From positions 96,001 through 160,000 of the forward strand of contig JBHLMN010000008.1 in assembly GCA_048938105.1 (NCBI GenBank): DNA of 64,000 bases, written 5' to 3'. This DNA comes from Promethearchaeota archaeon (GTDB lineage Archaea; Asgardarchaeota; Heimdallarchaeia; Hodarchaeales; Hodarchaeaceae). Both the position numbers and the translations under genes were made by a program. Every line of letters starts with the position of its first letter. Positions within the stretch are counted from its first letter, which is position 1. This document shows positions 1-64,000 of the stretch, one piece after another. Below the pieces are notes generated by a model that saw only the letters and a list, made by a program, of their open reading frames with translations, did not search any database and was not told the origin of the DNA.

Positions 1-926
1 TGGACTTCATCTATTTTTTCATTATAAGCCTTCTGTAGTATCTCTGCTTTCAATAATGGAAAGATGTTTTTTCCATAAATCTCTGAAAGTTCTAATCGAG
101 GGAGAAGAATGTCATGCGCTGCTGAATTAAGATCAATTACTCGCCAATCTCGGTCTATGACAACAATACCATCGAGGATTTCCTCAAATACTCGTTGACG
201 TGCAATAGGGACTATATCAAGAAAACTAATCCCATATAAAGCATATGCGAACACAATGTAAGCAATAACGAATGAAGTCGGTGTTAGATCCAAATCTAAG
301 CTTGGGATAAGATAGAATATGCGAATGATATTACCAATAATAGGAACCGTTGTACCGAAGATCAAGATTTGGAGTTGCTTTTTGTAAAGTAGATTAGTTT
401 CAGAGGTGGATAAATATGTGTGAATCAATAGATAGTATCCAATAGCTAAGAGTATATATGAATAAATGACATTAGTATAAAACAAAGGACCATAAGCTAA
501 GTCCAAGCTGGAACCAAGATCTGAAATTTGAACTCCAACAGATAGATAAAAAAAGGAATGAAGAGTGTCGTTTGTCAATAAGAATATATAATGAACGAAA
601 GGAGGAAAGAAAAATAAGCCTATAAATGGTTTCGAAGTAATTTCATAACGTTGAGTAAAGATTAAGATAAATAAAAGAAGAAGAGGAGGTAGTGTAAGGA
701 TCCCCAAATATTGAAAGTAGTTCCAAAACATCATTGTATTCTCATCAGTGGCTGCTAGCTCCAAAAAGTATCCGACGCACCAACATGCCGTAGCGGCTAC
801 CATTAAAAGGAAATGTATAGCTACCCGAGATCTTGGACGGAAAAAAAAGGCGTACGAACCTAAAGAAATAGCTAAAAGTGATATCATTCCCATTATCAGT
901 GCATATACAGATAGCTCATATGCCAT
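1..926 (-). CDS. HisKA_7TM + PAS domain membrane sensor (histidine kinase-type), runs off the window edge
   Basis: Not in the ORF track. Manual translation from ATG at 926 gives MAYELSVYALIMGMISLLAISLG...CWCVGYFLELAA...FWNYFQYLGI...YGPLFY...DLTP...LDIVPIARQRVFEEILDGIVVIDRDWRVIDLNSAA: about 7 hydrophobic helices followed by a PAS start. The frame is open to position 1. Confidence 0.85.
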   Translation of the reverse strand, partial: MAYELSVYALIMGMISLLAISLGSYAFFFRPRSRVAIHFLLMVAATACWCVGYFLELAATDENTMMFWNYFQYLGILTLPPLLLLFILIFTQRYEITSKPFIGLFFFPPFVHYIFLLTNDTLHSFFYLSVGVQISDLGSSLDLAYGPLFYTNVIYSYILLAIGYYLLIHTYLSTSETNLLYKKQLQILIFGTTVPIIGNIIRIFYLIPSLDLDLTPTSFVIAYIVFAYALYGISFLDIVPIARQRVFEEILDGIVVIDRDWRVIDLNSAAHDILLPRLELSEIYGKNIFPLLKAEILQKAYNEKIDEV

Positions 927-1310
927 GTAATCAGCCTAGTTGGGTGTTTTCCTGATTTGAGAACTCTACAGGTTTCTAAATCAACTTTGTTCATTTTATA
1001 TACAATGAGAGTTGACGAAACATTAAGTTTTCCTTTACCATGAGATCAGAATTATTACCAATTAGATTTCTTTATGAAAAAACTTCTGTAGTGTTTTCTG
1101 ATTAATTAATAATTGATGTTTTTTATAAATCACTTTTTTTTCGCAATTTTCTTCTCATCTCATATAATAACTTAAGAATTTCTATTCAACTTAAAATTAA
1201 GTATGCAGAACTAGACTTCTTGATTCAATCCAATAAGAGAAGTAATATTAAATTTATGAAATCGAGTTAATCTAGAGAATCTAGTTATACTCGTATTCTT
1301 ATGAGTTGTT

Positions 1311-3647
1311 TCATTGATGTTCTTGAATTGCTTTTAAAACTCTATCAGGGGTATAAGGAGGTTCAGTTAAACGAATACCAATAGCATCATAAATTGCATT
1401 TGAAAGACATGGCATTGGTCCACTGATATTCGGTTCAGCAATTGATTTCGCACCAAATGGTCCTGTTGGCTCGTAAGTTTTAACAATAATGGTTTTTATT
1501 TCTGGTAGATCAATTGTTGTCATTACTTTATAATTCCCAAATGAGGGGTTCAACATCCTTCCCTGGGCGTTAAAATAATAACGTTCACTTAATGCATATC
1601 CTAATCCGTTTACTAATGCGCCTTCAGTTTGGCCAATGACCAATTTAGGGTTTATGGGAGTACCACAGTCTACTGCTGCTACATATCTCAGGACTCTTAC
1701 TCTTCCAGTCTCGATGTTTACCTCTACCTCTGCAAAATGAGCACAAAATGGGGGAGGCGATTTTCGTGCCAGTTCTGATGCAACCGCACCAATCTGTTGT
1801 TGATTTTCTGTGTAGAGAGCTTTTGTGCCTATCTCAGTAAAACTCAAAGATTTTTTAGTCTTGGGATGAAATACAGCCTTATTCTTGAGTTCGAGTTCAT
1901 TGATAGGTAAATTCAATAGGACTGCAGCATACTCAAGAACTTGTTTCTTTATTTTTTCAGCTAAATTCTTAACTGCCATCCCAGAGAGGTAGGTTGTAGA
2001 TGATGCATAAGCTCCCTTATCAAATGGAGTAATGTCTGTATCTGAAGAAAGGACAACAATATCAGATTCGATGTCAAGGTTTAAGACTTCTGCGAAAATC
2101 TGAGCTAAAACAGTATCACTCCCAGTTCCGATATCTGTTGCCCCAACCATAAGGTTGAAAGAGCCGTCATCATTCATTTTTGCATAAGCGCTTGCCATGT
2201 CTATATATGGTATTGCAGAGCCTTGCATGAGACATACTAACCCAAATCCTCTCTTTCTCGTTTCAGTATTGTATTTTTTCTTGTGTTCCTCCCGATTCCA
2301 CCATCCAATTGCATCAGCTCCAAGTTTAATACATTCTGAAAGCCCAACCGACTCTAGTGTTTGTTCATGTCCTTCGCCCCCTTCGCCAAGTGCTCTGAAG
2401 ATGGGGGAGGTCTCACCAGGTTTGATATGATTTAATAATCTAAATTCTGCTGGATCCATTCCGATTTTTCTTGCCAGTTCATCCATCACAATTTCCATTG
2501 CCAGTGCAGCTTGCGTACCACCATATCCCCTGTATGCACCTGCTATAGGAAGATTTGTGTAAACAGTGTCACCAACAATACGGATATTGTCACAGTGGTA
2601 CAATGGTAAGGTTTTACTTCCTGTATTACTTAATACTGTTAATCCATGAGTTCCATATGCCCCAGTATTGCTAAGCACTTTCATATCAATAGCAGTAATT
2701 GTTCCATCTTCCTTGACACCAGCTTTGAATCTCGTAGTCATTGGGTGACGAGTTCGTGCGGAAATAAACTCCTCCTTTCTTGTGTACTCCAATTTTACAG
2801 GTCTTTTTAGTTGAAGTGTAAAAGAAGCAGCAATTATCTCTGTAACAATTTCTTGTTTTACACCAAAACCCCCACCGATCCGTGGCTTTATTACTCTGAC
2901 TCTAGCTATTGGAAGATTCAAAACCTGTGCTAGTATTCTTCTTGCATGGTACGGAACCTGAGTAGCAGATCGTACAACTAATCGGTCATGTTCATCTAAA
3001 TAAGTAATTGAAATATGAGGTTCTAAAGGACAATGTTGACCATAATGATTCCGAACTGTACAATCTACAATATAATCAGCTTCAGCGAATCCTTGGTTAA
3101 TATCCCCTACTTCTGCATCTATATGAGCTACGTGATTGTTGGCTGGATCATAAAAAACAGGTATAAGGTATTTTGCATCTCTTTCATCATGGATCACTAT
3201 TTGGTTGCCTAAGGCTTGATCCCAATCGAATAGAGGTTCTAATATTTTATATTTTACCCGAATGAGTTTTATTGCTTCTTCAGCGATCTCTATTGATTCT
3301 GCTGCAACCGCTGCTACTCGATCTCCTACATACTTCACTTTCTTATTGAATAAACGAGTATCATATGGACTTGGTTCGGGGTAACCCTGACCTGCTGTTG
3401 TGTGAAGGACTTGAGAACAATTTTTGTGGGTGAGGATTCCTAATACTCCTGGGTGTTTTTCTGCTTCACTTGTGTCAATATCAGTGATTATGGCATGAGC
3501 ATGGGGACTACTTAGAAGTTTTACATGAACTAGGTCCTTGAAATCAATGTCATCCGTGAATAATGGTTTACCCATAGCCAAACTTAAAGCATCAACTTTA
3601 GGAACACTTTTACCAACTACTCTGCCTTCAAAAACCTTTGATTTTAT
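1311..3647 (-). CDS. Xanthine dehydrogenase-family molybdopterin-binding (large) subunit
   Basis: Motifs SPHAHA, GGGFGVKQ, AYRGYG, GTGSDT, DCGTPINP and GPFGAKSIAEP. The frame extends 22 codons upstream of the ORF-track TTG (3581) through the conserved VVGKSVPKVDA to ATA at 3647. Confidence 0.93.
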   Translation of the reverse strand: MKSKVFEGRVVGKSVPKVDALSLAMGKPLFTDDIDFKDLVHVKLLSSPHAHAIITDIDTSEAEKHPGVLGILTHKNCSQVLHTTAGQGYPEPSPYDTRLFNKKVKYVGDRVAAVAAESIEIAEEAIKLIRVKYKILEPLFDWDQALGNQIVIHDERDAKYLIPVFYDPANNHVAHIDAEVGDINQGFAEADYIVDCTVRNHYGQHCPLEPHISITYLDEHDRLVVRSATQVPYHARRILAQVLNLPIARVRVIKPRIGGGFGVKQEIVTEIIAASFTLQLKRPVKLEYTRKEEFISARTRHPMTTRFKAGVKEDGTITAIDMKVLSNTGAYGTHGLTVLSNTGSKTLPLYHCDNIRIVGDTVYTNLPIAGAYRGYGGTQAALAMEIVMDELARKIGMDPAEFRLLNHIKPGETSPIFRALGEGGEGHEQTLESVGLSECIKLGADAIGWWNREEHKKKYNTETRKRGFGLVCLMQGSAIPYIDMASAYAKMNDDGSFNLMVGATDIGTGSDTVLAQIFAEVLNLDIESDIVVLSSDTDITPFDKGAYASSTTYLSGMAVKNLAEKIKKQVLEYAAVLLNLPINELELKNKAVFHPKTKKSLSFTEIGTKALYTENQQQIGAVASELARKSPPPFCAHFAEVEVNIETGRVRVLRYVAAVDCGTPINPKLVIGQTEGALVNGLGYALSERYYFNAQGRMLNPSFGNYKVMTTIDLPEIKTIIVKTYEPTGPFGAKSIAEPNISGPMPCLSNAIYDAIGIRLTEPPYTPDRVLKAIQEHQ

Positions 3648-4114
3648 TGTTTTTCACCTCTCATCATTGCCGCAGCGTTAAGAACTGCTTTAAGCTGGCC
3701 AGAATAGCCAGTACATCGACAAAGATTTCCATCTAAAGCACGTTTTACATCATCTTTGGTCGGTGAAGGATTTCTATCCAAAAGTGCTTTAGCACTAATA
3801 ATTATCCCAGGGATACAAAATCCGCATTGCACTGCTCCTTCATCAACAAAAGCCTGTTGAAGAGGATGGGGATTTTCACGAGTACCAATTCCTTCAATCG
3901 TAGTTATTGAACCTTCATGAGCTTGAGCAGCGAACATTATACATGATTTAACTGCCCTTCCGTTCAGAATAATCGTACAAGACCCACATTCTCCTTCCAT
4001 GCATCCTCTTTTCACCCCTTTATACCCCTCCTTTCTTAAAACATCGATTAGGAGTTCATTGGGTTCAATTGTTAATATTTTTCTCTTCCCATTAATTATT
4101 ACATTAATTTCCAT
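3644..4114 (-). CDS. Xanthine dehydrogenase-family (2Fe-2S) small subunit
   Basis: GCxxGxCGSC..SC and QCGFC..GNLCRCTGY motifs. Confidence 0.95.
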   Translation of the reverse strand: MEINVIINGKRKILTIEPNELLIDVLRKEGYKGVKRGCMEGECGSCTIILNGRAVKSCIMFAAQAHEGSITTIEGIGTRENPHPLQQAFVDEGAVQCGFCIPGIIISAKALLDRNPSPTKDDVKRALDGNLCRCTGYSGQLKAVLNAAAMMRGEKQ

Positions 4115-4123
4115 TTTCTTTTC

Positions 4124-4942
4124 TCAACCTCCTTTCAGCTCATTCAACATTCGCCGAAATAACAATCCTAAAAGATGTTCTCGATAGGATTTTGAAGACC
4201 TATAATCAGCCACTATATTTATTGATTGCCTTAATGTTGTTACGGCTGTATCTATATCTAAATTAGATAATGATTTTCCCTTAAGAAATTCTTCCACCTG
4301 AATCACCCGTTGAGCTTTCGTTATACGAGATACTGCAAGACGAGGATCAACTATTATTCCATTCTCTTTTTTTGCTGCAAAAGCCATTGTAAGCCATGAA
4401 TAATCTACTGTAGTTAATGAAAACTTCTCATAACGACAAAAATAATTGTCTCTGAAAGGGAAAACAACTTCTGTTATGATCTCTCCTTTATGCAATTTGT
4501 CACCTTTGAAATAATCCTTCGCGGAAACCTTTCTAATTCCTCCCAGATTTCTTATTACTATTTCTGAGTCGAGAACGAGTAAAACGACTGGTAAACCCAC
4601 CCAAGGATAAGTTCCTGCAATATTGCCCCCAAGAGTGATAACATTACGGAGAGGAGTGTCACCAATGAGTTGACACGCTTCTGTTAATATTCCATTACCG
4701 ATTTTCCTTATGATAGGTGATTCGATTATTTCCGTGATCGTTGTTGTACTTCCTACCCGTGCAAATTTTTGGTCTTTCTTGATATAATTCAATCCTAATC
4801 GTGTAATATCAACAAAATTCGATATGGTTCGATTTTTTGATGTAGCTAGATGAGTTCCACCAGCAATAATTGCTGTAGATTCTTTTGTAAGTAAATTAAG
4901 TGCTTCTTCAAGGCTAGTAGGGTAAGAAAATTCTTGGGTCAT
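4124..4942 (-). CDS. Xanthine dehydrogenase-family FAD-binding (medium) subunit
   Basis: PTSLEEA, AGGT, RNVITLGGN and DYRSSKSYR motifs; lies in the operon with the large and small subunits. Confidence 0.92.
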   Translation of the reverse strand: MTQEFSYPTSLEEALNLLTKESTAIIAGGTHLATSKNRTISNFVDITRLGLNYIKKDQKFARVGSTTTITEIIESPIIRKIGNGILTEACQLIGDTPLRNVITLGGNIAGTYPWVGLPVVLLVLDSEIVIRNLGGIRKVSAKDYFKGDKLHKGEIITEVVFPFRDNYFCRYEKFSLTTVDYSWLTMAFAAKKENGIIVDPRLAVSRITKAQRVIQVEEFLKGKSLSNLDIDTAVTTLRQSINIVADYRSSKSYREHLLGLLFRRMLNELKGG

Positions 4943-5195
4943 ATCCTAAAAAACCTCCGCCGAGCGGAAAGGTAATCCATAGATGATCGCCATCTTTGAG
5001 TTCATAATCCATTGACATTCTTGTACCATTCACAATTGGAATTAAATGATTTAATTCTTTTTCAAGGAAACCGCTATCTATTAACAATTTTCCAACCAAT
5101 AATCCATCATTAAGCTCTGTGAGTTTCATTTTTCTTTTTTTACTTGGAAAAGGATTTCGAACTGCTGACATCAGTTCTATGGTTATTGAGATCAT
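4914..5195 (-). CDS. MoaD/ThiS ubiquitin-like sulfur carrier with a C-terminal extension
   Basis: IVNG..LKDGDHLWITFPLGGG beta-grasp signature, followed by 12 extra residues. Confidence 0.8.
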   Translation of the reverse strand: MISITIELMSAVRNPFPSKKRKMKLTELNDGLLVGKLLIDSGFLEKELNHLIPIVNGTRMSMDYELKDGDHLWITFPLGGGFLGYDPRIFLPY

Positions 5196-5380
5196 AGTAC
5201 ATCGGTTTAACAGTAATTCAATTAGAGGATAGTTTAGCTAAAAGAATTTGTAGCAATTTCCTTGCATCTTTATCACTCTGCCAAATGATCTATATAAGTA
5301 TAGTTTGCAAAAGAAAATCAGTAAAAAATCTAAAAAAGGAAAGAAATTATATTCTTTTACTTTCTGTTATTTTTTAACTC

Positions 5381-5986
5381 TTAATAATCATCCATTTTAG
5401 CTTTAAAATAAGTCATATCAGAAACATTATCAATATCGTATAGTATTCCTTGAAAGTTTGTTGGAAGGAATACAATTTTCTCTCTAAACTTTTCGATGAT
5501 TTCCTTCAAACCTCTTTTTTCTTCTGAAATATTTAAGACATGCTTAAAGAGCTGAGATCCAATTAAAATAGGATGACCCTTTTGTCTTTGGTAAGTAGGG
5601 ATGATCACAACAGGTGACATGGAGAGATAGTAATCGATCAGTTGGTCAAAGACCGTTGAGGGGATAAAGGGGATGTCTGCTGGTGTAATCATAATTGCCT
5701 GACTATCCAGCGCTTCTTCCATCCCTTGACGGATAGAGGAAGACATACCTCCCCTCTCATAATTAGGATTAAGGACGGTAATTATGTCATTGCATAAACC
5801 TTGGACTTTTTTATTGACTAATTCCGCATCATGTCCGAGAACCACTACTATTCGATCGACTTTAGAGGCTAGTATTGAACTCAGAAGCATTTCTATCATA
5901 GTGATATTTGGTTTGACCTCAAACAATAATTTGTTTCCATTAAATCGCTTCGACTCACCAGCAGCTAGTACAATACAGGTAATCAT
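5381..5986 (-). CDS. mocA: Molybdenum cofactor cytidylyltransferase (MocA-like nucleotidyltransferase)
   Basis: LAAGESKRF.NKLL, NPNY..GMSSSI, DIPF, GHP and DID motifs; next to an XDH-family operon. Confidence 0.85.
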   Translation of the reverse strand: MITCIVLAAGESKRFNGNKLLFEVKPNITMIEMLLSSILASKVDRIVVVLGHDAELVNKKVQGLCNDIITVLNPNYERGGMSSSIRQGMEEALDSQAIMITPADIPFIPSTVFDQLIDYYLSMSPVVIIPTYQRQKGHPILIGSQLFKHVLNISEEKRGLKEIIEKFREKIVFLPTNFQGILYDIDNVSDMTYFKAKMDDY

Positions 5987-6079
5987 GAATGTGAATTCTC
6001 CAGAAATTCAAGTTCTTGAAAATATTCTTGTTTTCAACTGAATTAATATTTTTAAAGATATTTTTTTCTATTAGGATTA

Positions 6080-6784
6080 ATGATAGAAATTGGATATTTA
6101 CTAATTTTTTGGATAGTTGCATGCATCTTCATCATTTTTAAGAGCATTAAAATCGAAGAGATTCGAGTTGAAAGCGAAATAATTCATAAATTGATTAATT
6201 TTAGCAGCCCTTTCATCAAAGGAGTGCCTGCGATTCTTGCAGCTCTATTTGTTTTAATTATGAGGTCAAGTGACTCTCTTTTCTTTTTTGTCTTAATTGG
6301 GGCATTTCTCTTCTGTTTTGCAGGAGATTTAGGAATGGAAAAGGGGATTTTAGTAGGACTTCCCCTCTTCTTAATCGCTCAGCTCCTTTTTAGTATTGCT
6401 TTTCTTGGCCAAGCGTTTTCAATTGGTATATCATTCGAAACTTTAATACCAACAGCTGTTGTAATCGGTGTTGTAGTCGGATATATGTTCATGTTTCTTC
6501 GTTATCTTGATTCATCTGAGACTGGACTTGGAGAGTTTAAAATTCCTGTCATCATGTATTGCCTAGTCATTAGTACAATGCTTATCTCTTCATTCCTCCT
6601 CTGGATTACTTTAGGAATCTTGGAAGTCATTGTGATGATTTTAGGAGCAATAATCTTCGTTATTTCTGATTCAATTATTGGTATTCACGAGTTTCATCAT
6701 AAAATTTCAAGAAACGTTTTGAAGGTTATGGGGACTTATTATATGGCCATTTTCCTCCTCTCATTAGGTGTTCTATTAATATAA
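6080..6784 (+). CDS. YhhN/TMEM86 lysoplasmalogenase-family membrane protein
   Basis: Multi-TM protein with K.VP, F.F.GD, PV..Y, GA..FVISD and VM.TYY.A motifs. Confidence 0.8.
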   Translation: MIEIGYLLIFWIVACIFIIFKSIKIEEIRVESEIIHKLINFSSPFIKGVPAILAALFVLIMRSSDSLFFFVLIGAFLFCFAGDLGMEKGILVGLPLFLIAQLLFSIAFLGQAFSIGISFETLIPTAVVIGVVVGYMFMFLRYLDSSETGLGEFKIPVIMYCLVISTMLISSFLLWITLGILEVIVMILGAIIFVISDSIIGIHEFHHKISRNVLKVMGTYYMAIFLLSLGVLLI

Positions 6785-6804
6785 CTAATGACCAGGCTTA
6801 TTGG

Positions 6805-7971
6805 TCATTCACCTTTCGATCCAAAAGCAATTGTGAGGACCTCAGTGATGTTCTCCCATTCTTGATCTATTTTTTCCCATGTACGGTAGTCTTGGAACAA
6901 TCTTTTTCGAAAAGGAAGGATCATTTGAGCCATTAAAGAAAGCTTTTCTTGAGTAGGATGCTCTAGGATTTTTCTTTCAACGTTCTTAAGTGATTCTTTC
7001 TCCCAATTTGGATATATTTCTCCAAGCTGTTCACCTAAGAATAAACCTAGCTCTAATCCCGTTAGAATTCCAGAGCCTCCCGAAGGAGTAACCTGTCCTG
7101 CAGCTTCCCCAATAATAAAACAATTGTTTGAATAGACTTTAGACACTGGCCCTCCCATAGGTATTGTTGTCTGGATTGTTTCATAGAATCTCGAAGTTTG
7201 GATTTTTTCTTTGATTATAGGACTGTGTAATACTTCTTCCCAAATTTCCCAATAACTTGGTAGTGGATCTGTGGAGACTTCTGGAAAAATAATAAACCCA
7301 AATTCAGCATTTTGGTGTCCATGAGGAAAAATAAAACTTGTACCTGCTACATTCAAATTAGTATCTGAGAAAAAGAGAAATTCCATATCATTCTCATTAT
7401 AATCACCGAAAAAATGCCCTCTAATAATTGGACAAAGAGGACCTGGTTGAGGTAATTGCTGACCTTGTGCTGTTAAGCTGTTCGCTCCTTCTGCTCCAAC
7501 CACTACTCGTGAAGTTAAAATTTTAGATGTGTTTTTTACCACATTTTTAGTAAATACTTGTAATCGCTCATCAGGTAATAGAACAAGATTGGTTGCTCTG
7601 GTGTTTACTCGAAGAAATACATCTTCCATTACAGATTGTTTGGCAAGCTCGGTTTGAAAAAGACGGAAGTCAATCCACACTCTGTCAATATTGTCTTCAA
7701 GATGGAATGCTTTTTTCCCCGAAGGAGAGTAATAATTTCTACCAAACGACTTAATCTCATTAACAAAAGCCTTAGTAGGGAGGTCTTTCGGGAAAATCTT
7801 TGTTAATAATTTCGGACGATAGTGAATGGATTGCCCTTTTATTTGATTCCCGATCGCTGGCTGTTGATCTAAAACTAATACTTTTTCCACACCCCTTCGT
7901 TTAGCTCCTAATGCTGTTGCTAGACCAGCAGGTCCAGCTCCAATTATGATTAAATCAAATTCATTTTTCAT
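6805..7971 (-). CDS. Geranylgeranyl reductase-like FAD-dependent oxidoreductase
   Basis: GAGPAG Rossmann motif, VVGAEGANS, FIFP, IPMGG and GEAAGQVTPSGGSGI. Confidence 0.78.
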   Translation of the reverse strand: MKNEFDLIIIGAGPAGLATALGAKRRGVEKVLVLDQQPAIGNQIKGQSIHYRPKLLTKIFPKDLPTKAFVNEIKSFGRNYYSPSGKKAFHLEDNIDRVWIDFRLFQTELAKQSVMEDVFLRVNTRATNLVLLPDERLQVFTKNVVKNTSKILTSRVVVGAEGANSLTAQGQQLPQPGPLCPIIRGHFFGDYNENDMEFLFFSDTNLNVAGTSFIFPHGHQNAEFGFIIFPEVSTDPLPSYWEIWEEVLHSPIIKEKIQTSRFYETIQTTIPMGGPVSKVYSNNCFIIGEAAGQVTPSGGSGILTGLELGLFLGEQLGEIYPNWEKESLKNVERKILEHPTQEKLSLMAQMILPFRKRLFQDYRTWEKIDQEWENITEVLTIAFGSKGE

Positions 7972-7989
7972 TTATATTCACTCATGAGT

Positions 7990-8079
7990 TTAAGCTCTTC
8001 AAAGGATTTCCACTGGTCTCTTACTTACCACTATTCGTGCAGGAATAACAGCTCCAAGCACACTAACAATAAGTATTGT
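7990..8079 (-). pseudogene. Remnant of an FtsX-like ABC permease C-terminus
   Basis: Translates as TILIVSVLGAVIPARIVVSKRPVEIL*RA*, matching the typical FtsX end. Compare SLYPIWRGARLDPAEALRFEV at the end of the 61296..61904 permease. Confidence 0.55.
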
Positions 8080-8147
8080 TTTATACAAGTAAGTTTAAAG
8101 AATTTTCTTGTCTGTTGTGTAAATACTTTTATTAATTCATTGATTTT

Positions 8148-11100
8148 TTGAAGTACAAAACATTATTTAAACAAGTAATAAATATTAACCTCGTTATAGA
8201 ATCTTTCGCTGCAGGAATGATATTTATGGTAACTACTGACATAGAAATGAAACCCGCCGCTCTTAGTGGTCATTCAATCAAGTTAGATGAACTTGTTTCA
8301 AAATTAGATTCCAATCTTGAAAATGGGATTTCTCAAGAGTACGCTACAAAAAGACTTGAGGAAGTCGGTTTTAATGTTATTCCCAAACCTAAGCAGAGTT
8401 TTTGGCAAGTATACTTAGCTCCGTTGTTAAACACATTAATTGTTATCTATTTGATAATGACTGCTTTTATTCTTCTCTTGGCGCTCATTTATCTATTCAT
8501 TAATCCTGATGATACAAGTATATGGATCACTGCAGCCCAATGGATAGTGATTGTCGGTGTGAACTTCCTTATTGCTATTATTCAACAAGCAAGAGCTCAG
8601 AAAAAGATCGAAGCTCTTCATAAAATGGCTGCACCAGAAGCTCGTGTAATCAGGGATGGAAAAGAACACGAGATCCCAACTGAGGAAGTTGTACCAGGAG
8701 ACATTATCAAAATCGCCCAGGGTGATAAAATACCTGCAGATTCTCGTATCATAAAGTCAAGTTCTCTCCGTGTAAATGAATCGTCTTTAACTGGGGAAAG
8801 TGTTCCTGTAACAAAAGTGGAGTCGGGAGAACCTGTGTTTGCTGAAGATACACCTATTGGTGATCGAAAAAATATGCTATTTAACGGAACATTTGCAACA
8901 ATGGGTTCAGGCTTAGCATTAGTTGTTAATACGGGGGGAAATACAGAATTTGGAAAAATAAGTCTTGAATTAGAGCAATTAAACACAGGAGACATTCCAA
9001 TCCGTCAGAAAGTGAATGTCATTGGGAATTATTTAGCATTTGGTATGTTGGTTGTTTTTAGTATGCTAATTATTTATCAGGGAGCTGTGATTCTTGACAA
9101 ATTGAAATATGGAGAACTCAGCTTTGCCGAACCAGTTCTATTGATTGGTGAGATTATTTTCTCCCTTAGCAACATTATCATCAAAGCCATGAGCGTTGTC
9201 CCCATCAATATCCCTCTATTAACTACAATTATTTTGATTACTGGCGTTCTAGCTATGGCTAAACATCGGGTAATCATTCGAAATCTGGCTTCAATAGAAA
9301 GTTTAGGGAGAATTAGTGTTCTCTGTTCTGATAAGACAGGAACAATCACCGCTGGTCAGATGACTGTGAAACGGATTTGGGATGCTACCACAGGTAAGCA
9401 CTATTATGTCACTGGTTTAGGGTATTCTCCAGAAGGTAAGATAGTTGAATTAAAAGAAGATGATGATAAAATAGTTGAAAAAGATGCTAAAACTTATACT
9501 GAGTATACTGTTGAACTAGACTCGTCTTTAGGTATGTTGATAACATCTGGTATGTTAAATAACGATTCCGAAATCATAAAAGAATTTATTGAAGCAACAG
9601 GCCAATATGTGTATGATGGAACTGGAAGTCCAACCGAATCGGCCCTCTTAGCATTATTTAATAAAACAGGGATGGAAAAAAATAAGATAGAAGAAGAATT
9701 TGAGCTTTTAAGAGAGTATCCTTTTGACTCATCTTTAAAACGGATGAGTAAAGTCTTTAAAACCAAGAACGAGATCTTTGTGTTTTGTAAGGGAGCTACT
9801 GAAGTCCTTTTACCAAAATGCTCTTACATTGGATTTGGAAAGAATCGAGAAAAAATAACAAAAGAGCATAAGGATAAAATTATGGATTATATGGAAAAAT
9901 TTGCTGGCCAAGGTTATAGAATATTATCTTTTGCATATAGAAACATAGATAAACTTCCAATGAAGGGAGATGAGGAACGAGATGAAGTAGAAATCGATCT
10001 TTCATACCTCGGTTTTGTTACAGTACTAGATCCTCCTCGTGAACGTGTTGATGAATCAGTAAATGAAACATTGCAAGCTGGAATCATTCCAATTATGATC
10101 ACAGGCGATTCACCTCTGACTGCCTCCTCTATTGCTAATAATATTGGTATGGTATACTTGGAAGAACACCAAACACATGAGGGGAAAATGGCATCCCAAC
10201 TAGCGGATAGAGATTTCACAAACACACGGGTTTTTGCACGTGTGGCACCTCAAGACAAACAGATCATTGTTGCACGGTATCAACAGCAGCAGCGAGTTGT
10301 TGCTATGACAGGTGATGGAGTCAACGATGCACTCGCCCTTAGTATGGCAGATGCGGGGATAGCTATGGGAATTGCTGGTACAGAAGTAAGTAAGCAAGCA
10401 GCAGATCTTGTTATTGCTGATGACTCTTTTAACTCCATTGTAACAGGAATTAGAGAGGGACGTGCTCTCTTTCAAAGGATTCGTGTTATTATCTTTTTCT
10501 ACATATGTGCTAATTTAGCTGAAGCTGGTTGCTATATCGGTGCCTCCTTCATTTCAGGATTCATTCCAGGTTTTGAATTAATGGATCATCTCCAACGAGC
10601 CTATATTTTTGGTATTGCACACTCTTTTCCTCCTCTAGCATTGATCATTGATGGTATTCCCAAGGATATCATGGATAGAAAACCAATTGATACTGCTGGA
10701 ATATTTAACAAGAGATTAGCTTTAACATTATTATTAACTTCGATCAGTCTGGCTACCGTTATTTATATCGTTTACTTCATTACTTATTTTGCTTTCATCC
10801 CCGTGAATGAAGTTTTTGTTGAGGGATTTTACAGACCTATTTTCCAGACTGAGGTTGAAACCTACCCTGATGTCCCGAATTTAAGACCACAAAATTGGAA
10901 TCATGCTAAAGCACGGACATACATGCATACAATACTTTATATCGCTATTCCTCTAATTATTCTCTCAATTCGTAGAATTGACAAATCTCTCATACGAGCA
11001 ATCAAAGAAGACTCTTATTGGTATACATATGTTCTGGCGTTCTCAATCTTACCTTTACATCTAATCTTAATGTACATCAAGGAAATCCAGGAATTAATTG

Positions 11101-11237
11101 CTAGATTTGGAGTTTATGTTGACATTATTGCCCTTGATATCAGTGACTGGCTTTTATGTATCATTGCGGCACTCATTCCACTTTTAGTACTGGAAACAAC
11201 AAAATGGATTAATAGATTGAGAGGACAATATTACTAA
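8148..11237 (+). CDS. P-type ATPase (P2-like scaffold) with an atypical ion-binding site; true start probably ATG 8217 or 8226
   Basis: TGES, DKTGT, KGA, DPPR, MITGD and TGDGVND motifs; about 10 TM; M4 reads VVPINIP. Confidence 0.93.
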   Translation: MKYKTLFKQVININLVIESFAAGMIFMVTTDIEMKPAALSGHSIKLDELVSKLDSNLENGISQEYATKRLEEVGFNVIPKPKQSFWQVYLAPLLNTLIVIYLIMTAFILLLALIYLFINPDDTSIWITAAQWIVIVGVNFLIAIIQQARAQKKIEALHKMAAPEARVIRDGKEHEIPTEEVVPGDIIKIAQGDKIPADSRIIKSSSLRVNESSLTGESVPVTKVESGEPVFAEDTPIGDRKNMLFNGTFATMGSGLALVVNTGGNTEFGKISLELEQLNTGDIPIRQKVNVIGNYLAFGMLVVFSMLIIYQGAVILDKLKYGELSFAEPVLLIGEIIFSLSNIIIKAMSVVPINIPLLTTIILITGVLAMAKHRVIIRNLASIESLGRISVLCSDKTGTITAGQMTVKRIWDATTGKHYYVTGLGYSPEGKIVELKEDDDKIVEKDAKTYTEYTVELDSSLGMLITSGMLNNDSEIIKEFIEATGQYVYDGTGSPTESALLALFNKTGMEKNKIEEEFELLREYPFDSSLKRMSKVFKTKNEIFVFCKGATEVLLPKCSYIGFGKNREKITKEHKDKIMDYMEKFAGQGYRILSFAYRNIDKLPMKGDEERDEVEIDLSYLGFVTVLDPPRERVDESVNETLQAGIIPIMITGDSPLTASSIANNIGMVYLEEHQTHEGKMASQLADRDFTNTRVFARVAPQDKQIIVARYQQQQRVVAMTGDGVNDALALSMADAGIAMGIAGTEVSKQAADLVIADDSFNSIVTGIREGRALFQRIRVIIFFYICANLAEAGCYIGASFISGFIPGFELMDHLQRAYIFGIAHSFPPLALIIDGIPKDIMDRKPIDTAGIFNKRLALTLLLTSISLATVIYIVYFITYFAFIPVNEVFVEGFYRPIFQTEVETYPDVPNLRPQNWNHAKARTYMHTILYIAIPLIILSIRRIDKSLIRAIKEDSYWYTYVLAFSILPLHLILMYIKEIQELIARFGVYVDIIALDISDWLLCIIAALIPLLVLETTKWINRLRGQYY

Positions 11238-11247
11238 CTTTTTTTTA
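11238..11247 (+). terminator. Oligo-T archaeal-type terminator after the ATPase gene
   Basis: Run of about 9 T immediately after the stop codon, between convergent genes. Confidence 0.5.
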
Positions 11248-11321
11248 CATATAAGTTTATCAAAGAAACCTCCTCATCTATTATAACATGTAAAAGACGT
11301 TAATTAGTAAACTATTTAGTA

Positions 11322-12698
11322 TTATAGCTCAATTTCAGCCTTAGAATTCTCTTTTCGCCAAAATCTTCTATAGTACCACCCTCCAGTTCGCTTTCCAATA
11401 GAAACTTCATTGATGTCGGAAATCCAATTTTTTTCTATTTCACGTGCTTCTTCAAAAGCTTTCTTCGATAATTGGAATAAAATATCTTTACGCTGGTCGA
11501 ATGGTTGGGAGGTAAGTTGAGATTTTGTTTCAGTAACTATTGCAATCCACTTCTGCTCATACTGTTCGATATCAGGATGAATTATTCGAATTCTTGTTTG
11601 GTAATCTTCAAGAATTAAACGATGGATTCGTTCATGCTGCCACCACATACTTTTTGGATCATACTTATTTTTTGGCCTTGGACCAATATCAGGAAGTCCT
11701 GCGTCGAGGAAAACAGGTTTAAAGAGGGAAGTACAAGGAGCTGCTGTTCCAGTAACCCAATGTGTTTGAAGATCTGAGTGGAGATGTGATACTAAAGATC
11801 CTGTTGTTTGACTTATCACAAAAATTGGCCTGCAATGAATACAAATGTTATCGAATGAGCTTTTTGAAGGATTCCAGTTATTAATCTTTTTAGGCTCTTT
11901 GATATTATGGTCTCGGAGTATAGCCATCATGAACGCTGTATCTATGCTCCCTTTTTTTTCAAGAAGCTTTTGAGTTGTGAATTTATGTCTCTTAAGTCCC
12001 TTTCCTCCCCAAGTTCTTATATCAGTTATTCTAGCGGTAAATGCCCTAGCAAAATGGAAATTTTTTCGTTTACTATAACCCTTTTTTACGGCATAAGTGA
12101 TGGCATCAGGATGAATACGATCGTATTTCTTTCCGATAGTGAGTGCGTTCGAAATAGTCCTAATATCCTCAACTTTCTCAACACACCAGAACCTATCTGC
12201 AGTCTCCAAGACCCATGCTTCATTGGGATCAGCAATAAGCCATGAATTATGATAACCTCCCTCAGAATAACCTGGACATGTATGATTCCCTCCTTGACCA
12301 TATTTTTCCAATAAATGTATGATTACATCTACAGCTTGGGTAGCAGTTTCAACTCTCTCTAGAGCCAAACGAATGAAATCCATCCCGAGTAATCCTTTAT
12401 CTTGTTCTGGTTCTTTAGTAAACACTGCTTCATTTCCGATGGTTACCCCATATTCATTTGCACCCATTTCACATCCATATATCCAGTAAGGGGAGGAGAG
12501 GAGTATAGCAAAGGTCTCTTCAACTTGAGGGATCTCCAAATTTGTTGTTTTCACAACTTCTTGGTCAGGATCATGTGTTTGACGAGGATAAAATTGAAGA
12601 TAATGGCTTTCATTCACTACTCTATCGGAATTTTTAGCCAGAAGTACACTTCCATCGGCAGTACTGTTTTTTAATGCTACTAATGTATCGCACAACAT
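11322..12698 (-). CDS. Peptidase C69 / secernin-family Ntn hydrolase
   Basis: N-terminal CDT, AKNSDR, GCEMGANEYGV.IGNEAV, GMDFIRLALER and PCTSLFKP. Confidence 0.9.
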   Translation of the reverse strand: MLCDTLVALKNSTADGSVLLAKNSDRVVNESHYLQFYPRQTHDPDQEVVKTTNLEIPQVEETFAILLSSPYWIYGCEMGANEYGVTIGNEAVFTKEPEQDKGLLGMDFIRLALERVETATQAVDVIIHLLEKYGQGGNHTCPGYSEGGYHNSWLIADPNEAWVLETADRFWCVEKVEDIRTISNALTIGKKYDRIHPDAITYAVKKGYSKRKNFHFARAFTARITDIRTWGGKGLKRHKFTTQKLLEKKGSIDTAFMMAILRDHNIKEPKKINNWNPSKSSFDNICIHCRPIFVISQTTGSLVSHLHSDLQTHWVTGTAAPCTSLFKPVFLDAGLPDIGPRPKNKYDPKSMWWQHERIHRLILEDYQTRIRIIHPDIEQYEQKWIAIVTETKSQLTSQPFDQRKDILFQLSKKAFEEAREIEKNWISDINEVSIGKRTGGWYYRRFWRKENSKAEIEL

Positions 12699-12867
12699 AT
12701 CTCACCAGAACTTTATATGATTATTAAGATAATTAGAATGTTTCTAACAGCCAATCTATTTGCAATACCGTGTATCACTACCTGTTAATAATTATTGGAA
12801 ATAAAAAGATAAATGTTGAATAAAAATACTGTTTTTTACTATAAAAAATATCTTATTGGTGTTTAGA

Positions 12868-12975
12868 ATGGAAAATTACTTGAAGGAATCTATTACATTA
12901 CTTTCAGAGCTAATTCAGAACAAATGCGTCAACCCTCCAAGTAATAAAATGAAATCGATTCAATCCATTCAATGA
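12868..12975 (+). pseudogene. N-terminal remnant of an M20/ArgE-DapE-family metallohydrolase
   Basis: GGTG RBS, then MENYLKESITLLSELIQNKCVNPPSNKMKSIQSIQ*, which resembles the M20 start 'LL.ELI...VNPPGNE'. Truncated after 35 codons. Confidence 0.55.
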
Positions 12976-13172
12976 TTCTTATGATCCGAAAAACAAAGAA
13001 AATATAATTCATTCCACTCAGGCTGTTTTACACCTAGTTTGGGAGTCAGTGGCTCCATTTCAACATAATTCTTATGAAATTAATCAACCAAGAGCCCAAA
13101 CTGTAACTGTTATTCTGATAGGAAATCTTTAAGAAGATTTTCATTCTTTTGTGTTTCTACAGGAGAAATGTC

Positions 13173-13862
13173 ATGAAAAAACTGAAATGTGTTTTCATTG
13201 ATATGGTTGATGATCGAAGGAGGAGAACATTAGGAGAAGAGGAGAATCTACCCCCGTATTCTACTTTCCAGGAGTATCCATTTAATAGCCACATTAGTAG
13301 TCGAGTAAAAGAGATTTTTGGTTGGACCACGGATTTAATGAAGGATACTTCTTTCGGTGAATATGAGATTAGCATTCATGTCATTACATTAGATTATCTC
13401 CAACGACATGGCATCACTCAACACTTCTATTCGCCTCATGGGCCTAAATATGATGATAAATATTCTTACCTACATGGTATGAATTTACTTACTTTAGAGG
13501 GTTATAATAGAAGCCATTTGATATACTCGATCAAGAGAATCCGTCACATCTTTCAAAAAAAACTAATTACGGCCAAAACAAAAAAGTCCCGTTCCATTAA
13601 GGTGAATGATTTAAGAAATTCATACGTTGTACCAGTTGATCGTCCCAGAGTCGGGATTTTAACACCACGCATAAACTTACATACATCATGGGTTCAAGAC
13701 TTAAATAATCTCTCAGAATTTAATATTATCTCCAGTGATATTCGTGATTTAGTACCAGATATATCTCCTGATAATTTTGTTGATTATTCTTTATCCCGAA
13801 GTTATAAGTATAATTTGGATGATTATAATCAAATATTTGATCAAATCCTTGAAACCATATAA
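13173..13862 (+). CDS. Hypothetical protein
   Basis: Open frame of about 229 aa with an AGGAG RBS before ATG 13173; no recognisable motif. Confidence 0.6.
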   Translation: MKKLKCVFIDMVDDRRRRTLGEEENLPPYSTFQEYPFNSHISSRVKEIFGWTTDLMKDTSFGEYEISIHVITLDYLQRHGITQHFYSPHGPKYDDKYSYLHGMNLLTLEGYNRSHLIYSIKRIRHIFQKKLITAKTKKSRSIKVNDLRNSYVVPVDRPRVGILTPRINLHTSWVQDLNNLSEFNIISSDIRDLVPDISPDNFVDYSLSRSYKYNLDDYNQIFDQILETI

Positions 13863-13897
13863 TATATTATCTGACTGTATTACTCTCGATCTGATTG

Positions 13898-14584
13898 TTA
13901 CTTTTCGGGTTTAACACAAAGGATCTTAGATAAGTGGCTAGGAATCTTATATTCGGTGTTATTTATTTCTACGGAAACTCCTTCTGTATCCCTATCTTTA
14001 ACAACTATTTTTGTATCAATCTCATGAATCTGATATGATTCCAGTTCTTTAATGGTTTCTGTTGAATGACTGCTAATTCTAGTCAAGATAACTATGTTTC
14101 CAGTCGGGATATCGACCAAGTTTTGATCATCACAACCTAGATCCTCAACGTCTCCCATTGGAATTATGTCTCCAAATGGAGTTTTTTTATCTTTCAGTTT
14201 TTTAAAGATTATTTCAGCAAGACGATCCGATATCCCATGTTCTAAGTAACACGCCTGTTCATGAAGCTCACTAAATGGTACATCAAATATTTGATAAAGC
14301 ATTGCTTCGGCCAGTCTATGATTTCTTGCAATTCGTCGTGCAACTTGATATCCTAGTTTAGTCAAGAGGATCCCATCATACGGTGTATAATCAACATAGC
14401 CCCGAGGTTCTAATTTCCGCCGTACGATGTTTGTTAATTGGGTTTTAGCAATATCTTGGTCTAATTTATCTAAAATCTCTCCCATCTTTATCCGTTGTTT
14501 CATCTCTTTGTTAATAGTAATATCAAAAAGAACTTCCATTATCTCTTCTTCAATGTTCCTAAGATCAAATTTTTTTTCATGCAT
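13898..14584 (-). CDS. DtxR/MntR-family metal-dependent transcriptional regulator with a C-terminal FeoA-like domain
   Basis: wHTH ..GYVDYTPYDGILLT..G, HRLAE, ACYLEH metal ligands and TPFGD.IP. Confidence 0.9.
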   Translation of the reverse strand: MHEKKFDLRNIEEEIMEVLFDITINKEMKQRIKMGEILDKLDQDIAKTQLTNIVRRKLEPRGYVDYTPYDGILLTKLGYQVARRIARNHRLAEAMLYQIFDVPFSELHEQACYLEHGISDRLAEIIFKKLKDKKTPFGDIIPMGDVEDLGCDDQNLVDIPTGNIVILTRISSHSTETIKELESYQIHEIDTKIVVKDRDTEGVSVEINNTEYKIPSHLSKILCVKPEK

Positions 14585-14694
14585 TTGAACATACCTGATC
14601 CTTTAATTAAGGATGAAAGGTTATATATAAAATGGTTTATCCTTTTTAATTCTTTATTCTCAAAGTTATTTTGTTGATCGTAGAAAAATCTAAG

Positions 14695-14720
14695 TATAAT
14701 ACTTTAAACGAAGTATTATA
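14695..14720. promoter_or_regulatory. Perfect inverted repeat, candidate operator
   Basis: TATAATACTT-taaacg-AAGTATTATA (10-bp arms) between the divergent DtxR and acyltransferase genes. Confidence 0.5.
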
Positions 14721-14735
14721 TTTTGTCTTCTTTTT

Positions 14736-15485
14736 TTGTCACTCATGTCATTATTTACTCATATTCGCATTATAACATATTTCATTTTTACTATTCTCGT
14801 TCTTATTATATCTTTCTTCCCTGAAGGATGGTTAATCTATTATCTAATAACAACGCCAGAACTTGATGAAATATACTACCTTTTGTCCCCTCTGTACCTC
14901 TTTATAGCCTACTGCGGAACAGTTTTTTTCTTCGGTGTTGTGCATTCTCAATTCGTTGTGCGACTCCTACTCCCCTACCAGATAAAACCAGGTAAATATC
15001 CACATCACTCTTCAATGGGACGATTGGTAGCTGTAAGGATAACAGCAGATGGTATTTTCAAATCCATGTTAAAGGTGTTTACCTTCATTCCTTTTATTTG
15101 GGGGATCTTCCTCTTTCCCTATGGTTTAAGGTTATACGGACTTAAATGTGGTAAAAACGTCCACATTGCTACAAGGACATACATTGAAACCGGTGGTTTA
15201 GTTGAGATTGGTGATAATTCGTTTATCGGGTATAATAGTGTAGTAACAGGACATGCTAATGAAGATCGTGCTATTGTTGTCGATCCTACAAAAATCGGTA
15301 AAAATTGCTTAGTAGGGACTTATTCAATAGTTGCTTGTGGTTGTGAACTTGGAGATGGTAGTACTTTAGGAGGGATGAGTGGTATGCTAAAAGGGCAAAA
15401 AATCCCACCTAATGAAATCTGGATTGGTATTCCTGCAAAATATCTTAGAAAACGTGGTGAAAAAGAAACCACTGTCACCGAGTAA
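14736..15485 (+). CDS. Membrane-anchored left-handed beta-helix (hexapeptide) acyltransferase
   Basis: N-terminal TM helices, then G.KCGKNVHI, VEIGDNSFIG, TKIGKNCLVG and W.GIPAK. Confidence 0.82.
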   Translation: MSLMSLFTHIRIITYFIFTILVLIISFFPEGWLIYYLITTPELDEIYYLLSPLYLFIAYCGTVFFFGVVHSQFVVRLLLPYQIKPGKYPHHSSMGRLVAVRITADGIFKSMLKVFTFIPFIWGIFLFPYGLRLYGLKCGKNVHIATRTYIETGGLVEIGDNSFIGYNSVVTGHANEDRAIVVDPTKIGKNCLVGTYSIVACGCELGDGSTLGGMSGMLKGQKIPPNEIWIGIPAKYLRKRGEKETTVTE

Positions 15486-15509
15486 GCTTTTCTTCATTTA
15501 ATCGTTAAT

Positions 15510-16184
15510 TTATTCCCAATTAGGATTGAATCTTCTTTTCTTGCTTATTGACACACCATATTTCAGAAGTCCCACGGTAATAAACAATGCACAAATAACT
15601 CCATCTAGGACGGGAACGTTAAGTTTTTCCTGAAGATATTTGTCTAAACCAGTCATTCCTGCGCAACCCAAGACAATCACTTCTGCCATGTCTTCATAAA
15701 TAGCAAGTTTTGCCACCTTTAGATATTTTTCTTCTTCGTTAAATTTAGCCATATTCTTATCAGGTGCTCTTATTGAAGCTAAAACATCCTGAAGATGATA
15801 TTTTCTTACTAATTCTTCTTTGATAGGGATAGAATGTTTAGATGTGGATACAACAGAGAAACGATGACCAAGCATGGAAGCTATTTTCATTGAAGCTTCT
15901 CCAATTCCTACAACTGGTTTATTAGTGAGCTCTTTTATAACATCGAGGTTAGGGTCATCATGACATGCTACAATATAAGCATCATATTGTATATTTTCTT
16001 TAACTAATTGCATCATTCCTGAAGCTGCTTTAAGTTCGTCCTCATACGTTTCAATGAATTTAGGAGCCCCAGGTGTAAGCTTGCAGGTCACCTCGATATT
16101 TTCATATATAAAATCCTCTGCTGTTTTCTGGATCGCCTCAGTCATTACTGGATCGCTATTTGGATTGATAATTAGTATTTTCAT
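15510..16184 (-). CDS. Asp/Glu/hydantoin (allantoin) racemase family
   Basis: KILIINPNS, ACHDDP, PVVGIGEA and VLGCAGM (two catalytic Cys). Confidence 0.9.
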   Translation of the reverse strand: MKILIINPNSDPVMTEAIQKTAEDFIYENIEVTCKLTPGAPKFIETYEDELKAASGMMQLVKENIQYDAYIVACHDDPNLDVIKELTNKPVVGIGEASMKIASMLGHRFSVVSTSKHSIPIKEELVRKYHLQDVLASIRAPDKNMAKFNEEEKYLKVAKLAIYEDMAEVIVLGCAGMTGLDKYLQEKLNVPVLDGVICALFITVGLLKYGVSISKKRRFNPNWE

Positions 16185-16213
16185 AAAGACACTTCTCAGT
16201 TAAAACCTTCTTT

Positions 16214-17596
16214 TTATTGCGCTAATTTATGATATTCTTTTGCAAGAGTCCTAATATAGTCGATTGTTTCCATTATTATTTCAGAAGTAATATTTACATT
16301 GATGATTACTAAACGTAAAACTGTTTTATTTTGAATTTTTGTCAAAGAGATAGAACGTTTTCCTTCTGTTTTCATTCGATGATAAACATACTCTTGAAGT
16401 TGATCTAGATGTATTTTAGGAAAACCTTCAGGCGTGATGCGAATACAAAGAATTCCTAAATCTGGTTTATGACATAATTCAATATCAGGACTATTTAAAA
16501 GCTTATTATATACAGTTTCAACCGCAATGAGAGGAGTATGGAGTCGTTGAATAATTTTTTCCAAACCAAGATAACGAATAGAGGTAATTAGAGGAAGAGC
16601 AGAGAAAGGTCGTGTTGATGGGGGTGATTTTAACCCTGGGTTTGGTTCAGGATCTCCTTTACGATTCCAATAATCCCCATACATTGCCATTCGCTCAAAG
16701 TCTTCTTTTCGACGTACAAAAAGGAGGGAATTAGGTATTGGTACCCCAAATTGTTTATGTGGATCCCAAGTGATTGAATCTGCAAGTTCTATACCAGAAA
16801 AAAGCTCTTTTCGTTCTGGAACTAAAGAATAAGCCAACCCATAAGCGCCATCAATGTGTAACCAAATTCGAAATTTCTCACATAATTGTGCTATTGGAAA
16901 AATTGGATCTATAGAACCAGTTGAAGTTGTACCTGCAGTAGCAATCGCACAAAAAATGTCCTTTTTATTCTGTAATTCAGTTAAAATTTCCTGCATGTGT
17001 TTAACATCAATACGAAAATCATTATCAACTGGTAAGGTCACGAGACTTTGTTCACCAAGTCCCATTATTCGTAAAGCATGTTTTAAAGAAAAATGAGCTT
17101 CTTGAGAAGTTACTGCAACTAAACGAGAAGGATCTTCAAAACCCTGCATCCCTTTTTTGGCAAAATCAAAACCATGTTGTTCTGCAGCCCAATGAAGTGC
17201 CAAATACAAAGCTGATTGATTGGAATAAGTACCACAGTACATAAAAGTCGCGTCAGAGTTAGAAGGGAGCCCAAATAATTGGCAAAGCGCTTTACAGCAT
17301 AGTTCCTCTGACATAACTGCACCAGGGGAAACCTCCCAATTGGTCACCCCTTGATTAAATTGTAGTGCAAAGCTTGCACCAAATTTAGCCCCTTCCTCAG
17401 GGAAGAAATTAAACAGAGATTGAAATTCAGGACGATCATAATGCATAAGATGTGGTAATAGTCGTTCTTCAATCATCTGTCGAAGTTTTTCTAAGGATAG
17501 CCCCTCATTTTGAAAATCAAATAACGGTTTTAAATCTGAGGTAATTTCTTCTGGAGAAGCACCAGAATAAATAGGATTGTTGAAGGATCTGTTCAT
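16214..17596 (-). CDS. Group II PLP-dependent amino-acid decarboxylase
   Basis: AHFS, ATAGTT.TG.ID, WLHIDGAYG and ADSITWDPHK (PLP lysine). ATG 17596 is preferred over GTG 17605. Confidence 0.9.
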   Translation of the reverse strand: MNRSFNNPIYSGASPEEITSDLKPLFDFQNEGLSLEKLRQMIEERLLPHLMHYDRPEFQSLFNFFPEEGAKFGASFALQFNQGVTNWEVSPGAVMSEELCCKALCQLFGLPSNSDATFMYCGTYSNQSALYLALHWAAEQHGFDFAKKGMQGFEDPSRLVAVTSQEAHFSLKHALRIMGLGEQSLVTLPVDNDFRIDVKHMQEILTELQNKKDIFCAIATAGTTSTGSIDPIFPIAQLCEKFRIWLHIDGAYGLAYSLVPERKELFSGIELADSITWDPHKQFGVPIPNSLLFVRRKEDFERMAMYGDYWNRKGDPEPNPGLKSPPSTRPFSALPLITSIRYLGLEKIIQRLHTPLIAVETVYNKLLNSPDIELCHKPDLGILCIRITPEGFPKIHLDQLQEYVYHRMKTEGKRSISLTKIQNKTVLRLVIINVNITSEIIMETIDYIRTLAKEYHKLAQ

Positions 17597-17617
17597 ACTT
17601 ATCACTAGAAATATTCG

Positions 17618-18244
17618 CTATATTTTGATTGAGACGCAAATCCCATCTCCTACAGGGATAATTGTAGAAAATACTCTTGGATCAGAAAATGCAAGTCTAT
17701 TATATTCTTGAACTCCCTTTGTGCTTTCTCTTTCAGGAATTGGTTGTATTACTCTCCCATACCATAAAGCATTATCCGTGATAAGAAGACCTCCTTTATG
17801 TAATTTGGGAATAGCTTGTCTGAAAGCTTGTGGATATTCTTGCTTGTCCACATCATTGAAAATAATGTCAAATTCTCCTTGGATTTGGTTGATGACTTCA
17901 AGAGAATCCCCCACTATATATTTAATATTTGTGATCACTAATCTTTTAAAATAAGAAATAGCTAAATTCTTATTCTCTTCAGAAGCATCTGTACAGATTA
18001 TTTCAGTATCATCAGATGCTGCTTTAGCAAAATATACAGCTGAATAGCCATATCCAGACCCTAATTCTAGGATTTTTTTCGCATTAATAAGGCGGGTATA
18101 TTGATACAGTAATCGGCCAACAAGAGGACTAATTATAGGAAAATCATGTTTTTTAGCATATAATTCCATTTCCACTAGGACGGGGTCTTTCTCTTTTATT
18201 AAATCTAACATGTAATCATGTAAACCATCCATTAGAATACCCAT
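17618..18244 (-). CDS. SAM-dependent O-methyltransferase (Methyltransf_3-like)
   Basis: ILELGSGYGYS, FDIIFND.DK, GGLLITDNALW.G and PVGDG. Confidence 0.9.
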   Translation of the reverse strand: MGILMDGLHDYMLDLIKEKDPVLVEMELYAKKHDFPIISPLVGRLLYQYTRLINAKKILELGSGYGYSAVYFAKAASDDTEIICTDASEENKNLAISYFKRLVITNIKYIVGDSLEVINQIQGEFDIIFNDVDKQEYPQAFRQAIPKLHKGGLLITDNALWYGRVIQPIPERESTKGVQEYNRLAFSDPRVFSTIIPVGDGICVSIKI

Positions 18245-18455
18245 AATTCACACCAAATTCTTTAATTGAAAAAAATTAAAAATTAAAGTATTGAATGAGC
18301 TAAAATCTAGTTTATTTTCCTTTGTTAAGAATCTAATAAAAAAGATAAGTTTACTAAAAAAAAGGGTTCCTCTCTTTAGTCTCCCTCATAAATTCTCCGA
18401 AATAACAGGAAAACTGTTTCATGAGCTACTAGAGCTATAAAATGGAAATTACGGC

Positions 18456-19202
18456 TTAAGAACCATTTTTCCAATCTTCAACGACTTTGTTCGCCTCTCT
18501 AGCGTATTCTAACTTCTTATTATCTAGCTTGGGGTGAGGATCTTGTTCGATAAATTCGAAATATGAACATTGGAAACATTTTGTGTATAATAACAATTTA
18601 GGTATTGTTTCAGGCACTCGTACAAGATGGCAATGATTAATTGAGTTAACAAACTCCTTAAAGCTTTCTAAATCTACATTAACAAACTCTAGTGTGTCAA
18701 TATAATTAAAATTTATTGTTATGTTCGTTTTTGATAGATCTAAGAGGTCTTCATTCGTAATTATAAGCTGCTCCTGATGACTGACTGATATCTCTGCCTG
18801 TCTCTTCATGAGCTTTCTTAAACTGTCCGCTGAGAAGTCAGGAAATGCCCCATCAAATTTCAAAACAAAATCTTCCATCAAAGATGTAAGAAGTTCTCCT
18901 GGATTATAATCTAATTTCTTTGATAAATTATAGAAATCATTGTATAACAATTCATCTATTTCTTTGATTAAAAGGTTTAAGGATTCTTCATTCAGATCAT
19001 TTTTTTGTATCCATTTGTTGCGTGCTTCTTTGAGGATATCAATCTCACTAAAGAGAATCTCTCGTTCAAAGAGAATTTTCTCTATTAATACTATCAATTC
19101 CTCTTTAGAAACATATTTTTTCTGAACTTGATTGCGATAGGTTTCAATCTCCTTTGATAACTCAGCCTTTAGTTGAGTAGGATTGATTGCTTTCACACTC
19201 AT
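18456..19202 (-). CDS. Hypothetical protein (N-terminal coiled coil; C-terminal domain paralogous to 19241..19819)
   Basis: Shares ISH..L.I...DL....NF..ID.L.F...F...V.S..HC..VR.P...PKL..Y.K...C with its neighbour. Confidence 0.75.
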   Translation of the reverse strand: MSVKAINPTQLKAELSKEIETYRNQVQKKYVSKEELIVLIEKILFEREILFSEIDILKEARNKWIQKNDLNEESLNLLIKEIDELLYNDFYNLSKKLDYNPGELLTSLMEDFVLKFDGAFPDFSADSLRKLMKRQAEISVSHQEQLIITNEDLLDLSKTNITINFNYIDTLEFVNVDLESFKEFVNSINHCHLVRVPETIPKLLLYTKCFQCSYFEFIEQDPHPKLDNKKLEYAREANKVVEDWKNGS

Positions 19203-19240
19203 TAAATCACAACCACATTAGTATTCAAAAGAGAACTTCA

Positions 19241-19819
19241 TCAATCTTCAAGCGTATTTTTTGAATTGTTATCTTCAACGTTATAAACTTCAATTCTATC
19301 ACAAAATTGAAGTTTGGAATACATAATAAGCTTAGGAAAAATAGATGGCATTCTAACAGTTCCACAATGACTAACACTCTTTACATATTGAGTAAAAACT
19401 TCCCGTGTCACATCAGGAAGAAATGTGAGTTTATCAATATGTGAAAAATTAACTTGTGCGTTTGCTTCCTCGAGATCAGCTCGACTAATCTTGAGTCGAT
19501 CATAATGATTAATTGATAGCCTCTCAAGGGTAAAATTATTGAATGTGGTTCTTGCCCGTAAAGCAGGAAGATCATCTAGAGAGTCATCTAAATCCATAAT
19601 GATGTCATTCATCATTTTAGTAATAGCTTCCCCTAAATTCATTCGTAGATTTCTAATCTTGTATGAAAATTGGTCATAGATATCACTATCAATTCCACGG
19701 ATAGTAACATTTTTGAGTTTAGATTTCCCTTCTTTCCAACCTTCCTCTTCGTTTTCTGCTTCTTCTTGTACATCTTCACTTTCAAGCTCGTGATCTTTTT
19801 CTGATTCATGTTCACTCAT
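19241..19819 (-). CDS. Hypothetical protein with an acidic N-terminus and a ribbon-helix-helix-like DNA-binding segment
   Basis: KNVTIRGIDSDIYDQF..KIRNLRMNLGEAITKMM fits the beta-alpha-alpha RHH pattern; GAGG RBS. Confidence 0.7.
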   Translation of the reverse strand: MSEHESEKDHELESEDVQEEAENEEEGWKEGKSKLKNVTIRGIDSDIYDQFSYKIRNLRMNLGEAITKMMNDIIMDLDDSLDDLPALRARTTFNNFTLERLSINHYDRLKISRADLEEANAQVNFSHIDKLTFLPDVTREVFTQYVKSVSHCGTVRMPSIFPKLIMYSKLQFCDRIEVYNVEDNNSKNTLED

Positions 19820-19863
19820 GAAAAATTCCTCAATTAGTGGTTTAAGTTTTACGCGCTATTCTT

Positions 19864-19901
19864 GTATCACACGTATGACGTGTATGACAAAGCTATATAA
19901 A
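19864..19901 (-). promoter_or_regulatory. TATA box plus three 9-bp-periodic repeats (candidate operator)
   Basis: GTATCAC, GTATGAC and GTATGAC at 19864, 19873 and 19882, with an embedded ACACGT-atg-ACGTGT inverted repeat; minus-strand TTTATATA at 19894-19901. Confidence 0.55.
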
Positions 19902-19986
19902 TGCTTTGTTAAGGGTAAAGCCCTAAAAATAGCATTATTTTGAAAAAAATTTCAATTTTTTAACCAATAGTCGTTTCTTAGATTTT

Positions 19987-21375
19987 TTGGAGGTTATATT
20001 AATAATAGATCTAAATATAGTCAATGCTAAAATTTTCATTGAAGATGGTCTTGTCGATGCAAGCTTAGGTATTGACCAAGGGAAGATTGTTGTAATTGGT
20101 AGAGAGAGTGTTCTTCCTAAAGCGCAACAAACAATCAATGCGTCAGATAAAATCGTTATTCCAGGTAGTATTGATGTTCACACTCATATTTTAGATTTAA
20201 TCTTTGATTATAGGGAAACATTCGTAACAGGAACTAAATCTGCTGCTGCTGGAGGAATTACGACTATTTTAGAGATGCCTCTCGGCATCGAGGGAAAAAC
20301 TGTTCTTGAAGTATTTGATATGCAATTAGATGTCATGAGGAAGAAATGTTTAATAGATTTTGGGTTAATAGGATCAGCTGGATATTCAACTATAGATACC
20401 ATTGCTGAGTCGGCCCAGAAAGGGGCGATTGCTTTTAAAACATTTATGATTAACCCCTCTGAAGAAGAAGCTGAACTTAAGGATCTTGCTGCTAAAGATG
20501 ATTATTTTTTACTGAAAATATTTTCCGAGATTGCGAAAACTGGACTTGTTAGTAGTGTTCATGCAGAAAATGATGTTATAATAAGTAATGAAATCAAGAC
20601 ATTAATTTCACTAGGAAAAATAGACTTTAATGCACATACAGCGTCCCGACCCGCCATTTCTGAAGATGAAGCCTGTATGAGGGCGATATTACTGGCACAT
20701 CATGCAAATGTAAAACTTAATCTTGTCCATATGAGTTCTAAAAATTCTTTTGAGTATATAAGAAGAGCAAAACAGAACGATTGGGATATAAGTTGTGAAA
20801 TAACACCTCACCATTTATTTTTGACTTCTGAAGATGGTGAGAAAATTGGGCCTTGGGCCAAAGTTGACCCACCTTTACGATCAAGAGACCATGTAATCGC
20901 TGCATGGAGGGCTCTGAACGATGGGACAATTGATATGATCGCTTCCGACCATTCCCCTTATTCCGATGATGAAAAAGATGTGAATCAAAAGAACAACAAC
21001 TATTTTGAGGTTGGATCAGGAACAACTGGCTTGCAAACACTTCTTCCTTTAATGCTTGATGCAGTAAATAAGAAGAAGACAACTTTACGAAGACTCGTTG
21101 AATCTACATCGACTACCCCTGCAAAAAGATTTGGGATATATCCCAGAAAGGGAACTATTACGTTAGGTGCTGATGCTGATCTCGTTATTATCAATATGCA
21201 AAAGGAATACACATTAAAAAGTGAAAATTTATTCACTAAACCTAAAATAACAATATTTGAAGGGATGAAGTTAAAAGGATCGATTGAGAAAACATTCGTG
21301 AGGGGGAATTTAGTGTACGACACAGGAACCTTTCATGTAGAACAAGGAAATGGAGAGTTTATCACTCCACTGTGA
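19987..21375 (+). CDS. Cyclic amidohydrolase (allantoinase/dihydroorotase family); start possibly ATA 20002
   Basis: PG.IDVHTH, AAAGGITT..EMP, FKTF, VHAE, CEITPHHL, K.DPPLR, ASDHSP and GADAD. Confidence 0.9.
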   Translation: MEVILIIDLNIVNAKIFIEDGLVDASLGIDQGKIVVIGRESVLPKAQQTINASDKIVIPGSIDVHTHILDLIFDYRETFVTGTKSAAAGGITTILEMPLGIEGKTVLEVFDMQLDVMRKKCLIDFGLIGSAGYSTIDTIAESAQKGAIAFKTFMINPSEEEAELKDLAAKDDYFLLKIFSEIAKTGLVSSVHAENDVIISNEIKTLISLGKIDFNAHTASRPAISEDEACMRAILLAHHANVKLNLVHMSSKNSFEYIRRAKQNDWDISCEITPHHLFLTSEDGEKIGPWAKVDPPLRSRDHVIAAWRALNDGTIDMIASDHSPYSDDEKDVNQKNNNYFEVGSGTTGLQTLLPLMLDAVNKKKTTLRRLVESTSTTPAKRFGIYPRKGTITLGADADLVIINMQKEYTLKSENLFTKPKITIFEGMKLKGSIEKTFVRGNLVYDTGTFHVEQGNGEFITPL

Positions 21376-21381
21376 TTTCTC

Positions 21382-22233
21382 TCATTTTAGAAGTTCTATA
21401 AATCCATGTTTTAATACCGCTTCTCCATTTTCATTTTTAGTTTCAAAACCAATGGTCTTACTCGTCTCACCTTCCTCCAGCAGCCAACCTTCGGTAGTAA
21501 GCGTACTCTCCATAAGAACAGGCTTTGAAAACCTTGTTTTTATTTGCTTGACCTTTGTAGGATCTCCTTCTGCAAGTTCATCAACAATTGCCTGTGTTGC
21601 GAATGCTAATGTACATAATCCATGAAGAATGATATCAGGTAATCCAACAGCTTTGGCGATATCCCTATCTACATGAATAGGATTGTTATCTCCAGAAGCG
21701 GCAGCATAGCGAACCGATTGATCAGAAGCGACTTTCATCTTTTTTGTAATAATTATCTTCCTTTCAAGCTCTTCCTTTCTCTTCGAACTGACTCCTTTTC
21801 TCGGTTTCCTGAAAAACATTCCAGCTCGCATTTCAAAGACAAGCTCTTCTCCCGCGTAACCTAAATTTTTAGCCCACAATATGTCTCCTGATTCTTTAAC
21901 ATCGATAGATTCTAATTCAACTTTTATTTTAATCTTGTCCCATAGTCTTAAAGGTCGGTGGTACAAGATTTCATGCTCGCCATGAACCATTCGGAAAATA
22001 TCTAGGTTTAAAGTTTCATCCGCGACAATCTGTTTCATTGGATCAACTAACATTGTCACTGGGAAAAGAGGTGGAATAGCTAGTTTATCCTCTTCCGATT
22101 CATAATATCGCGGATTTTTCTCATTTGTTGCTTTGGCATAAGCCATCGTTCTTTCTGGGTCAACAGTTTCTATTCCTCCCTCGTATTTTTTACCAACAAT
22201 ATTAGGATTAAGACCACTTTCTAAAAGTCCCAA
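21382..22233 (-). CDS. MaoC-like double hot-dog dehydratase (hydratase 2 type)
   Basis: VHGEH, YAAASGDNNPIH.D, ILHGLCT and RFSKPV. An AGGTGA RBS places the start at TTG 22233. Confidence 0.88.
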   Translation of the reverse strand: MGLLESGLNPNIVGKKYEGGIETVDPERTMAYAKATNEKNPRYYESEEDKLAIPPLFPVTMLVDPMKQIVADETLNLDIFRMVHGEHEILYHRPLRLWDKIKIKVELESIDVKESGDILWAKNLGYAGEELVFEMRAGMFFRKPRKGVSSKRKEELERKIIITKKMKVASDQSVRYAAASGDNNPIHVDRDIAKAVGLPDIILHGLCTLAFATQAIVDELAEGDPTKVKQIKTRFSKPVLMESTLTTEGWLLEEGETSKTIGFETKNENGEAVLKHGFIELLK

Positions 22234-22322
22234 AATTTTTTCACCTAAACATTTTTTCAACGATTTTTAGAAATAGAATTAAAAAGTACTCGAACAAAAA
22301 TATCTATTCTTGGTGGTTAATA

Positions 22323-23762
22323 TTGTCAGAGAAGATTTTAGAATGGTTAGAAAAGAATCGAGAAAGGTTTATCAAGATCAGTAATGAAATTTGGGGTTAT
22401 GCTGAGTTAGGATTATTTGAGAAAAAGTCGTCAAAATTGTTAGCCGATACTCTTGCAGGTGTTGGCTTTACAATAAAGATGGGTGTGGCAGATATGCCCA
22501 CGGCGTTTGTGGCAAGCTATGGAACAGAGGATCCAATTATTGCCATACTGGGGGAATATGATGCGTTACCAGGACTTAGTCAAGCAGCTGAGCCAGTAAA
22601 AAAGCCCATCAAAGAAGGTGCACCTGGTCATGGATGCGGTCACAACCTATTTGGTACAGCTTGTTTGGCAGCTTGTTTAGCTGTCAAAGAGGCAATAGAA
22701 TCAGGAGAAGTGAAGGGTACTATTCGATTTTATGGTACCCCTGCGGAAGAGAATGCAGATGGCAAAGGATGGATGATTAAAGCAGGTGTTTTTGATGATG
22801 TCCATGTTTCTTTGACCTGGCACCCTTGGGACATCTGCTTTGTCATGGCGAACAATTTTCAGGCGATGTATAATGTTGTTTTCCAGTTTCAAGGACAAGC
22901 TGCCCATGCTGCGGGAGATCCACATAATGGCCGATCCGCTCTTGATGCTGTAGAACTAATGAATGTGGGGTGCAATTATCTTAGAGAACATATGATCCCT
23001 GATGCTAGAGTTCATTATGTAATAACCAAGGGTGGTCAAGCTCCCAATATTGTCCCTGATGAGGCTGAAGTTTGGTATTTTGTACGCGGTCCTCGACTTG
23101 AGGATGTTAAAGCCCTGTATCCTAGAGTGGTTAAGGTTGCTGAAGGAGCAGCTTTAATGACTGAAACAGAAGTTGATGTAGTTTTTCTGGGTGGTTCAGC
23201 CAATCTTTTACCCAACGAAACATTAGAAGAATTATTGCATGAAAAGATGGAAGAAATTGGTGCTCCACAGTTTACAGAGGAAGAGTTTGAATTTGCGCGT
23301 CAAATTCGGAAAACGTTCCCCAAAAACTATTTTGACAACAGCTTAGCAGTCCTTCCTCAAGATGCCAGACCCTATTTGGAAAAATTTAGGGATAAAGAGT
23401 TTTTTGATTCGGTAAGTCCTATCTTTGGTAGAGGTATTACTTTAGGTGGATCTACTGATGTAGGAGATGTATCCTGGATTACTCCATTGGCTCAATTTGC
23501 AACTGCATGCGCAACTATTGGAACTCCAGGTCATTCTTGGCAAGAAGTTGCCCAAGCAGGCATGAGTATCGGTCACAAAGGGATGATTTATGCTGCAAAA
23601 ATACTTAGCCTTGCGACAATTGAATTGATGCAGAGACCAGGATTGGTAGAAAAAGCGCGCATAGAGTTTGAAGAGAAGATCAAAAAAACACCATTTGAAA
23701 GTCCCTTATCTGCTGATGCGAAACCTCCTATTGAGTATTATAGAAATTTGTATAAACAATGA
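22323..23762 (+). CDS. M20 amidohydrolase, AbgB-like
   Basis: GEYDALPGLSQ, GHGCGHN, GTPAEE, GRSALDAVELMN.G, GSTDVGDVSW and HSWQ. Confidence 0.9.
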   Translation: MSEKILEWLEKNRERFIKISNEIWGYAELGLFEKKSSKLLADTLAGVGFTIKMGVADMPTAFVASYGTEDPIIAILGEYDALPGLSQAAEPVKKPIKEGAPGHGCGHNLFGTACLAACLAVKEAIESGEVKGTIRFYGTPAEENADGKGWMIKAGVFDDVHVSLTWHPWDICFVMANNFQAMYNVVFQFQGQAAHAAGDPHNGRSALDAVELMNVGCNYLREHMIPDARVHYVITKGGQAPNIVPDEAEVWYFVRGPRLEDVKALYPRVVKVAEGAALMTETEVDVVFLGGSANLLPNETLEELLHEKMEEIGAPQFTEEEFEFARQIRKTFPKNYFDNSLAVLPQDARPYLEKFRDKEFFDSVSPIFGRGITLGGSTDVGDVSWITPLAQFATACATIGTPGHSWQEVAQAGMSIGHKGMIYAAKILSLATIELMQRPGLVEKARIEFEEKIKKTPFESPLSADAKPPIEYYRNLYKQ

Positions 23763-23955
23763 ATGGTGAATATTCTTTTTGAGTGAAAGCTCTTAATTGC
23801 TTCATTAATTAGAATGTGGTTCTATTAGCAAGTTTCAGTTTAGATATTAAAGAGCTCCAAATTGACGTTGAAAAAAAGGAGAAACTGAATTATTTCAATC
23901 AAGTTACCAATTTAAAATTTATCCATTATTCTAACAATATAAGGTAGGATTATTT

Positions 23956-24564
23956 ATGATTTCAAGTGATTATCTCAAACCAACGTTTTTTATTGACTCT
24001 GAATCGGATGTTGTCGTGAATTTAGCCCAGAAACTCAGATCGGAGCACAAAGAGAAGGTTGACCTAGCTATAGCGACATTCAATTATGTACGGGACAATA
24101 TCAAATATACAATTGATGTCACTCGGTATGAAACTCCAGAAGATATGAAAGCGAGTGCAACGATCAAAAAAGAGTTTGGATTTTGTATTCCTAAATCCGT
24201 GGCATTGGTCGCTCTTTTACGGGCAAATAATATTCCTGCTCGACTTCATTTCGCGGATATTATAAATCATAGAATCCCCCCCCATATCCTAGAGCTCCTA
24301 AAAACTAATGTGATGATATTTCATGGATATGCAGAAGTTCATCTGGGAAAATGGATAAAACTTACACCCTCATTTGAAACCTCTCTTTGTGAACGGCATA
24401 ACTTTCCAGTGTGCACATTTAATGGAGTAGACGATGCGACCTTTAAATCCTATGATAATGCTGGTAACATATTTGTAGAATATATCAATGATAGAGGAAC
24501 CTATGCTGATCTCCCTTACGATGAGATATTCAAAACATTCGCAGAATATTATGAATATCCATAA
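23956..24564 (+). CDS. Transglutaminase-like family protein
   Basis: FNYVRDNI.Y, GFCIPKS..LVALLRA..IPAR and HGYAEV..W.KLTP. Confidence 0.85.
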   Translation: MISSDYLKPTFFIDSESDVVVNLAQKLRSEHKEKVDLAIATFNYVRDNIKYTIDVTRYETPEDMKASATIKKEFGFCIPKSVALVALLRANNIPARLHFADIINHRIPPHILELLKTNVMIFHGYAEVHLGKWIKLTPSFETSLCERHNFPVCTFNGVDDATFKSYDNAGNIFVEYINDRGTYADLPYDEIFKTFAEYYEYP

Positions 24565-24800
24565 AACTGGTCTTAACTTCAAAATCATTTCATAAGGTTT
24601 TTTTTGATAAACAAAAAAGGCATGATTTCTCTTCATTTCTTAAGAGTTTGAATTCCTTAATAAATATCAACAATCCTTTTTCCTTAAATGAAGAAAAAAT
24701 CATCATTATCTTTTAGCAAAGCTTAAATAGAACCCTATCCAAAATTACTAAATTCTAAGATGCAAATTTTGGAAGAAAACTTAATGATTCAATTCGAGAG

Positions 24801-27683
24801 ATGGAATTCATGAGACACAAAAAATTACAATTTATTTTTGCTATAATGCTTTTAATAGTAATCTTTCAAGGTAATAGTCAGGAACTTAAGTCTGGACTCG
24901 AAGAGGAAATTAACATTCAAAACAGAAGTTGTCTAGAGCATACCCCCCTTAGTTATGAATCTCATAAGGATGGGAGAAATCAACAAAAGGAAGATAATAT
25001 CAAGCAGCAAACCACCGATGGGATTCAAAGGGGGATTGTAGATCTATGTTTTCCAACATTCTCACAGCCCTCAACTAAAATATCCTCTATCTCAAGCGTT
25101 GTATCATATGTTAGCCATAATACCATTTATATAGATGATAACACAGATTTTGGCCCCTTAGGATATAACTTTACTGGTACTGGAACTTATCATGACCCGT
25201 ATAGAATCCATGGTTACGATATTACAAACTCTAGTGTAACTTTAATATATATTCGTGATACTACCGTGTATTTTAGAATTTATGACAACCACTTAAACGC
25301 TATTACAAGAGTCAATAATGGAATTGTATTTCACAACGTTACACGGGGCACTATTTATAACAACACCATTCATAATTGTTTTTGGGGTAGTAGGATTGAA
25401 ATTTCCAAGAATAACAGTATTTATGGCAATTATTTTTATGATAATTCCTTAGATGGTTTTTGTATTTATCTATCTTCAAATAACAATATTTCTAGTAATA
25501 TTGTTTATCAGAATGACAGGAATGGAATTCAAGTTGAGACATCCTGTGAGAAACTCACCATTTTCAACAATACTGTATTCAATAATAACAACACTGGAAT
25601 TCATATTGATTCCTCTGATAATAACACAATAATTCTGAATTTTGCTTACGATAATGGCCAGAGTGGCATTCAACTATCTGCTTCTACGTCTTCAGCTCGT
25701 AATAATACTATTTCGGGTAATACATTATTTAGCAATTCTCAAAGAGGATTTACTTCTGTTAATTGTCCCAATAATACCATATCTGATAATTTCATGTATA
25801 ACAACACTTGGCAAGGTATTGGGATATTCTCCGCCTCCCATAGTAATAAAATTGTTAACAATACCGTTTTCTCCCACAATGGGAGTGGAATCTTTGTTAT
25901 CCAATCCAACAATGTCAAAATCTTTAATAATACCGCGTTTAATAATGGGTACAATGCATATCTTAACACAAGTAACATGGCTTCTGGTATCTCCCTTTAT
26001 ATGTTATCAGATGCATTGGTATTTAATAATACATCATACGATTCTTATGATATTGGTTTTGGTGTATGGAATGTGCAAAATACAATACTCTTAAACAACA
26101 TCGTACATGGTAACATAGATGATGGGATTGAAGTATCTGACACTTCATTTAATATTACAATTTCAAACAACACTATCTTTAATAATAACGATAATGGAAT
26201 ATACGTGCTAAACTCTCACAATAACAGTATCACTAAAAATAACGTTAATTCTAACAGTCAGGATGGGATTTTTTTTGAAGATTCAAATTATAATACCATA
26301 TATGATAATGATATATTTTGTAATGGGAACTCCAGCGTCTGTCCCTCAGTATTCGGATCTAACCAGTTAAGGATGTCGATTCAGCGAATCGCTGGAGGGG
26401 GTAACGGGATATTCTTGGATCCATCGAATTATAATAACATTTCTCATAATAGGATTTTCAATAACTCTCAAGATGGCATTGGATTGGAAAATTCTGGTCA
26501 TAATATTATCGAACTCAATGATATTTATGGTAATGGTGCTAAGTATGGAGGGGCACCCCAAAGTATTTCTGACATTTCTTATTCGATTCAGCGAATCGCT
26601 GGAGGGGGTAACGGGATATTCCTGGATCCGTCAAATTACAATACGATTTCCAACAATGAGATTCACAATAACTCTGGGGATGGAATCCGAATCGAGAACT
26701 CCAGTTATAATCTCATTTGGGGTAATATCATTTATAACAATGGAGGCACCAATGGAGGCTCTCCTCGGGGTATTTCTGATATTCGATTTTCTTTTCAGCG
26801 AGTTGCTGGAGGAGGTAATGGGATTTTCTTGGATCCTTGCTATTATCATGAGATATCCAATAATACGATTTTCAATAACAGGAATAACGGTATTTATCTT
26901 TTTGAATCATATGATATCTCCATTTATGCTAATATAGTATTTTATAACGGTTTATATGGAATTTTTATCGACACTGGTTCTTTAGAGAATACTGTGAGTT
27001 GGAATGATTTCATTGGTAACAATTTAGAAGGCACTTCCCAAGCTTATTATGAATCCAGCAATACATTCATCTATAACTATTGGGATGAGTGGACAAGTCC
27101 AGATGTGGAACCCAAGGATGGTTATGTCGATAATCCCTATCCTATTGACGGGGAACTTGATAATTACGACCCATATCCAGCAGCTTCTCCTCAAAATTCC
27201 AGAACACTAGATATTCATTTTATTTCCAGACCAAGAATATACTATCCAAATGGGGGTGAGACAGTCGATGGTACTATCACTGTTGAATGGTCAAAAGCTA
27301 TTGATTCTTGGGACCACTCTCTTTCCTATACACTTTATTACAGCGCGAATGGTGGAGACACATGGAATTGGATAGCTGAAGGGTTGTCCACTCTCCGTCA
27401 TGACTGGAATACCGAAGAAGTGAGTGATGGATCCAATTATCTAATCAAAATAGTTGCGATCTGTGATAAAGGCTTAGAAGTGGAAGATGTGTCTGACGCG
27501 TCATTTACCATTCAAAACGGACCTCCACCAACAACTACAACTTCAACTACTAAATCCACTAAATCAACAGGAGAAACTACAACTCCCACTGTAACTTCAG
27601 GTCCTAGTTGGATTCTTCTTTTCTCCTCTGTTGTCATAGTTGTGGCAATTGAACGGAGAAAAAAACGCAAATCTGGCAAATAA
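24801..27683 (+). CDS. Surface protein with right-handed parallel beta-helix (NosD) repeats and a C-terminal Thr-rich linker plus sortase-like anchor
   Basis: Signal peptide, many GI.l..s.NN.I..N repeats, NYWD..DGYVDNPY.IDG, YPNGGE, and TTTT..PSW-TM-RRKKRK. Confidence 0.88.
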   Translation: MEFMRHKKLQFIFAIMLLIVIFQGNSQELKSGLEEEINIQNRSCLEHTPLSYESHKDGRNQQKEDNIKQQTTDGIQRGIVDLCFPTFSQPSTKISSISSVVSYVSHNTIYIDDNTDFGPLGYNFTGTGTYHDPYRIHGYDITNSSVTLIYIRDTTVYFRIYDNHLNAITRVNNGIVFHNVTRGTIYNNTIHNCFWGSRIEISKNNSIYGNYFYDNSLDGFCIYLSSNNNISSNIVYQNDRNGIQVETSCEKLTIFNNTVFNNNNTGIHIDSSDNNTIILNFAYDNGQSGIQLSASTSSARNNTISGNTLFSNSQRGFTSVNCPNNTISDNFMYNNTWQGIGIFSASHSNKIVNNTVFSHNGSGIFVIQSNNVKIFNNTAFNNGYNAYLNTSNMASGISLYMLSDALVFNNTSYDSYDIGFGVWNVQNTILLNNIVHGNIDDGIEVSDTSFNITISNNTIFNNNDNGIYVLNSHNNSITKNNVNSNSQDGIFFEDSNYNTIYDNDIFCNGNSSVCPSVFGSNQLRMSIQRIAGGGNGIFLDPSNYNNISHNRIFNNSQDGIGLENSGHNIIELNDIYGNGAKYGGAPQSISDISYSIQRIAGGGNGIFLDPSNYNTISNNEIHNNSGDGIRIENSSYNLIWGNIIYNNGGTNGGSPRGISDIRFSFQRVAGGGNGIFLDPCYYHEISNNTIFNNRNNGIYLFESYDISIYANIVFYNGLYGIFIDTGSLENTVSWNDFIGNNLEGTSQAYYESSNTFIYNYWDEWTSPDVEPKDGYVDNPYPIDGELDNYDPYPAASPQNSRTLDIHFISRPRIYYPNGGETVDGTITVEWSKAIDSWDHSLSYTLYYSANGGDTWNWIAEGLSTLRHDWNTEEVSDGSNYLIKIVAICDKGLEVEDVSDASFTIQNGPPPTTTTSTTKSTKSTGETTTPTVTSGPSWILLFSSVVIVVAIERRKKRKSGK
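26376..26837 (+). repeat. Three intragenic copies of a roughly 50-bp unit encoding QR(I/V)AGGGNGIFLDP
   Basis: tcgattcagcgaatcgctggagggggtaacgggatattc is identical near 26376 and 26584; a diverged third copy lies near 26794. Confidence 0.85.
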
Positions 27684-27799
27684 CCTTCTCTTCTCTTATT
27701 TTTTAAGATTTTTTTTTCGTCTTGAATTTCTAAATATGTTTAAAAGCTAATTAAGAACTTTTAATCCAAACATTCTGAAATATATGGAGTATTTTAGTT

Positions 27800-29674
27800 T
27801 TGCCTAGTCATGACCCTGCTCAATCCCCTCGTGATGCAACCACGTTAAATGAATCAGAATTTGACATCCCCCAGCTCAAACGAGTAAAGTATCTCATCCA
27901 TAGAGGTAAACTCGATGGAGCCCTGAAAGAACTGATAGAACTAGAAAGAATGAATAAATTCAAGGGTACTGATAAAATAAAAATCCAAATCCATAAAAGT
28001 TTGATTTTCACTCAAATGGGTGATGCGCAGGGTGGATTAAGACTTGCTGATCAAGTAGTTGAAGAAAGCCAGCAGATTGGCGTCATGTCTATTTTATTTG
28101 ATGCCATTAATGCTAGAGCATCTGCATTGTTTGAGTTAGGGGAATTTAATAAGTGTCTTGATGTAATCAAGAGTAGTGAAAAAATCCTAGAGACTTGTAA
28201 GGCTGCAGGTCTTCCAGGATATGAAATAAGAGAATCAAAGTTAAAATTCCTCAAAGGGAAAATCTATCGGAAGAAAGGTGAGTTAGGTACTGCTTTAAAT
28301 TACTTACAAGAATCATTTTCTTTCGTAAATAAATACGGAAACCAATATGAAAAAGCTGATCTTCTGAATGCAATTGGAATAGTTTATGCTTCAAGAAGTG
28401 AAAATGATTCTGCACTAGAGTACTTAGTGAAAAGCTTAACTTTATTCAATGAACTTGAAAATAAGTCTCAAGTTACAAAATTAACAAATAATATTGGTAT
28501 GCTTTATTGGTTAAAGGGTGAACTTGATCAAGCATTGGAATATTTCCAGCAAAGCCTAGTATTAAGCGAAGAAAGCGGAAATAAACGCTATATTGCCTCT
28601 TTACTCTTAAATATTGGCCTTATTTACCGTCATAAGGGAGAACTAAACTCTGCTTTGTCTAATTTTAAAAAAGGATTGGAAATTTATAGAGAATTGAAGA
28701 GTAAAAGTGAATTGACAACTTTTTACAATAATATAGGGCTTATTCTCATGATGCGGGGAGAGTTAGAGGAAGCTTCGGAATATTTTCAGAAAGGTTTCGA
28801 AATCTCAAAAGAACTTGAAGATAAGCAAGAATTGGCTACTTGCCTAAATAATATAGGAAATATTCACCAAGTCAAAGGGGATATGAAAAAGGCAATATTG
28901 CGTTATAAAGAAAGTTTATCATTGTATGAGGAGATTGGTAGTAACATCAATACTTGTAGAATGCTTTATCTTTTAATATTGTCTCTCGTAATTGAAGGGT
29001 CAATGAAAGAAGCGGATCTTTATTTAAAGAAGTTGCAAAAAATAAATGAAAAAGAAGATAATAAAATTATAAGTCAAGCATATCGTTTAGGTAAGGCTAT
29101 ATTGTTAAGAGCAAGTGATAGGATCATCACAAGAGCAGAAGCTCAAAACTTATTCTTTGAAATCACTCAAGAAGAAATTGTAAATTTTGAGTTTTCTTTT
29201 TACTCAGTTATATCTCTTTGTGATTTACTTCTATTGGAACTAAGAATTACCGGTAATGAAGAAGTCCTACAAGAAATTAAAACGATATTGACCCAGTTCC
29301 TGGAAATTGCGGAAAAACAACATACTTATTATTGGCTTATTCAAATCTACTGGATACAATCTAAATTAGCACTCTTAGAGCTTGATATCGAACGATCTCA
29401 ACGATTATTGATTCAGGCTAAAACACTGTCAGAGGAAAAAGGTTTACAGATGTTAACAACACAAATCTCTAGTGAATATGAAGCGTTGATTACTCAAATA
29501 GGTAAATGGGAAGAAATTTTTGATAAAGAGCCTTCAATGAACGAAATCATTGAACTAACTCAGCTGGAAGATTTACTTGAGCGAATGATCCACAGTAGAA
29601 TATATCGTAGAGAAGCAGAAGTAATGGCATATGCAGAAAAAGCCAAGGTATTAATTCAGAAGTGGGAAGGATAA
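27800..29674 (+). CDS. Tetratricopeptide-repeat protein (MalT-like TPR)
   Basis: Repeated 'NNIG..Y..KGE...AL.YF..SL' units with about 40-aa periodicity. Confidence 0.88.
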   Translation: MPSHDPAQSPRDATTLNESEFDIPQLKRVKYLIHRGKLDGALKELIELERMNKFKGTDKIKIQIHKSLIFTQMGDAQGGLRLADQVVEESQQIGVMSILFDAINARASALFELGEFNKCLDVIKSSEKILETCKAAGLPGYEIRESKLKFLKGKIYRKKGELGTALNYLQESFSFVNKYGNQYEKADLLNAIGIVYASRSENDSALEYLVKSLTLFNELENKSQVTKLTNNIGMLYWLKGELDQALEYFQQSLVLSEESGNKRYIASLLLNIGLIYRHKGELNSALSNFKKGLEIYRELKSKSELTTFYNNIGLILMMRGELEEASEYFQKGFEISKELEDKQELATCLNNIGNIHQVKGDMKKAILRYKESLSLYEEIGSNINTCRMLYLLILSLVIEGSMKEADLYLKKLQKINEKEDNKIISQAYRLGKAILLRASDRIITRAEAQNLFFEITQEEIVNFEFSFYSVISLCDLLLLELRITGNEEVLQEIKTILTQFLEIAEKQHTYYWLIQIYWIQSKLALLELDIERSQRLLIQAKTLSEEKGLQMLTTQISSEYEALITQIGKWEEIFDKEPSMNEIIELTQLEDLLERMIHSRIYRREAEVMAYAEKAKVLIQKWEG

Positions 29675-29804
29675 AAGAAAGAGATGTGAGAATAAATTCA
29701 TTGTTTGTACAAGAGAAATAATTTTTAAGAATCTCAATTATTTTTATAATGATTAGAGGTCTAAATTCTCACACTACCTTAAAAAGGTTAAAGGAAATCA
29801 TTAA

Positions 29805-31550
29805 TTGAACATACTAGATAAACAATTAAATGAAGAAGTTTTTTTAATGAAAGACCCAGCAATGGATGAAGAATGTAAGAAAAGGTATAATGAACTACTT
29901 CCCCGAATGTTTGATTATGTGGATCTCTACGCGAAAGAAAAGGGTTCAGATCTGGCACTCATCGAATATGACACTGGAGAAGAGATCACTTGGAAAGATT
30001 TTGCAACAAAATCAAAAGCGTTTTCTGCAAAACTATTGTCTATTGGTATGAAAAAGGGAGATATTATCGCCACCTCACTTCCATTATTAAAAGAAAATGT
30101 ATATTTGATGTACGCCTGCTATCGCATTGGAGTGATTATTGCACCCTTGGATCTGAGATTAAAAGCTCAGGAAATCAATCGAAATTTTGAAAAAATTAAG
30201 CCCAAAGTATATTTCTTCTTAGGGAAGACTGAGCGAGCAGATTTCCGACCAATGATTGCTGAAGTTATGAAAAATCATAAAGATTCCTGTAAATATTGGG
30301 TACAATTTCAAAAAGAAGAAGATCTTATTATGGATGGTGCTATCGGCATTACTGAATTTATCAAGGGTATTAAGGGAACATACATCAAAGCACTAATAAC
30401 AGGGAAGGTGAAAAAAGCGCAGAAACAAGTGGATAAACATGATCCTTGTTTGATTATCTTCACTACTGGTTCAACTGGATTTCCTAAGCCTGCGCTGCTT
30501 TCCCATTATAACATTCTAGTTCAAAATATTGGTCTTGCTGTTGGCTTTGGTATGGACGAAAAGGACATCATGTGTGTTAATCTTCCTCCAAGTCATGTTG
30601 GATGTACCACTGAGCAGTTAGCAACAACAATTTATAGTGGAGGCACTAGTGTGATCCTCCACATCTTTGATGCTGAAAAAACATTAGATGCTATCCAGAA
30701 ATACAGGATTACTGTGCTTGGCCAGATCCCTGCACTTTATGCGATGCAGTGGCGGCTCCCAAATTACAACGAGTATGATTTATCATCGTTACGCTTTGCA
30801 ATCTATGGTGGTCAGGCTGTTACTCGACCATTCCTTGAAAAATTAGCAACCATGGCCCCTGAAATGGGATCAGGATTTGGATTAACTGAAGGCGCTGGTT
30901 TTCTTACATATACTCCTCATGGTGGAACAGTTGATGATATTTTAGCCAGTATTGGTTATGACATTCCTATCAGTCCTATCTCAATTAGAGACCCTATGAA
31001 ATCAGATGGGTCAGTGGGTGATGAGAAAAATCCAGGCGAAGTTGGAGAGATCTGCTTCTCGGGTCCTCAGGTGTTTCTTGGGTATTATGGTGATGAAGAG
31101 AACACTAAAAAAGTTATTTCCACTGATAAAATCTGTTATTCGGGGGATCTAGGGTCTTACGACGATACAGGACTTCATTTTGCTGGTCGTGCCAAGTTTA
31201 TCATTAAACCTAAAGGCTATAATGTATTTCCGACCGAAGTCGAAGATTTTATTGAGCAGTCATTCAAAGGGAAAGTTGGTACTGTGGCCTGCGTTGGAAT
31301 TCCCCATGAAGTTTTTACTGAAGGAATTATGGCTTTTGTAGAGAAGGTTGAAGGACAAGAACTCACAATAACAGAGCTAGAAGAAATGATGAAGGAAATA
31401 GCAGCGTATAAGCGTCCAAGTCACTTTGAAATATTAAAGACAGGAGAAATCCCTCTTACTCGTGTTGGTAAAACAGATTATATGATTTTAAGACAGCGAG
31501 GCGAAGAAATCGCTCAAAAGCTGAGATCTGAAGGAAAATGGGATTCATAA
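29805..31550 (+). CDS. Acyl-CoA synthetase (class I adenylate-forming enzyme)
   Basis: FTTGSTGFPK, GFGLTE, GEI..SGP.VF.GY, SGDLG, GR.K..I..KGYNVFP.EVE and VGK. Confidence 0.92.
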   Translation: MNILDKQLNEEVFLMKDPAMDEECKKRYNELLPRMFDYVDLYAKEKGSDLALIEYDTGEEITWKDFATKSKAFSAKLLSIGMKKGDIIATSLPLLKENVYLMYACYRIGVIIAPLDLRLKAQEINRNFEKIKPKVYFFLGKTERADFRPMIAEVMKNHKDSCKYWVQFQKEEDLIMDGAIGITEFIKGIKGTYIKALITGKVKKAQKQVDKHDPCLIIFTTGSTGFPKPALLSHYNILVQNIGLAVGFGMDEKDIMCVNLPPSHVGCTTEQLATTIYSGGTSVILHIFDAEKTLDAIQKYRITVLGQIPALYAMQWRLPNYNEYDLSSLRFAIYGGQAVTRPFLEKLATMAPEMGSGFGLTEGAGFLTYTPHGGTVDDILASIGYDIPISPISIRDPMKSDGSVGDEKNPGEVGEICFSGPQVFLGYYGDEENTKKVISTDKICYSGDLGSYDDTGLHFAGRAKFIIKPKGYNVFPTEVEDFIEQSFKGKVGTVACVGIPHEVFTEGIMAFVEKVEGQELTITELEEMMKEIAAYKRPSHFEILKTGEIPLTRVGKTDYMILRQRGEEIAQKLRSEGKWDS

Positions 31551-31715
31551 TCATGTGACAAGATTAGTATCTAGTAATTCATTCTTCGGTCTTTTTTCCT
31601 GTTAAAAGGGAAAAAATTGTATTTATTATCAGAAAAGATTTGTTGGAATCAATAATATTATTATGCATTAATAAAATCGGTCTTGTGGGGATAACCTAAC
31701 GTATAGTGGTAAATT

Positions 31716-32531
31716 ATGACCCCTGACATACTTTTGTCCAATGATGATGGAATTTATTCCAGTGGAATTCGTGCTTTTGCTCGTGCTATTCACAAACATA
31801 ACTGGGATGTCACTATTATAGCTCCCCGTACTCAGCGCTCAGCAGAAGGGAAAGCAATTACTTTTGATCAACCAGTGAGAATGCAAGAGGTTCCTCTGTC
31901 TTATCTCGATGGCAAAACAGGTTGGCGGACTACTGGAACCCCTGCGGATGCTGTGATTCATGGAGTCTATCAACGGGCTAACGGGGGAAAACCTCCTTTT
32001 GATTTAATAGTTTCAGGTATTAATGCGGGAGAAAACACCTCTGTTCATTCTGTTTTAACATCAGGAACTTGTGCAGTCTCTTTTGAGGCAGCACTCCTTG
32101 GTTTTCCTACCATTGCATTTTCAATGGATGTGGATGAACACCTTTTTTTTGATGATTCTGCTGATCCTCCAGGGTTGGAGATCGCTGCAGAAACAGCCTG
32201 TGAGATTATGAGTAAAGTAATGAAAAATGGGTTTCCTCAGGACGTTGGATTCTTAAATGTGAACTTTCCTAATAGCATATCCAGCGATACACCAATTGAA
32301 ATCTGTCCAATGGCAATGACAAAGTATCGTGATTACACAATCCGTCGGGAAGATCCCCGAGGAGTTCCTTATTATTGGATTTGGGGGGAAACACTTGATA
32401 TTCCTCAAAATACTGATGCTTATGCAGTATTAAAGAAAAAAGTGACAAGTATCACCCCTATAACCTTATATTTCGATGGACGTGAAAATCCAATGATTAA
32501 ACGATCTTTAGACTTTTTAAAACGAGGATAA
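31716..32531 (+). CDS. surE: 5'/3'-nucleotidase SurE
   Basis: ILLSNDDG, AP..QRS, GTPADAV, VSGINAGEN, SGT and DPRG.PYYW. Confidence 0.95.
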   Translation: MTPDILLSNDDGIYSSGIRAFARAIHKHNWDVTIIAPRTQRSAEGKAITFDQPVRMQEVPLSYLDGKTGWRTTGTPADAVIHGVYQRANGGKPPFDLIVSGINAGENTSVHSVLTSGTCAVSFEAALLGFPTIAFSMDVDEHLFFDDSADPPGLEIAAETACEIMSKVMKNGFPQDVGFLNVNFPNSISSDTPIEICPMAMTKYRDYTIRREDPRGVPYYWIWGETLDIPQNTDAYAVLKKKVTSITPITLYFDGRENPMIKRSLDFLKRG

Positions 32532-32636
32532 ATTAAATCTTACTCAAGTAATTTCTATTTGTCATTCCTTTAGTGACACGATACGAGAAATGGGAGGCCT
32601 TTTACTCTTATTTATAATCACTTTTACAATTCAGGC

Positions 32637-32650
32637 AAAAAAAAAAAAAA
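32637..32650 (-). terminator. Long oligo-T (minus strand) terminator
   Basis: A-run of about 14 nt on the + strand, downstream of the 32703..35000 gene and between convergent genes. Confidence 0.5.
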
Positions 32651-32702
32651 GAATAAAAAGGAATGGTGATTATATCCACTAGTTTTTTTCAAACACTTCT
32701 TC

Positions 32703-35000
32703 TTATGAATATTTACGCTTTTTAATTATCAGAGTGACCACTGATAAGAAAATTACTGAACTTATTAACCCAAATCCAGGAATACCCTCTTCAGATGACG
32801 AAGCTGGAGGCCCTGATGTCTCTGACTCACGTGGTTCAGTCCCAGCATAAAATGCCGAATACGCTGGATCATGAGTAACTCCTTCGCCACTCCATGTTGG
32901 ATAACTTGTTATCACCAAATTCTCTCGAAAAAGCCAAGAAATATCTGTTGTATGAGTATCCGCTGACCACTGAGTTAGCGCTACTGCAAGTCTCTTAGAT
33001 ATAGGTGATGTGTAGGGATTTCTTTCTGTTTGATTAGTGGGTTCGCCCGAAAAACCTTCAGCTGTAAGAAGATTTAGAACTGATGTGCCTGAGTTGTAAA
33101 GAGTCCCAGGATTATTATGTAAATAATACTTTTCTTTAACACCACCAAAGTTTTGCGAGTAAAGATCCTTTCCTGCTACAGTCATATCAAATTGAGATTC
33201 AGGTCGAGCAAAGGATCCTGACATATCAGCGCCAATTTTAGTCATACTGAGGTAGTAATCTCGGTGATAGGTAGCCATGCTTATTTGTTGTGAACTCATC
33301 ATCTGCTTCAATTCAGCATCTTCAATTTCTGATTGCTGATAAGTGCTCTCTAAGATAGCTTCTCCTGAAACTGGATCGATAGTTAAAGAATAACTATATG
33401 TTATATCAGTTACATCAGTGAAAATACGTTCTAATGTATCATTCTTTGCCCACCATGTCATTGGTATATCAGCGTAAGTCGTTTCCCATTCAAAAGTAGC
33501 TTTTCCACCTGACTCGGTAGGCTCAGTCCAGGTTAAGCTCACAGTTGGATCTAAATCGGAGAGTCGAGGATCATATCCCCAAGTTTCATCAATAACCTTA
33601 TCGACAGTCACCGTAACGGATGATTCATTATCAGCGAAAATTTGATCACCAAGAGAGAAATAAACATCCGCATTAGCAAAACCATTGGCATAGTAAGTAC
33701 CCTCAAGATGAGCACCTTCGGGAAAACCAACTGCCATAAGAACATCTGGTGAGGCAATTTGCGACTCATTTAGAAATGCAGTTAGAATTTCATCACCATC
33801 AACATCCTTGTATCCAATAACTCGACCAGGATTAAAGTTACCCCAGACCGCAATATTGGGGGATTGGCTTGTAGAAGCTTTTGTTAAAAGAACTTGTGTC
33901 ATGCTCTGAATAGCTCCTTGGCCATAGAGAACACCTGATTCATTGGCATAGTTATCCCATTCACCCTCAAGGCGAAGACGTAACGATTGGAGCCAGATTG
34001 GTCGAATTGATTCGGGAACTTTTGAATCATTTGTGGCGAATCTAACTTCTCGTGTCAGGTTACTAGAAAGATAACCTTTCAAAGTGAAACCACCCTCAAA
34101 CTCGTAATCAACATTACCTTCAATTAAGGCAAAATAATCAAACCAATAATTAGATCCATCTTTCACAGATACATGTTGTCCATGCAAGTTCTCTTCCCAT
34201 GTACCTGAGAAATTAAATTGCCCTGACAGGGAAGCTGCTACCTTAGTTGTTTCATCCACATTAACCGTATATTTAGTTGTCTTAACCCTCACCAAGACAA
34301 AGCGAGGGTTCAATAACTCTTCAAAGACTACTTCATCGTCACTGGGATCAGGCGTTCCCTTATCATAGGAGTAAGTAATATGATAGCTAGGTATATCAAT
34401 ATAGTCATGGATAGTACCGAGCCAATCTTTCATTGGTACGGATTCGGGATCTCCAACGGTTAAATTAGCATAAGAAGTCTTCCACGTTTGAATTAAAGCT
34501 ATTTCTGCAAGACCAACATCAATTCGCCTACCAAACCATGAATAATTAGCTGCTTGTCCAAAAATTCCAGATTTCCATCCTGTGACCGTAATACCTGCAT
34601 ATCGAAACCATGCACCACCTTGACCAGTTTTATTGTTTAAATACCCATCAGCACGATAGCCTAGCCAATTTTGGGGAGAACCAGGTAATTCCCAGGAAGC
34701 GCTGGGAGCCACTTTTGACCGATTAGTCCAACGTTCCCAGAAAATATCTTGAATTTCCAGTCCAGTACGGATTGGAACCTGCAAAGTGTAATTTTTAGTT
34801 TTGGTATTGGACTCACTTTCAGAAAAAGAATCTGAGTAAGCAACGGACTTTGTGAAGTCTCTCGTTTCTTCTCCATATTCCCAATCAAACCCATAGAATG
34901 TTCCAGATGTTTGAATCTTTGCTGATACAGGGTTTAATGATGATTGTGTAACGAAGAGTAAGAACACAAGGACGAAAAATATCATTTTATAGCATTTCAT
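32703..35000 (-). CDS. Secreted beta-rich surface protein with a PGF-CTERM anchor
   Basis: Signal peptide (..NPVSA/K), many N-x-S/T sequons, and C-terminal IPGFG-TM-KKRK. Confidence 0.8.
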   Translation of the reverse strand: MKCYKMIFFVLVFLLFVTQSSLNPVSAKIQTSGTFYGFDWEYGEETRDFTKSVAYSDSFSESESNTKTKNYTLQVPIRTGLEIQDIFWERWTNRSKVAPSASWELPGSPQNWLGYRADGYLNNKTGQGGAWFRYAGITVTGWKSGIFGQAANYSWFGRRIDVGLAEIALIQTWKTSYANLTVGDPESVPMKDWLGTIHDYIDIPSYHITYSYDKGTPDPSDDEVVFEELLNPRFVLVRVKTTKYTVNVDETTKVAASLSGQFNFSGTWEENLHGQHVSVKDGSNYWFDYFALIEGNVDYEFEGGFTLKGYLSSNLTREVRFATNDSKVPESIRPIWLQSLRLRLEGEWDNYANESGVLYGQGAIQSMTQVLLTKASTSQSPNIAVWGNFNPGRVIGYKDVDGDEILTAFLNESQIASPDVLMAVGFPEGAHLEGTYYANGFANADVYFSLGDQIFADNESSVTVTVDKVIDETWGYDPRLSDLDPTVSLTWTEPTESGGKATFEWETTYADIPMTWWAKNDTLERIFTDVTDITYSYSLTIDPVSGEAILESTYQQSEIEDAELKQMMSSQQISMATYHRDYYLSMTKIGADMSGSFARPESQFDMTVAGKDLYSQNFGGVKEKYYLHNNPGTLYNSGTSVLNLLTAEGFSGEPTNQTERNPYTSPISKRLAVALTQWSADTHTTDISWLFRENLVITSYPTWSGEGVTHDPAYSAFYAGTEPRESETSGPPASSSEEGIPGFGLISSVIFLSVVTLIIKKRKYS

Positions 35001-35508
35001 ATGATTTCATTCCAAAATTTATCTTCACAACTGGATCCATTAGCTGAACGGCTTAATTTGGATCTTTGTGAATTTCGATGTATATTTTATTTTTTACCTT
35101 GTCTCTTTTTAAGAGGAGCTTTATAGTGATATAGAGGGGGATAGTTCAAGAGTTCTAGAAAATTTGGTTTAATTAGCTTAAACTTTTTATTGAAGTGATA
35201 GAAGATAGCTGTATAAGAGAGATGTTAAAAATTGTCTCAGTATCTCGTTTGATCTCTTACCCAGAGAAATACTTGTCATACAACCCAATAAATGTGTTTT
35301 TTTGTCAGAAAATTCCTGTAATGTTCTTGTTACATTTTAATGAAAAGATGGTATAGGAAATTTCTAAATCTATATTTATATTTTGAAAAGACGATTTTAT
35401 TACGTATTATATCCGAGCTTTTATATATCTTCATAGAAAAACTCTCTAAATACTTATTAACAGAAATTATTGATATTTATTAATAAAAATTATTGGTGGT
35501 CGGTTTAG

Positions 35509-35718
35509 TTGAGTGAAAAAGGTTTCTTAAGTAGGTTCACATGGCGTGAATACCTCCTAGTTGGCGGATTACTGATTATTTGGGCTACAGCTGCTTTCTT
35601 TTCCTTTCAAGCATTTAGTAATGATGATATCAATACCGTAGGATGGATCCTGTTTCTTGGTGTTATTTGCACAGGAGCACTTTTGATTATCATAGCACTT
35701 GTTGAAAGAATCTTTTGA
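35509..35718 (+). CDS. Small 2-TM membrane protein (paralog of 42619..42840)
   Basis: GGTGG RBS, two hydrophobic helices, and TW..Y.L..GLLIIW shared with the paralog. Confidence 0.72.
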   Translation: MSEKGFLSRFTWREYLLVGGLLIIWATAAFFSFQAFSNDDINTVGWILFLGVICTGALLIIIALVERIF

Positions 35719-35887
35719 TGAGAGATCTCCTCCATCAATTCATTTTTTCACCAATAAGCTTAACGTTAGTAGTTGATATGGAGAATTAAAAAGCATCCTT
35801 CTAATCTCTAAGACAATATTTTTAATTGAAATTCTGAAAGAACGTGATAATTAGTAATCAACTATCACTTTTCCATAAAATAGTGGG

Positions 35888-37132
35888 TTGATTTTTATGA
35901 AGATAACTCAAGTTGAATTATTTCATATTTCCATCCCTCTTAAATCTACATTTTATCCTTCTTGGATTCCCGGTTACCCTCAGACACATAATCGTTTCAC
36001 GCTACTGAGGTTAACTACTGATACTGATATAACTGGAATTGCTACTGGAGTAGCATTCGGGGAAGAACGGGAAGGTTTAGGTGGATTACTAGCTCCTTAC
36101 ATTCTTGGACTTGATCCTTGTGATCTAGATTTAGCCCACCAACGAATAATTGAAGCTTCCTTCTTAGGCTGGAGAAATTTCTGGATGGAGAGTGCTTTCT
36201 ATGATATTAAGGCGAAAATTGAGGATATTCCAGTTTGGAAAATGTTAGGTGGTACAAGTGATCCAATCCCATTTTATTGGTCCACTGGAGCAACATGCCA
36301 GCCAAAGCGTCATTCTAAGGTAGTCAAACAAGCTCAGGAAGCTGGATTCAAAGGAGTTAAACTTCGTGTCAAAGCTAAAACCTTAGCTGAGGATATATCC
36401 GCAATCAGAGAAACACGATCTCGTGTTGATCAAGATTTTCCTCTGATGGTTGATGCAAACCAAGGTTGGTTGGTAACCATTGTTGATCGAACACCTGTAT
36501 GGGATCTTAACCGAGCTCGACAGTTTGTGGAATCAATAGAAGATCAAAATATTTGGTGGTTAGAAGAACCGTTAGAGATGCATAAATATGAAGAATTGGC
36601 TGAACTGCGAAAATCCAGCTCAATAAAGATCGCGGGTGCTGAGTTAAATGCAGGCTGGCATGAAGCTCGGATGTTTCTTCATTTCGATAGTCTCGATCTT
36701 TATCAACCTGATGTGACTGTTTTTGGTTTCAAAGATACATTGAAGGTCATTGAAGCTACGAAGAAGCAAAGATTGGGTTTTAGCCCTCATACTTGGACAA
36801 ATGGTGTTGGTTTGTGGATCAACCTCCACACTTCCGCATTAACAGATCGTAAGTTTCCATTGGAGTATCCCCACGAACCAGGGTCATGGACTCCCGAATA
36901 TCGCGACGGAATTCTAAAATCCCCAATTGTACCTAATGAAGAAGGCTATATAGAACTCCCAGAAGAATCAGGTCTTGGTATTCAAATCGATTGGGATAGA
37001 GTAAAGAAGTTTGGAAGGAAATTCTTTTCCATGACAGAAGGAGATTTAAGAAAGAAGGTCATGAAAGAAAAAGGAATTGTAGCTGCGCTTAAATTAAAAC
37101 GTAGGAAAGATAAAGAGGCAAAACAAGCGTAA
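35888..37132 (+). CDS. Mandelate racemase/muconate lactonizing enzyme family (enolase superfamily)
   Basis: KITQVE, GF.GVKLR, LMVDANQG, WLEEP, IAGAE, QPD, PHTW and P..SGLGI. Confidence 0.9.
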   Translation: MIFMKITQVELFHISIPLKSTFYPSWIPGYPQTHNRFTLLRLTTDTDITGIATGVAFGEEREGLGGLLAPYILGLDPCDLDLAHQRIIEASFLGWRNFWMESAFYDIKAKIEDIPVWKMLGGTSDPIPFYWSTGATCQPKRHSKVVKQAQEAGFKGVKLRVKAKTLAEDISAIRETRSRVDQDFPLMVDANQGWLVTIVDRTPVWDLNRARQFVESIEDQNIWWLEEPLEMHKYEELAELRKSSSIKIAGAELNAGWHEARMFLHFDSLDLYQPDVTVFGFKDTLKVIEATKKQRLGFSPHTWTNGVGLWINLHTSALTDRKFPLEYPHEPGSWTPEYRDGILKSPIVPNEEGYIELPEESGLGIQIDWDRVKKFGRKFFSMTEGDLRKKVMKEKGIVAALKLKRRKDKEAKQA

Positions 37133-37216
37133 AACAACCTCAAAAGTCGTTTTATTTGGAGGCTTTATCCTTGTTTCTTTCAAGATAATTACTCAATCCT
37201 TCAAAATAAATTATGT

Positions 37217-38245
37217 CTAGAATTTTGCTCCACAAGTACTACACAATTTGTTTAACACAGGATTTGTGAGTCCACATACTGGGCACTCCTTGGTTTCGGT
37301 AGGTAGCTCTTCTGTGGATTCTTCACTTATGGGTACCAAAGGAGTCAATATAAGATTTGATTGGTTTTCAATATCAATTGACCATAGATTTCCAAATAAT
37401 GATCCTAGCTGTTGAGCTATATGTTCAGGAATCGTTATTCGATGGTCACTGTCCATCATTACCATTCGAGACATGTCCAACTGTGATAGATCGATCCCTT
37501 TGCCATGCTCACCTAGTAACAAGCCATCCCGAAGCTCAATACTTCTATCTGCGTAACCTGCCACATGATTACTATGTGTGGCAATTAGGAAAGTCATTCC
37601 TGTATCACGATTTAGTTGTTTAAAGAGCTCGAGAAGCTTGACGCTGGTTCTAAAGTCAACGTTTCCAGTAGGTTCGTCAGCTATAATAAGTTTCGGATTA
37701 TTTGCCATAGCTCTTGCGATAGCCACACGCTGTCTTTCACCCCCACTTAAACGGCTAGCTAATTGATTTTTTCTATGCAAAACTCCCATCAAATCTAATA
37801 ATTCTAGTACTCGCTTCTTCCTGGCGGAATATGCAATTCCATTGATCGCCATGGTTTGATTAATGTTATCAAAAGCTGATAGGTCCGGAAGTAGGTTTCC
37901 CTCCTGAAATACATATCCTATTTTTTCACGGCGGAATAGAGTTCGATCTTCTTCAGGTATATTGGTAATATCCTGTCCCTCGAAGAATAAGGAACCAGCA
38001 GTTGGAAGCATTAGTCCTCCTAAGATTTGTAGTAAAGTTGATTTTCCAGATCCAGAAGGACCAACAATAGCCACGAATTCCCCTGAATGAAGCTCAAGAC
38101 TTACGCTCTTCAGGGCGACAACCGATGCATGTTCGGCTTTACCTTTGTAGATCATATAGAGGCTTCGAGCTGATAATAATGGATGGGGAATCGAAGTAGG
38201 GCCTCCTGTTTTTCGATTTCTCATTTTCCCGTTCTCTTCACTCAT
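37217..38245 (-). CDS. LolD/MacB-type ABC ATPase with C-terminal AbrB-like and Zn-ribbon extensions
   Basis: [24 protein letters not shown] and ATH; tail MMDSDHRITIPEHI...LILTP and CPVCG..N....CSTCG. Confidence 0.9.
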   Translation of the reverse strand: MSEENGKMRNRKTGGPTSIPHPLLSARSLYMIYKGKAEHASVVALKSVSLELHSGEFVAIVGPSGSGKSTLLQILGGLMLPTAGSLFFEGQDITNIPEEDRTLFRREKIGYVFQEGNLLPDLSAFDNINQTMAINGIAYSARKKRVLELLDLMGVLHRKNQLASRLSGGERQRVAIARAMANNPKLIIADEPTGNVDFRTSVKLLELFKQLNRDTGMTFLIATHSNHVAGYADRSIELRDGLLLGEHGKGIDLSQLDMSRMVMMDSDHRITIPEHIAQQLGSLFGNLWSIDIENQSNLILTPLVPISEESTEELPTETKECPVCGLTNPVLNKLCSTCGAKF

Positions 38246-38257
38246 ATTTCTTCACCT

Positions 38258-41200
38258 CTATAATTCTCGGATGACCGTTGATATTTTGGCCTTTGAAGCG
38301 CCACGAACTGAGAGAAACGTTGCGAAGAGCATCGCTAAGAAGGTAATGGATATAGTCACGAGCAAGTTTACCCAATCAAATACAAGTAATCTCTCAATTT
38401 GAGAGCCACCAGCTAATGTACTCAATGGGGTGATAAAGAGATTAAAAAAGTCAAAAAATCCATTAAACAGGATCGAAAGGCCTAAACCGATAAATAAGCC
38501 CCAAAGAACTGAAGTGAGGAGTAATACGATGGTTTCGCTAAAAACAACTTTGTAAATTTGGCCTTGAGAGGCCCCATAACTTCTTAGGATAGCGAATTCC
38601 TTTTTACGTTTCTCCATCAAGATACTCATAAAAATAAATGTCGCGAATGTTGCTGCTAACAGCGAGATCACGAAATCAGCAGTCAAAAGTCCTGGGATTC
38701 CATAATCCATTTGTTGTAATTCGGTAGATTTTCGCATTTCTTCTTCAAAAGTATCAACTGATGTGATCCAGTCATTTTTAGGCGACATGAAAATCCCTTT
38801 AATATCTTCAACATCGGCTCCTTTCTTAACTTTAATTAAATATTTTGAACTCAAAACTCCCTTGGAGTCTAATCTTGAGAGGGTTGACAGATTCGCTAAA
38901 GAATTAATGAGAGTATGGTCAACAATTATCCCATTACTTCCGATTCCGCTCGGTGTGTGATCAAACACCCCTAGAATTGTGAGTTCCTGAGAAAGATAAC
39001 CATTTTGGATTCCCAAATTTTCAAGAGTGTTATTCCTAAGGTCTGGAAATCCACCGTTATCAAAATCAGGCATCGTACCATCCAAGTAATAGGTTAACAT
39101 GCTTATGTTGATCTTTTGGTTTTCTTTGAGGTTATTCTCTGAGAAAATACTTTGACCCACTAGACATCCTTTTTGAGGATTGTTTGCAAGTGATTCCAAA
39201 ATATCTTCTTTGTTTCCACCTTCAGAGAATGCATCACTATGCCACATTCCGACTGTACCATACACTTCAGCATCAACACTATGAATGATGATAGAAGCAC
39301 TTCCCAACGTTCCTGACGTGGTCATTATTGCCATCACGTCCTCAATATCAGGAGATAAATCTTTTATATCTGAGATTGTTGTTGTAGATAGTGATAAGGT
39401 TGTTGTAATGACCATATCGCTACCAATATCGAATTCAACAAGACGTTTCTGGTGAATTTCACCCGTACCTCCTTGAACAGCAGCTAAAATGCCGAAAGAA
39501 ACTGTCAAGGCAATGATGAGAGCTAATCTTGGCATATCACCTGATTTTCGAAATATATTACCTTTAATCAAAATAGAAACATCTTTCAGAAATCCGATAC
39601 GCTTGACTATTGGATCCGTTTTGGAGGGTATCCAGACCGCTAACCGAGCTACAACAGCAGCTCCACCGATCCAGTATAAAAATGGTCCTGAAAGTGCGAG
39701 AAGAATTGTAGCTGGTCCTAGGTCTATTGAAACTCCAGATTCAACCAAAATGGTGAGAACAAGTGTTACGAAACCTATCACAAAAAATACTATGTCAAGA
39801 TTATTCCTTTTAAGGAAATTTTCTTTTTCCCCCTCACCACGACGTACTGTCTCTGTGATTTCCATTTGGATGAAAGTATTTGACTTACCATTGACCATGG
39901 CCATGAGAATGATCACGATTAATCCACCAACAACAAAAAACGCAATTTGATCGATTTCACCAATTATGGGCATTAATCTTAGAAAATCGGGCAATTGAGA
40001 TAAGGCAGTGTCATTCACTGGCAAAGAAGATTCGCCCCATTTCATAAACCCTGTTGCAGATCCAATAATCCAAGCTCCCAAGACTGCAACGATGTAACCT
40101 ATGAATAAACCGAGAGCAGCTAAGAGTAACGCTTCCATCATTACTTTTCTCTTGATTTGATTAGGAGAAGCTCCTTGAGTCTTTAAGATCCCAATCTGAT
40201 ATCGTCTTTCATGTAAGGAAAGATCAATTCCAAAAGATAGGAGGTAAAGTGATAAAATTGCGACTGGAATCGTCAACATGGCATCGAAAAAATAGATAAA
40301 GATACTCATAAGTTGGAATGGGGCTAATTTGCCTTCAACAAGGTTAGTACCTACTATATCATCAGGATAGGAAAGCTGATAATCATTGATGATCGAATTA
40401 ATCTGCCCGCTAACTCCTGCTGGATTAGCAAAATTGAATTCCTTATTTGATTCATCTATTTTCAAAGCACAATATCTCATTTCTTGTTGTATTAATAGTT
40501 CTAAGAAATAAGTTTGATCACCGCCATGGTTTGAATCTTCAAATAGTTCTTCTGGCAGATAAATTTCACCCCCACCCCCAACTGATGTTTCTTCAAGAGC
40601 TCCAGAAAATATTCCTGCTGATGCTTCAGATTCGCTAGCCATTATCCCCGCAATGGTGATATTTGTCAAAGTAACTGATCCAGCTATCTCTCGTTCATTA
40701 AAAGGATAACTTGGATCATTAGGATCCTCAACCTCAATTTCTAACGTTATTCTCTTTAGTTTGTTCCCTTGCTGTACCTTGGCACTTTCAGCTAAGGATT
40801 CGGAAATCAGAACACCATGATAATTTGGATTTGATTGGGTATAAATTTCCGGATTCCTCCCTGTAATAAGTTTGTCTCGGATGTTTATACCGATCTCACT
40901 GACATAAAAGGCTTGGGGAAAAATTCTACCTTGAGCACCGCTGTGATTCTCATTGTCATATTCGACTTGTATTTCTGCGGTGAGATAGGCAAGAGTGTAT
41001 ATGTTTGTCCCAAAATCAGTCGTTACTACCTCTGTTCTTCCGTCACCGAAAAGAAGTTGAGCATCAGAGATAAGGGGATTATCCTCAAATTCTTGACGAT
41101 AGGCTTGTATTTGAGAGTCGCTTACACCCTCCTTGAAATCCATACGAATCTCGTAGGGGGATCCTTCGATAATAGTAGTGTATACATTTGCCATTAGAAC

Positions 41201-41383
41201 ATTAGAATAAAGTAAAATTCCCGCTAAAATTGAAATTCCTAGAATTAATCCAGCAATCATTGATGTTGAACGCCTTTTATTACGTATAATTGAACGGACA
41301 GATTGGAAAACGTATGAGGCTCTATCACGGGGGCGGAGTCGCCCTGATTTTGGCAATTCTGTTGATAATTGGTCCGATGTCAT
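38258..41383 (-). CDS. Large FtsX/MacB-like ABC permease (two FtsX domains)
   Basis: ERRYQIGILKTQGAS and KRKKEFAILRSYGAS FtsX motifs; two large extracytoplasmic domains. Confidence 0.9.
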   Translation of the reverse strand: MTSDQLSTELPKSGRLRPRDRASYVFQSVRSIIRNKRRSTSMIAGLILGISILAGILLYSNVLMANVYTTIIEGSPYEIRMDFKEGVSDSQIQAYRQEFEDNPLISDAQLLFGDGRTEVVTTDFGTNIYTLAYLTAEIQVEYDNENHSGAQGRIFPQAFYVSEIGINIRDKLITGRNPEIYTQSNPNYHGVLISESLAESAKVQQGNKLKRITLEIEVEDPNDPSYPFNEREIAGSVTLTNITIAGIMASESEASAGIFSGALEETSVGGGGEIYLPEELFEDSNHGGDQTYFLELLIQQEMRYCALKIDESNKEFNFANPAGVSGQINSIINDYQLSYPDDIVGTNLVEGKLAPFQLMSIFIYFFDAMLTIPVAILSLYLLSFGIDLSLHERRYQIGILKTQGASPNQIKRKVMMEALLLAALGLFIGYIVAVLGAWIIGSATGFMKWGESSLPVNDTALSQLPDFLRLMPIIGEIDQIAFFVVGGLIVIILMAMVNGKSNTFIQMEITETVRRGEGEKENFLKRNNLDIVFFVIGFVTLVLTILVESGVSIDLGPATILLALSGPFLYWIGGAAVVARLAVWIPSKTDPIVKRIGFLKDVSILIKGNIFRKSGDMPRLALIIALTVSFGILAAVQGGTGEIHQKRLVEFDIGSDMVITTTLSLSTTTISDIKDLSPDIEDVMAIMTTSGTLGSASIIIHSVDAEVYGTVGMWHSDAFSEGGNKEDILESLANNPQKGCLVGQSIFSENNLKENQKINISMLTYYLDGTMPDFDNGGFPDLRNNTLENLGIQNGYLSQELTILGVFDHTPSGIGSNGIIVDHTLINSLANLSTLSRLDSKGVLSSKYLIKVKKGADVEDIKGIFMSPKNDWITSVDTFEEEMRKSTELQQMDYGIPGLLTADFVISLLAATFATFIFMSILMEKRKKEFAILRSYGASQGQIYKVVFSETIVLLLTSVLWGLFIGLGLSILFNGFFDFFNLFITPLSTLAGGSQIERLLVFDWVNLLVTISITFLAMLFATFLSVRGASKAKISTVIREL

Positions 41384-42084
41384 TATAACTCATCCACCAC
41401 ATCTTCTTCGCGGTGTAAAGTTCCATCGCGAAGGATCAAAATTCTGTCCGCCTTTTTAGCCACTTGCAGATCATGTGTAACCATAATTACTGAGCAATCT
41501 GTTTCATGAATGATTTCCTGAAACAGTTCAATAATCGATTCCCCCGTTTTTGTGTCCAAGTTCCCTGTGGGTTCATCTGCTAGGACGATTTTAGGATTAT
41601 TAGCTAATGCACGAGCAATACAAACTCGTTGTTGCTCTCCTCCACTTAAATCATCTGGAGTATGGTTAACGCGATGCTCTAAGTGGACTCTCATAAGAAG
41701 CATGAGTGCTCTTTGACGGGCTTCTTTTTCCTTCATTCCAGCCAACATCATAGGAAACATTACATTTTCAATAGCGGTACAATAAGCTAGTAGGTTAAAA
41801 TCTTGATATACAATGGAAGAGGTGTTTCTACGAGTATTGACAAATGTAAATTCATCTGCTTTGGATAAATCCTCTCCAGCAATTAGAACCTGTCCCGCTG
41901 TTATATCTTCAATACTAGATAGAATATTCAGTAACGTAGACTTACCTGATCCGCTTGGCCCCATAATAGCGATGAATTCTCCTGGATTGACAGATAGTGA
42001 AATTCCTTTTAATACTTCGATATCGTCCCCTCGAGGGATTCTGAAAGTCTTGTAGAGATCCGATACTTCAATTATCGCATTCAA
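41383..42084 (-). CDS. LolD/MacB-type ABC ATPase
   Basis: [27 protein letters not shown] and VTHD; GGTGA RBS. Confidence 0.93.
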
Positions 42085-42618
42085 TTAATATTCACCAATT
42101 TTTTCAATCATTGTATTAGGTCAAGGTGGGGACATTCTGATTTAATAATGAGTTTAAGAAGTTTTCTTAAAAAAACAGGGGATATTAATATTCTTTCTCA
42201 TGTGGGGTAAGGAAATAAGCCAGAATTCTTGGGTTAACAGCATTTTAGGCTAAAGAGATTTTTTTAATGATGACTTAGCGAAAATTGAAAAATCCAAGTA
42301 GCAGAAACCTGAATTCTTAAATTTTTCTCGCTAAACCAATATAATAATTATTGGCCATTTTGAACGCTATCAGAAAGTGCAACAGGGGTTAAGAGGATCG
42401 TTAAACAAGGAATATGTGTTTAATTCCTCGTTCTACCACCAATAGGAGTTTGATACTTTTCTTCCTGTTGAAGTCACCCCGTTAGAAGAAGGAACACTCA
42501 TTATTATTGCGGTGATCCCTGACCTCCTTACTTAAGATAGTAAAACAACTATAACAGATGCACTAGTTTTATAAATATGCACTCAAGAATCTAAGAAGAA
42601 CCTCAAAAGCAGGAATAT

Positions 42619-42840
42619 TTGGAGCCTATCTATTTGAGTTTAAGTTTTATAAAAAACCGAACGTGGAAGCAATACTTCTTAATTGCGGGCTTGCTTATCA
42701 TTTGGATTATTGCTATTTTCGCCTTACTTCAAGCTCTTGCAGAAGTTGATATCTTGACTGCGGGGTTCGCGGTTATTATAGGGGTTGTTTTCTCTGGGAT
42801 TCTTTACATTCTCATTGTTATCATCGATAAGCTTTTGTAA
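42619..42840 (+). CDS. Small 2-TM membrane protein (paralog of 35509..35718)
   Basis: TWKQYFLIAGLLIIW...QA....DI.T.G alignment with the paralog. Confidence 0.72.
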   Translation: MEPIYLSLSFIKNRTWKQYFLIAGLLIIWIIAIFALLQALAEVDILTAGFAVIIGVVFSGILYILIVIIDKLL

Positions 42841-42900
42841 GAGTATTCATCCTCTTATACTTGGCTATCAGCTAACTGGATCGTATTCTTTTGATCAAGA

Positions 42901-43875
42901 ATGACCATAGGAGTCTTTGAAATGCAAAATCTGGTTGAAAAAGTTTTGAAAGGAAATCGTCGTGCTATTGCTCAAGCTATTTCATTAGTTGAAAATCAAC
43001 CAGATAAATGTGCAGAGTTTATTGGCGCTATTTTTCATGCCACGGGGAATGCCTTTATTGTTGGGATAACAGGACCTCCAGGGTCAGGTAAATCAACTTT
43101 GATCAATAATCTTGCCATTCAATTTCGTAAACATAATAAAAAAGTTGGTGTTATTGCGGTTGATCCAACTTCACCTTTTAGTGGTGGAGCTTTATTAGGC
43201 GATAGAATAAGAATGGATGATGTGCAAACAGATTCTGGCGTCTTTATTAGGTCTATGGGGTCAAGAGGGAGTCTTGGTGGTCTAAGTCGAGCAACCATGG
43301 ACGCTATCCGCGTCCTCGATGCTGCTGGTTATGACATATTGCTGATTGAAACAGTCGGAGCAGGCCAAAGTGAAGTAGAAATAGTCAGAACTGCGCATTG
43401 TGTCTGTGTTTTAGGGATACCAGGAACAGGTGATGCCGTTCAGGCAATTAAAGCTGGGATAATGGAAATCGCCGATATCTATGTTGTAAATAAAGCTGAT
43501 CGTCCAGGGGCTCAAGAAATAGTTAATGAGTTGAAATTACTATTAAGTATCGATCCTCGTGAGAAAGAAGACGGACAGTGGAAAATTCCAGTCATTTCCA
43601 CGTCAAATGTGGACAATACAGGGATTAATGACCTAGTAGAAACCATTTTAAACTTCAATGACTATTTGAAAAACACTACAGATTTTGCACGGGAACGAGA
43701 GTTTATTCGACGAAAGAATGAAATCTTGGAAATAATTAAAGTCGAATTTTTCGAGAATATTCTAGAGAATTTAGTGAACAAACAAAAATGGGAAGAGATT
43801 CTCAATGAAGTTATTTCGAAGGAAAAAGATCCTTATTCTGCAGCTAAATCTATAATAGATCCTTTTTTTCGATAA
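42901..43875 (+). CDS. meaB: MeaB/ArgK GTPase (methylmalonyl-CoA mutase-associated)
   Basis: GITGPPGSGKST, AVDPTSPFSGGALLGDRIRM, ETVGAGQSE, KAGIMEIAD and NKAD. Confidence 0.95.
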   Translation: MTIGVFEMQNLVEKVLKGNRRAIAQAISLVENQPDKCAEFIGAIFHATGNAFIVGITGPPGSGKSTLINNLAIQFRKHNKKVGVIAVDPTSPFSGGALLGDRIRMDDVQTDSGVFIRSMGSRGSLGGLSRATMDAIRVLDAAGYDILLIETVGAGQSEVEIVRTAHCVCVLGIPGTGDAVQAIKAGIMEIADIYVVNKADRPGAQEIVNELKLLLSIDPREKEDGQWKIPVISTSNVDNTGINDLVETILNFNDYLKNTTDFAREREFIRRKNEILEIIKVEFFENILENLVNKQKWEEILNEVISKEKDPYSAAKSIIDPFFR

Positions 43876-44008
43876 TTCGCTAGGCTAGAAATCTTTTTTT
43901 GGTGAATGAATTACTACCATTGGGGAATAGGAGAACTTTGTGAATGCGCGTTATATTTAAACATTAGAGAGGAATGTAAAGTTACGCTTGTAGAAGGTCT
44001 GTTATAAT

Positions 44009-45691
44009 TTGCTAGCATGGGTAAGTATTAGTTCCATAATAGGTTTTGTCATAAGTGTATTTTTATGGGTTTATGATGATAAGGGTGAGAAGTTCTCAGA
44101 AAAGGTTACAATTCCTGCCATGGCTTTAACAGGGATAGCTGTCATAATTAGTTTGGTCTTTATCGCTCCTCCAAATATCTTTACTCCTGTTGAAGTAAAG
44201 ATTATGATTGTGCTTTTTTTTATGGTTGTTTTCCTATTTCTCACATTGGCTGAAGAAGAAAAGCTTCGAGTTATTCTTTTTGGTGCTGCGCTTTCTGTGA
44301 TGCTAATGATAATATTTCTTGAACAATTATTACCGTTGGAGTATATCAGATGGCTTCTTGAACACCAACCAGAAAAACTAACTGAAGATAATCTATTAGA
44401 AGAGTTAAATAGAAAGCAACTGCCTCTTTCTCTAGAACAGCTCATAGATATAGCCGAAAATCCAGTCTTATTTTTTGAAGAAGCATTATTTAGCTCTTTT
44501 ATAGAATGGGAGGTTATTTCCATCGTTTTCGGGATGAGTCTTCTTGTCGCAGTACTTTCGGACACGGGACTCTTTGATATGGTGTCAATCCGTACAATTA
44601 AAGCTTCCCAAGGAACACCTAAAAGACTCTTGGTATTGGTTTTTTTCCTTACCATGGTTTTATCAGCATTATTGGATAACACAACAGCTATTATCTTGTT
44701 GAGTGGAATAACTGTCACTGTCACCCGTGGATTGGATTTGGATCCGAAACCATACATTTTAGCTGAAGTATCAGCCACAGTAATGGCTGGAATAATAACA
44801 GTAATCGGATCTTTGCCAGGTATCCTAATAGCTAGTACAAAGGCAGGAAATATACCGTTCCTAACTTTTTCACTTGTCAATTCTGGTTTTATTGGAGTAG
44901 CAATCGTATTATCAATAGGTTATTTATTTACAATTTTTAAAAAGGAACTGACAATCACAGAAGATAGTAGGATTGATCCAACAGTTGTCAGTTTTTTAGA
45001 TGAATGGTCCGTTGTGGATTCAAAAAGAAAACTATACTTAGGATCAATTGTTTTGGGGATTGTTATTTTAGGATTGATACTATCTAGTAATATTGGCTTA
45101 TCAGTAGGATTCATAGCAATAACTGGGGCTATTCTTGCAATCATTGTAACAAAAGCAGATATAGATAGTGTTATCCATGAAATTGAGCTTGACTCAATCT
45201 TATTTTTCATTGGACTGTTTGTTCTAGTTGGTACACTTCAAATATCGGGTGTACTTGAGGTTTTAGCTGATTTAATGCTAGAATTATCAGGAGGAGATCC
45301 TCTTATACTTGTTATTATCATCATTACAGCTATCTCAGTCCTTAGCGCAGTAGTTGCAAATATTCCTATAACAATTGCATTGGCAGAGGTCATTCGTCTT
45401 CTTTTAGCTGATCCAGAGTTCGCTAGTCAAACCATTTTTGGATTCCCAGTTGGAGGGTTATTGTGGTTCACTCTTCTGTATGCAGTTACTTTTGGTGGGG
45501 GATTTACTCCGTTTGGAACAGTTACAGGAGTCATTGGTGTACAAGTACTGCAGCAAGAAGGATACCCAGTCACCTTTCTGGATTATGTAAAAAAAATGGC
45601 TCCCCTAAGTGCGATATTGTTGGTGTTAGGTTTTCTCTATTTGTTGATCCTTCAATTAACTGGTATTTTACCTTTACTTTTAGGCTTGTAG
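44009..45691 (+). CDS. ArsB/NhaD/SLC13-type ion transporter (P-protein-like)
   Basis: FGM.L.V..L..TG.F, SALLDNTT, FF.GLFVLVG.L, SAVVANIP and GG.FTP.G; many TM helices. Confidence 0.85.
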   Translation: MLAWVSISSIIGFVISVFLWVYDDKGEKFSEKVTIPAMALTGIAVIISLVFIAPPNIFTPVEVKIMIVLFFMVVFLFLTLAEEEKLRVILFGAALSVMLMIIFLEQLLPLEYIRWLLEHQPEKLTEDNLLEELNRKQLPLSLEQLIDIAENPVLFFEEALFSSFIEWEVISIVFGMSLLVAVLSDTGLFDMVSIRTIKASQGTPKRLLVLVFFLTMVLSALLDNTTAIILLSGITVTVTRGLDLDPKPYILAEVSATVMAGIITVIGSLPGILIASTKAGNIPFLTFSLVNSGFIGVAIVLSIGYLFTIFKKELTITEDSRIDPTVVSFLDEWSVVDSKRKLYLGSIVLGIVILGLILSSNIGLSVGFIAITGAILAIIVTKADIDSVIHEIELDSILFFIGLFVLVGTLQISGVLEVLADLMLELSGGDPLILVIIIITAISVLSAVVANIPITIALAEVIRLLLADPEFASQTIFGFPVGGLLWFTLLYAVTFGGGFTPFGTVTGVIGVQVLQQEGYPVTFLDYVKKMAPLSAILLVLGFLYLLILQLTGILPLLLGL

Positions 45692-45814
45692 TAACTAATC
45701 AAAATTCAAAAAATAGATCTATAATATAAAGAAAAAAAAGGGTGAAAAAGAATTTTATTGGTTAACATTGAGAAAGGGACTATGAATAGAAAATAAGAAT
45801 ATTCTTAAGTAGAA

Positions 45815-46090
45815 TTATACAATTTTAGGAGCCATGGGCTCCCCACAATGAGTGGGAACTGCTGCTTCTTTTCCACACGAGGCACAGCTGAATTTATCTT
45901 CTTCAAAATCCATAGGTTCACCACATTCTTCACAAGTTGGGAAGTCTTGTTGTGCACCACATTTTGCACATGTAAGCACTACCTTTCTTTCTGAAACCGC
46001 TTCTTGAGTTTCAACATGTTCTAATCCTTCTTTCCCTTTTGCTAATTCAGCATCTGATGGTGGGGTGTCTTTTTCTTCACTCATGATCAT
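45815..46090 (-). CDS. Small acidic Cys-rich (Zn-ribbon-like) protein
   Basis: AAGGAG RBS; CAKC, CEECGEPM, CASC and HCGEPM. Confidence 0.8.
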   Translation of the reverse strand: MIMSEEKDTPPSDAELAKGKEGLEHVETQEAVSERKVVLTCAKCGAQQDFPTCEECGEPMDFEEDKFSCASCGKEAAVPTHCGEPMAPKIV

Positions 46091-46100
46091 AAACTCCTTA

Positions 46101-46196
46101 GTGATGACTTCGATGATTCAATAAGAACCAAGTAGTTCTTTTTGACCTCTATCAGGAAATAGATATCAACCTAAAACTAACTTGCCACGTCATCAC
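46101..46196 (-). promoter_or_regulatory. Structured 5' leader RNA (candidate cis-regulatory element)
   Basis: Closing stem GUGAUGAC/GUCAUCAC encloses two hairpins; TATA-like TTATAAA at 46219-46225; RBS directly 3' of the stem. Confidence 0.55.
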
Positions 46197-46376
46197 AAAG
46201 TATTATACCTTTTAACTGTTTATAAGTGTTTGTAAAACTTTTCACAGAGAAACATTATCTAGCATAATGTCTATTCATGAAAGAGATATAAACAATAGAA
46301 AAACCTTGATCAGTTAAAATAATATGTTAATGTGCTCTTGATAGAATAAAAGCGGTAAAATCTGAATGTAAATATT

Positions 46377-46394
46377 AAAAAAAAAGAAAAAAAA
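46377..46394 (-). terminator. Oligo-T terminator after the large surface protein gene
   Basis: A10-G-A7 tract on the + strand about 20 nt past the stop at 46413. Confidence 0.5.
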
Positions 46395-46412
46395 GGGGGA
46401 TGGTGAAGAAAT

Positions 46413-49400
46413 CTATCTTCTCCGTCTTCGAACAAGGATTACAGTAAGGCCAAGGACGAATACAGCTGGAATCAACGTAAATCCAGGAGCGGGCCCAGGT
46501 TCTTCCGATGAGGTTGTAGTGGTGCTTGTGGTGGTAGTTTCAGTGGTTTCAGGTGCAGCTTTGACCACTACCGTATAGGGATCCGTTGTTGAACCTTCGT
46601 ACCGGCCATTTTCCACTTTGTCTTCAGCGTAGAAATAAACATAGACCGTACCCGCTGCGCTTGAAACTTCCGTACTCGGAAGAGTTGCAGACCAGACAGC
46701 ACCTGTACCTTGAGTCATGCTCAATGGGAGGTATGTTGTTCCATCTATTGAATAATAGACAGTTACAAATTCCACACCGACACCATCATCAGTGACTTCT
46801 ATTGAAACGACGATATTATCTCCAACTTCTGGAGCTGTTGGAGAAAATGTTGGCCCTGTTAAGCTAAATATCGGTGCTGTTATGTCACTACTCCCGATTA
46901 TTATAGGGCTAGCAGTCATATAGTCTCCTGTATTACCGAGAGTGTCTTTTGCGTAAACCATGAAAGTCACATTGTCAAGCCATGCGAATGGACCTACAGT
47001 CGCTTCATAGTTCCCAGCGCCAATCGGAGTCATTTCCGTGGAACCACCAGTAGCTCCCTCAATGGTCCATTCCAGATATGCTGTTTCAATTCCAGAAGGA
47101 TCACCGATAATAGCGACGACTGTGATAGAATCTGTGTCATCAGGACTAGCTGGTGCGATATCGAAATCAAAAACCTCGGGTCCAATTATATCAGGACCAG
47201 CAATAGCAGTGAGGTTTATGGTTCTCCAAGCTGGTGAACCACTCATAAATCGGACAGCATTGTCGTCTGAAGAACCAGTCATCCATGTAGTAGTTCCATC
47301 AAGAACAGCTACCTGTCCTGCTTCATCGAGCCAGAGAAGGTCGTATACATCAGGATCCGCCCACTCAGCAGCATAGCTTTTTCCTACAGATACATCATCT
47401 TTCGTTATCTCATGCGCGGAAAATTCCTGGGGAGCATCACATCGGAAAGCTGAACCCATGAGGTAGAATGAACGAAAATCGACACCCCATTTGAGAAGTG
47501 TTGCTTTTGGAACCGCAACTTCCCAACCTAGGTCAGTGATCATTTTTACGGGTATTCCTTCAGTTGTCGCCGCGCCACCACCTGCCCAGAATAGAGTATT
47601 AACTTCATTTTTGTCAACAAACGTCTGGTCTTCATGGGCAAGAGAGATCGCAATTCCATTTCCACTCGTCCATAAAGGTAGACGTAGTTCATTACCACCA
47701 ACTGACCATTCATGAGTTGATGAAGAAATATCACTTGAAAGATGAAGAACTACTCTTGAAGCTGTTGTCAAATTATCGATTATCACTAAGAAGTAGAAGT
47801 TTGCCTGATCTTCAAAGATTCTGAGCTCTAATATATCTGCTGAACCGTCACCTGCGACTTTATCATCAGAGTCATTGTAGATGTAATCACCCAGAGTATT
47901 TCCGTCAAGATCTGCTCCTGTATCGTCATTGGACCAATCGCGGTAGATGAATACACCTTCAGCAGTGGTCCAATTTAAACCTTCCGCAGGGGCAGAACCA
48001 GGCCAATCGCTGATGTCTCCATCAATGGTTCGGGCAGGAACATAGAATCCAGAGGGTAAGATGAATATTATAACTGGATCTGATTCTGTAACACCATCCC
48101 TATCATCAATTACTTCGATATAATACCCCAGAAAATCACCACCTTCAAATGGCCCAATGGTTGCATTCCATATACCAAGTGCTGCGGTTCCTGTAATTAA
48201 GTTCATATCAACAACCGAAGAATCAATACTTAGATTAACATGTTGAACATAGTATCTTAGTTTCACAGATGCGATAGTTCCATCAGCATCAGAGGCATTG
48301 ACTTGGACATTGATCAGATCATCAGCAGTAATATCTTTCGTAGGAGTTTGTGTCACTTCATTGATTACTGGGTATTGATTTCTCAATTCAAGTACCGATG
48401 GAATGATGACTTCAAACCAATCCATGAACGGATCCGTAAGATTTCCATGGACTGGAACAGGAATGGTATCATTATAACCACCCTTACCTGCACCACTACC
48501 TGCAGCAGCGTAAAGTGCGATCTGGGTCGGGTAGCGGCCATCAAGTCCCATGAGATCAAATGGAATAACTATTTCTATAATATCTTCATCTGCAGACTTT
48601 TGTAAGTCCCATAGTGCTAGATCACCATATTCGTCGTAAGCATCAGCAGTTGCATTCCAGGCATACCATTTTCTATTGGTAACATCTAGATCCCACATAT
48701 TAATCATGAAATCAGCGAAATGTCGGTCAACACCAGTACCAATGTTTAAACCACCAACCCAAGTCCATGAAACATTAACACCCGAATTTGGGAACTGGTC
48801 TACATCAATACCAAGATGCCATCCACCATCAAAGGCACCACTGTCGATATCTCCTTTGAGAAGGATACCGACGCCGTCCGCAGCAGCAGTTACACTGATG
48901 TTGTGGAAATCAGCAAAATCATTGGCACCATCGTTGGCGTCAGTTAACGTATCGTAATTATTTGGCCAATCGGAATCATCACCGTCAGCAGTAAGAGCTG
49001 TAGCAAGTGCAGTTGTTTCAAGATCAACAACAGCAAAGTTTCCGAAAGTGTCCCAATCAGTCCATTCAGCATCATCGTTTGGATTGACTCCTGCAGGATC
49101 ATCAGGAGCAACATCCACAGAGGAATCACCACCAGCAACAAAGAAAGCAACAGCAATTTTAGACCAAACATCGAGTTTAAAGTCTTCAAATGCACTATAG
49201 GGAATCATCATTTCCCACGAGGTATTGGTATGAGCAGTTTGGACATATGGATCCCAATCGTCATGGTTACCCCATGCAGAGCCATCCCAACGAGCAAAGC
49301 CAAAGTTATCGGTCTGGTAATCCCAACAATAGAAGTTGTAATCAGCAGCATACATTGGATCACTTATATTGTGCTTACGACCCCAGGAGTCACCACCTTC

Positions 49401-50420
49401 GGTATATCCAGAGCCTGTAGTCTGATCAACATCAATGAGTGCACCAAATGCAGCATCACCTTTACTACTGTTGAAGTCCCCATTCACACCGAAATAAATA
49501 CCTTTCATGGTTGCCTTGGCATAGACTTCTTTTATTTCAGCAAAACCTGCACCTGTAGGAGCAGTGTCGGCGTCCGGATCATCAATGATGAGATCACCTG
49601 GATCCCAGTCAGCAAGATCACCATCAACGACAACAGGTTCACCTAGTGAGTCTAGATCAACTGTCACAAAGGTACTAATGACATCATAATCAGTACTTTC
49701 AGTGGCATAATCATTTGGGGTCACGGAAGCATCATCAGGTGCAATTTCAAATGCAGAGTCACCAGCAATAAAAACAGTAAATGCAATCGTACTCCAGACA
49801 TCGAGTTCAAAATCTGAAAAAGCAGAGAAAGGGATTGCCATTTCCCACGAGGTATTGGTATGGGCAGTTTGAACATATGGATCCCAGTCGTCATGGTTAC
49901 CCCATGCAGAGCCATCCCAACGAGCAAAGCCAAAGTTATCGGTTTGCCAGTCCCAGACATAGAAGTTGTACTCGGCAGCATATAATGGATCACTTATATT
50001 GTGCTTACGACCCCAGGAGTCACCACCTTCAGTATATCCTGAACCTGAAGTTTGATCAACATCGATGAGCATTCCCATTGCAGCATCCCCTCCTGTTGCA
50101 TTGAATATCCCTTCAAATGCAAAGTATATGTGGGTTTGAGATTTCGCTGCATATACTTTTTCAATGTCGGCCCATTTTTCTGCGTCTCCTGTTGGATCTG
50201 AGATCACTAATTCATTTCCTGTATAGTCCCATAAATGCCCGTCAAGATGCTTATTTGGGTTGTTTACTGTCATTTTAGGGGTTCCTAGGGAAGGAACAAC
50301 TCTTAAATTGGCTTTTTCAATGACATTTGACGGTGTAGAATACCCAATAGAGAAGAAAAATATCGTGACAAGCACTAGTGGAGCTATTTTCCTATTAAGA
50401 CATCTCAAAATTTGTTTCAC
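46413..50420 (-). CDS. Large acidic multidomain surface protein (tandem DOMON/glucodextranase-C-like domains, Ig-like stalk, PGF-CTERM)
   Basis: Signal peptide, repeated (V/I)DGD..DW domain starts, Asp/Trp-rich, and T-rich linker plus APGF-TM-RRRRR. Confidence 0.82.
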   Translation of the reverse strand: MKQILRCLNRKIAPLVLVTIFFFSIGYSTPSNVIEKANLRVVPSLGTPKMTVNNPNKHLDGHLWDYTGNELVISDPTGDAEKWADIEKVYAAKSQTHIYFAFEGIFNATGGDAAMGMLIDVDQTSGSGYTEGGDSWGRKHNISDPLYAAEYNFYVWDWQTDNFGFARWDGSAWGNHDDWDPYVQTAHTNTSWEMAIPFSAFSDFELDVWSTIAFTVFIAGDSAFEIAPDDASVTPNDYATESTDYDVISTFVTVDLDSLGEPVVVDGDLADWDPGDLIIDDPDADTAPTGAGFAEIKEVYAKATMKGIYFGVNGDFNSSKGDAAFGALIDVDQTTGSGYTEGGDSWGRKHNISDPMYAADYNFYCWDYQTDNFGFARWDGSAWGNHDDWDPYVQTAHTNTSWEMMIPYSAFEDFKLDVWSKIAVAFFVAGGDSSVDVAPDDPAGVNPNDDAEWTDWDTFGNFAVVDLETTALATALTADGDDSDWPNNYDTLTDANDGANDFADFHNISVTAAADGVGILLKGDIDSGAFDGGWHLGIDVDQFPNSGVNVSWTWVGGLNIGTGVDRHFADFMINMWDLDVTNRKWYAWNATADAYDEYGDLALWDLQKSADEDIIEIVIPFDLMGLDGRYPTQIALYAAAGSGAGKGGYNDTIPVPVHGNLTDPFMDWFEVIIPSVLELRNQYPVINEVTQTPTKDITADDLINVQVNASDADGTIASVKLRYYVQHVNLSIDSSVVDMNLITGTAALGIWNATIGPFEGGDFLGYYIEVIDDRDGVTESDPVIIFILPSGFYVPARTIDGDISDWPGSAPAEGLNWTTAEGVFIYRDWSNDDTGADLDGNTLGDYIYNDSDDKVAGDGSADILELRIFEDQANFYFLVIIDNLTTASRVVLHLSSDISSSTHEWSVGGNELRLPLWTSGNGIAISLAHEDQTFVDKNEVNTLFWAGGGAATTEGIPVKMITDLGWEVAVPKATLLKWGVDFRSFYLMGSAFRCDAPQEFSAHEITKDDVSVGKSYAAEWADPDVYDLLWLDEAGQVAVLDGTTTWMTGSSDDNAVRFMSGSPAWRTINLTAIAGPDIIGPEVFDFDIAPASPDDTDSITVVAIIGDPSGIETAYLEWTIEGATGGSTEMTPIGAGNYEATVGPFAWLDNVTFMVYAKDTLGNTGDYMTASPIIIGSSDITAPIFSLTGPTFSPTAPEVGDNIVVSIEVTDDGVGVEFVTVYYSIDGTTYLPLSMTQGTGAVWSATLPSTEVSSAAGTVYVYFYAEDKVENGRYEGSTTDPYTVVVKAAPETTETTTTSTTTTSSEEPGPAPGFTLIPAVFVLGLTVILVRRRRR
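49190..50070 (-). repeat. Intragenic tandem domain duplication (630-bp period)
   Basis: 49209-49440 is nearly identical to 49839-50070; both encode IDVDQT.GSGYTEGGDSWGRKHNISDP...FGFARWDGSAWGNHDDWDPYVQTAHTNTSWEM. Confidence 0.92.
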
Positions 50421-50688
50421 TCCAAAAATCTTTTAGTTACAGTTTTTTTAGGAAATTTCTAAAAAGTTTCATAATTCAATATTTTTAGAATTATCAAACT
50501 TTTATCTTTTCTTGTCTCTGAATCTCGTTGATTCTTTCATTAACATAATAGAGATTTATTCTCTTGTTAATGTTGTATTTTTTACTTTGATTTTCCCTGA
50601 ATTAAAGAGTATTGACCATTTTGGTTTCACTTTTTTAAATAATTTCTTATTCATTTATCATAATAGATTGTATAATTTTAATATTGAA

Positions 50689-53600
50689 TTATCCTGTTTT
50701 CCTTCGAGGTAGCACTAGATCTGGTTTTAATGCTATTGCAACAGCTAAAACTAAAATTATAGGTGTTAGCCACATTAAACCAAGATCTACAATTGATGAT
50801 CGATAATCGGGTGGGACTGGAGGTATCTTATATTGTACTTCAAGAATAATGGTATCACTGGCCTTAGAATTACCAAATATATCCTCTGCAACAATATTAA
50901 GATGCACCTCGGTTTTTGGGAAAAAGGGTCCGAGTTGAGCACTAGGATCACCTATGCCTGTAGTCCCATAGAACACATGCCCTCTCCGGTCAAATTCTAG
51001 ATCTCTTAGGACAAATGATTGACCCCCATTCAAACTGAGATTAAGTTTCATTGAACTAATAAAAGCAGAGGTAAAACCATAAGCACGCCTCACATCTGCA
51101 AAAGTTTCTTGTCTACTAAGATCTAGAGTCCCATTCTCATCTAAGAGACTCCAAACATCAGTCCAATAGTAATCCGTTGCACTAGCGTTAATTCTAATGA
51201 AATCATCGTCTGTGATCGTGTAATTAGTCGTAAATGGTGCCTTCAGAGAATTGTTAAGCTTATTATTTACCCACAATTCCACCCAGAATTGGCCAATCTC
51301 TGGAGGTTTTGTGTCTGAGGGTTGAATTTCAACAGACATTAATGATACTGTCCCCCCCTTATGATTAAATACATCATAAGCAGTGATTTTAAAGAACAGG
51401 GTAGCTCCTGTCCAACCACTAGTCAACCAAGTTGAATTATATGCTTGAAGCCATGCAGGGAAGTGAGCCTGGTAAGTTTCATTAGTACCTGCTGTTTTCG
51501 TCATTTTTAATGTTCCTTTCTCCCCATGCGTGGTATAAAATGAAAGTGTAGGTTTAGTCAATCCTCCAGTAGAGATTCCATCAGGATCAGTAATATTTGC
51601 TCTTATTGTGAAAGTTTGGTTATCAAGTACAGTTAGGTTCATTGGTACTGAATCGTATGAAATAACGAAAATATCTGTTTTAAAAATGACTGGACCTGGG
51701 ACTGATAAATCCACCGTTAATCCTTCTGTTATCCTATTGTCAGTAATATTCCCTATTAAATCAAAATATACTGGTGGGGGTAATAAAGAGAGATTATACG
51801 AAGTTGGATTAGGGTAAGTTAATACAACCATCTCACCCTTAATACTCCTATCTGGTTTAATACTATGGATAAAAAGGCTATTTTCAATTTCGAAGTATGC
51901 TACTGACCCAGCAATATTTACATTCCCAATGATTGACTCACCAAGAACAGTCATCTCATCGATGGCAGTAAAGACTCTACTTCCATCCCAATTGGTAATT
52001 ATCTGGGTTTCTTTTGGATTAAACAGATTTGTTGAGAAGAATGCATAGTCCCAGTTAAATGTAGACATATCCAAACTCAAATCCATGTCAGAATGCACAA
52101 AAACATCAGAGTCTCCCCCATCTTCCAGATCAAATAAAATAGCGATACTTGTGCTTGTTTCGTTAATATAGTGATCCATCTGTATAGCAATTATAACAGC
52201 ACTAAACTCTCTTTCCAAACTTGGATCTTCAACACCCCAAGCTACATCATGACGATCAAACCTATATCCAATAGAAATTCCACTAATATCAACTGAAGCT
52301 GGATCATCTGGAAGACCATTTAATGATCGAACTGTACCAATGTCAAATGAGTTAGAAGAGATGAGATTTGAAATAGGGGCGATTCCCATCTCCATATGAT
52401 TTGTTGTAAAATCATATTCCAAGAAAGAATGGAGCATTCGGGTATTTTTTGAAAAGTTAAGGGCTCCTGCTGGGATAATTTCATCATAACCTGGATCTGC
52501 ACCAGTCTCTTGGATTTTTGGTTCACTAGCTTTCCATGCCCAGGCGCCTGATGAAACATCAACGACATCAGGAAGATCAAACGGTTCTCCTTCTATTGTA
52601 CTTGTGATATTTTCTTTTGTAATTGTAAAAATGCCAAATCGTACAAGCTTTCCCTCGGGAGGTCGGATAATCTCCGTGGGGAGTGTAATATTCAAATATT
52701 TAGCAACTGTCAAAGGCCTACCAAAGATATCATAATCAAATTTGTCTTGATTTGAATAAATTTCAGCTTCATCAAATGTTTTATTAGAAATTACTTCTGT
52801 TGTATCGTTGTAAATCCAATAATAATTATCATTATCGTTAGCAGATCTAATCTCTAAAGTTCTATCCCAAGCTCCTATTGGGTTGACCGCTGCATCATTA
52901 CGAGTAGGTAAAAGGACTTTTCCACCAGGATAAAGGTCAATAGTAATAAAAATACTTACTTTTGACCAATCAATTGTCTCACGAGCTCTTTTATATGGAT
53001 TTGTGGCATAATCTATAGTTCCAGATCCTTTTCTTACATACTGTTCGATTGTATCATTAACCACAAAAATCCGGAAGGTTGTTTTGTTACTTGCATGATG
53101 TTGAATGGAAAAGAGTTTAAGGTTCGTTGAATAATTATTTGCAGCCCACGCTAGATTATAATCATCCCAAGGATCATTCGGCCCTTTTGGGATGTCCCAT
53201 GGAATATCCAGATAGATTTTCTCCCCTGTAGGGGTAAAGATTTTTAGTTCTCCTGTTAAAGGATTTTTATAGTCGTAATTGATGATCTCAGTAATCTTTT
53301 CGTTACCAAAGTCGACTTCTAACCAGCTATGAATCATAGATGTATTTCCAGCAAGTTCGACAGTATTATCATCACCAATAACATCAAAAATACCGCTGGA
53401 AACATCATCAGCCTCTCCACCAAGATCCGCGGTCATAAAATCGAAACAAGTAAATGCAGTAAAATTAAATTTATACGTGGAGACATCTTGCCCTGGTTTT
53501 AATCCTAAAAAGTGCCACGGTAAAGCCGTATAAACCGTCCTTGTTGTTGGACTATAATATGTTATGGTTGTTGTGTTTTTCCCTACTCGAGGATCATAAC

Positions 53601-54288
53601 GAGAAGCATCAGTACCAAATAGTGGAAGAATAGTATCTGGTAGGTCATCGTCAGCTCCGTTGATTAATCCTGTTTCATTAAGATACATGAACTCGTTATC
53701 CCAGGTATAACCTTTTTCATAGCCTATTGGATCATAAAGTCCCCAAGAATAGTTCCAAGTAAATTCTGGGTCCATATGGACTCTTGCTGCACTAAATCTC
53801 TGGCGGGAGAATATATCAAAAGTATCATTTGGATATCGGTCGTTTTCATCACCAGTATCATAGACAAAGTGGAGATCGACACCACCTAAGTCAGAATGGT
53901 AGCCCTTTGACCAGAAATCACCAGGATCACCACGAAGAGTCACATTTATGAAAAGATGTGTGTCATTCTTCCCAAATTCAAAGTACTGGAAATCAAAGTC
54001 AGCATCTTCAGGTTGAGCTCTCCCTAAAATTGTAATGAGATCATGGGAAGGATCATCGTAACTCAAAACTGAACCTTCTGGGTTAAATTCGAATGGTAAG
54101 TCCGAATCTTCAGTCGTGGATAATACTGGTGAGTCACTTCTAGATTTAATGGTATTAATATAATTATTTGTCGATTTACTGATAAAAAAACCCGATTTGG
54201 CAAAGAGAGAAGATTTAAAGGACAGAGTTATCGTAAATACAAGTATGGTCAAAATCAATGTAAATTTAAATCTATTTCCAGATCTCAT
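50689..54288 (-). CDS. Large secreted, C-terminally anchored surface protein of unknown function
   Basis: Signal peptide, DOMON-like starts (YDDPSHD..DFDF..F.F.KNDTHLFINV), internal repeat MIHSWLEVDF/MLHSFLEYDF, and a C-terminal TM with basic tail. Confidence 0.75.
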   Translation of the reverse strand: MRSGNRFKFTLILTILVFTITLSFKSSLFAKSGFFISKSTNNYINTIKSRSDSPVLSTTEDSDLPFEFNPEGSVLSYDDPSHDLITILGRAQPEDADFDFQYFEFGKNDTHLFINVTLRGDPGDFWSKGYHSDLGGVDLHFVYDTGDENDRYPNDTFDIFSRQRFSAARVHMDPEFTWNYSWGLYDPIGYEKGYTWDNEFMYLNETGLINGADDDLPDTILPLFGTDASRYDPRVGKNTTTITYYSPTTRTVYTALPWHFLGLKPGQDVSTYKFNFTAFTCFDFMTADLGGEADDVSSGIFDVIGDDNTVELAGNTSMIHSWLEVDFGNEKITEIINYDYKNPLTGELKIFTPTGEKIYLDIPWDIPKGPNDPWDDYNLAWAANNYSTNLKLFSIQHHASNKTTFRIFVVNDTIEQYVRKGSGTIDYATNPYKRARETIDWSKVSIFITIDLYPGGKVLLPTRNDAAVNPIGAWDRTLEIRSANDNDNYYWIYNDTTEVISNKTFDEAEIYSNQDKFDYDIFGRPLTVAKYLNITLPTEIIRPPEGKLVRFGIFTITKENITSTIEGEPFDLPDVVDVSSGAWAWKASEPKIQETGADPGYDEIIPAGALNFSKNTRMLHSFLEYDFTTNHMEMGIAPISNLISSNSFDIGTVRSLNGLPDDPASVDISGISIGYRFDRHDVAWGVEDPSLEREFSAVIIAIQMDHYINETSTSIAILFDLEDGGDSDVFVHSDMDLSLDMSTFNWDYAFFSTNLFNPKETQIITNWDGSRVFTAIDEMTVLGESIIGNVNIAGSVAYFEIENSLFIHSIKPDRSIKGEMVVLTYPNPTSYNLSLLPPPVYFDLIGNITDNRITEGLTVDLSVPGPVIFKTDIFVISYDSVPMNLTVLDNQTFTIRANITDPDGISTGGLTKPTLSFYTTHGEKGTLKMTKTAGTNETYQAHFPAWLQAYNSTWLTSGWTGATLFFKITAYDVFNHKGGTVSLMSVEIQPSDTKPPEIGQFWVELWVNNKLNNSLKAPFTTNYTITDDDFIRINASATDYYWTDVWSLLDENGTLDLSRQETFADVRRAYGFTSAFISSMKLNLSLNGGQSFVLRDLEFDRRGHVFYGTTGIGDPSAQLGPFFPKTEVHLNIVAEDIFGNSKASDTIILEVQYKIPPVPPDYRSSIVDLGLMWLTPIILVLAVAIALKPDLVLPRRKTG

Positions 54289-54294
54289 TTTCCT

Positions 54295-55809
54295 CTAGCC
54301 TCCTTTTCTTTTACTCCATACTTCGATAAGTACACGAGCGATCGCAAGAATGACGGGGATACCTAGGAGGACAATTAATGCTCCAGTTTCGCTACCTACA
54401 GCTGGATATCCTCCACCATATACTAAAGGATAGGCAACTTCCAGGAGAATACTTGCTGAACTTGACAGTGTTACTAGTTCTCCATTTGAATCCGTTACAT
54501 TTAGAGTACCAGTTTCGTTTAAAGTTGTGTATCGAAAGCCAAAAGTAATGTAATAACTACCCTCTGTGCCTGGTGCTTGTAACTTAAGAGAATAACTTCG
54601 ACTTTCAAAGACTTCAAACTCGTCGTCGAGGACATAGAAAGTTTCGTTCTCAGTTTGCGACAGATCTTCATTCACAGGACCAGGAACGAGAGACCCACTT
54701 ATGATTTTAAATTCCGAGGGAATATTATAGGACATAAAAACATCCCACGCCTCTTTACCAGAATTAATTACAGTAACAGATAGAATGAAAGATGAGTTTG
54801 GATTGATTTCATCTATTGAAAGCTGTGATTGAACTCCAAAGGTTGTGGGGGGTATTGGTAATGGAAATTCCACTTCAAGCCACGCTGGGGATGTACTCGG
54901 GAAGTGAACACATTTTCTATCACCTCCAGGTGCCCATTCCGATAGAGCACTGATTTGGTCTTCTTTTGTATTATAACCAATCATATCATAAATGTCAGGA
55001 TCTTCCCAAGCTGTGACACGAGTCTTTTCACTCTCATCAATGACATCAGCTTCATTCACTTCATGAGCCCCAAATTCAATAGGAGCATCAATTCGATACG
55101 CCATTGCTAGAAAATACAGCGTTACCCCTGAATTAATTGCCCCTTCCTCTAATCCGATCCATCCTTCTAAATCACTGAGGATAAGTGATACTTCAAATGC
55201 GTTGAAATTGGTATTTGCTGCAACTTGGATCATATCAGGGTCATTGGTATCTGCAGCTAATTCATAATAAACTGTATTCTCCTCTCGCGTTGTTAAAGAA
55301 CCATAAGGATCAGCTATAGTTATTCCTACGCCTATTTTTGTTTTTTCATAGGACCATATTGGTATTCTTCCCTCATTTCCTCCTGTAGTCCACGTAAACT
55401 TATCTGGTTCTTTTGCTGGATCATAATCAGGTAAATCTGAAAGGATATGTACAACTACTTTTGTTGGATCAGCAATCTTACGCATTTGAATTAATAGATA
55501 CATTTTGGTAATATCTGTTGTTACTCGAAATTCAAGGATATCAGCACACCCGTCAGGAATGCCTTCTGGATATATTAATGGCCCATAACCGACATCATCG
55601 CCAGTGAAGTCAGTATAGATGAATTGACCTGCAATACTATCACTACTACCTGGGTCTGGTCCTTCACCAAGCCAATCTGAAGGATTTCCATCAACAGTTA
55701 TAGTTAAAGCATTAGTTGGTTGTGGAAGAATAAAAAGATCTTTAAATAATATTAAAACTAAGAATAGTACTAGTATTTTACAAGAAACAACACATTTTCC
55801 ATTTTTCAT
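54295..55809 (-). CDS. Secreted glucodextranase-C/DOMON-like protein with an Ig-like domain and C-terminal TM
   Basis: TVDGNPSDW..YTDFTGDDVGYGPLIYP..ADILEFRV; paralogous to an internal domain of 46413..50420; ATG at 55809. Confidence 0.78.
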   Translation of the reverse strand: MKNGKCVVSCKILVLFLVLILFKDLFILPQPTNALTITVDGNPSDWLGEGPDPGSSDSIAGQFIYTDFTGDDVGYGPLIYPEGIPDGCADILEFRVTTDITKMYLLIQMRKIADPTKVVVHILSDLPDYDPAKEPDKFTWTTGGNEGRIPIWSYEKTKIGVGITIADPYGSLTTREENTVYYELAADTNDPDMIQVAANTNFNAFEVSLILSDLEGWIGLEEGAINSGVTLYFLAMAYRIDAPIEFGAHEVNEADVIDESEKTRVTAWEDPDIYDMIGYNTKEDQISALSEWAPGGDRKCVHFPSTSPAWLEVEFPLPIPPTTFGVQSQLSIDEINPNSSFILSVTVINSGKEAWDVFMSYNIPSEFKIISGSLVPGPVNEDLSQTENETFYVLDDEFEVFESRSYSLKLQAPGTEGSYYITFGFRYTTLNETGTLNVTDSNGELVTLSSSASILLEVAYPLVYGGGYPAVGSETGALIVLLGIPVILAIARVLIEVWSKRKGG

Positions 55810-56027
55810 AATTAATTCTTCCAAAAGAAACCATTATCATGAGATGGAATGATCTTAGTATTTTTTTGAAGATTACGATGCCTCTTAATATTTTTTTTTG
55901 CCAACCTTTGAACTCATCTGATATAATTTTTCTTTAGAAAATCAAATTAGGGATGATATACTTAACGAAATTCTCAATAGAAAAATTAAAAGTTTAGTTC
56001 TATCAAGTAATTTTGAGGATTGGTTTC

Positions 56028-56258
56028 ATGAGTGGATCGACAAACAAAACTTCTTCCGAAGTTCCTCCCCATAGGCACTGCTATCAATGTGGTAAGGTTA
56101 TTTCTTTATCGAATGATTATTGTTCTCCAGAATGTGAAATAAAAGATCAAGAACGAATTAAGGATGTTGAATCAATAAAATTCAGTATGAGAATAATGGT
56201 CTTACTTGTAGCGGCTGCACTTGTTATAAATTTAATATTACCGTTGTTACTTCCTTGA
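56028..56258 (+). CDS. DUF2116-like Zn-ribbon membrane protein
   Basis: PPHRHC..CGK.I.....YCSPEC followed by a C-terminal TM; ATG at 56028. Confidence 0.78.
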   Translation: MSGSTNKTSSEVPPHRHCYQCGKVISLSNDYCSPECEIKDQERIKDVESIKFSMRIMVLLVAAALVINLILPLLLP

Positions 56259-56274
56259 ATGAGGGTCATCATCA

Positions 56275-56736
56275 TTGGTTAAAAAGAAAAAAAAGGAATC
56301 GGCCATTAATGTTACCCCACAAGATTTATTGAAAATAGTTCCAATTAAAAATCCCTTAGTGGAGGTTAAAAAGTATGACAGCGGGGAAATAGCACTCTTT
56401 CTAAAACCTGTGGAAACTAAACGTCGTGGTTTTGTCTCTAAACTCTTCCCTATGCCTAAAGGTAGAAGAATAGTATTAGATGAAATGGGAACCCATTTCT
56501 GGAATTGTTGTAATAGTAAGAACAGAGTTAAAGATATAATTAAGGTGTTTCAAGAAAGTTATAAAATGAATGAGCTCGAAGCAAGAATTTCAATTTCATT
56601 GTTTTTAGAAAACTTGACAAAAAGACGCCTCGTTGGTTTTATCTTACCTCATTCTTTACGGAAAAAATATGAGAAACAAGATAAACAATTTCTCCAATTG
56701 ATTGTTTCTGATTTGCCAGAAAGTGCTCGAAAATGA
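56275..56736 (+). CDS. Stand-alone PqqD-family (RRE-like winged helix) protein
   Basis: LDEMGTHFW..C....VKDII..F...Y.....EA..SI..FL..L..RRLV PqqD signature. Confidence 0.8.
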   Translation: MVKKKKKESAINVTPQDLLKIVPIKNPLVEVKKYDSGEIALFLKPVETKRRGFVSKLFPMPKGRRIVLDEMGTHFWNCCNSKNRVKDIIKVFQESYKMNELEARISISLFLENLTKRRLVGFILPHSLRKKYEKQDKQFLQLIVSDLPESARK

Positions 56737-56760
56737 GAATTTACTGTAGGAGTATCTAAA

Positions 56761-59736
56761 TTGAATTTTTTCAGCCCAAAACATTTAGTACATTCTTTCT
56801 TAGTTATTTTTTGTCTTTTTAGTGCTTTTCTAGCAATATCAGCTTGTGCTCTCAATCCAAATAACCCAAAACATGTACTAACTGTTAATAACCAAACTTC
56901 AAGTATAAATCTTCACGTAATTGACACTTTTGGGAATTCAGTCCAAAATGCTTCAGTTTGGCTATATGGAGAGGAAAATATTGACTCAGCTCAGGGCCAA
57001 TATCAATTAGCCGCATATCCAACAGAAACAGGACGATATGGAAATGTTTCAATTCCAATAATTCTAAAGCAGTCACAATATTTACTAATATCACGTGTCC
57101 ATATTAATGAGTCAGTGGTTAACTTTGGAGCGGTAAGAATTATTTCAAATCAAAGTTCTGAGCTATTTATTACCTTAATTTTACATTCATATTCTGAAAT
57201 TAGAATTTCTGGCACGTTTTGGTTGATAGAAAAACCTCAAAGGGATTTCGAAGGTTTTCAATTATCAGTTGTTCCAGAATCGTCAATTGATCTCCCAATC
57301 TTCGGAAAACCTTTGGAAGGAACTGAATTTGAAGGTGTTGTATATTTACCTCAAGAAATCGACTACACTCTCCACATTACCGCCTTTACAGCAAATGATG
57401 TTTCCCCTTGGACTATTATCAACTTAAATTCATCAAAAATTATATCGTTCATCAAATTGGGAAATATGTCAATTTCTGAGATTTCAATACAACAAAACTT
57501 AGGTTTCATTTGGAGTGAAATTGGATTAACTAATCATGAAATAAAAAAATTACAACAACTTGGATTTTATACTATTACGTACGAAACAACAATGAATGAA
57601 GTACGTCAACTTTATAATGAAGCAGAAGTTAAGTATCGAGATTCAAACTATAGTATATCCCATTATTACCTTCGAGAGGCCTATCTAAAGTTAAAGAATG
57701 TGAAAGACTCGCTATCTTACGTTACAAACGTATCCAAAAACAGTATTTTGATTTTATGGGGGATTATGGGCGTTTTTTCTCTTATTTTAGGGTGGTTTTT
57801 CAGTGAGAAATTCCCTAGATTGTTAGCTATCTATTTAATTACTCACGCTTGTCTTGCTATTTTCCTTTTCATATTTTTTCCTGCTATGAAATCCGTGAAT
57901 CCGAATGAGTTGATTTTTTTCCCCTTGGTTACTATTTTTATAATCCCTATTAGCTATCAATTATTTAATTGGCTATCAAAGGAAGATCAAACAGAAGATC
58001 CTCAAATTCTCTCTACATTTATAGCTAGTTTTTCCCTAGCTAAAAGAAATCTAAAAAGGCGAAAATTTAGGAGTATTCTAACTGCTTCAAGTATCGTCAT
58101 TATGATATTTGGATTTATCGCTTTGACAAGTTTTGGTTCCCATTCGCAAGTGATTTTTCAGTCAATACCTCGGATTCATGGGAGTCCTTCCTCTGACGGT
58201 CTTTTGATAAGAAGTGCTAATTATTCAAAAGGATATATATCTACTTCAACTCCTTTTGATGACCTTTCACATAACGAATTTGATATTGAACCTCCAGAGG
58301 GGTTTGAGATTCTTACTATCAGTGAACGGTGGGAAAATTATCCTGTGTGGGGGAATTACGGACAAGGATCGCTTCTAAATGAAAATAATGTGTTTAATAT
58401 CTCTGGTATTCTAGGATTCTCTTTTACCAAAGAAAATACATTCACGAATTTTACTCAAATGTTAACAGAGGGAAGACTTCCTTCTAGCTCTGATGAAGCA
58501 CTCTTACCCTCATATTTAAAACAAAAAGGTCTTTTGATCAATAGTTCAGTTCTTATTACCAGTATTACCCCAAAGGCGACATTTGGAGTTAGGATCTCTG
58601 GATTTTATGATGAAGAAAAATATGCTACTGCCATTGATTTAGATGGTTATTTTATGCGTCCTCAATACTTGTCCATATCGCAATCAGGTCCAGTAGCTTC
58701 GGCAGCAGATCCGAATCATCTGATTTTTATTACAGCTGAGAAAGCTAAACTTCTTAATTCAGTTCATCTCAATCGCATAAATATTAAATTAGTTCAATCA
58801 AGCCTCATTGATTATCGTTTCCTTGGAACATATTTTGCTGTTTCTATTGGTTTTGAAGCGTGGATAAGTCATGAAGGAACGATTAAACGTGCTTATTATG
58901 GAGAGAGTTTAATAGTAGAAGGTATAGAACCCATTGTTATCATAATGGTTGTAACAAGTCTGACAATAGCAAATGTCATGTACCGAAGGATCATTGAAAG
59001 AAGAAAGGAAATATATACTTCTAATGCTATCGGACTGAATCCAGCTCATATTACATTCATATTCTTTGGCGAAAGTCTAGTACTAGGTTTAATTGCTGGT
59101 GTTATTGGATATATTCTAGGTGTAAGTTCATATACTCTGTTCATATTCTTTAATCTCAATCTCACAGTAATTCCTAAAATTGAGGTAAGTTGGTCGATTT
59201 TTGCAATAATTTTCGCAGTAATAGTATCAATAGTCAGCTCTGTCTTACCCTCTTATTCAGCAGCAAAATCTGTCTCTTCCATGCATGTAAGAAAATGGTC
59301 TAAAGACAAGAAAATGAGTCCAGTTATGGAAGAAGGGAGTTACTCCTTTTTAATACCTATTCGCATTCATGAGTCGCAAGTAAAGGATTTTTTAGAATTT
59401 ATAGAGCGCATATTCTCTTCGAATACTTCCCCACGAATGACATTTCATACACAAGAGGTTTTAAAGAAAGAAAAGGATATACCTGATGCATATGATTTAA
59501 CAATATGTTTTAATCTTCGTGTTAGTCAGAAGGGCCATTCTCGAGCATTTCCAATGGATTGCGAACTTTTCCTTACAAGAACGAGTAGTCGCTTCTTTGA
59601 ACCACATGTTATAAGTAATTATCCTTCTAGTTTTGGAAATCCTCCAAAGGGGTACGATAAACTCGTAGAACTAGTTATTTCCCATATCAGAAAGCAAATA
59701 TTAGTTTGGGATGCAAATCAACATATGTTAAAATAA
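56761..59736 (+). CDS. Giant FtsX/MacB-like permease with an extra N-terminal extracellular region
   Basis: SLAKRNLKRRKFRSILT (MacB TM1), ERRKEIY..NAIGLNP, VLPSY.AAK, and N-terminal VIDTFGN.V.NASV.L Ig-like start. Confidence 0.85.
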   Translation: MNFFSPKHLVHSFLVIFCLFSAFLAISACALNPNNPKHVLTVNNQTSSINLHVIDTFGNSVQNASVWLYGEENIDSAQGQYQLAAYPTETGRYGNVSIPIILKQSQYLLISRVHINESVVNFGAVRIISNQSSELFITLILHSYSEIRISGTFWLIEKPQRDFEGFQLSVVPESSIDLPIFGKPLEGTEFEGVVYLPQEIDYTLHITAFTANDVSPWTIINLNSSKIISFIKLGNMSISEISIQQNLGFIWSEIGLTNHEIKKLQQLGFYTITYETTMNEVRQLYNEAEVKYRDSNYSISHYYLREAYLKLKNVKDSLSYVTNVSKNSILILWGIMGVFSLILGWFFSEKFPRLLAIYLITHACLAIFLFIFFPAMKSVNPNELIFFPLVTIFIIPISYQLFNWLSKEDQTEDPQILSTFIASFSLAKRNLKRRKFRSILTASSIVIMIFGFIALTSFGSHSQVIFQSIPRIHGSPSSDGLLIRSANYSKGYISTSTPFDDLSHNEFDIEPPEGFEILTISERWENYPVWGNYGQGSLLNENNVFNISGILGFSFTKENTFTNFTQMLTEGRLPSSSDEALLPSYLKQKGLLINSSVLITSITPKATFGVRISGFYDEEKYATAIDLDGYFMRPQYLSISQSGPVASAADPNHLIFITAEKAKLLNSVHLNRINIKLVQSSLIDYRFLGTYFAVSIGFEAWISHEGTIKRAYYGESLIVEGIEPIVIIMVVTSLTIANVMYRRIIERRKEIYTSNAIGLNPAHITFIFFGESLVLGLIAGVIGYILGVSSYTLFIFFNLNLTVIPKIEVSWSIFAIIFAVIVSIVSSVLPSYSAAKSVSSMHVRKWSKDKKMSPVMEEGSYSFLIPIRIHESQVKDFLEFIERIFSSNTSPRMTFHTQEVLKKEKDIPDAYDLTICFNLRVSQKGHSRAFPMDCELFLTRTSSRFFEPHVISNYPSSFGNPPKGYDKLVELVISHIRKQILVWDANQHMLK

Positions 59737-59784
59737 AAACCTCTTGCTTTGAGCTTAAAATGAATATGATTGAAGCTTATTCAG

Positions 59785-60531
59785 CTAGTTGATCTCGTAA
59801 GTAAAGGGAAAATCTTCATAGGTTATCATAACTTTCATTCTCTTTTGAGTTCGAGTTATTTCCCCATCTCTTAACCAAGATACTTTATCAGCAATATCAA
59901 TGAGTTTGAGATCATGAGTACTGTTAATTACTGTTACTCCTGTTTCCTGGTTTAGTTCTCTTAACAGTTCCACTATTTGAAAACCTGTGTGAAGATCTAA
60001 ATTTGCAGTTGGTTCATCAGCTAGAATTATTGGCGGTTCATTTGCTAAGGCTCGAGCAATAGCGACTCGTTGTTGCTGTCCTCCTGATAGCTCATTAGGT
60101 TTATGATTATAGCGTCCTTCTAATCCTACTCTCTTGAGGACTTCTTTTCCTCTTTTCTTGCGCTCTTCTAAGGATAAACCTTTGAAAACCATTGGAATCA
60201 TAACGTTGTCTAAAGCAGTAAGTACTGGAATTAAATTAAATGTCTGAAAGATGAAACCAATTTTATAAACTCTTATAGAAGCCATTTCATTTGCATTCAT
60301 CCCCGTTAATGATTCACCGTCAATTATAACTTTACCTTTAGTTGGAGTGTCAAGAGCTCCAACCATATTAAGTAAGGTCGTTTTTCCAGAGCCACTAGGT
60401 CCCATAATTACTCTATATTCACCTCGGGGAATATCTTCTGACAATCCCCGCAGGGCATGGACATTTTCTCCCCTTAAGAAATATGTTTTCCAGACATCTT
60501 GCAGAGATATTACAGTATCCTTGTTTCCCAT
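59785..60531 (-). CDS. LolD/MacB-type ABC ATPase
   Basis: [32 protein letters not shown] and STHD. Confidence 0.93.
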
Positions 60532-60561
60532 TATTCTTCCTTCATTAGTTTAAACTATCGC

Positions 60562-61278
60562 CTATACTTCCACTTCAATTCGTGTTTCGATCCTTTCTAC
60601 TCGACCGCTCCTAATCCAGAGAATACGATCAGAAATATCTATCATCTTTAAATCATGAGTTGAGGTCACAATTGTCGTGCCTCTTTCCTTATTTAATTGC
60701 CGAAGCAGTTCGATTATTTCTAATCCAGTCTCTAAATCAAGATTTCCAGTTGGTTCATCTGCTAAAATAATCGATGGGTCATTTGCTAATGCACGTGCTA
60801 TAGCTACTCGTTGTTGTTGGCCTCCAGACAGTTCTGCAGGCTTATGATCTAATCGATCTCCCAAACCAACGATATCCAACAATTCAGTAGCTTTTTTTCG
60901 CCTTTCTTCCCTTGGGGTACCCGTAAATATCATAGGCAATTCTAAATTCTCTAGAGCTGACAGTACAGGTAGGAGGTTAAAAGTTTGGAAAATATAACCA
61001 ATTTTTCGGGCTCGTAACCATGCTAATTCATAAGCATCTAATTTAGATATATCTACCTCATCGATATATACCTTACCACTCTCAGGTTTGTCCAATCCAC
61101 CAATAATATTGAAAAGTGTGGTTTTACCACTTCCAGAAGGCCCCATTATTGACATATATTCTCCCCTTTGTACTTTCATAGTGACACCCCGAAGAGCAGG
61201 AACAGAGATTATACCACCTTCAAGATAATAGGTTTTTTCAACATCTCTTGTTTCAATGGTATATTCATAATATTCCAT
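60562..61278 (-). CDS. LolD/MacB-type ABC ATPase
   Basis: Same motifs as the neighbour. AGGAGG RBS places the start at ATG 61278, not 61347. Confidence 0.93.
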
Positions 61279-61295
61279 GTTATTATTGTACCTCC

Positions 61296-61904
61296 TTATA
61301 CTTCGAACCGTAAAGCTTCTGCTGGATCTAGTCTTGCTCCTCGCCAAATTGGATAAAGACTAGCAACAACGCTTGAAATAATCCCAATTAGAATTGATAA
61401 CAATATTAAGGAAGGAATTAGACCTACATCTGAAATTAATGCTTCGACAACTTTATCTAAACCGAAACGATAGGAATAAATTGCGCCACCAGTGATAATA
61501 CCGATTAACGAGCCAATTAATCCTCCTATAGCTCCTAAAATTATTGATTCGATTAAAAACATCTTTAAGATGTGAGAAAAAGTTCCTCCCAAGGTTTTAT
61601 ATACACCTATTTCTTTTGTCCTTTCGGTTACTGCCATTAGCATTGAATTTGTTATTCCTACTAATGCGACAAGGAGTGATATTCCTGCTAACCACCATGT
61701 ATATTCAGCAATAGCAGTACTCTCCCTTTCTATATAATTTAAGATATTACTCATAATTAATAAGGCTGTGAGAAAAGCTAAACCAAGAATAATGCCAAAA
61801 GATGTGATTATACTCCTTGATGGTCGTTTGGTTATATTTTCTGTTGATATTTTAATTGCTTCACTTAAAGGAAACTTGCTTCGGGGGAGTTTTACTTTAC
61901 CCAA
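61296..61904 (-). CDS. Minimal FtsX-like permease (no extracellular domain)
   Basis: RSIITSFGIILG, GITNSMLMAVTERTKEIG..KTLG, FLIES and SLYP...A.LDPAEALR. Confidence 0.9.
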   Translation of the reverse strand: MGKVKLPRSKFPLSEAIKISTENITKRPSRSIITSFGIILGLAFLTALLIMSNILNYIERESTAIAEYTWWLAGISLLVALVGITNSMLMAVTERTKEIGVYKTLGGTFSHILKMFLIESIILGAIGGLIGSLIGIITGGAIYSYRFGLDKVVEALISDVGLIPSLILLSILIGIISSVVASLYPIWRGARLDPAEALRFEV

Positions 61905-61945
61905 TACTAATCATTCCTTAAAGAGGTTAGTAATGAGAGGAATTA

Positions 61946-62296
61946 CTAAACAAGCTTATGCCATTCAACATGATTTTGTACGAGATCAATGAGCTGTTTT
62001 TTCAATATTTCTGCAGCTTTTTTTTCTGTTAATCTGGTCGCATTCCAAGTTACAAATGGTACATAAAATACAGCCTGATTTAATTTGATCTGTTTTTTTG
62101 GTGTGTCAATTTTTTCAAATGTAATGAACCCAAGCTCACGTAAATAGCAGGTATCATTAGGACAGAGGATATCAATCTCATTCATTTCTTTTTTCAGAAA
62201 GAGTAACTGGTAATCTTCAGTACTTTCTATCATTTTTCCACAAGGGCACTGTACAGTATTTTTTTGAGAGTTTTCAGTCTTTTGCAATGCAACCAC
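61946..62296 (-). CDS. Hypothetical Cys-containing protein (CPC..CPNxxC)
   Basis: 116-aa ORF co-oriented with the ABC genes, with four Cys in two clusters. Confidence 0.72.
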   Translation of the reverse strand: MVALQKTENSQKNTVQCPCGKMIESTEDYQLLFLKKEMNEIDILCPNDTCYLRELGFITFEKIDTPKKQIKLNQAVFYVPFVTWNATRLTEKKAAEILKKQLIDLVQNHVEWHKLV

Positions 62297-62450
62297 ATGA
62301 TGTCCTTCATTGTAGTAAATTTTCTTATTCTATTATTTCGACTATTTTAAACATTCTTATCACTATTTATTAAAAACTATTCCTTGAAGCTAATTATTTA
62401 ACTTTACTCAAGAACTGATTTGAATAACATACTTTAACAAGGAGAAGAAA

Positions 62451-63407
62451 ATGGTAAAAACAGCTGGTTGGGATAAACTCACTTTTCAAGTTCCTGAGGA
62501 TTGGCAATTATCAATTAGTAAAAGGAGCGATGAAAAGAATAAGCAAAAAGGGCTGTTCATACTAAAGAACCTTGACCAGCAGATACAGATGAGTGTTAAA
62601 TGGGAACAGATACCAAAAAAGGCGCCAAATCCTAAGATTATCATTGATTCTTTCATTAAAGATTTAAGAAAGAAATATTCAAAAAAAACTCCTATAGTCA
62701 TTCGTTCTCGTAGGAAAATCAAAATTAAAGGCCATGACGCGGATTATGTTTTTTTTGAGAGTAAGAAGAAGAAAGAGCAAGCTATCGTTATTTCATGGAT
62801 TTGTACTCCTCATGAACGGATTTTCTTGAGTTTTTGGCCTTTTAAAATAGAGAAAAACGTGAATAATAAGAATAAAATAGACAAAATTATTGAATCTATT
62901 GAATGTCACTCCGAATGGGTTTACTGGACTGGCCCAGGTATCAGTATCAGAGTACCATCAGAGTTAGAATTAAAAGATTCCTCATTTGTTATAGGTACAT
63001 CTTACCTGCACTTCATTAATGAAAATAATTCTTTTTATATCGAAAGAATAGGTTTAGCGAAACAAAGGATGGCAAAATATGTTGATCTCCTAGAATTTTA
63101 TGAATCTGAATATATTCCTAAGATGGAAAAAAGAATTGATGGATTTACGTATAAAAAGCCAAAAAAGTTTAAAACACGAAGAAAAGCAATAAATGAGATC
63201 TGGAAAAGCTTTTCATTCGTTAAAACTGGAAAATTCTTGAAAAAAGAACAAGTTCCAGTGATTCAATATTTCTGGCATAATGTTTCACTGAACTGTTTTT
63301 TTATTATTGCCACTGATTTAAGATCACCTGAAATTAGAATTTCCAGTCTGAAACCTAAGCAAGTGTTTGGATCGTTATTAAAACAACTTTTTACCCAAAA
63401 CAACTGA
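62451..63407 (+). CDS. Hypothetical basic protein with two repeated domains (PsbP/Mog1-like start motifs)
   Basis: AAGGAG RBS; WDKLTFQVPEDWQL and WTGPGISIRVPSELEL begin the two halves. Confidence 0.7.
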   Translation: MVKTAGWDKLTFQVPEDWQLSISKRSDEKNKQKGLFILKNLDQQIQMSVKWEQIPKKAPNPKIIIDSFIKDLRKKYSKKTPIVIRSRRKIKIKGHDADYVFFESKKKKEQAIVISWICTPHERIFLSFWPFKIEKNVNNKNKIDKIIESIECHSEWVYWTGPGISIRVPSELELKDSSFVIGTSYLHFINENNSFYIERIGLAKQRMAKYVDLLEFYESEYIPKMEKRIDGFTYKKPKKFKTRRKAINEIWKSFSFVKTGKFLKKEQVPVIQYFWHNVSLNCFFIIATDLRSPEIRISSLKPKQVFGSLLKQLFTQNN

Positions 63408-63636
63408 TTATTCTTTTAGAAGTAGAATTACCGATAAAAGTACAGAGGAATTTTACACTTTCATTTCTAATCAGTTTTTTCTAATCCTTGTATTTATTTT
63501 CGATAAAAAAAAAGAGAAAATGTTTTTTTGCAACATAAAAATTAAAAGGTAATCTACATCCATTTCATCTAATCCCATCATTACATCAGAACATCTAGAA
63601 TTAACGTAAAAAACCATTGAACAGGTGTTTTAATTG

Positions 63637-64000
63637 ATGTTTTCCAAAAAACACCAAATTATTATTACTTTGTTATTTATACTTTATATTGTTATAGCTT
63701 TTATGGAGAATGATTTTAGTTCAAATCATTTGATTAGTAGTGAACCTTTTAGTAGTTATGAATTAAGAGACAATGAACTAGAACCATTCACCATAAAAAA
63801 TGATCCTCTTTTCGATTTAGAAGTAAATGCTAAAATTGAAAGTACGCTTTTATCATCAACCGAGAGAAAGAATATTGAAGATCATATCAAAGCATTAAGT
63901 TTTGAAGAGATGGGGTATCAGGGGAGTAGGGTTACCTGTTATGGTCAGGGTTTAACCCAAGCAACTTCTGATCCTCAATATATGAACGATTTTTATGATG
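63637..64000 (+). CDS. Exported protein beginning with an M28-peptidase-like domain (partial)
   Basis: Not in the ORF track. AGGTG RBS; MFSKKHQIIITLLFILYIVIAF signal/TM, then NIEDHIKALS...GSRVTCYG; open to the window end. Confidence 0.65.
   Translation, partial: MFSKKHQIIITLLFILYIVIAFMENDFSSNHLISSEPFSSYELRDNELEPFTIKNDPLFDLEVNAKIESTLLSSTERKNIEDHIKALSFEEMGYQGSRVTCYGQGLTQATSDPQYMNDFYD

Follow-up and report, generated by a model that had tools for sequence, protein, structure and literature searches.

The window, a 64,000-nucleotide stretch of a Hodarchaeales contig, carries a P-type ATPase gene as one open frame of 1029 codons from a TTG, with genes for a YhhN protein (lysoplasmalogenase family) and a GGR-like flavoprotein just upstream and a DtxR-family repressor gene nearby (Table 1). 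The host is an Asgard archaeon, as a first-pass annotation made from the sequence had supposed. That annotation's open frame stood, but its start probably did not: because homologues align from query residue 27 onward and because two ATGs (8217 and 8226) follow a TATA-like ttatttaaa, translation probably begins at one of these ATGs rather than at 8148, giving a product of about 1003 aa.

Five Pfam domains scored over cut-off (Cation_ATPase_N, E1-E2_ATPase, Cation_ATPase, Hydrolase and Cation_ATPase_C), and the ten-helix protein has intact TGES, DKTGT, KGATE, DPPR, TGD and TGDGVND motifs, three of which (TGES, DKTGT and TGDGVND) had been reported before. The AF2 model (pLDDT 86.9, pTM 0.80) gave SERCA2b, SPCA1, SERCA1 and Na,K-ATPase as top fold matches. 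The protein is a member of the P-type superfamily (TIGR01494, 261 bits where 62.3 is the cut-off, with all motifs present), and its ten helices, Cation_ATPase_N and _C domains, fold and tree position place it on the type II (P2) scaffold. The ATPase showed neither a metal-binding extension nor a fused domain, and a search of longer proteins for fused forms returned only a fungal double ENA.

Table 1. Positions within the window of the ATPase gene, its motifs and membrane segments, and the nearby repressor gene.
Feature	Position	Strand	Basis or residues
P-type ATPase gene	8148-11237	+	one open frame, 1029 codons from TTG
M1 segment VYLAPLLNTLIVIYL	8409-8453	+	family-specific Y89, P92, N95, Y101
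M2 with W132, N139, Q147, Q151	8541-8603	+	column comparison
Actuator motif TGES	8790-8801	+	motif scan
M4 motif PINIP	9201-9215	+	I353 = SERCA E309 position, N354 = G310 position
Phosphorylation motif DKTGT (Asp395)	9330-9344	+	invariant columns in family
KGATE motif	9789-9803	+	motif scan
DPPR motif	10029-10040	+	motif scan
P-domain hinge motif TGDGVND	10308-10328	+	motif scan; invariant columns
M5 CANLAEA	10506-10526	+	N789 = SERCA N768, E792 = SERCA E771
M6 QRAYIFGIAHSFPPLAL	10593-10643	+	Y819, F821 (N796), A824 (T799), H825 (D800), S826
Long M7-M8 outer loop with family-specific insertion	10794-10904	+	column comparison
M8 AKARTYMHTILYIAIPLIILSIRR	10905-10976	+	H927; I934-P935 at SERCA E908 position
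M9 with family-specific His971	11043-11075	+	His in 121/143; mostly Gln in P2A
DtxR-family repressor	13898-14584		also in two same-genus loci

We took residue equivalences to SERCA from phmmer alignments to solved pumps, and compared family columns across 143 PINIP-type members and 97 neighbouring PEGLP-type sequences. Against Listeria LMCA1, vvPINIPll aligned on aiPEALSSI and yiFgiAHsfPplal on lfiNlvNDslPaial; against Na,K-ATPase, F821 and H825 landed on both M6 Asp residues. The replacements described in the first-pass annotation, E309 to Ile, N796 to Phe, T799 to Ala and D800 to His, hold in these alignments, PINIP lies exactly where it had been placed, and the M5 N..E pair is indeed kept. 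Among the 143 members, M4 reads PINIP in 111, PISIP in 14 and other P-x-[NS]-x-x variants in 18, whereas every one of the 97 neighbours has PEGLP or a variant of it. The M6 His (codon of His825 at 10620-10622) is present in 142 members, versus Asp in 88 of the 97 neighbours, whereas M5 E792 is invariant (143/143) and N789 occurs in 135. Q147 and Q151 in M2 stand where PEGLP pumps have a conserved Glu pair (Q147, 138/143 versus Glu in 94/97; Q151, 123/143 versus Glu in 86/97). The family-specific M1 residues are kept in at least 118 of the 143 members and differ from the 97 PEGLP-type sequences; P2A pumps have Gln at the P92 position and Leu at the Y101 position. The M7-M8 insertion includes a conserved Asn column (residue 891, Val in this copy) at which each of the 97 PEGLP sequences has a gap, and the loop aligns weakly to the L7/8 loop of Na,K-ATPase. 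With the site residues replaced clade-wide, the ATPase appears not to be a Ca2+ pump, in line with the earlier view that it is no standard one.

Two further features, both missed by the first-pass annotation, concern site I: its residues (M5 Glu, M5 Asn and M8 Glu) survive in most family members, and the sub-clade of this copy has lost the M8 Glu. That Glu stands at the SERCA E908 position in 104 of the 143 members. Its replacement by I934 is the sole family-feature deviation in this Hodarchaeales copy, so that its membrane core retains one carboxylate only, and the M8 H-I-P combination marks exactly the 35 members of the copy's own sub-clade. In lineage P0138, residues His825, Glu934, Asn789 and Asn354 all change together, which hints that these four positions act as one site.

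A Ca2+ pump working through site I only would fit the 104 members that keep all three residues; the closest HMMs and relatives of solved structure also belong to Ca2+-ATPases, which is how databases annotate the protein. We nevertheless consider it very unlikely: His replaces the bridging Asp of the two Ca2+ sites, the acids along the entry path have disappeared, the M8 Glu is gone in this copy, and canonical PEGLP pumps are present in the same genome. To our knowledge, all known single-site Ca2+ pumps (LMCA1, PMCA and SPCA) keep the opposite site, site II.

We collected 143 relatives, down to about 32% identity, whose M4 pattern can be summarized as P-[IVF]-[NS]-[ILF]-P. The clade is recognized, with all variants, by M4 P-[IVFLW]-[NSM]-[ILF]-x, an M5 Glu that never varies and His for D800 in M6, together with Gln for the M2 Glu pair, the M7-M8 insertion and monophyly, a set that this ATPase shows throughout. 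Conservation in 143 relatives puts the rebuilt-site pattern far beyond chance. As had been suggested for a check, we looked at homologues: since PINIP and the M6 His are clade-wide, close homologues with PEGL do not occur, and the pattern is neither lineage-specific degeneration nor sequence error. The dN/dS against orthologues is 0.05-0.10, so that the ATPase is under purifying selection and not in decay. A non-transporting relic or regulatory ATPase is hardly credible, even with the classic ligands lost and this sub-clade additionally without the M8 Glu, given this constraint, the invariance of catalytic motifs and new membrane residues across about 70% sequence divergence, and the maintenance of paralogues, often two PINIP-type copies per Asgard genome. 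Of the 300 Asgard genomes sampled, about 210 carried a family member (E below 1e-140); occurrence outside Asgard was sporadic.

The family was monophyletic in FastTree (support 0.94-0.96) and also formed one clade in IQ-TREE (fast trees with SH-aLRT). IQ-TREE placed the family as sister to PEGLP-type prokaryotic P2A, with that pair inside ENA and P3A, in trees without P2B, P2C, P3B, P4 and P5 references, whereas FastTree placed it outside P2A+ENA+P3A. The position of the family among P2 branches varies with tree method. Regarding archaeal P2C references, the small-genome class behind a Methanosarcinales-labelled locus gave no TIGR01106 match. An Asgard transporter survey groups such proteins under putative Ca2+-ATPase (TC 3.A.3.2.21), and database annotation of the family is likewise Ca2+-transporting. 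A literature search returned no paper describing the family and no match for PINIP-type motifs, and an ESM Atlas search returned generic P-type clusters only; a locus search with the family alignment, using generic patterns, mostly returned PEGLP pumps. The PINIP family is large, apparently not described before and present in most Asgard archaea.

We then considered genome context. The same genome encodes two PEGLP Ca2+-type pumps, a P3A H+ pump, CopA and a Zn/Cd P1B pump, so that Ca2+, Cu+ and Zn2+ are already covered. When 699 neighbour ORFs from 46 loci were clustered, no cross-lineage partner and no conserved operon partner pointing to any ion emerged; synteny was lineage-specific only (ketopantoate hydroxymethyltransferase, subtilase, MFS, HDAC, GNAT and others). 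Metal-homeostasis genes do lie within 2-6 kb in several loci, including the DtxR-like gene here, Fur and FeoB beside the Dehalogenimonas copy, and ZnuABC-type genes in another locus. These neighbours, along with the His, carboxylates and Asn that make up a typical metal ligand set and the trade of M8 Glu for a nearby His in this sub-clade, would suit a pump for a divalent metal (Mn2+, Fe2+, Zn2+, Ni2+, Co2+ or Mg2+) bound through Glu, His and Asn. Most members could add the M8 Glu as a further ligand, and this sub-clade His927. Such a pump is unlikely, however, with no metal gene conserved as a neighbour across lineages in the 46 loci, the acidic entry funnel of divalent-cation pumps neutralized, one carboxylate only in the membrane core of this copy, and two P1B pumps in the genome set beside an ATPase that has no metal-binding extension or fused domain. 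The P-type pumps known to move metals (P1B) rely on Cys/His motifs and are built on a different scaffold.

The first-pass annotation had instead taken the Ile that replaces E309, a feature shared with P4 PISL, to suggest that this P2 scaffold may flip or pump lipids or organic cations (amines or polyamines). An aromatic-rich site (Y89, Y101, W132, Y785, Y819 and F821), as in cation-pi cages, and the YhhN and GGR-like genes, with YhhN immediately upstream and in the same direction at the locus of an orthologue of 66% identity, could be read the same way. The argument from Ile was not supported: a hydrophobic residue at this position is normal in H+-ATPases too, with Asgard P3A pumps over the NCBIfam cut-off reading IPVALP and plant H+ pumps GGIPIAMP in M4 (PMC9708826), and E309 and/or D800 are missing from fungal Na+ pumps as well. 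The YhhN, GGR-like and DtxR-like genes recur only in three same-genus loci, and YhhN and GGR are absent from 42 other-genus loci. Furthermore, the family's actuator motif is TGES wherever the motif scan detected one and never DGET, the second M4 Pro and the M5 N..E are kept, the P4 and P5 models score far below cut-off, SERCA, SPCA and Na,K-ATPase lead the fold matches, and bulky residues fill site II instead of opening it. The annotation's own caveat, that this is a P2 scaffold and no true P4, is borne out. Almost no tested feature marks the ATPase as a lipid flippase, and the case for lipid or organic-cation transport is weak and the reading quite improbable.

The replacement of Ca2+ ligands around a conserved Glu-His pair points to a small-ion pump. 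Our preferred reading, which we hold tentatively, is a working P2A-sister ATPase with a rebuilt site that would carry a single small cation in each cycle, H+ or Na+ being the likeliest. With every catalytic motif preserved, it would run an ordinary E1/E2 phospho-enzyme cycle. Ca2+ site II is plugged by hydrophobic side chains (Ile for E309, Phe or Tyr for N796), the Asp common to both Ca2+ sites is replaced by His, and the acids of the cytoplasmic entry funnel by neutral residues (Gln147 and Gln151 in M2, Pro92 in M1). The remaining site lies at the old site I, formed by the invariant M5 Glu, the M5 Asn, the M4 Asn and the M6 His, with the M8 Glu joining in most members though not in this copy, and the M5 Glu may serve as the binding or protonatable group. 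Monovalent-ion pumps without E309 or D800 exist (the P3A pumps with IPVALP or GGIPIAMP, and ENA), which counts for H+ or Na+; Glu, His and Asn are good transition-metal ligands too, which counts against. Of the 46 Asgard genomes with a P3A H+ pump, most also carry the family, so another H+ pump would partly duplicate an existing function. The small-ion reading is also weakened by the lack of a conserved ion-indicating operon partner among the clustered loci and by the method-dependent tree placement.

Possible, though rather doubtful, is the more far-reaching proposal that the PINIP clade is a new P-type subfamily of the rank of P2A-P2D, with a site-I-only Glu-His arrangement and a substrate or coupling new for P2 pumps. 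Candidates would be a histidine-gated electrogenic H+ or Na+ pump acting as the main Asgard P-type motor, or a metal or organic-cation pump, and the Hodarchaeales sub-clade without the M8 Glu would be a further specialized form. According to a 2023 review, only one P-type ATPase family has been added since 1998 (PMC10654040). Here, a clade carried by roughly 70% of the Asgard genomes sampled is labelled Ca2+-transporting, yet lacks Ca2+-pump residues. Determining its substrate would correct thousands of annotations, provide a natural case of site redesign for mechanistic work (loss of site II, retention of site I, His in place of Asp) and indicate what ion gradients P-type pumps maintain in the archaea most closely related to eukaryotes. 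The present evidence has no bearing on the origin of eukaryotic lipid flippases.

Finally, we compared the ATPase with known pump classes. It reached no NCBIfam subfamily cut-off (Ca2+, Na/K, H+, Mg2+, P4 or P5); for the 46 family members scanned, the best E-value was 3e-162, from which we infer that they fall short as well. P2A pumps (LMCA1, SPCA1/PMR1 and SERCA1/2) provide the best sequence matches (E 6e-113 to 1e-96) and best folds, and share with this ATPase the ten helices, the TGES, DKTGT, KGAxE, DPPR, TGD and GDGVND motifs, the M2 Asn, M5 N..E, M6 Gln816 and M10 Glu, and, in IQ-TREE, a sister position. They differ in having PEGLP where this protein has PINIP, N..(T/N)D where its M6 has F..AH, acidic rather than neutral M1/M2 entry residues, and no long M7-M8 insertion. 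With Ile, Phe and His at the PEGLP Glu and M6 Asn/Asp positions and P2A models at about half of their cut-offs (TIGR01116, 398.6 versus 703.4 bits; TIGR01522, 421.9 versus 798.3), P2A was rejected. So was P2B of the PMCA type (TIGR01517, 360.5 versus 507 bits; site II ligands absent). For P2C Na,K/H,K-ATPases, TIGR01106 gave 340 versus 946 bits, with F821 and H825 on the two M6 Asp; the C-terminal half of the ATPase has a P2C protein as its best PDB match (E 1e-13), phmmer of residues 765-1029 alone against PDB gave no match at 1e-5, and no beta-subunit-like conserved neighbour was found among 46 loci.

ENA pumps (P2D) are eukaryotic, occurring in fungi, mosses and protozoa. Their model TIGR01523 (fungal Na+/K+) is the second-best for this ATPase, with a single match over residues 50-877, at 416.7 bits versus 421.9 for the best Ca2+ model, whereas the canonical paralogue scores 540 versus 702, a contrast that counts for a monovalent ion. 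Like the PINIP family, ENA pumps belong to P2 and have dispensed with E309 (NcENA1 IPAS) and/or D800, though they are established movers of monovalent ions, one fungal sequence (P0285) having Ser at the latter position. In NcENA1, A343E in the M4 IPAS reduces function, and M5 His and Glu have been proposed for site I. Unlike the family, ENA keeps the M6 Asn, has no M6 His and branches outside the family+P2A pair; it was excluded on its score (cut-off 645 bits) and separate tree position.

P4 flippases are eukaryote-only, with CDC50 as partner of P4A. They resemble this protein in the Ile at the M4 gating-Glu position and differ in DGET, the missing second M4 Pro and other M5/M6 residues; TGES, the PINIP M4 and a TIGR01652 score of 112 versus 431 bits exclude the class. 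A CDC50 search found nothing, and its control was equally silent. P5 was likewise discarded, with TIGR01657 at 245.9 versus 618 bits and PPxLP (P5 PP(E/A)LP) missing from M4. P6, a recently recognized prokaryotic offshoot represented by the mycobacterial Ca2+-uptake pump CtpE, shares the replacement of the M6 Asp (PMC10654040). CtpE keeps PEGL, however, has Ile rather than His in M6, and belongs to another clade with another distribution, so it too was set aside.

P3A H+-ATPases (AHA2, Pma1 and the archaeal sequences L168-L172) share the hydrophobic residue at the E309 position, the P-x-x-x-P spacing, and a transport site pared to one acid and one basic partner. We rejected membership in this class (TIGR01647, 312.6 versus 615.5 bits), which branches well away from the family as a separate clade and has the acid and base helices swapped: the P3A acid is an M6 Asp and its base an M5 Arg (PMC10654040), whereas here they are the M5 Glu and the M6 His. 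By analogy with P3A, and with the built-in counter-ion concept for P-type pumps in mind (PMC10654040), we propose that the PINIP-type ATPase may follow an electrogenic single-ion logic.

The pump is encoded by a single long plus-strand ORF with the five-domain Pfam architecture of type II P-type ATPases and a complete catalytic motif set (TGES, DKTGT, KGATE, DPPR, TGD and TGDGVND); the first-pass annotation had read TGES, DKTGT and TGDGVND as intact and had placed PINIP exactly. The M5 sequence is CANLAEA and that of M6 is QRAYIFGIAHSFPPLAL. Against pumps of solved structure, phmmer aligns I353 with the gating Glu of the Listeria Ca2+-ATPase LMCA1, and F821, A824 and H825 with the N, N and D of the same pump; in Na,K-ATPase, F821 and H825 meet the pair of Asp in M6. 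The residue equivalences to the SERCA site proposed earlier therefore stand. Since homologues match only from residue 27 onwards, and ATGs lie downstream, 3′ of a TATA-like element, the start of the ORF is provisionally corrected to this region.

Features of the pump gene, its surroundings and its paralogues (window coordinates unless a contig is named)
Feature	Position	Strand
Molybdenum hydroxylase operon and MobA-like nucleotidyltransferase	1311-5986	-
YhhN-family (lysoplasmalogenase-like) gene; GGR-like FAD oxidoreductase	6080-7971	+; -
Pump ORF	8148-11237	+
Downstream ATGs	8217; 8226	+
TGES	8790-8801	+
PINIP within M4 SVVPINIPLL	9201-9215	+
DKTGT	9330-9344	+
TGDGVND	10308-10328	+
C-terminal membrane half (residues 740-1029)	10365-11237	+
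M8, with Ile-Pro in place of the Glu	10905-10976	+
DtxR-family (Fe_dep_repr_C) repressor; hexapeptide-repeat transferase	13898-14584; 14736-15485	-; +
Second PINIP copy, same genome (G000, locus L008)	contig C21:704-2878	-
P2-like paralogue, same genome (G000, locus L003)	contig C63:120034-123015	+

Word-indexed and exhaustive HMMER searches together yielded about 270 proteins. Every match above ~470 bits (32–91% identity) carried M4 P-[IVF]-[NS]-[ILF]-P, the M5 N..E pair and the M6 His. Close homologues with PEGL, named earlier as the case against a rebuilt site, were absent: matches changed abruptly to PEGLP and N..TD only below ~450 bits. In a 241-sequence alignment, 143 sequences formed the PINIP group: M4 has PINIP in 111/143 and PISIP in 14/143, the M5 Glu is invariant (143/143), and all but one (142/143) have the M6 His. 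Further family-specific features are Pro for Gln and Tyr101 for Leu in M1, Gln147 and Gln151 for two conserved Glu in M2, Trp132, Met348, Tyr819, His971 in M9, and an insertion in the M7–M8 loop. The group formed one clade with zero intruders (FastTree support 0.94–0.96) and was recovered again in IQ-TREE. With dN/dS of 0.05–0.10 between the window pump and its orthologues, a non-transporting relic, for which the lost Ca2+ ligands might speak, ranks last among the alternatives and is very improbable.

In SERCA, site I comprises N768, E771, T799, D800 and E908, and site II the M4 carbonyls, E309, N796 and D800. Judged from the aligned residues, site II is erased in the PINIP family, with Ile and Phe/Tyr at ligand positions, and the Asp common to both Ca2+ sites is His. 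The earlier view that this is not a standard Ca2+ pump is supported. Remnants of site I persist as Asn789 and Glu792, joined in 104/143 members by the M8 Glu. A Ca2+ pump using site I only would draw on these remnants; it is the third of the alternatives and quite improbable. In the 35-member Hodarchaeales sub-clade of the window copy (≥65% identical), the M8 Glu is replaced by Ile-Pro, His927 is constant, and no compensating acid was found elsewhere in the membrane; the membrane core of the window copy therefore retains a single carboxylate. In P0138, a protein of a divergent lineage, changes at the two Asn, the His and the M8 Glu coincide, which fits these residues forming one site.

Negative charge has been lost from both the site and its entry funnel, as expected for a monovalent ion, and on this ground we tentatively prefer a single-site H+ or Na+ pump. 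Glu792 would be the carrier group, and His825 its partner or a built-in counter-ion, a concept described in PMC10654040. However, Glu, His and Asn suit metals as well, and a divalent metal pump, though unlikely, is the leading alternative. Also weighing against the H+/Na+ reading, genuine P3A H+-ATPases, which clear the NCBIfam cut-off (such as L168–L172), occur in about 44–46 of 300 sampled Asgard genomes, some of which carry two or three; most of these genomes have the PINIP family too.

The window pump fell below the cut-off of all nine NCBIfam subfamily models scored: PMR1-type (422 bits versus 798), ENA (417 versus 645), SERCA (399 versus 703), PMCA (361 versus 507), Na,K (340 versus 946), H+ (313 versus 616), Mg (296 versus 611), P5 (246 versus 618) and P4 (112 versus 431), the last bearing out that it is not a true P4. 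Among 46 diverse members scanned, the best E-value was 3e-162, against the PMR1-type model; judged from E-values rather than bit scores, we infer that all 46 miss the cut-offs too. A confident AlphaFold2 model built from 54 relatives (pLDDT 86.9, pTM 0.80) matched SERCA2b, SPCA1, SERCA1, LMCA1 and Na,K-ATPase. Residues 740–1029 best matched solved Na,K- and non-gastric H,K-ATPases (E 1e-13; SERCA 1e-9, LMCA1 2e-8), a match that takes in MGIAGxxVSKQAAD, and the long M7–M8 loop aligns weakly with their beta-subunit-binding loop. Trees were rooted on the genome's own P1B pumps and also took in a fungal ENA and five genuine P3A pumps from Asgard archaea. In IQ-TREE, the PINIP clade and the PEGLP P2A group were sisters, and ENA and P3A branched outside this pair; FastTree placed the PINIP clade outside all three. 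In these trees, which lack P2B, P2C, P3B, P4 and P5 references, the clade is a separate P2-type offshoot of provisional rank.

Matches at E < 1e-140 occurred in ~210/300 sampled Asgard genomes, many carrying two, and tandem pairs were common. In several Asgard families, paired genes, mostly back to back (L014, L017, L137, L143, L146, L151, L152, L156, L157, L163–L166), carry M5 NLAEA in one copy and NLFES in the other; this suggests that an ancient duplication was followed by retention of both genes. The more divergent second copy of the window's genome (M5 NVFEG, M6 TVHIFPG), truncated where its 2.9-kb contig ends, groups with the protein P0131. Also in this genome are two pumps of the PEGLP type, one P3A H+ pump, CopA, a Zn/Cd pump and an odd P2-like paralogue (M4 PEGLI, M6 IHLICDGPSD) with a very long branch and no fit to any curated subfamily. 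Outside Asgard, the members observed were one from Korarchaeota and one from Dehalogenimonas etheniformans (L011/L012; 43% identical). Of 251 Chloroflexota genomes sampled, only that of D. etheniformans gave a match reaching E 1e-160, suggesting that its copy was probably gained by transfer from archaea.

The neighbourhood gives nothing firm on function: across 46 loci from many genera, no cross-lineage partner was found, and conserved neighbours were lineage-bound, unrelated housekeeping genes. Synteny of the DtxR-family/hexapeptide pair with the pump is confined to genomes of the same genus, and a molybdenum hydroxylase operon (large MoCoBD, 2Fe-2S and FAD subunits) followed by a MobA-like gene lies nearby. 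A lipid or organic-cation pump, second among the alternatives but improbable, could draw on the YhhN and GGR-like genes immediately upstream; this arrangement recurs in same-genus loci only (YhhN directly upstream and co-directional in one), making the hint weak.

Our literature search turned up no paper describing this family. A 2023 review (PMC10654040) recognises P1–P6 and notes that P-type diversity in prokaryotes is in part undescribed, and an Asgard transporter survey files such proteins as putative Ca2+-ATPase. The comparisons argue for a hitherto unrecognised P2-type subfamily, spread across Asgard archaea, whose site has been rebuilt; the window copy has further lost the M8 Glu. The result is of interest mainly to pump specialists and for Asgard genome annotation. 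Ile at the gating-Glu position, from which lipid transport had been proposed, is not diagnostic of a flippase, as hydrophobic M4 residues also occur in P3A and plant H+ pumps. P6 (CtpE) retains PEGL (PMC10654040). Plant H+ pumps read GGIPIAMP in M4 (PMC9708826), P3A pumps of Asgard archaea that pass the curated threshold have IPVALP in M4, an Arg in M5 and an Asp in M6, and among fungal ENA pumps NcENA1 reads IPAS in M4 and one carries Ser at the D800 position.

Follow-up and report, generated by a model that had tools for sequence, protein, structure and literature searches.

A candidate composite membrane system of FtsX-type ABC permeases and OPT-fold permeases in Hodarchaeales

To our knowledge, the characterised type VII ABC systems (MacB, LolCDE, FtsEX, BceAB, HrtBA and YbbAP, with the archaeal ATPase MJ0796) all export, extract or activate, and we know of none for which import is supported. 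In the OPT family of oligopeptide and metal-chelate transporters (TC 2.A.67), the characterised proteins work as proton symporters independently of an ATPase; the genome context of prokaryotic members often points to peptide uptake, and as of 2011 these members were without biochemical characterisation (PMC3061005). We analysed a 64,000-nucleotide stretch of a Hodarchaeales genome (the window), which contains a gene block with parts related to both families. A literature search revealed neither a paper nor a characterised transporter matching this cluster, the latter being what the initial annotation had named as counting decisively against its reading. We proposed that the block represents one copy, termed type A, of a composite membrane system that is widely conserved and has three modules; we consider this explanation the best one and, with its mechanism and the uptake function included, give it an even chance.

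Organization of the block and its copies

ORF and domain searches confirmed that the genes first listed for the block are real and correctly placed (table 1), and the divergent gap, noted as roughly 200 bp, was measured exactly. The convergent unit consists of the Cys4 protein, the 4-TM mini-FtsX, and two ABC ATPases. The putative exported M28-like protein was indeed M28-like, but it is not a separate protein, being the N-terminus of a 1652-aa M28, MacB_PCD, and FtsX permease; read to its end, this protein raises the FtsX count of cluster A from the two claimed to three (991-aa, mini-FtsX, and 1652-aa). Past the window end, the block runs ~8.2 kb further, up to and including the OPT-like gene, and the conserved neighbours PMT_2/Glucodextran_C and GH57 extend to ~14.8 kb beyond that end. 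The downstream contig, which the initial annotation had advised reading, held the rest of the M28 protein, DUF6785, and the OPT-like permease, in agreement with its mention of PqqD, FtsX, and M28 clusters with OPT-like transporters in other archaea and some bacteria. As also claimed, no substrate-binding protein, EAA-loop permease, or RiPP maturase was present among the ORFs of the block.

Table 1. Features of the type A block; L002 coordinates lie beyond the window end
Feature	Coordinates	Strand	Characteristics
Surface protein, 1335 aa	46413..50420	-	N-terminal hydrophobic signal, C-terminal TM anchor, Glucodextran_C-like module (residues ~785-1080)
Surface protein, 1199 aa	50689..54288	-	N-terminal hydrophobic signal, C-terminal TM anchor
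Surface protein, 509 aa	54295..55824	-	Signal, Glucodextran_C-like module (residues ~30-330), C-terminal TM anchor
Divergent intergenic region, 188 bp	55825..56012	.	Separates surface-protein genes from Zn-ribbon/PqqD/permease operon
DUF2116 Zn-ribbon protein, 81 aa	56013..56258	+	Pfam E 1.4e-9; C-terminal TM helix at 61-79
PqqD/RRE-like cytoplasmic protein, 153 aa	56275..56736	+	Pfam PqqD 30.6 bits vs cut-off 23.4
Large FtsX permease, 991 aa	56761..59736	+	8 predicted TM
ABC ATPase X, 248 aa	59785..60531	-	MJ0796/MacB/LolD type; every catalytic motif intact
ABC ATPase Y, 261 aa as drawn ORF	60562..61347	-	Motifs intact; probably 238 aa
Minimal FtsX permease (mini-FtsX), 202 aa	61296..61904	-	Pfam FtsX E 1e-20; 4 TM
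Cys4 protein, 116 aa	61946..62296	-	QCPCG...CPNxxC
Lys-rich cytoplasmic protein, 318 aa	62451..63407	+	Widespread unnamed family
Giant permease, 1652 aa, first 122 codons	63634..64000	+	Continues past window as L002:1634-6592
242-aa protein	L002:6599-7327		Directly after giant permease
DUF6785 protein	L002:7328-10150		After 242-aa protein
OPT-like permease, 676 aa	L002:10169-12199		After DUF6785

The same genome holds a second, diverged gene set (cluster B), and a third type (C) was observed in relatives. Ten components of clusters A and B pair one-to-one at 24-69% identity, with some gene orientations differing between the two. The gene-neighbourhood analysis suggested at the outset showed that the components co-occur in this second copy and in 10 Hodarchaeales-type loci of other MAGs, where the cluster B gene order is conserved, and G004 carries cluster A in full synteny. 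Co-occurrence was further seen in Bathyarchaeia, Latescibacterota, Gemmatimonadota, and WOR-3, groups that share a recurring triad formed by DUF6785, the giant permease, and the OPT-like gene.

Conservation of the engine, cargo, accessory, and surface proteins

The best solved relative of ATPase X was MJ0796 (E 3e-72), followed by MacB and LolD, and ATPases X and Y showed 69% and 67% identity, respectively, to their cluster B counterparts. As annotated, ATPase Y begins inside the mini-FtsX gene; comparison with the orthologs favours an internal ATG at 61278, giving 238 aa, as the probable true start. The mini-FtsX is without an extracytoplasmic domain; in Asgard and Bathyarchaeia, it is conserved alongside the Cys protein and the ATPases. 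The Cys4 protein serves as a marker of the engine operon: the Cys/mini-FtsX/ATPase/ATPase operon was observed in each of the three Hodarchaeales cluster types, in Bathyarchaeia, and in two further Heimdall families, and in another lineage it is convergent to a 1074-aa FtsX gene, the same arrangement as in cluster A. Only 20 cluster representatives of the Cys4 protein were present among 1.84 billion proteins, and its confident predicted model (pLDDT 88) gave no Foldseek match in the PDB. Some Cys homologs occur alone in unrelated contexts, and the protein was not found in the triad-bearing Latescibacterota genome; both observations count against the proposed system.

The 1652-aa permease combines a PA/M28-like ectodomain with MacB_PCD and FtsX. 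The catalytic Glu of the M28 domain is missing in 31 of the 32 family members, and we regard the ectodomain as a catalytically degenerate pseudo-peptidase; His is kept at the general-base position in 29, and two members match Pfam Nicastrin weakly. The 991-aa permease comprises, in order, an N-terminal TM, an ectodomain of ~300 aa without M28, three TM, FtsX TM1, a MacB-like extracytoplasmic domain, TM2-4, and a cytoplasmic C-terminal domain of ~150 aa (predicted model, pLDDT 84), and the giant-permease family HMM matches its residues 256-929 with model positions 745-1415. The OPT-like protein matches Pfam OPT above the cut-off over most of the model, and hhalign showed its homology to DUF6785 (probability 97.5%, E 6e-12).

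With the OPT-like protein as query, 80 metagenomic loci were collected, most at 26-34% identity. Of these, 69 contained the giant permease and 38 contained DUF6785; 23 of the loci had flanks of 5 kb or more on each side, and in 20 of these the permease directly adjoined the OPT-like gene. In most loci outside Hodarchaeales, the ATPases do not adjoin the triad (they did so in about 3-6 of the 80), and the link between engine and triad outside this order rests on genome-level co-occurrence. Among 60 relatives, DUF6785 was found in 12 genomes, all 12 of which also carry the Cys and 318-aa proteins. Of 101 Bathyarchaeia genomes, 5 carry the OPT-like gene, and precisely these 5 encode the 318-aa protein, whereas the Cys protein is found in all of them and in 2 more; G079 has six OPT-like copies and one engine. 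We concluded that the three modules (the engine, the PqqD and 318-aa pair, and the triads) co-travel at the genome level even when encoded apart; the genomes behind the co-occurrence of engine and triad may be close kin and hence represent few independent events.

The PqqD-like protein has a cluster B paralog (33% identity) and is recognised by the Pfam PqqD and NCBIfam lasso-type models, with an NCBIfam score far under the family cut-off (29.6 vs 80 bits). In Bathyarchaeia, Latescibacterota, and the B clusters of Hodarchaeales, its gene adjoins one of the 318-aa family, and the phyletic pattern of the 318-aa protein equals that of OPT-like/DUF6785 exactly or nearly; we regard the two as a paired accessory module. 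The 242-aa protein has a YbjN/CesT-like predicted fold, and of the 10 type B loci analysed from other MAGs, 9 end with a homolog of it. The DUF2116 Zn-ribbon protein has an ortholog in G004 and was seen in type A clusters only, its HMM giving zero matches in the other loci examined.

The DOMON-like domain common to the 1335-aa and 509-aa surface proteins is Pfam Glucodextran_C, matched by all five copies tested (best E 1.6e-10) and presumably a member of the DOMON clan; the 1199-aa protein had no Pfam match. All three have orthologs in G004: the 1335-aa protein (56% identity, with synteny stopping just beyond this gene), the syntenic 1199-aa protein (64%), and the 509-aa protein (70%). They are conserved within the genus only and are not kept with the triad outside Hodarchaeales. 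On account of the within-genus synteny and of an analogous anchored ~740-aa protein flanking type B clusters, we linked them to the system, with slightly less than even confidence that they are its working partners.

Proposed oligomer uptake and alternative explanations

The engine, cargo, and accessory parts very probably form one functional system. In the proposed model, the first module is an ABC engine of the Cys4 protein, the mini-FtsX, and two different MJ0796/LolD-type ATPases; the second, present once or more, is a cargo module in which a giant FtsX/MacB-type permease, with an outer domain of usually degenerate PA/M28 fold (1652-aa) and sometimes another fold (991-aa), stands beside the two homologous OPT-superfamily permeases DUF6785 and OPT-like; and the third comprises the cytoplasmic PqqD/RRE-like and 318-aa pair and the 242-aa protein. 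The mini-FtsX and the giant permease would form an asymmetric LolCE-like membrane dimer on a heterodimeric ATPase, and ATP hydrolysis would move the outer pseudo-peptidase and MacB-like domains, which might then bind an oligomer outside the cell and either feed it to the OPT-fold permeases or gate them, allowing its entry. A single engine could work with several cargo modules, much like the common module of ECF transporters, and the substrate may vary by copy.

Enzymes of the type B loci (GH130, GH4, GH2, and ADH) and of type C (six TldD/PmbA and an intact M28) are without signal peptides, and the GH57 beside the type A copy has a signal or anchor. Because all locus enzymes except GH57 lack signal peptides, their substrates must be imported; since, in addition, no other transporter was identified in the type B and type C loci and OPT membership passes the Pfam cut-off, we favoured the import limb of the initial inference, which had left open import or surface-protein processing. 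That the system takes up oligomeric nutrients is, in our judgement, an evenly balanced proposition. We would guess at alpha-glucan oligomers for type A (extracellular GH57 and Glucodextran_C surface proteins), beta-mannoside or N-glycan-type oligomers for type B (GH130, GH2, and GH4), and peptides for type C (TldD/PmbA and M28); these assignments are guesses because the genes around the 80 metagenomic loci are heterogeneous (URO-D-like, B12-radical SAM, Gfo/Idh/MocA, and NamZ). Solitary DUF6785 genes adjoin heparinase-like, fucosidase, and CBM9 genes. The known activities of type VII ABC systems and the ATPase-independent symport of characterised OPT proteins both count against this explanation.

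An unlikely alternative is an envelope machine acting outward. Its motor and pseudo-peptidase ectodomain would handle the adjacent S-layer-like surface glycoproteins by processing, anchoring, folding, or releasing them, or would regulate an enzyme outside the cell in the way that FtsEX governs cell-wall hydrolases, and the OPT-fold proteins would export or recycle a precursor or by-product. Extracytoplasmic work or export is established for all characterised type VII ABC systems, and MacB, LolD, and FtsE are among the best solved relatives; anchored surface proteins lie beside type A and type B clusters alike, a GT-C (PMT_2)/Glucodextran_C glycosyltransferase adjoins the type A copy and fits envelope biogenesis equally well, and a peptide-binding domain (PqqD/RRE, by Pfam) together with a chaperone-like YbjN/CesT-like predicted fold recalls secretion systems. 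However, the surface proteins bear ordinary N-terminal signals and do not follow the triad beyond Hodarchaeales, type C clusters have no surface protein yet hold six TldD/PmbA peptidases without signal peptides, and the catabolic enzymes lacking such peptides need import.

Oligomer uptake by one system was also weighed against independent units lying side by side, namely an antimicrobial-peptide-type MacB exporter, stand-alone OPT peptide importers, an orphan PqqD, and S-layer-like proteins. The permeases are publicly annotated as 'ABC-type antimicrobial peptide transport system permease', the ATPases are usually apart from the triad outside Hodarchaeales, and eukaryotic OPT proteins function alone (PMC3061005), but duplication of the entire set as one-to-one pairs, the adjacency of permease and OPT-like genes across archaeal and bacterial phyla, and the exactly or nearly matching phyletic profiles of separately encoded parts make this improbable. 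Highly improbable, finally, is a RiPP-like pathway in which the ABC system would export a peptide whose precursor is presented by PqqD/RRE and matured by a LanC-like toroid or TldD/PmbA: against the PqqD match above the Pfam cut-off, a weak LanC-like match in a type B 798-aa protein (E 0.004 over ~70 residues), the TldD/PmbA genes of type C, and B12-radical SAM genes near 10 of the 80 metagenomic loci stand clusters A and B, where neither a maturase nor an evident precursor gene was found, the lack of the 798-aa protein in the type A copy, the association of PqqD with the 318-aa protein and OPT-like genes instead of modifying enzymes, and type C, which has no PqqD near its TldD/PmbA genes and, in G013 (type C only), no 318-aa protein.

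Comparison with known systems

The cluster resembles type VII ABC systems in its 4-TM FtsX module, where TM1 and TM2 enclose a MacB-like extracytoplasmic domain, in its ATPases, closest to MJ0796, MacB, and LolD, and in its two unlike permease subunits, comparable to LolC/LolE. It differs in that one subunit is entirely without an outer domain and the other has an extra N-terminal TM, an ectodomain of 300-930 aa, three extra TM, and a cytoplasmic tail domain of ~150 aa; it also has two distinct ATPases and is constantly linked to OPT-fold permeases, the PqqD/318-aa pair, and, in archaea, the Cys4 protein. We know of no type VII system with such partners. The 676-aa protein and its homolog DUF6785 tie the cluster to the OPT family; however, characterised OPTs are autonomous proton symporters, whereas here two diverged OPT-fold genes flank a giant ABC permease gene. 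The PqqD domain, as recognised by Pfam and NCBIfam, resembles discrete RRE/PqqD proteins of RiPP pathways, but maturase and precursor are absent nearby and its partner is the 318-aa protein. As in the non-catalytic M28B-type ectodomains of transferrin receptor and nicastrin, a membrane protein exposes PA and M28 on its outer side and has lost the catalytic Glu, and Pfam Nicastrin is weakly matched by two family members; here, unlike there, the two domains are fused to an ABC permease and the general-base-position His is kept in 29/32. Finally, the resemblance to ECF transporters (an EcfAA'T module and several S components) is one of logic only: two different ATPases and a small membrane subunit are encoded together, and one engine set occurs in genomes with up to six cargo modules elsewhere, gene counts that suggest sharing, although the sequences are unrelated and the cargo modules are FtsX/OPT-fold proteins instead of S components.

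Gene content of the block and its downstream extension

The host genome of the window is 5.85 Mb in size with approximately 36% GC. An ORF and domain search recovered every gene listed in the initial annotation, each at its annotated position (see table). The module of the 1335-aa and 509-aa surface proteins, which had been described as DOMON-like, turned out to be Pfam Glucodextran_C (all five tested copies matched, best E = 1.6e-10) and is common to these two and to a downstream PMT_2 protein. The supposed exported M28 protein proved, when the contig was read onward, to be only the start of a 1652-aa M28, MacB_PCD, and FtsX protein. Directly past this gene followed, in tight order, the genes for a 242-aa protein, a 940-aa DUF6785 protein, and a 676-aa OPT-like permease. 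The last bears out the expectation of an OPT-like gene downstream of the window, as it scored 34.9 bits against Pfam OPT (PF03169, TC 2.A.67; cut-off 25.8) over model positions 105-621 of 623, and by sequence it is a member of the OPT family. On the opposite strand, beyond the OPT-like gene, lay a GT-C (PMT_2) protein with Glucodextran_C and then a 1342-aa GH57 protein with a signal or anchor. Neither a substrate-binding protein nor BPD_transp-type (EAA-loop) permeases of a classical type I importer were found among the ORFs of the block and its downstream extension. Hereafter, the Cys4 protein (116 aa), the mini-FtsX (202 aa), ATPase X (248 aa), and ATPase Y (261 aa) are referred to as the engine, and the giant 1652-aa permease, DUF6785, and the OPT-like gene as the triad.

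Two features at the edges of these genes were also observed. Just upstream, the block is flanked by genes for a CitMHS/ArsB-type transporter and a small Zn-finger protein, neither of which is conserved with the block in the related genome G004. Drawn as its longest ORF, ATPase Y shares 52 nt with the end of the mini-FtsX gene, and the orthologs start where an internal Met lies.

Coordinates and features of the block, its paralogs, and related loci (L, fetched loci; G002 and G004, genomes of relatives)
Feature	Location	Strand	Description
CitMHS/ArsB-type transporter gene	window 44009-45691		upstream flank
Small Zn-finger protein gene	window 45815-46090		upstream flank
Surface proteins (1335, 1199, 509 aa)	window 46413-55824	minus	each with N-terminal signal and C-terminal TM anchor
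Divergent gap			188 bp
Zn-ribbon protein			DUF2116 and TM tail
PqqD-like protein, then 991-aa FtsX permease			
Convergent operon			Cys4 protein, 202-aa 4-TM FtsX, two ABC ATPases
ATPase Y, longest ORF	window 60562-61347		internal ATG at 61278
mini-FtsX gene	window 61296-61904		
318-aa protein			Lys-rich; followed by ORF leaving window end
1029-aa protein, cluster B	L007:9658-12747		
1252-aa permease and GH4/GH130 insertion, cluster B	L007:13340-17098, L008:1145-5625		
~740-aa protein, type B	L010:19338-21560, L013:19444-21657, L017:19615-21894, L011:19330-21579, L035:7199-9448		
Type C cluster	L125 (G002:C31:26001-46000), L124 (G004:C101:3001-23000)		six TldD/PmbA genes around engine operon
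~630-aa gene, Bathyarchaeia	L128:10114-12015, L130:11571-13442	minus	
Five tandem DUF6785 paralogs, Brocadiaceae MAG	L023:6231-16320		

Permeases, ATPases, and accessory proteins

Pfam FtsX was present in the 991-aa, 202-aa, and 1652-aa proteins, the last of which also carried MacB_PCD. Of 32 sampled members of the giant-permease family, all had FtsX, 31 M28, 24 MacB_PCD, and 11 a PA domain. The mini-FtsX HMM mapped on TM1 and TM2-4 of the large permeases, flanking the outer insert; this is the type VII permease arrangement of a 4-TM FtsX unit whose TM1 and TM2 are separated by a large extracytoplasmic domain, and the 202-aa protein itself is the bare 4-TM module without the outer domain. In both large permeases, the predicted layout comprises an N-terminal TM, an ectodomain, three TMs, FtsX TM1, a MacB-like outer domain, TM2-4, and a cytoplasmic tail domain of ~150 aa. 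The ectodomain is ~300 aa in the 991-aa protein versus ~930 aa in the 1652-aa protein, and the former is alignable with the giant-permease family from the juxtamembrane region on, whereas its N-terminal ectodomain is different. The permease tail domain (model pLDDT 84) matched nothing more specific than generic alpha+beta folds, namely KA1/AMPK-C, Bet v1/START, and Mog1/PsbP-like (Foldseek E > 4e-3; VIA Z no higher than 9.1). The region of the giant permeases that spans the N-terminal TM and the 3-TM segment was also examined for a further, degenerate FtsX module and gave no HMM signal. The best PDB relatives of the 248-aa ATPase were MJ0796 (E = 3e-72), MacB, and LolD, and the Walker A, signature motif, Walker B with its Glu, and H-loop were invariant in the alignments of both ATPases, as expected of MacB/LolD/FtsE-type subunits of type VII systems.

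The M28 ectodomain of the giant permeases was aligned to the Vibrio aminopeptidase (1AMP/2ANP), and the residues of an active enzyme (ligands His, Asp, Glu, Asp, and His and a general-base Glu) were not all retained. The position of the general base, Glu151, was occupied by His, which was found in 29 of the 32 family members, with Glu in one; the metal-ligand Glu152 was not conserved across these members, and the first His ligand, His97, was His in 16 and Tyr in 15. All these catalytic residues were kept in the separate 406-aa M28 protein of the type C clusters described below. Judged by these residues, the M28 domain of the giant permeases is not a canonical peptidase.

The PqqD-like protein has the PqqD fold according to Pfam (30.6 bits; cut-off 23.4). 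In clusters A and B, the copy in the window and its diverged copy, no ORF matched a Pfam family of RiPP maturases (radical SAM, YcaO, lasso cyclase/protease, LanB/M), and no evident precursor-peptide gene was seen with PqqD. The 318-aa protein belongs to a widespread, unnamed family that bears only a faint PsbP-like resemblance, and a YbjN/CesT/DUF3156-like fold is predicted for the 242-aa protein (TM 0.60); PDB profile searches with both families gave no match, and the only match for the 798-aa family was a weak LanC-like stretch. The Cys4 family is rare, with 20 representatives among 1.84 billion proteins, and a Foldseek search of the PDB with its confident model (pLDDT 88) brought up no match (E > 0.2). 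Complex prediction of Cys4 with the mini-FtsX and both ATPases (score 0.31, mark 0.32) counts neither for nor against. We rejected Cys4 as a universal part, as it was not found in a triad-bearing Latescibacterota genome and some homologs stand alone. Such lone homologs, in contexts without FtsX or ABC genes (loci L121, L122, L131, and L135-L137), suggest that the Cys4 family may have a role outside the engine.

Paralogous clusters and separately encoded modules

Cluster B, on another contig (C14) of the host genome, consists of partners that pair one-to-one with those of cluster A at 24-69% identity and in partly different orientation: PqqD, the 318/310-aa protein, Cys4, mini-FtsX, ATPase X, ATPase Y, the giant M28 permease, DUF6785, and the OPT-like protein. 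Its order was kept in 10 other Hodarchaeales-type MAG loci. Of 10 type B loci inspected in other MAGs, nine ended with a homolog of the 242-aa protein. In the relative G004, synteny with cluster A runs from GH57 to the 1335-aa surface protein and stops just past the gene for the latter. In related genomes, we observed a third type, C, with the operon order Cys4, mini-FtsX, ATPase Y, and ATPase X, together with a 579-aa FtsX/MacB_PCD permease, a 739-aa OPT-like protein, and a separate 406-aa PA and M28 peptidase with intact catalytic residues and no signal peptide. The associated enzymes differed among the types: type A has an extracellular GH57 with the Glucodextran_C surface proteins; type B has GH130, GH2, GH4, and a Zn-dependent alcohol dehydrogenase; and type C has six TldD/PmbA proteins and the intact M28, with no signal peptide in any enzyme of types B and C. 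No other transporters were identified in the loci of the three cluster types.

Several local features of the type B loci were recorded. Cluster B of the host genome contains an extra 1252-aa M28-FtsX permease without a MacB outer domain, and its GH4 and GH130 genes are inserted between the PqqD and 310-aa genes, an insertion absent from other type B loci. The gene directly upstream of its PqqD gene encodes a protein of 1029 aa, the C-terminal part of which weakly matches a RING finger (zf-RING_2, E = 0.0018). Just downstream of type B clusters lies a conserved protein of ~740 aa that combines a signal and a C-terminal TM anchor with a weak Big_7 domain; in type B, it corresponds to the surface proteins of the window.

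DUF6785 and the OPT-like protein are homologs (hhalign probability 97.5%); thus, the permease gene is flanked by two OPT-fold genes. Metagenome contigs were scanned with the OPT-like alignment A6, the first alignment, A5, being too diverse, and 80 OPT-like loci were obtained, mostly at 26-34% identity. A ~1500-aa permease of the giant family was found in 69 of the 80 and DUF6785 in 38; of the 23 loci whose flanks reached at least 5 kb in both directions, 20 had the permease directly adjacent and 16 contained DUF6785. The named triad carriers included Bathyarchaeia, Thermoproteota, Baldrarchaeia, Latescibacterota, Gemmatimonadota, and WOR-3. Recurrent neighbors in the metagenomic loci were sugar- and peptide-related, but mixed, and lone DUF6785 genes adjoined heparinase-like, fucosidase, and CBM9 genes. 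A recurrent 345-aa neighbor was rejected as a disguised homolog of the 318-aa, 242-aa, PqqD, or Cys proteins (hhalign probabilities < 3%). A Brocadiaceae MAG carries five tandem DUF6785 paralogs, with no FtsX permease in the 21.5-kb locus.

The modules also co-occurred when encoded apart, with counts that overstate the number of independent events because the genomes may be close kin: DUF6785 was present in 12 of 60 relatives, all of one genus, and all 12 also had the Cys4 and 318-aa proteins; among 101 Bathyarchaeia, the OPT-like gene was present in five, the 318-aa protein in exactly the same five, and Cys4 in these five and two others. Three further genomes among the 60 relatives had the engine only or type C only, and one incomplete genome had a 318-aa fragment only. 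In three of the five OPT-like Bathyarchaeia, the fetched loci showed the engine (ATPase, Cys4, mini-FtsX, and ATPase) clustered by itself, and in a fourth the contig stops after ATPase and Cys4; the triads, up to six per genome, were located away from it, and in three of the five PqqD was an immediate or close neighbor of the 318-aa gene. In Latescibacterota, the OPT-like, 318-aa, and PqqD genes formed one operon. Between the Cys4 and mini-FtsX genes of the Bathyarchaeia engine loci lies an unannotated ~630-aa gene, which may encode a further component.

Possible function and comparison with known systems

Distinct enzyme sets for each paralog, without another transporter, are what substrate-specific importer paralogs would look like; thus, we favored a model in which oligomers enter through the OPT-fold proteins and the ABC motor captures, feeds, or gates outside the membrane. 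We infer that the mini-FtsX pairs with the giant permease and that one engine is shared by several modules, and the substrate assignments of the clusters are likewise putative. Export or envelope biogenesis is a serious rival to oligomer uptake; to our knowledge, type VII ABC motors have so far been known only for outward or extracytoplasmic work. Under the uptake reading, the system would form a new hybrid class, in which a shared engine of the MacB/FtsX type (mini-FtsX, two ATPases, and Cys4) would dock interchangeably on substrate-specific modules, each composed of a giant permease with a dead-peptidase "receptor" ectodomain and two OPT-fold channels. ATP-driven mechanotransmission would then serve import, not export, and the RRE-type protein would act as an adaptor, structural or regulatory, unconnected with any RiPP pathway, which would give the PqqD/RRE fold a non-RiPP role. 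Taken as a whole, we regard this proposal as tentative and somewhat doubtful.

The system is often multicopy in Bathyarchaeia, Hodarchaeales, Latescibacterota, and WOR-3 (lineages by record names). Several of the carrier lineages are considered important in sediment carbon turnover, and the system may therefore be a main route by which the carriers acquire detrital glycans and peptides. The public annotations "M28 family peptidase" and "antimicrobial peptide transport permease" are probably misleading.

[quoted passage not shown] In our literature search, no paper mentioned DUF6785, DUF6784, or PF20581 or combined FtsX, M28, and OPT, and searches on DUF2116, type VII ABC systems in archaea, and Hodarchaeales gave nothing relevant. 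We know of OPT permeases so far only as autonomous symporters; if the parts described here work together, this would be a new operating mode for two large transporter superfamilies, type VII ABC and OPT. The system differs from LolCDE, which has two permeases of ~400 aa, each with a periplasmic domain, and LolA in a diderm; here, one subunit lacks the outer domain and the others are 991-1652 aa, the NCBIfam lolCE score is 61.5 bits against a cut-off of 362, and the host is an archaeon. The permease ectodomain resembles the dead M28 domains of nicastrin and the transferrin receptor, here in prokaryotes that include close archaeal relatives of eukaryotes.
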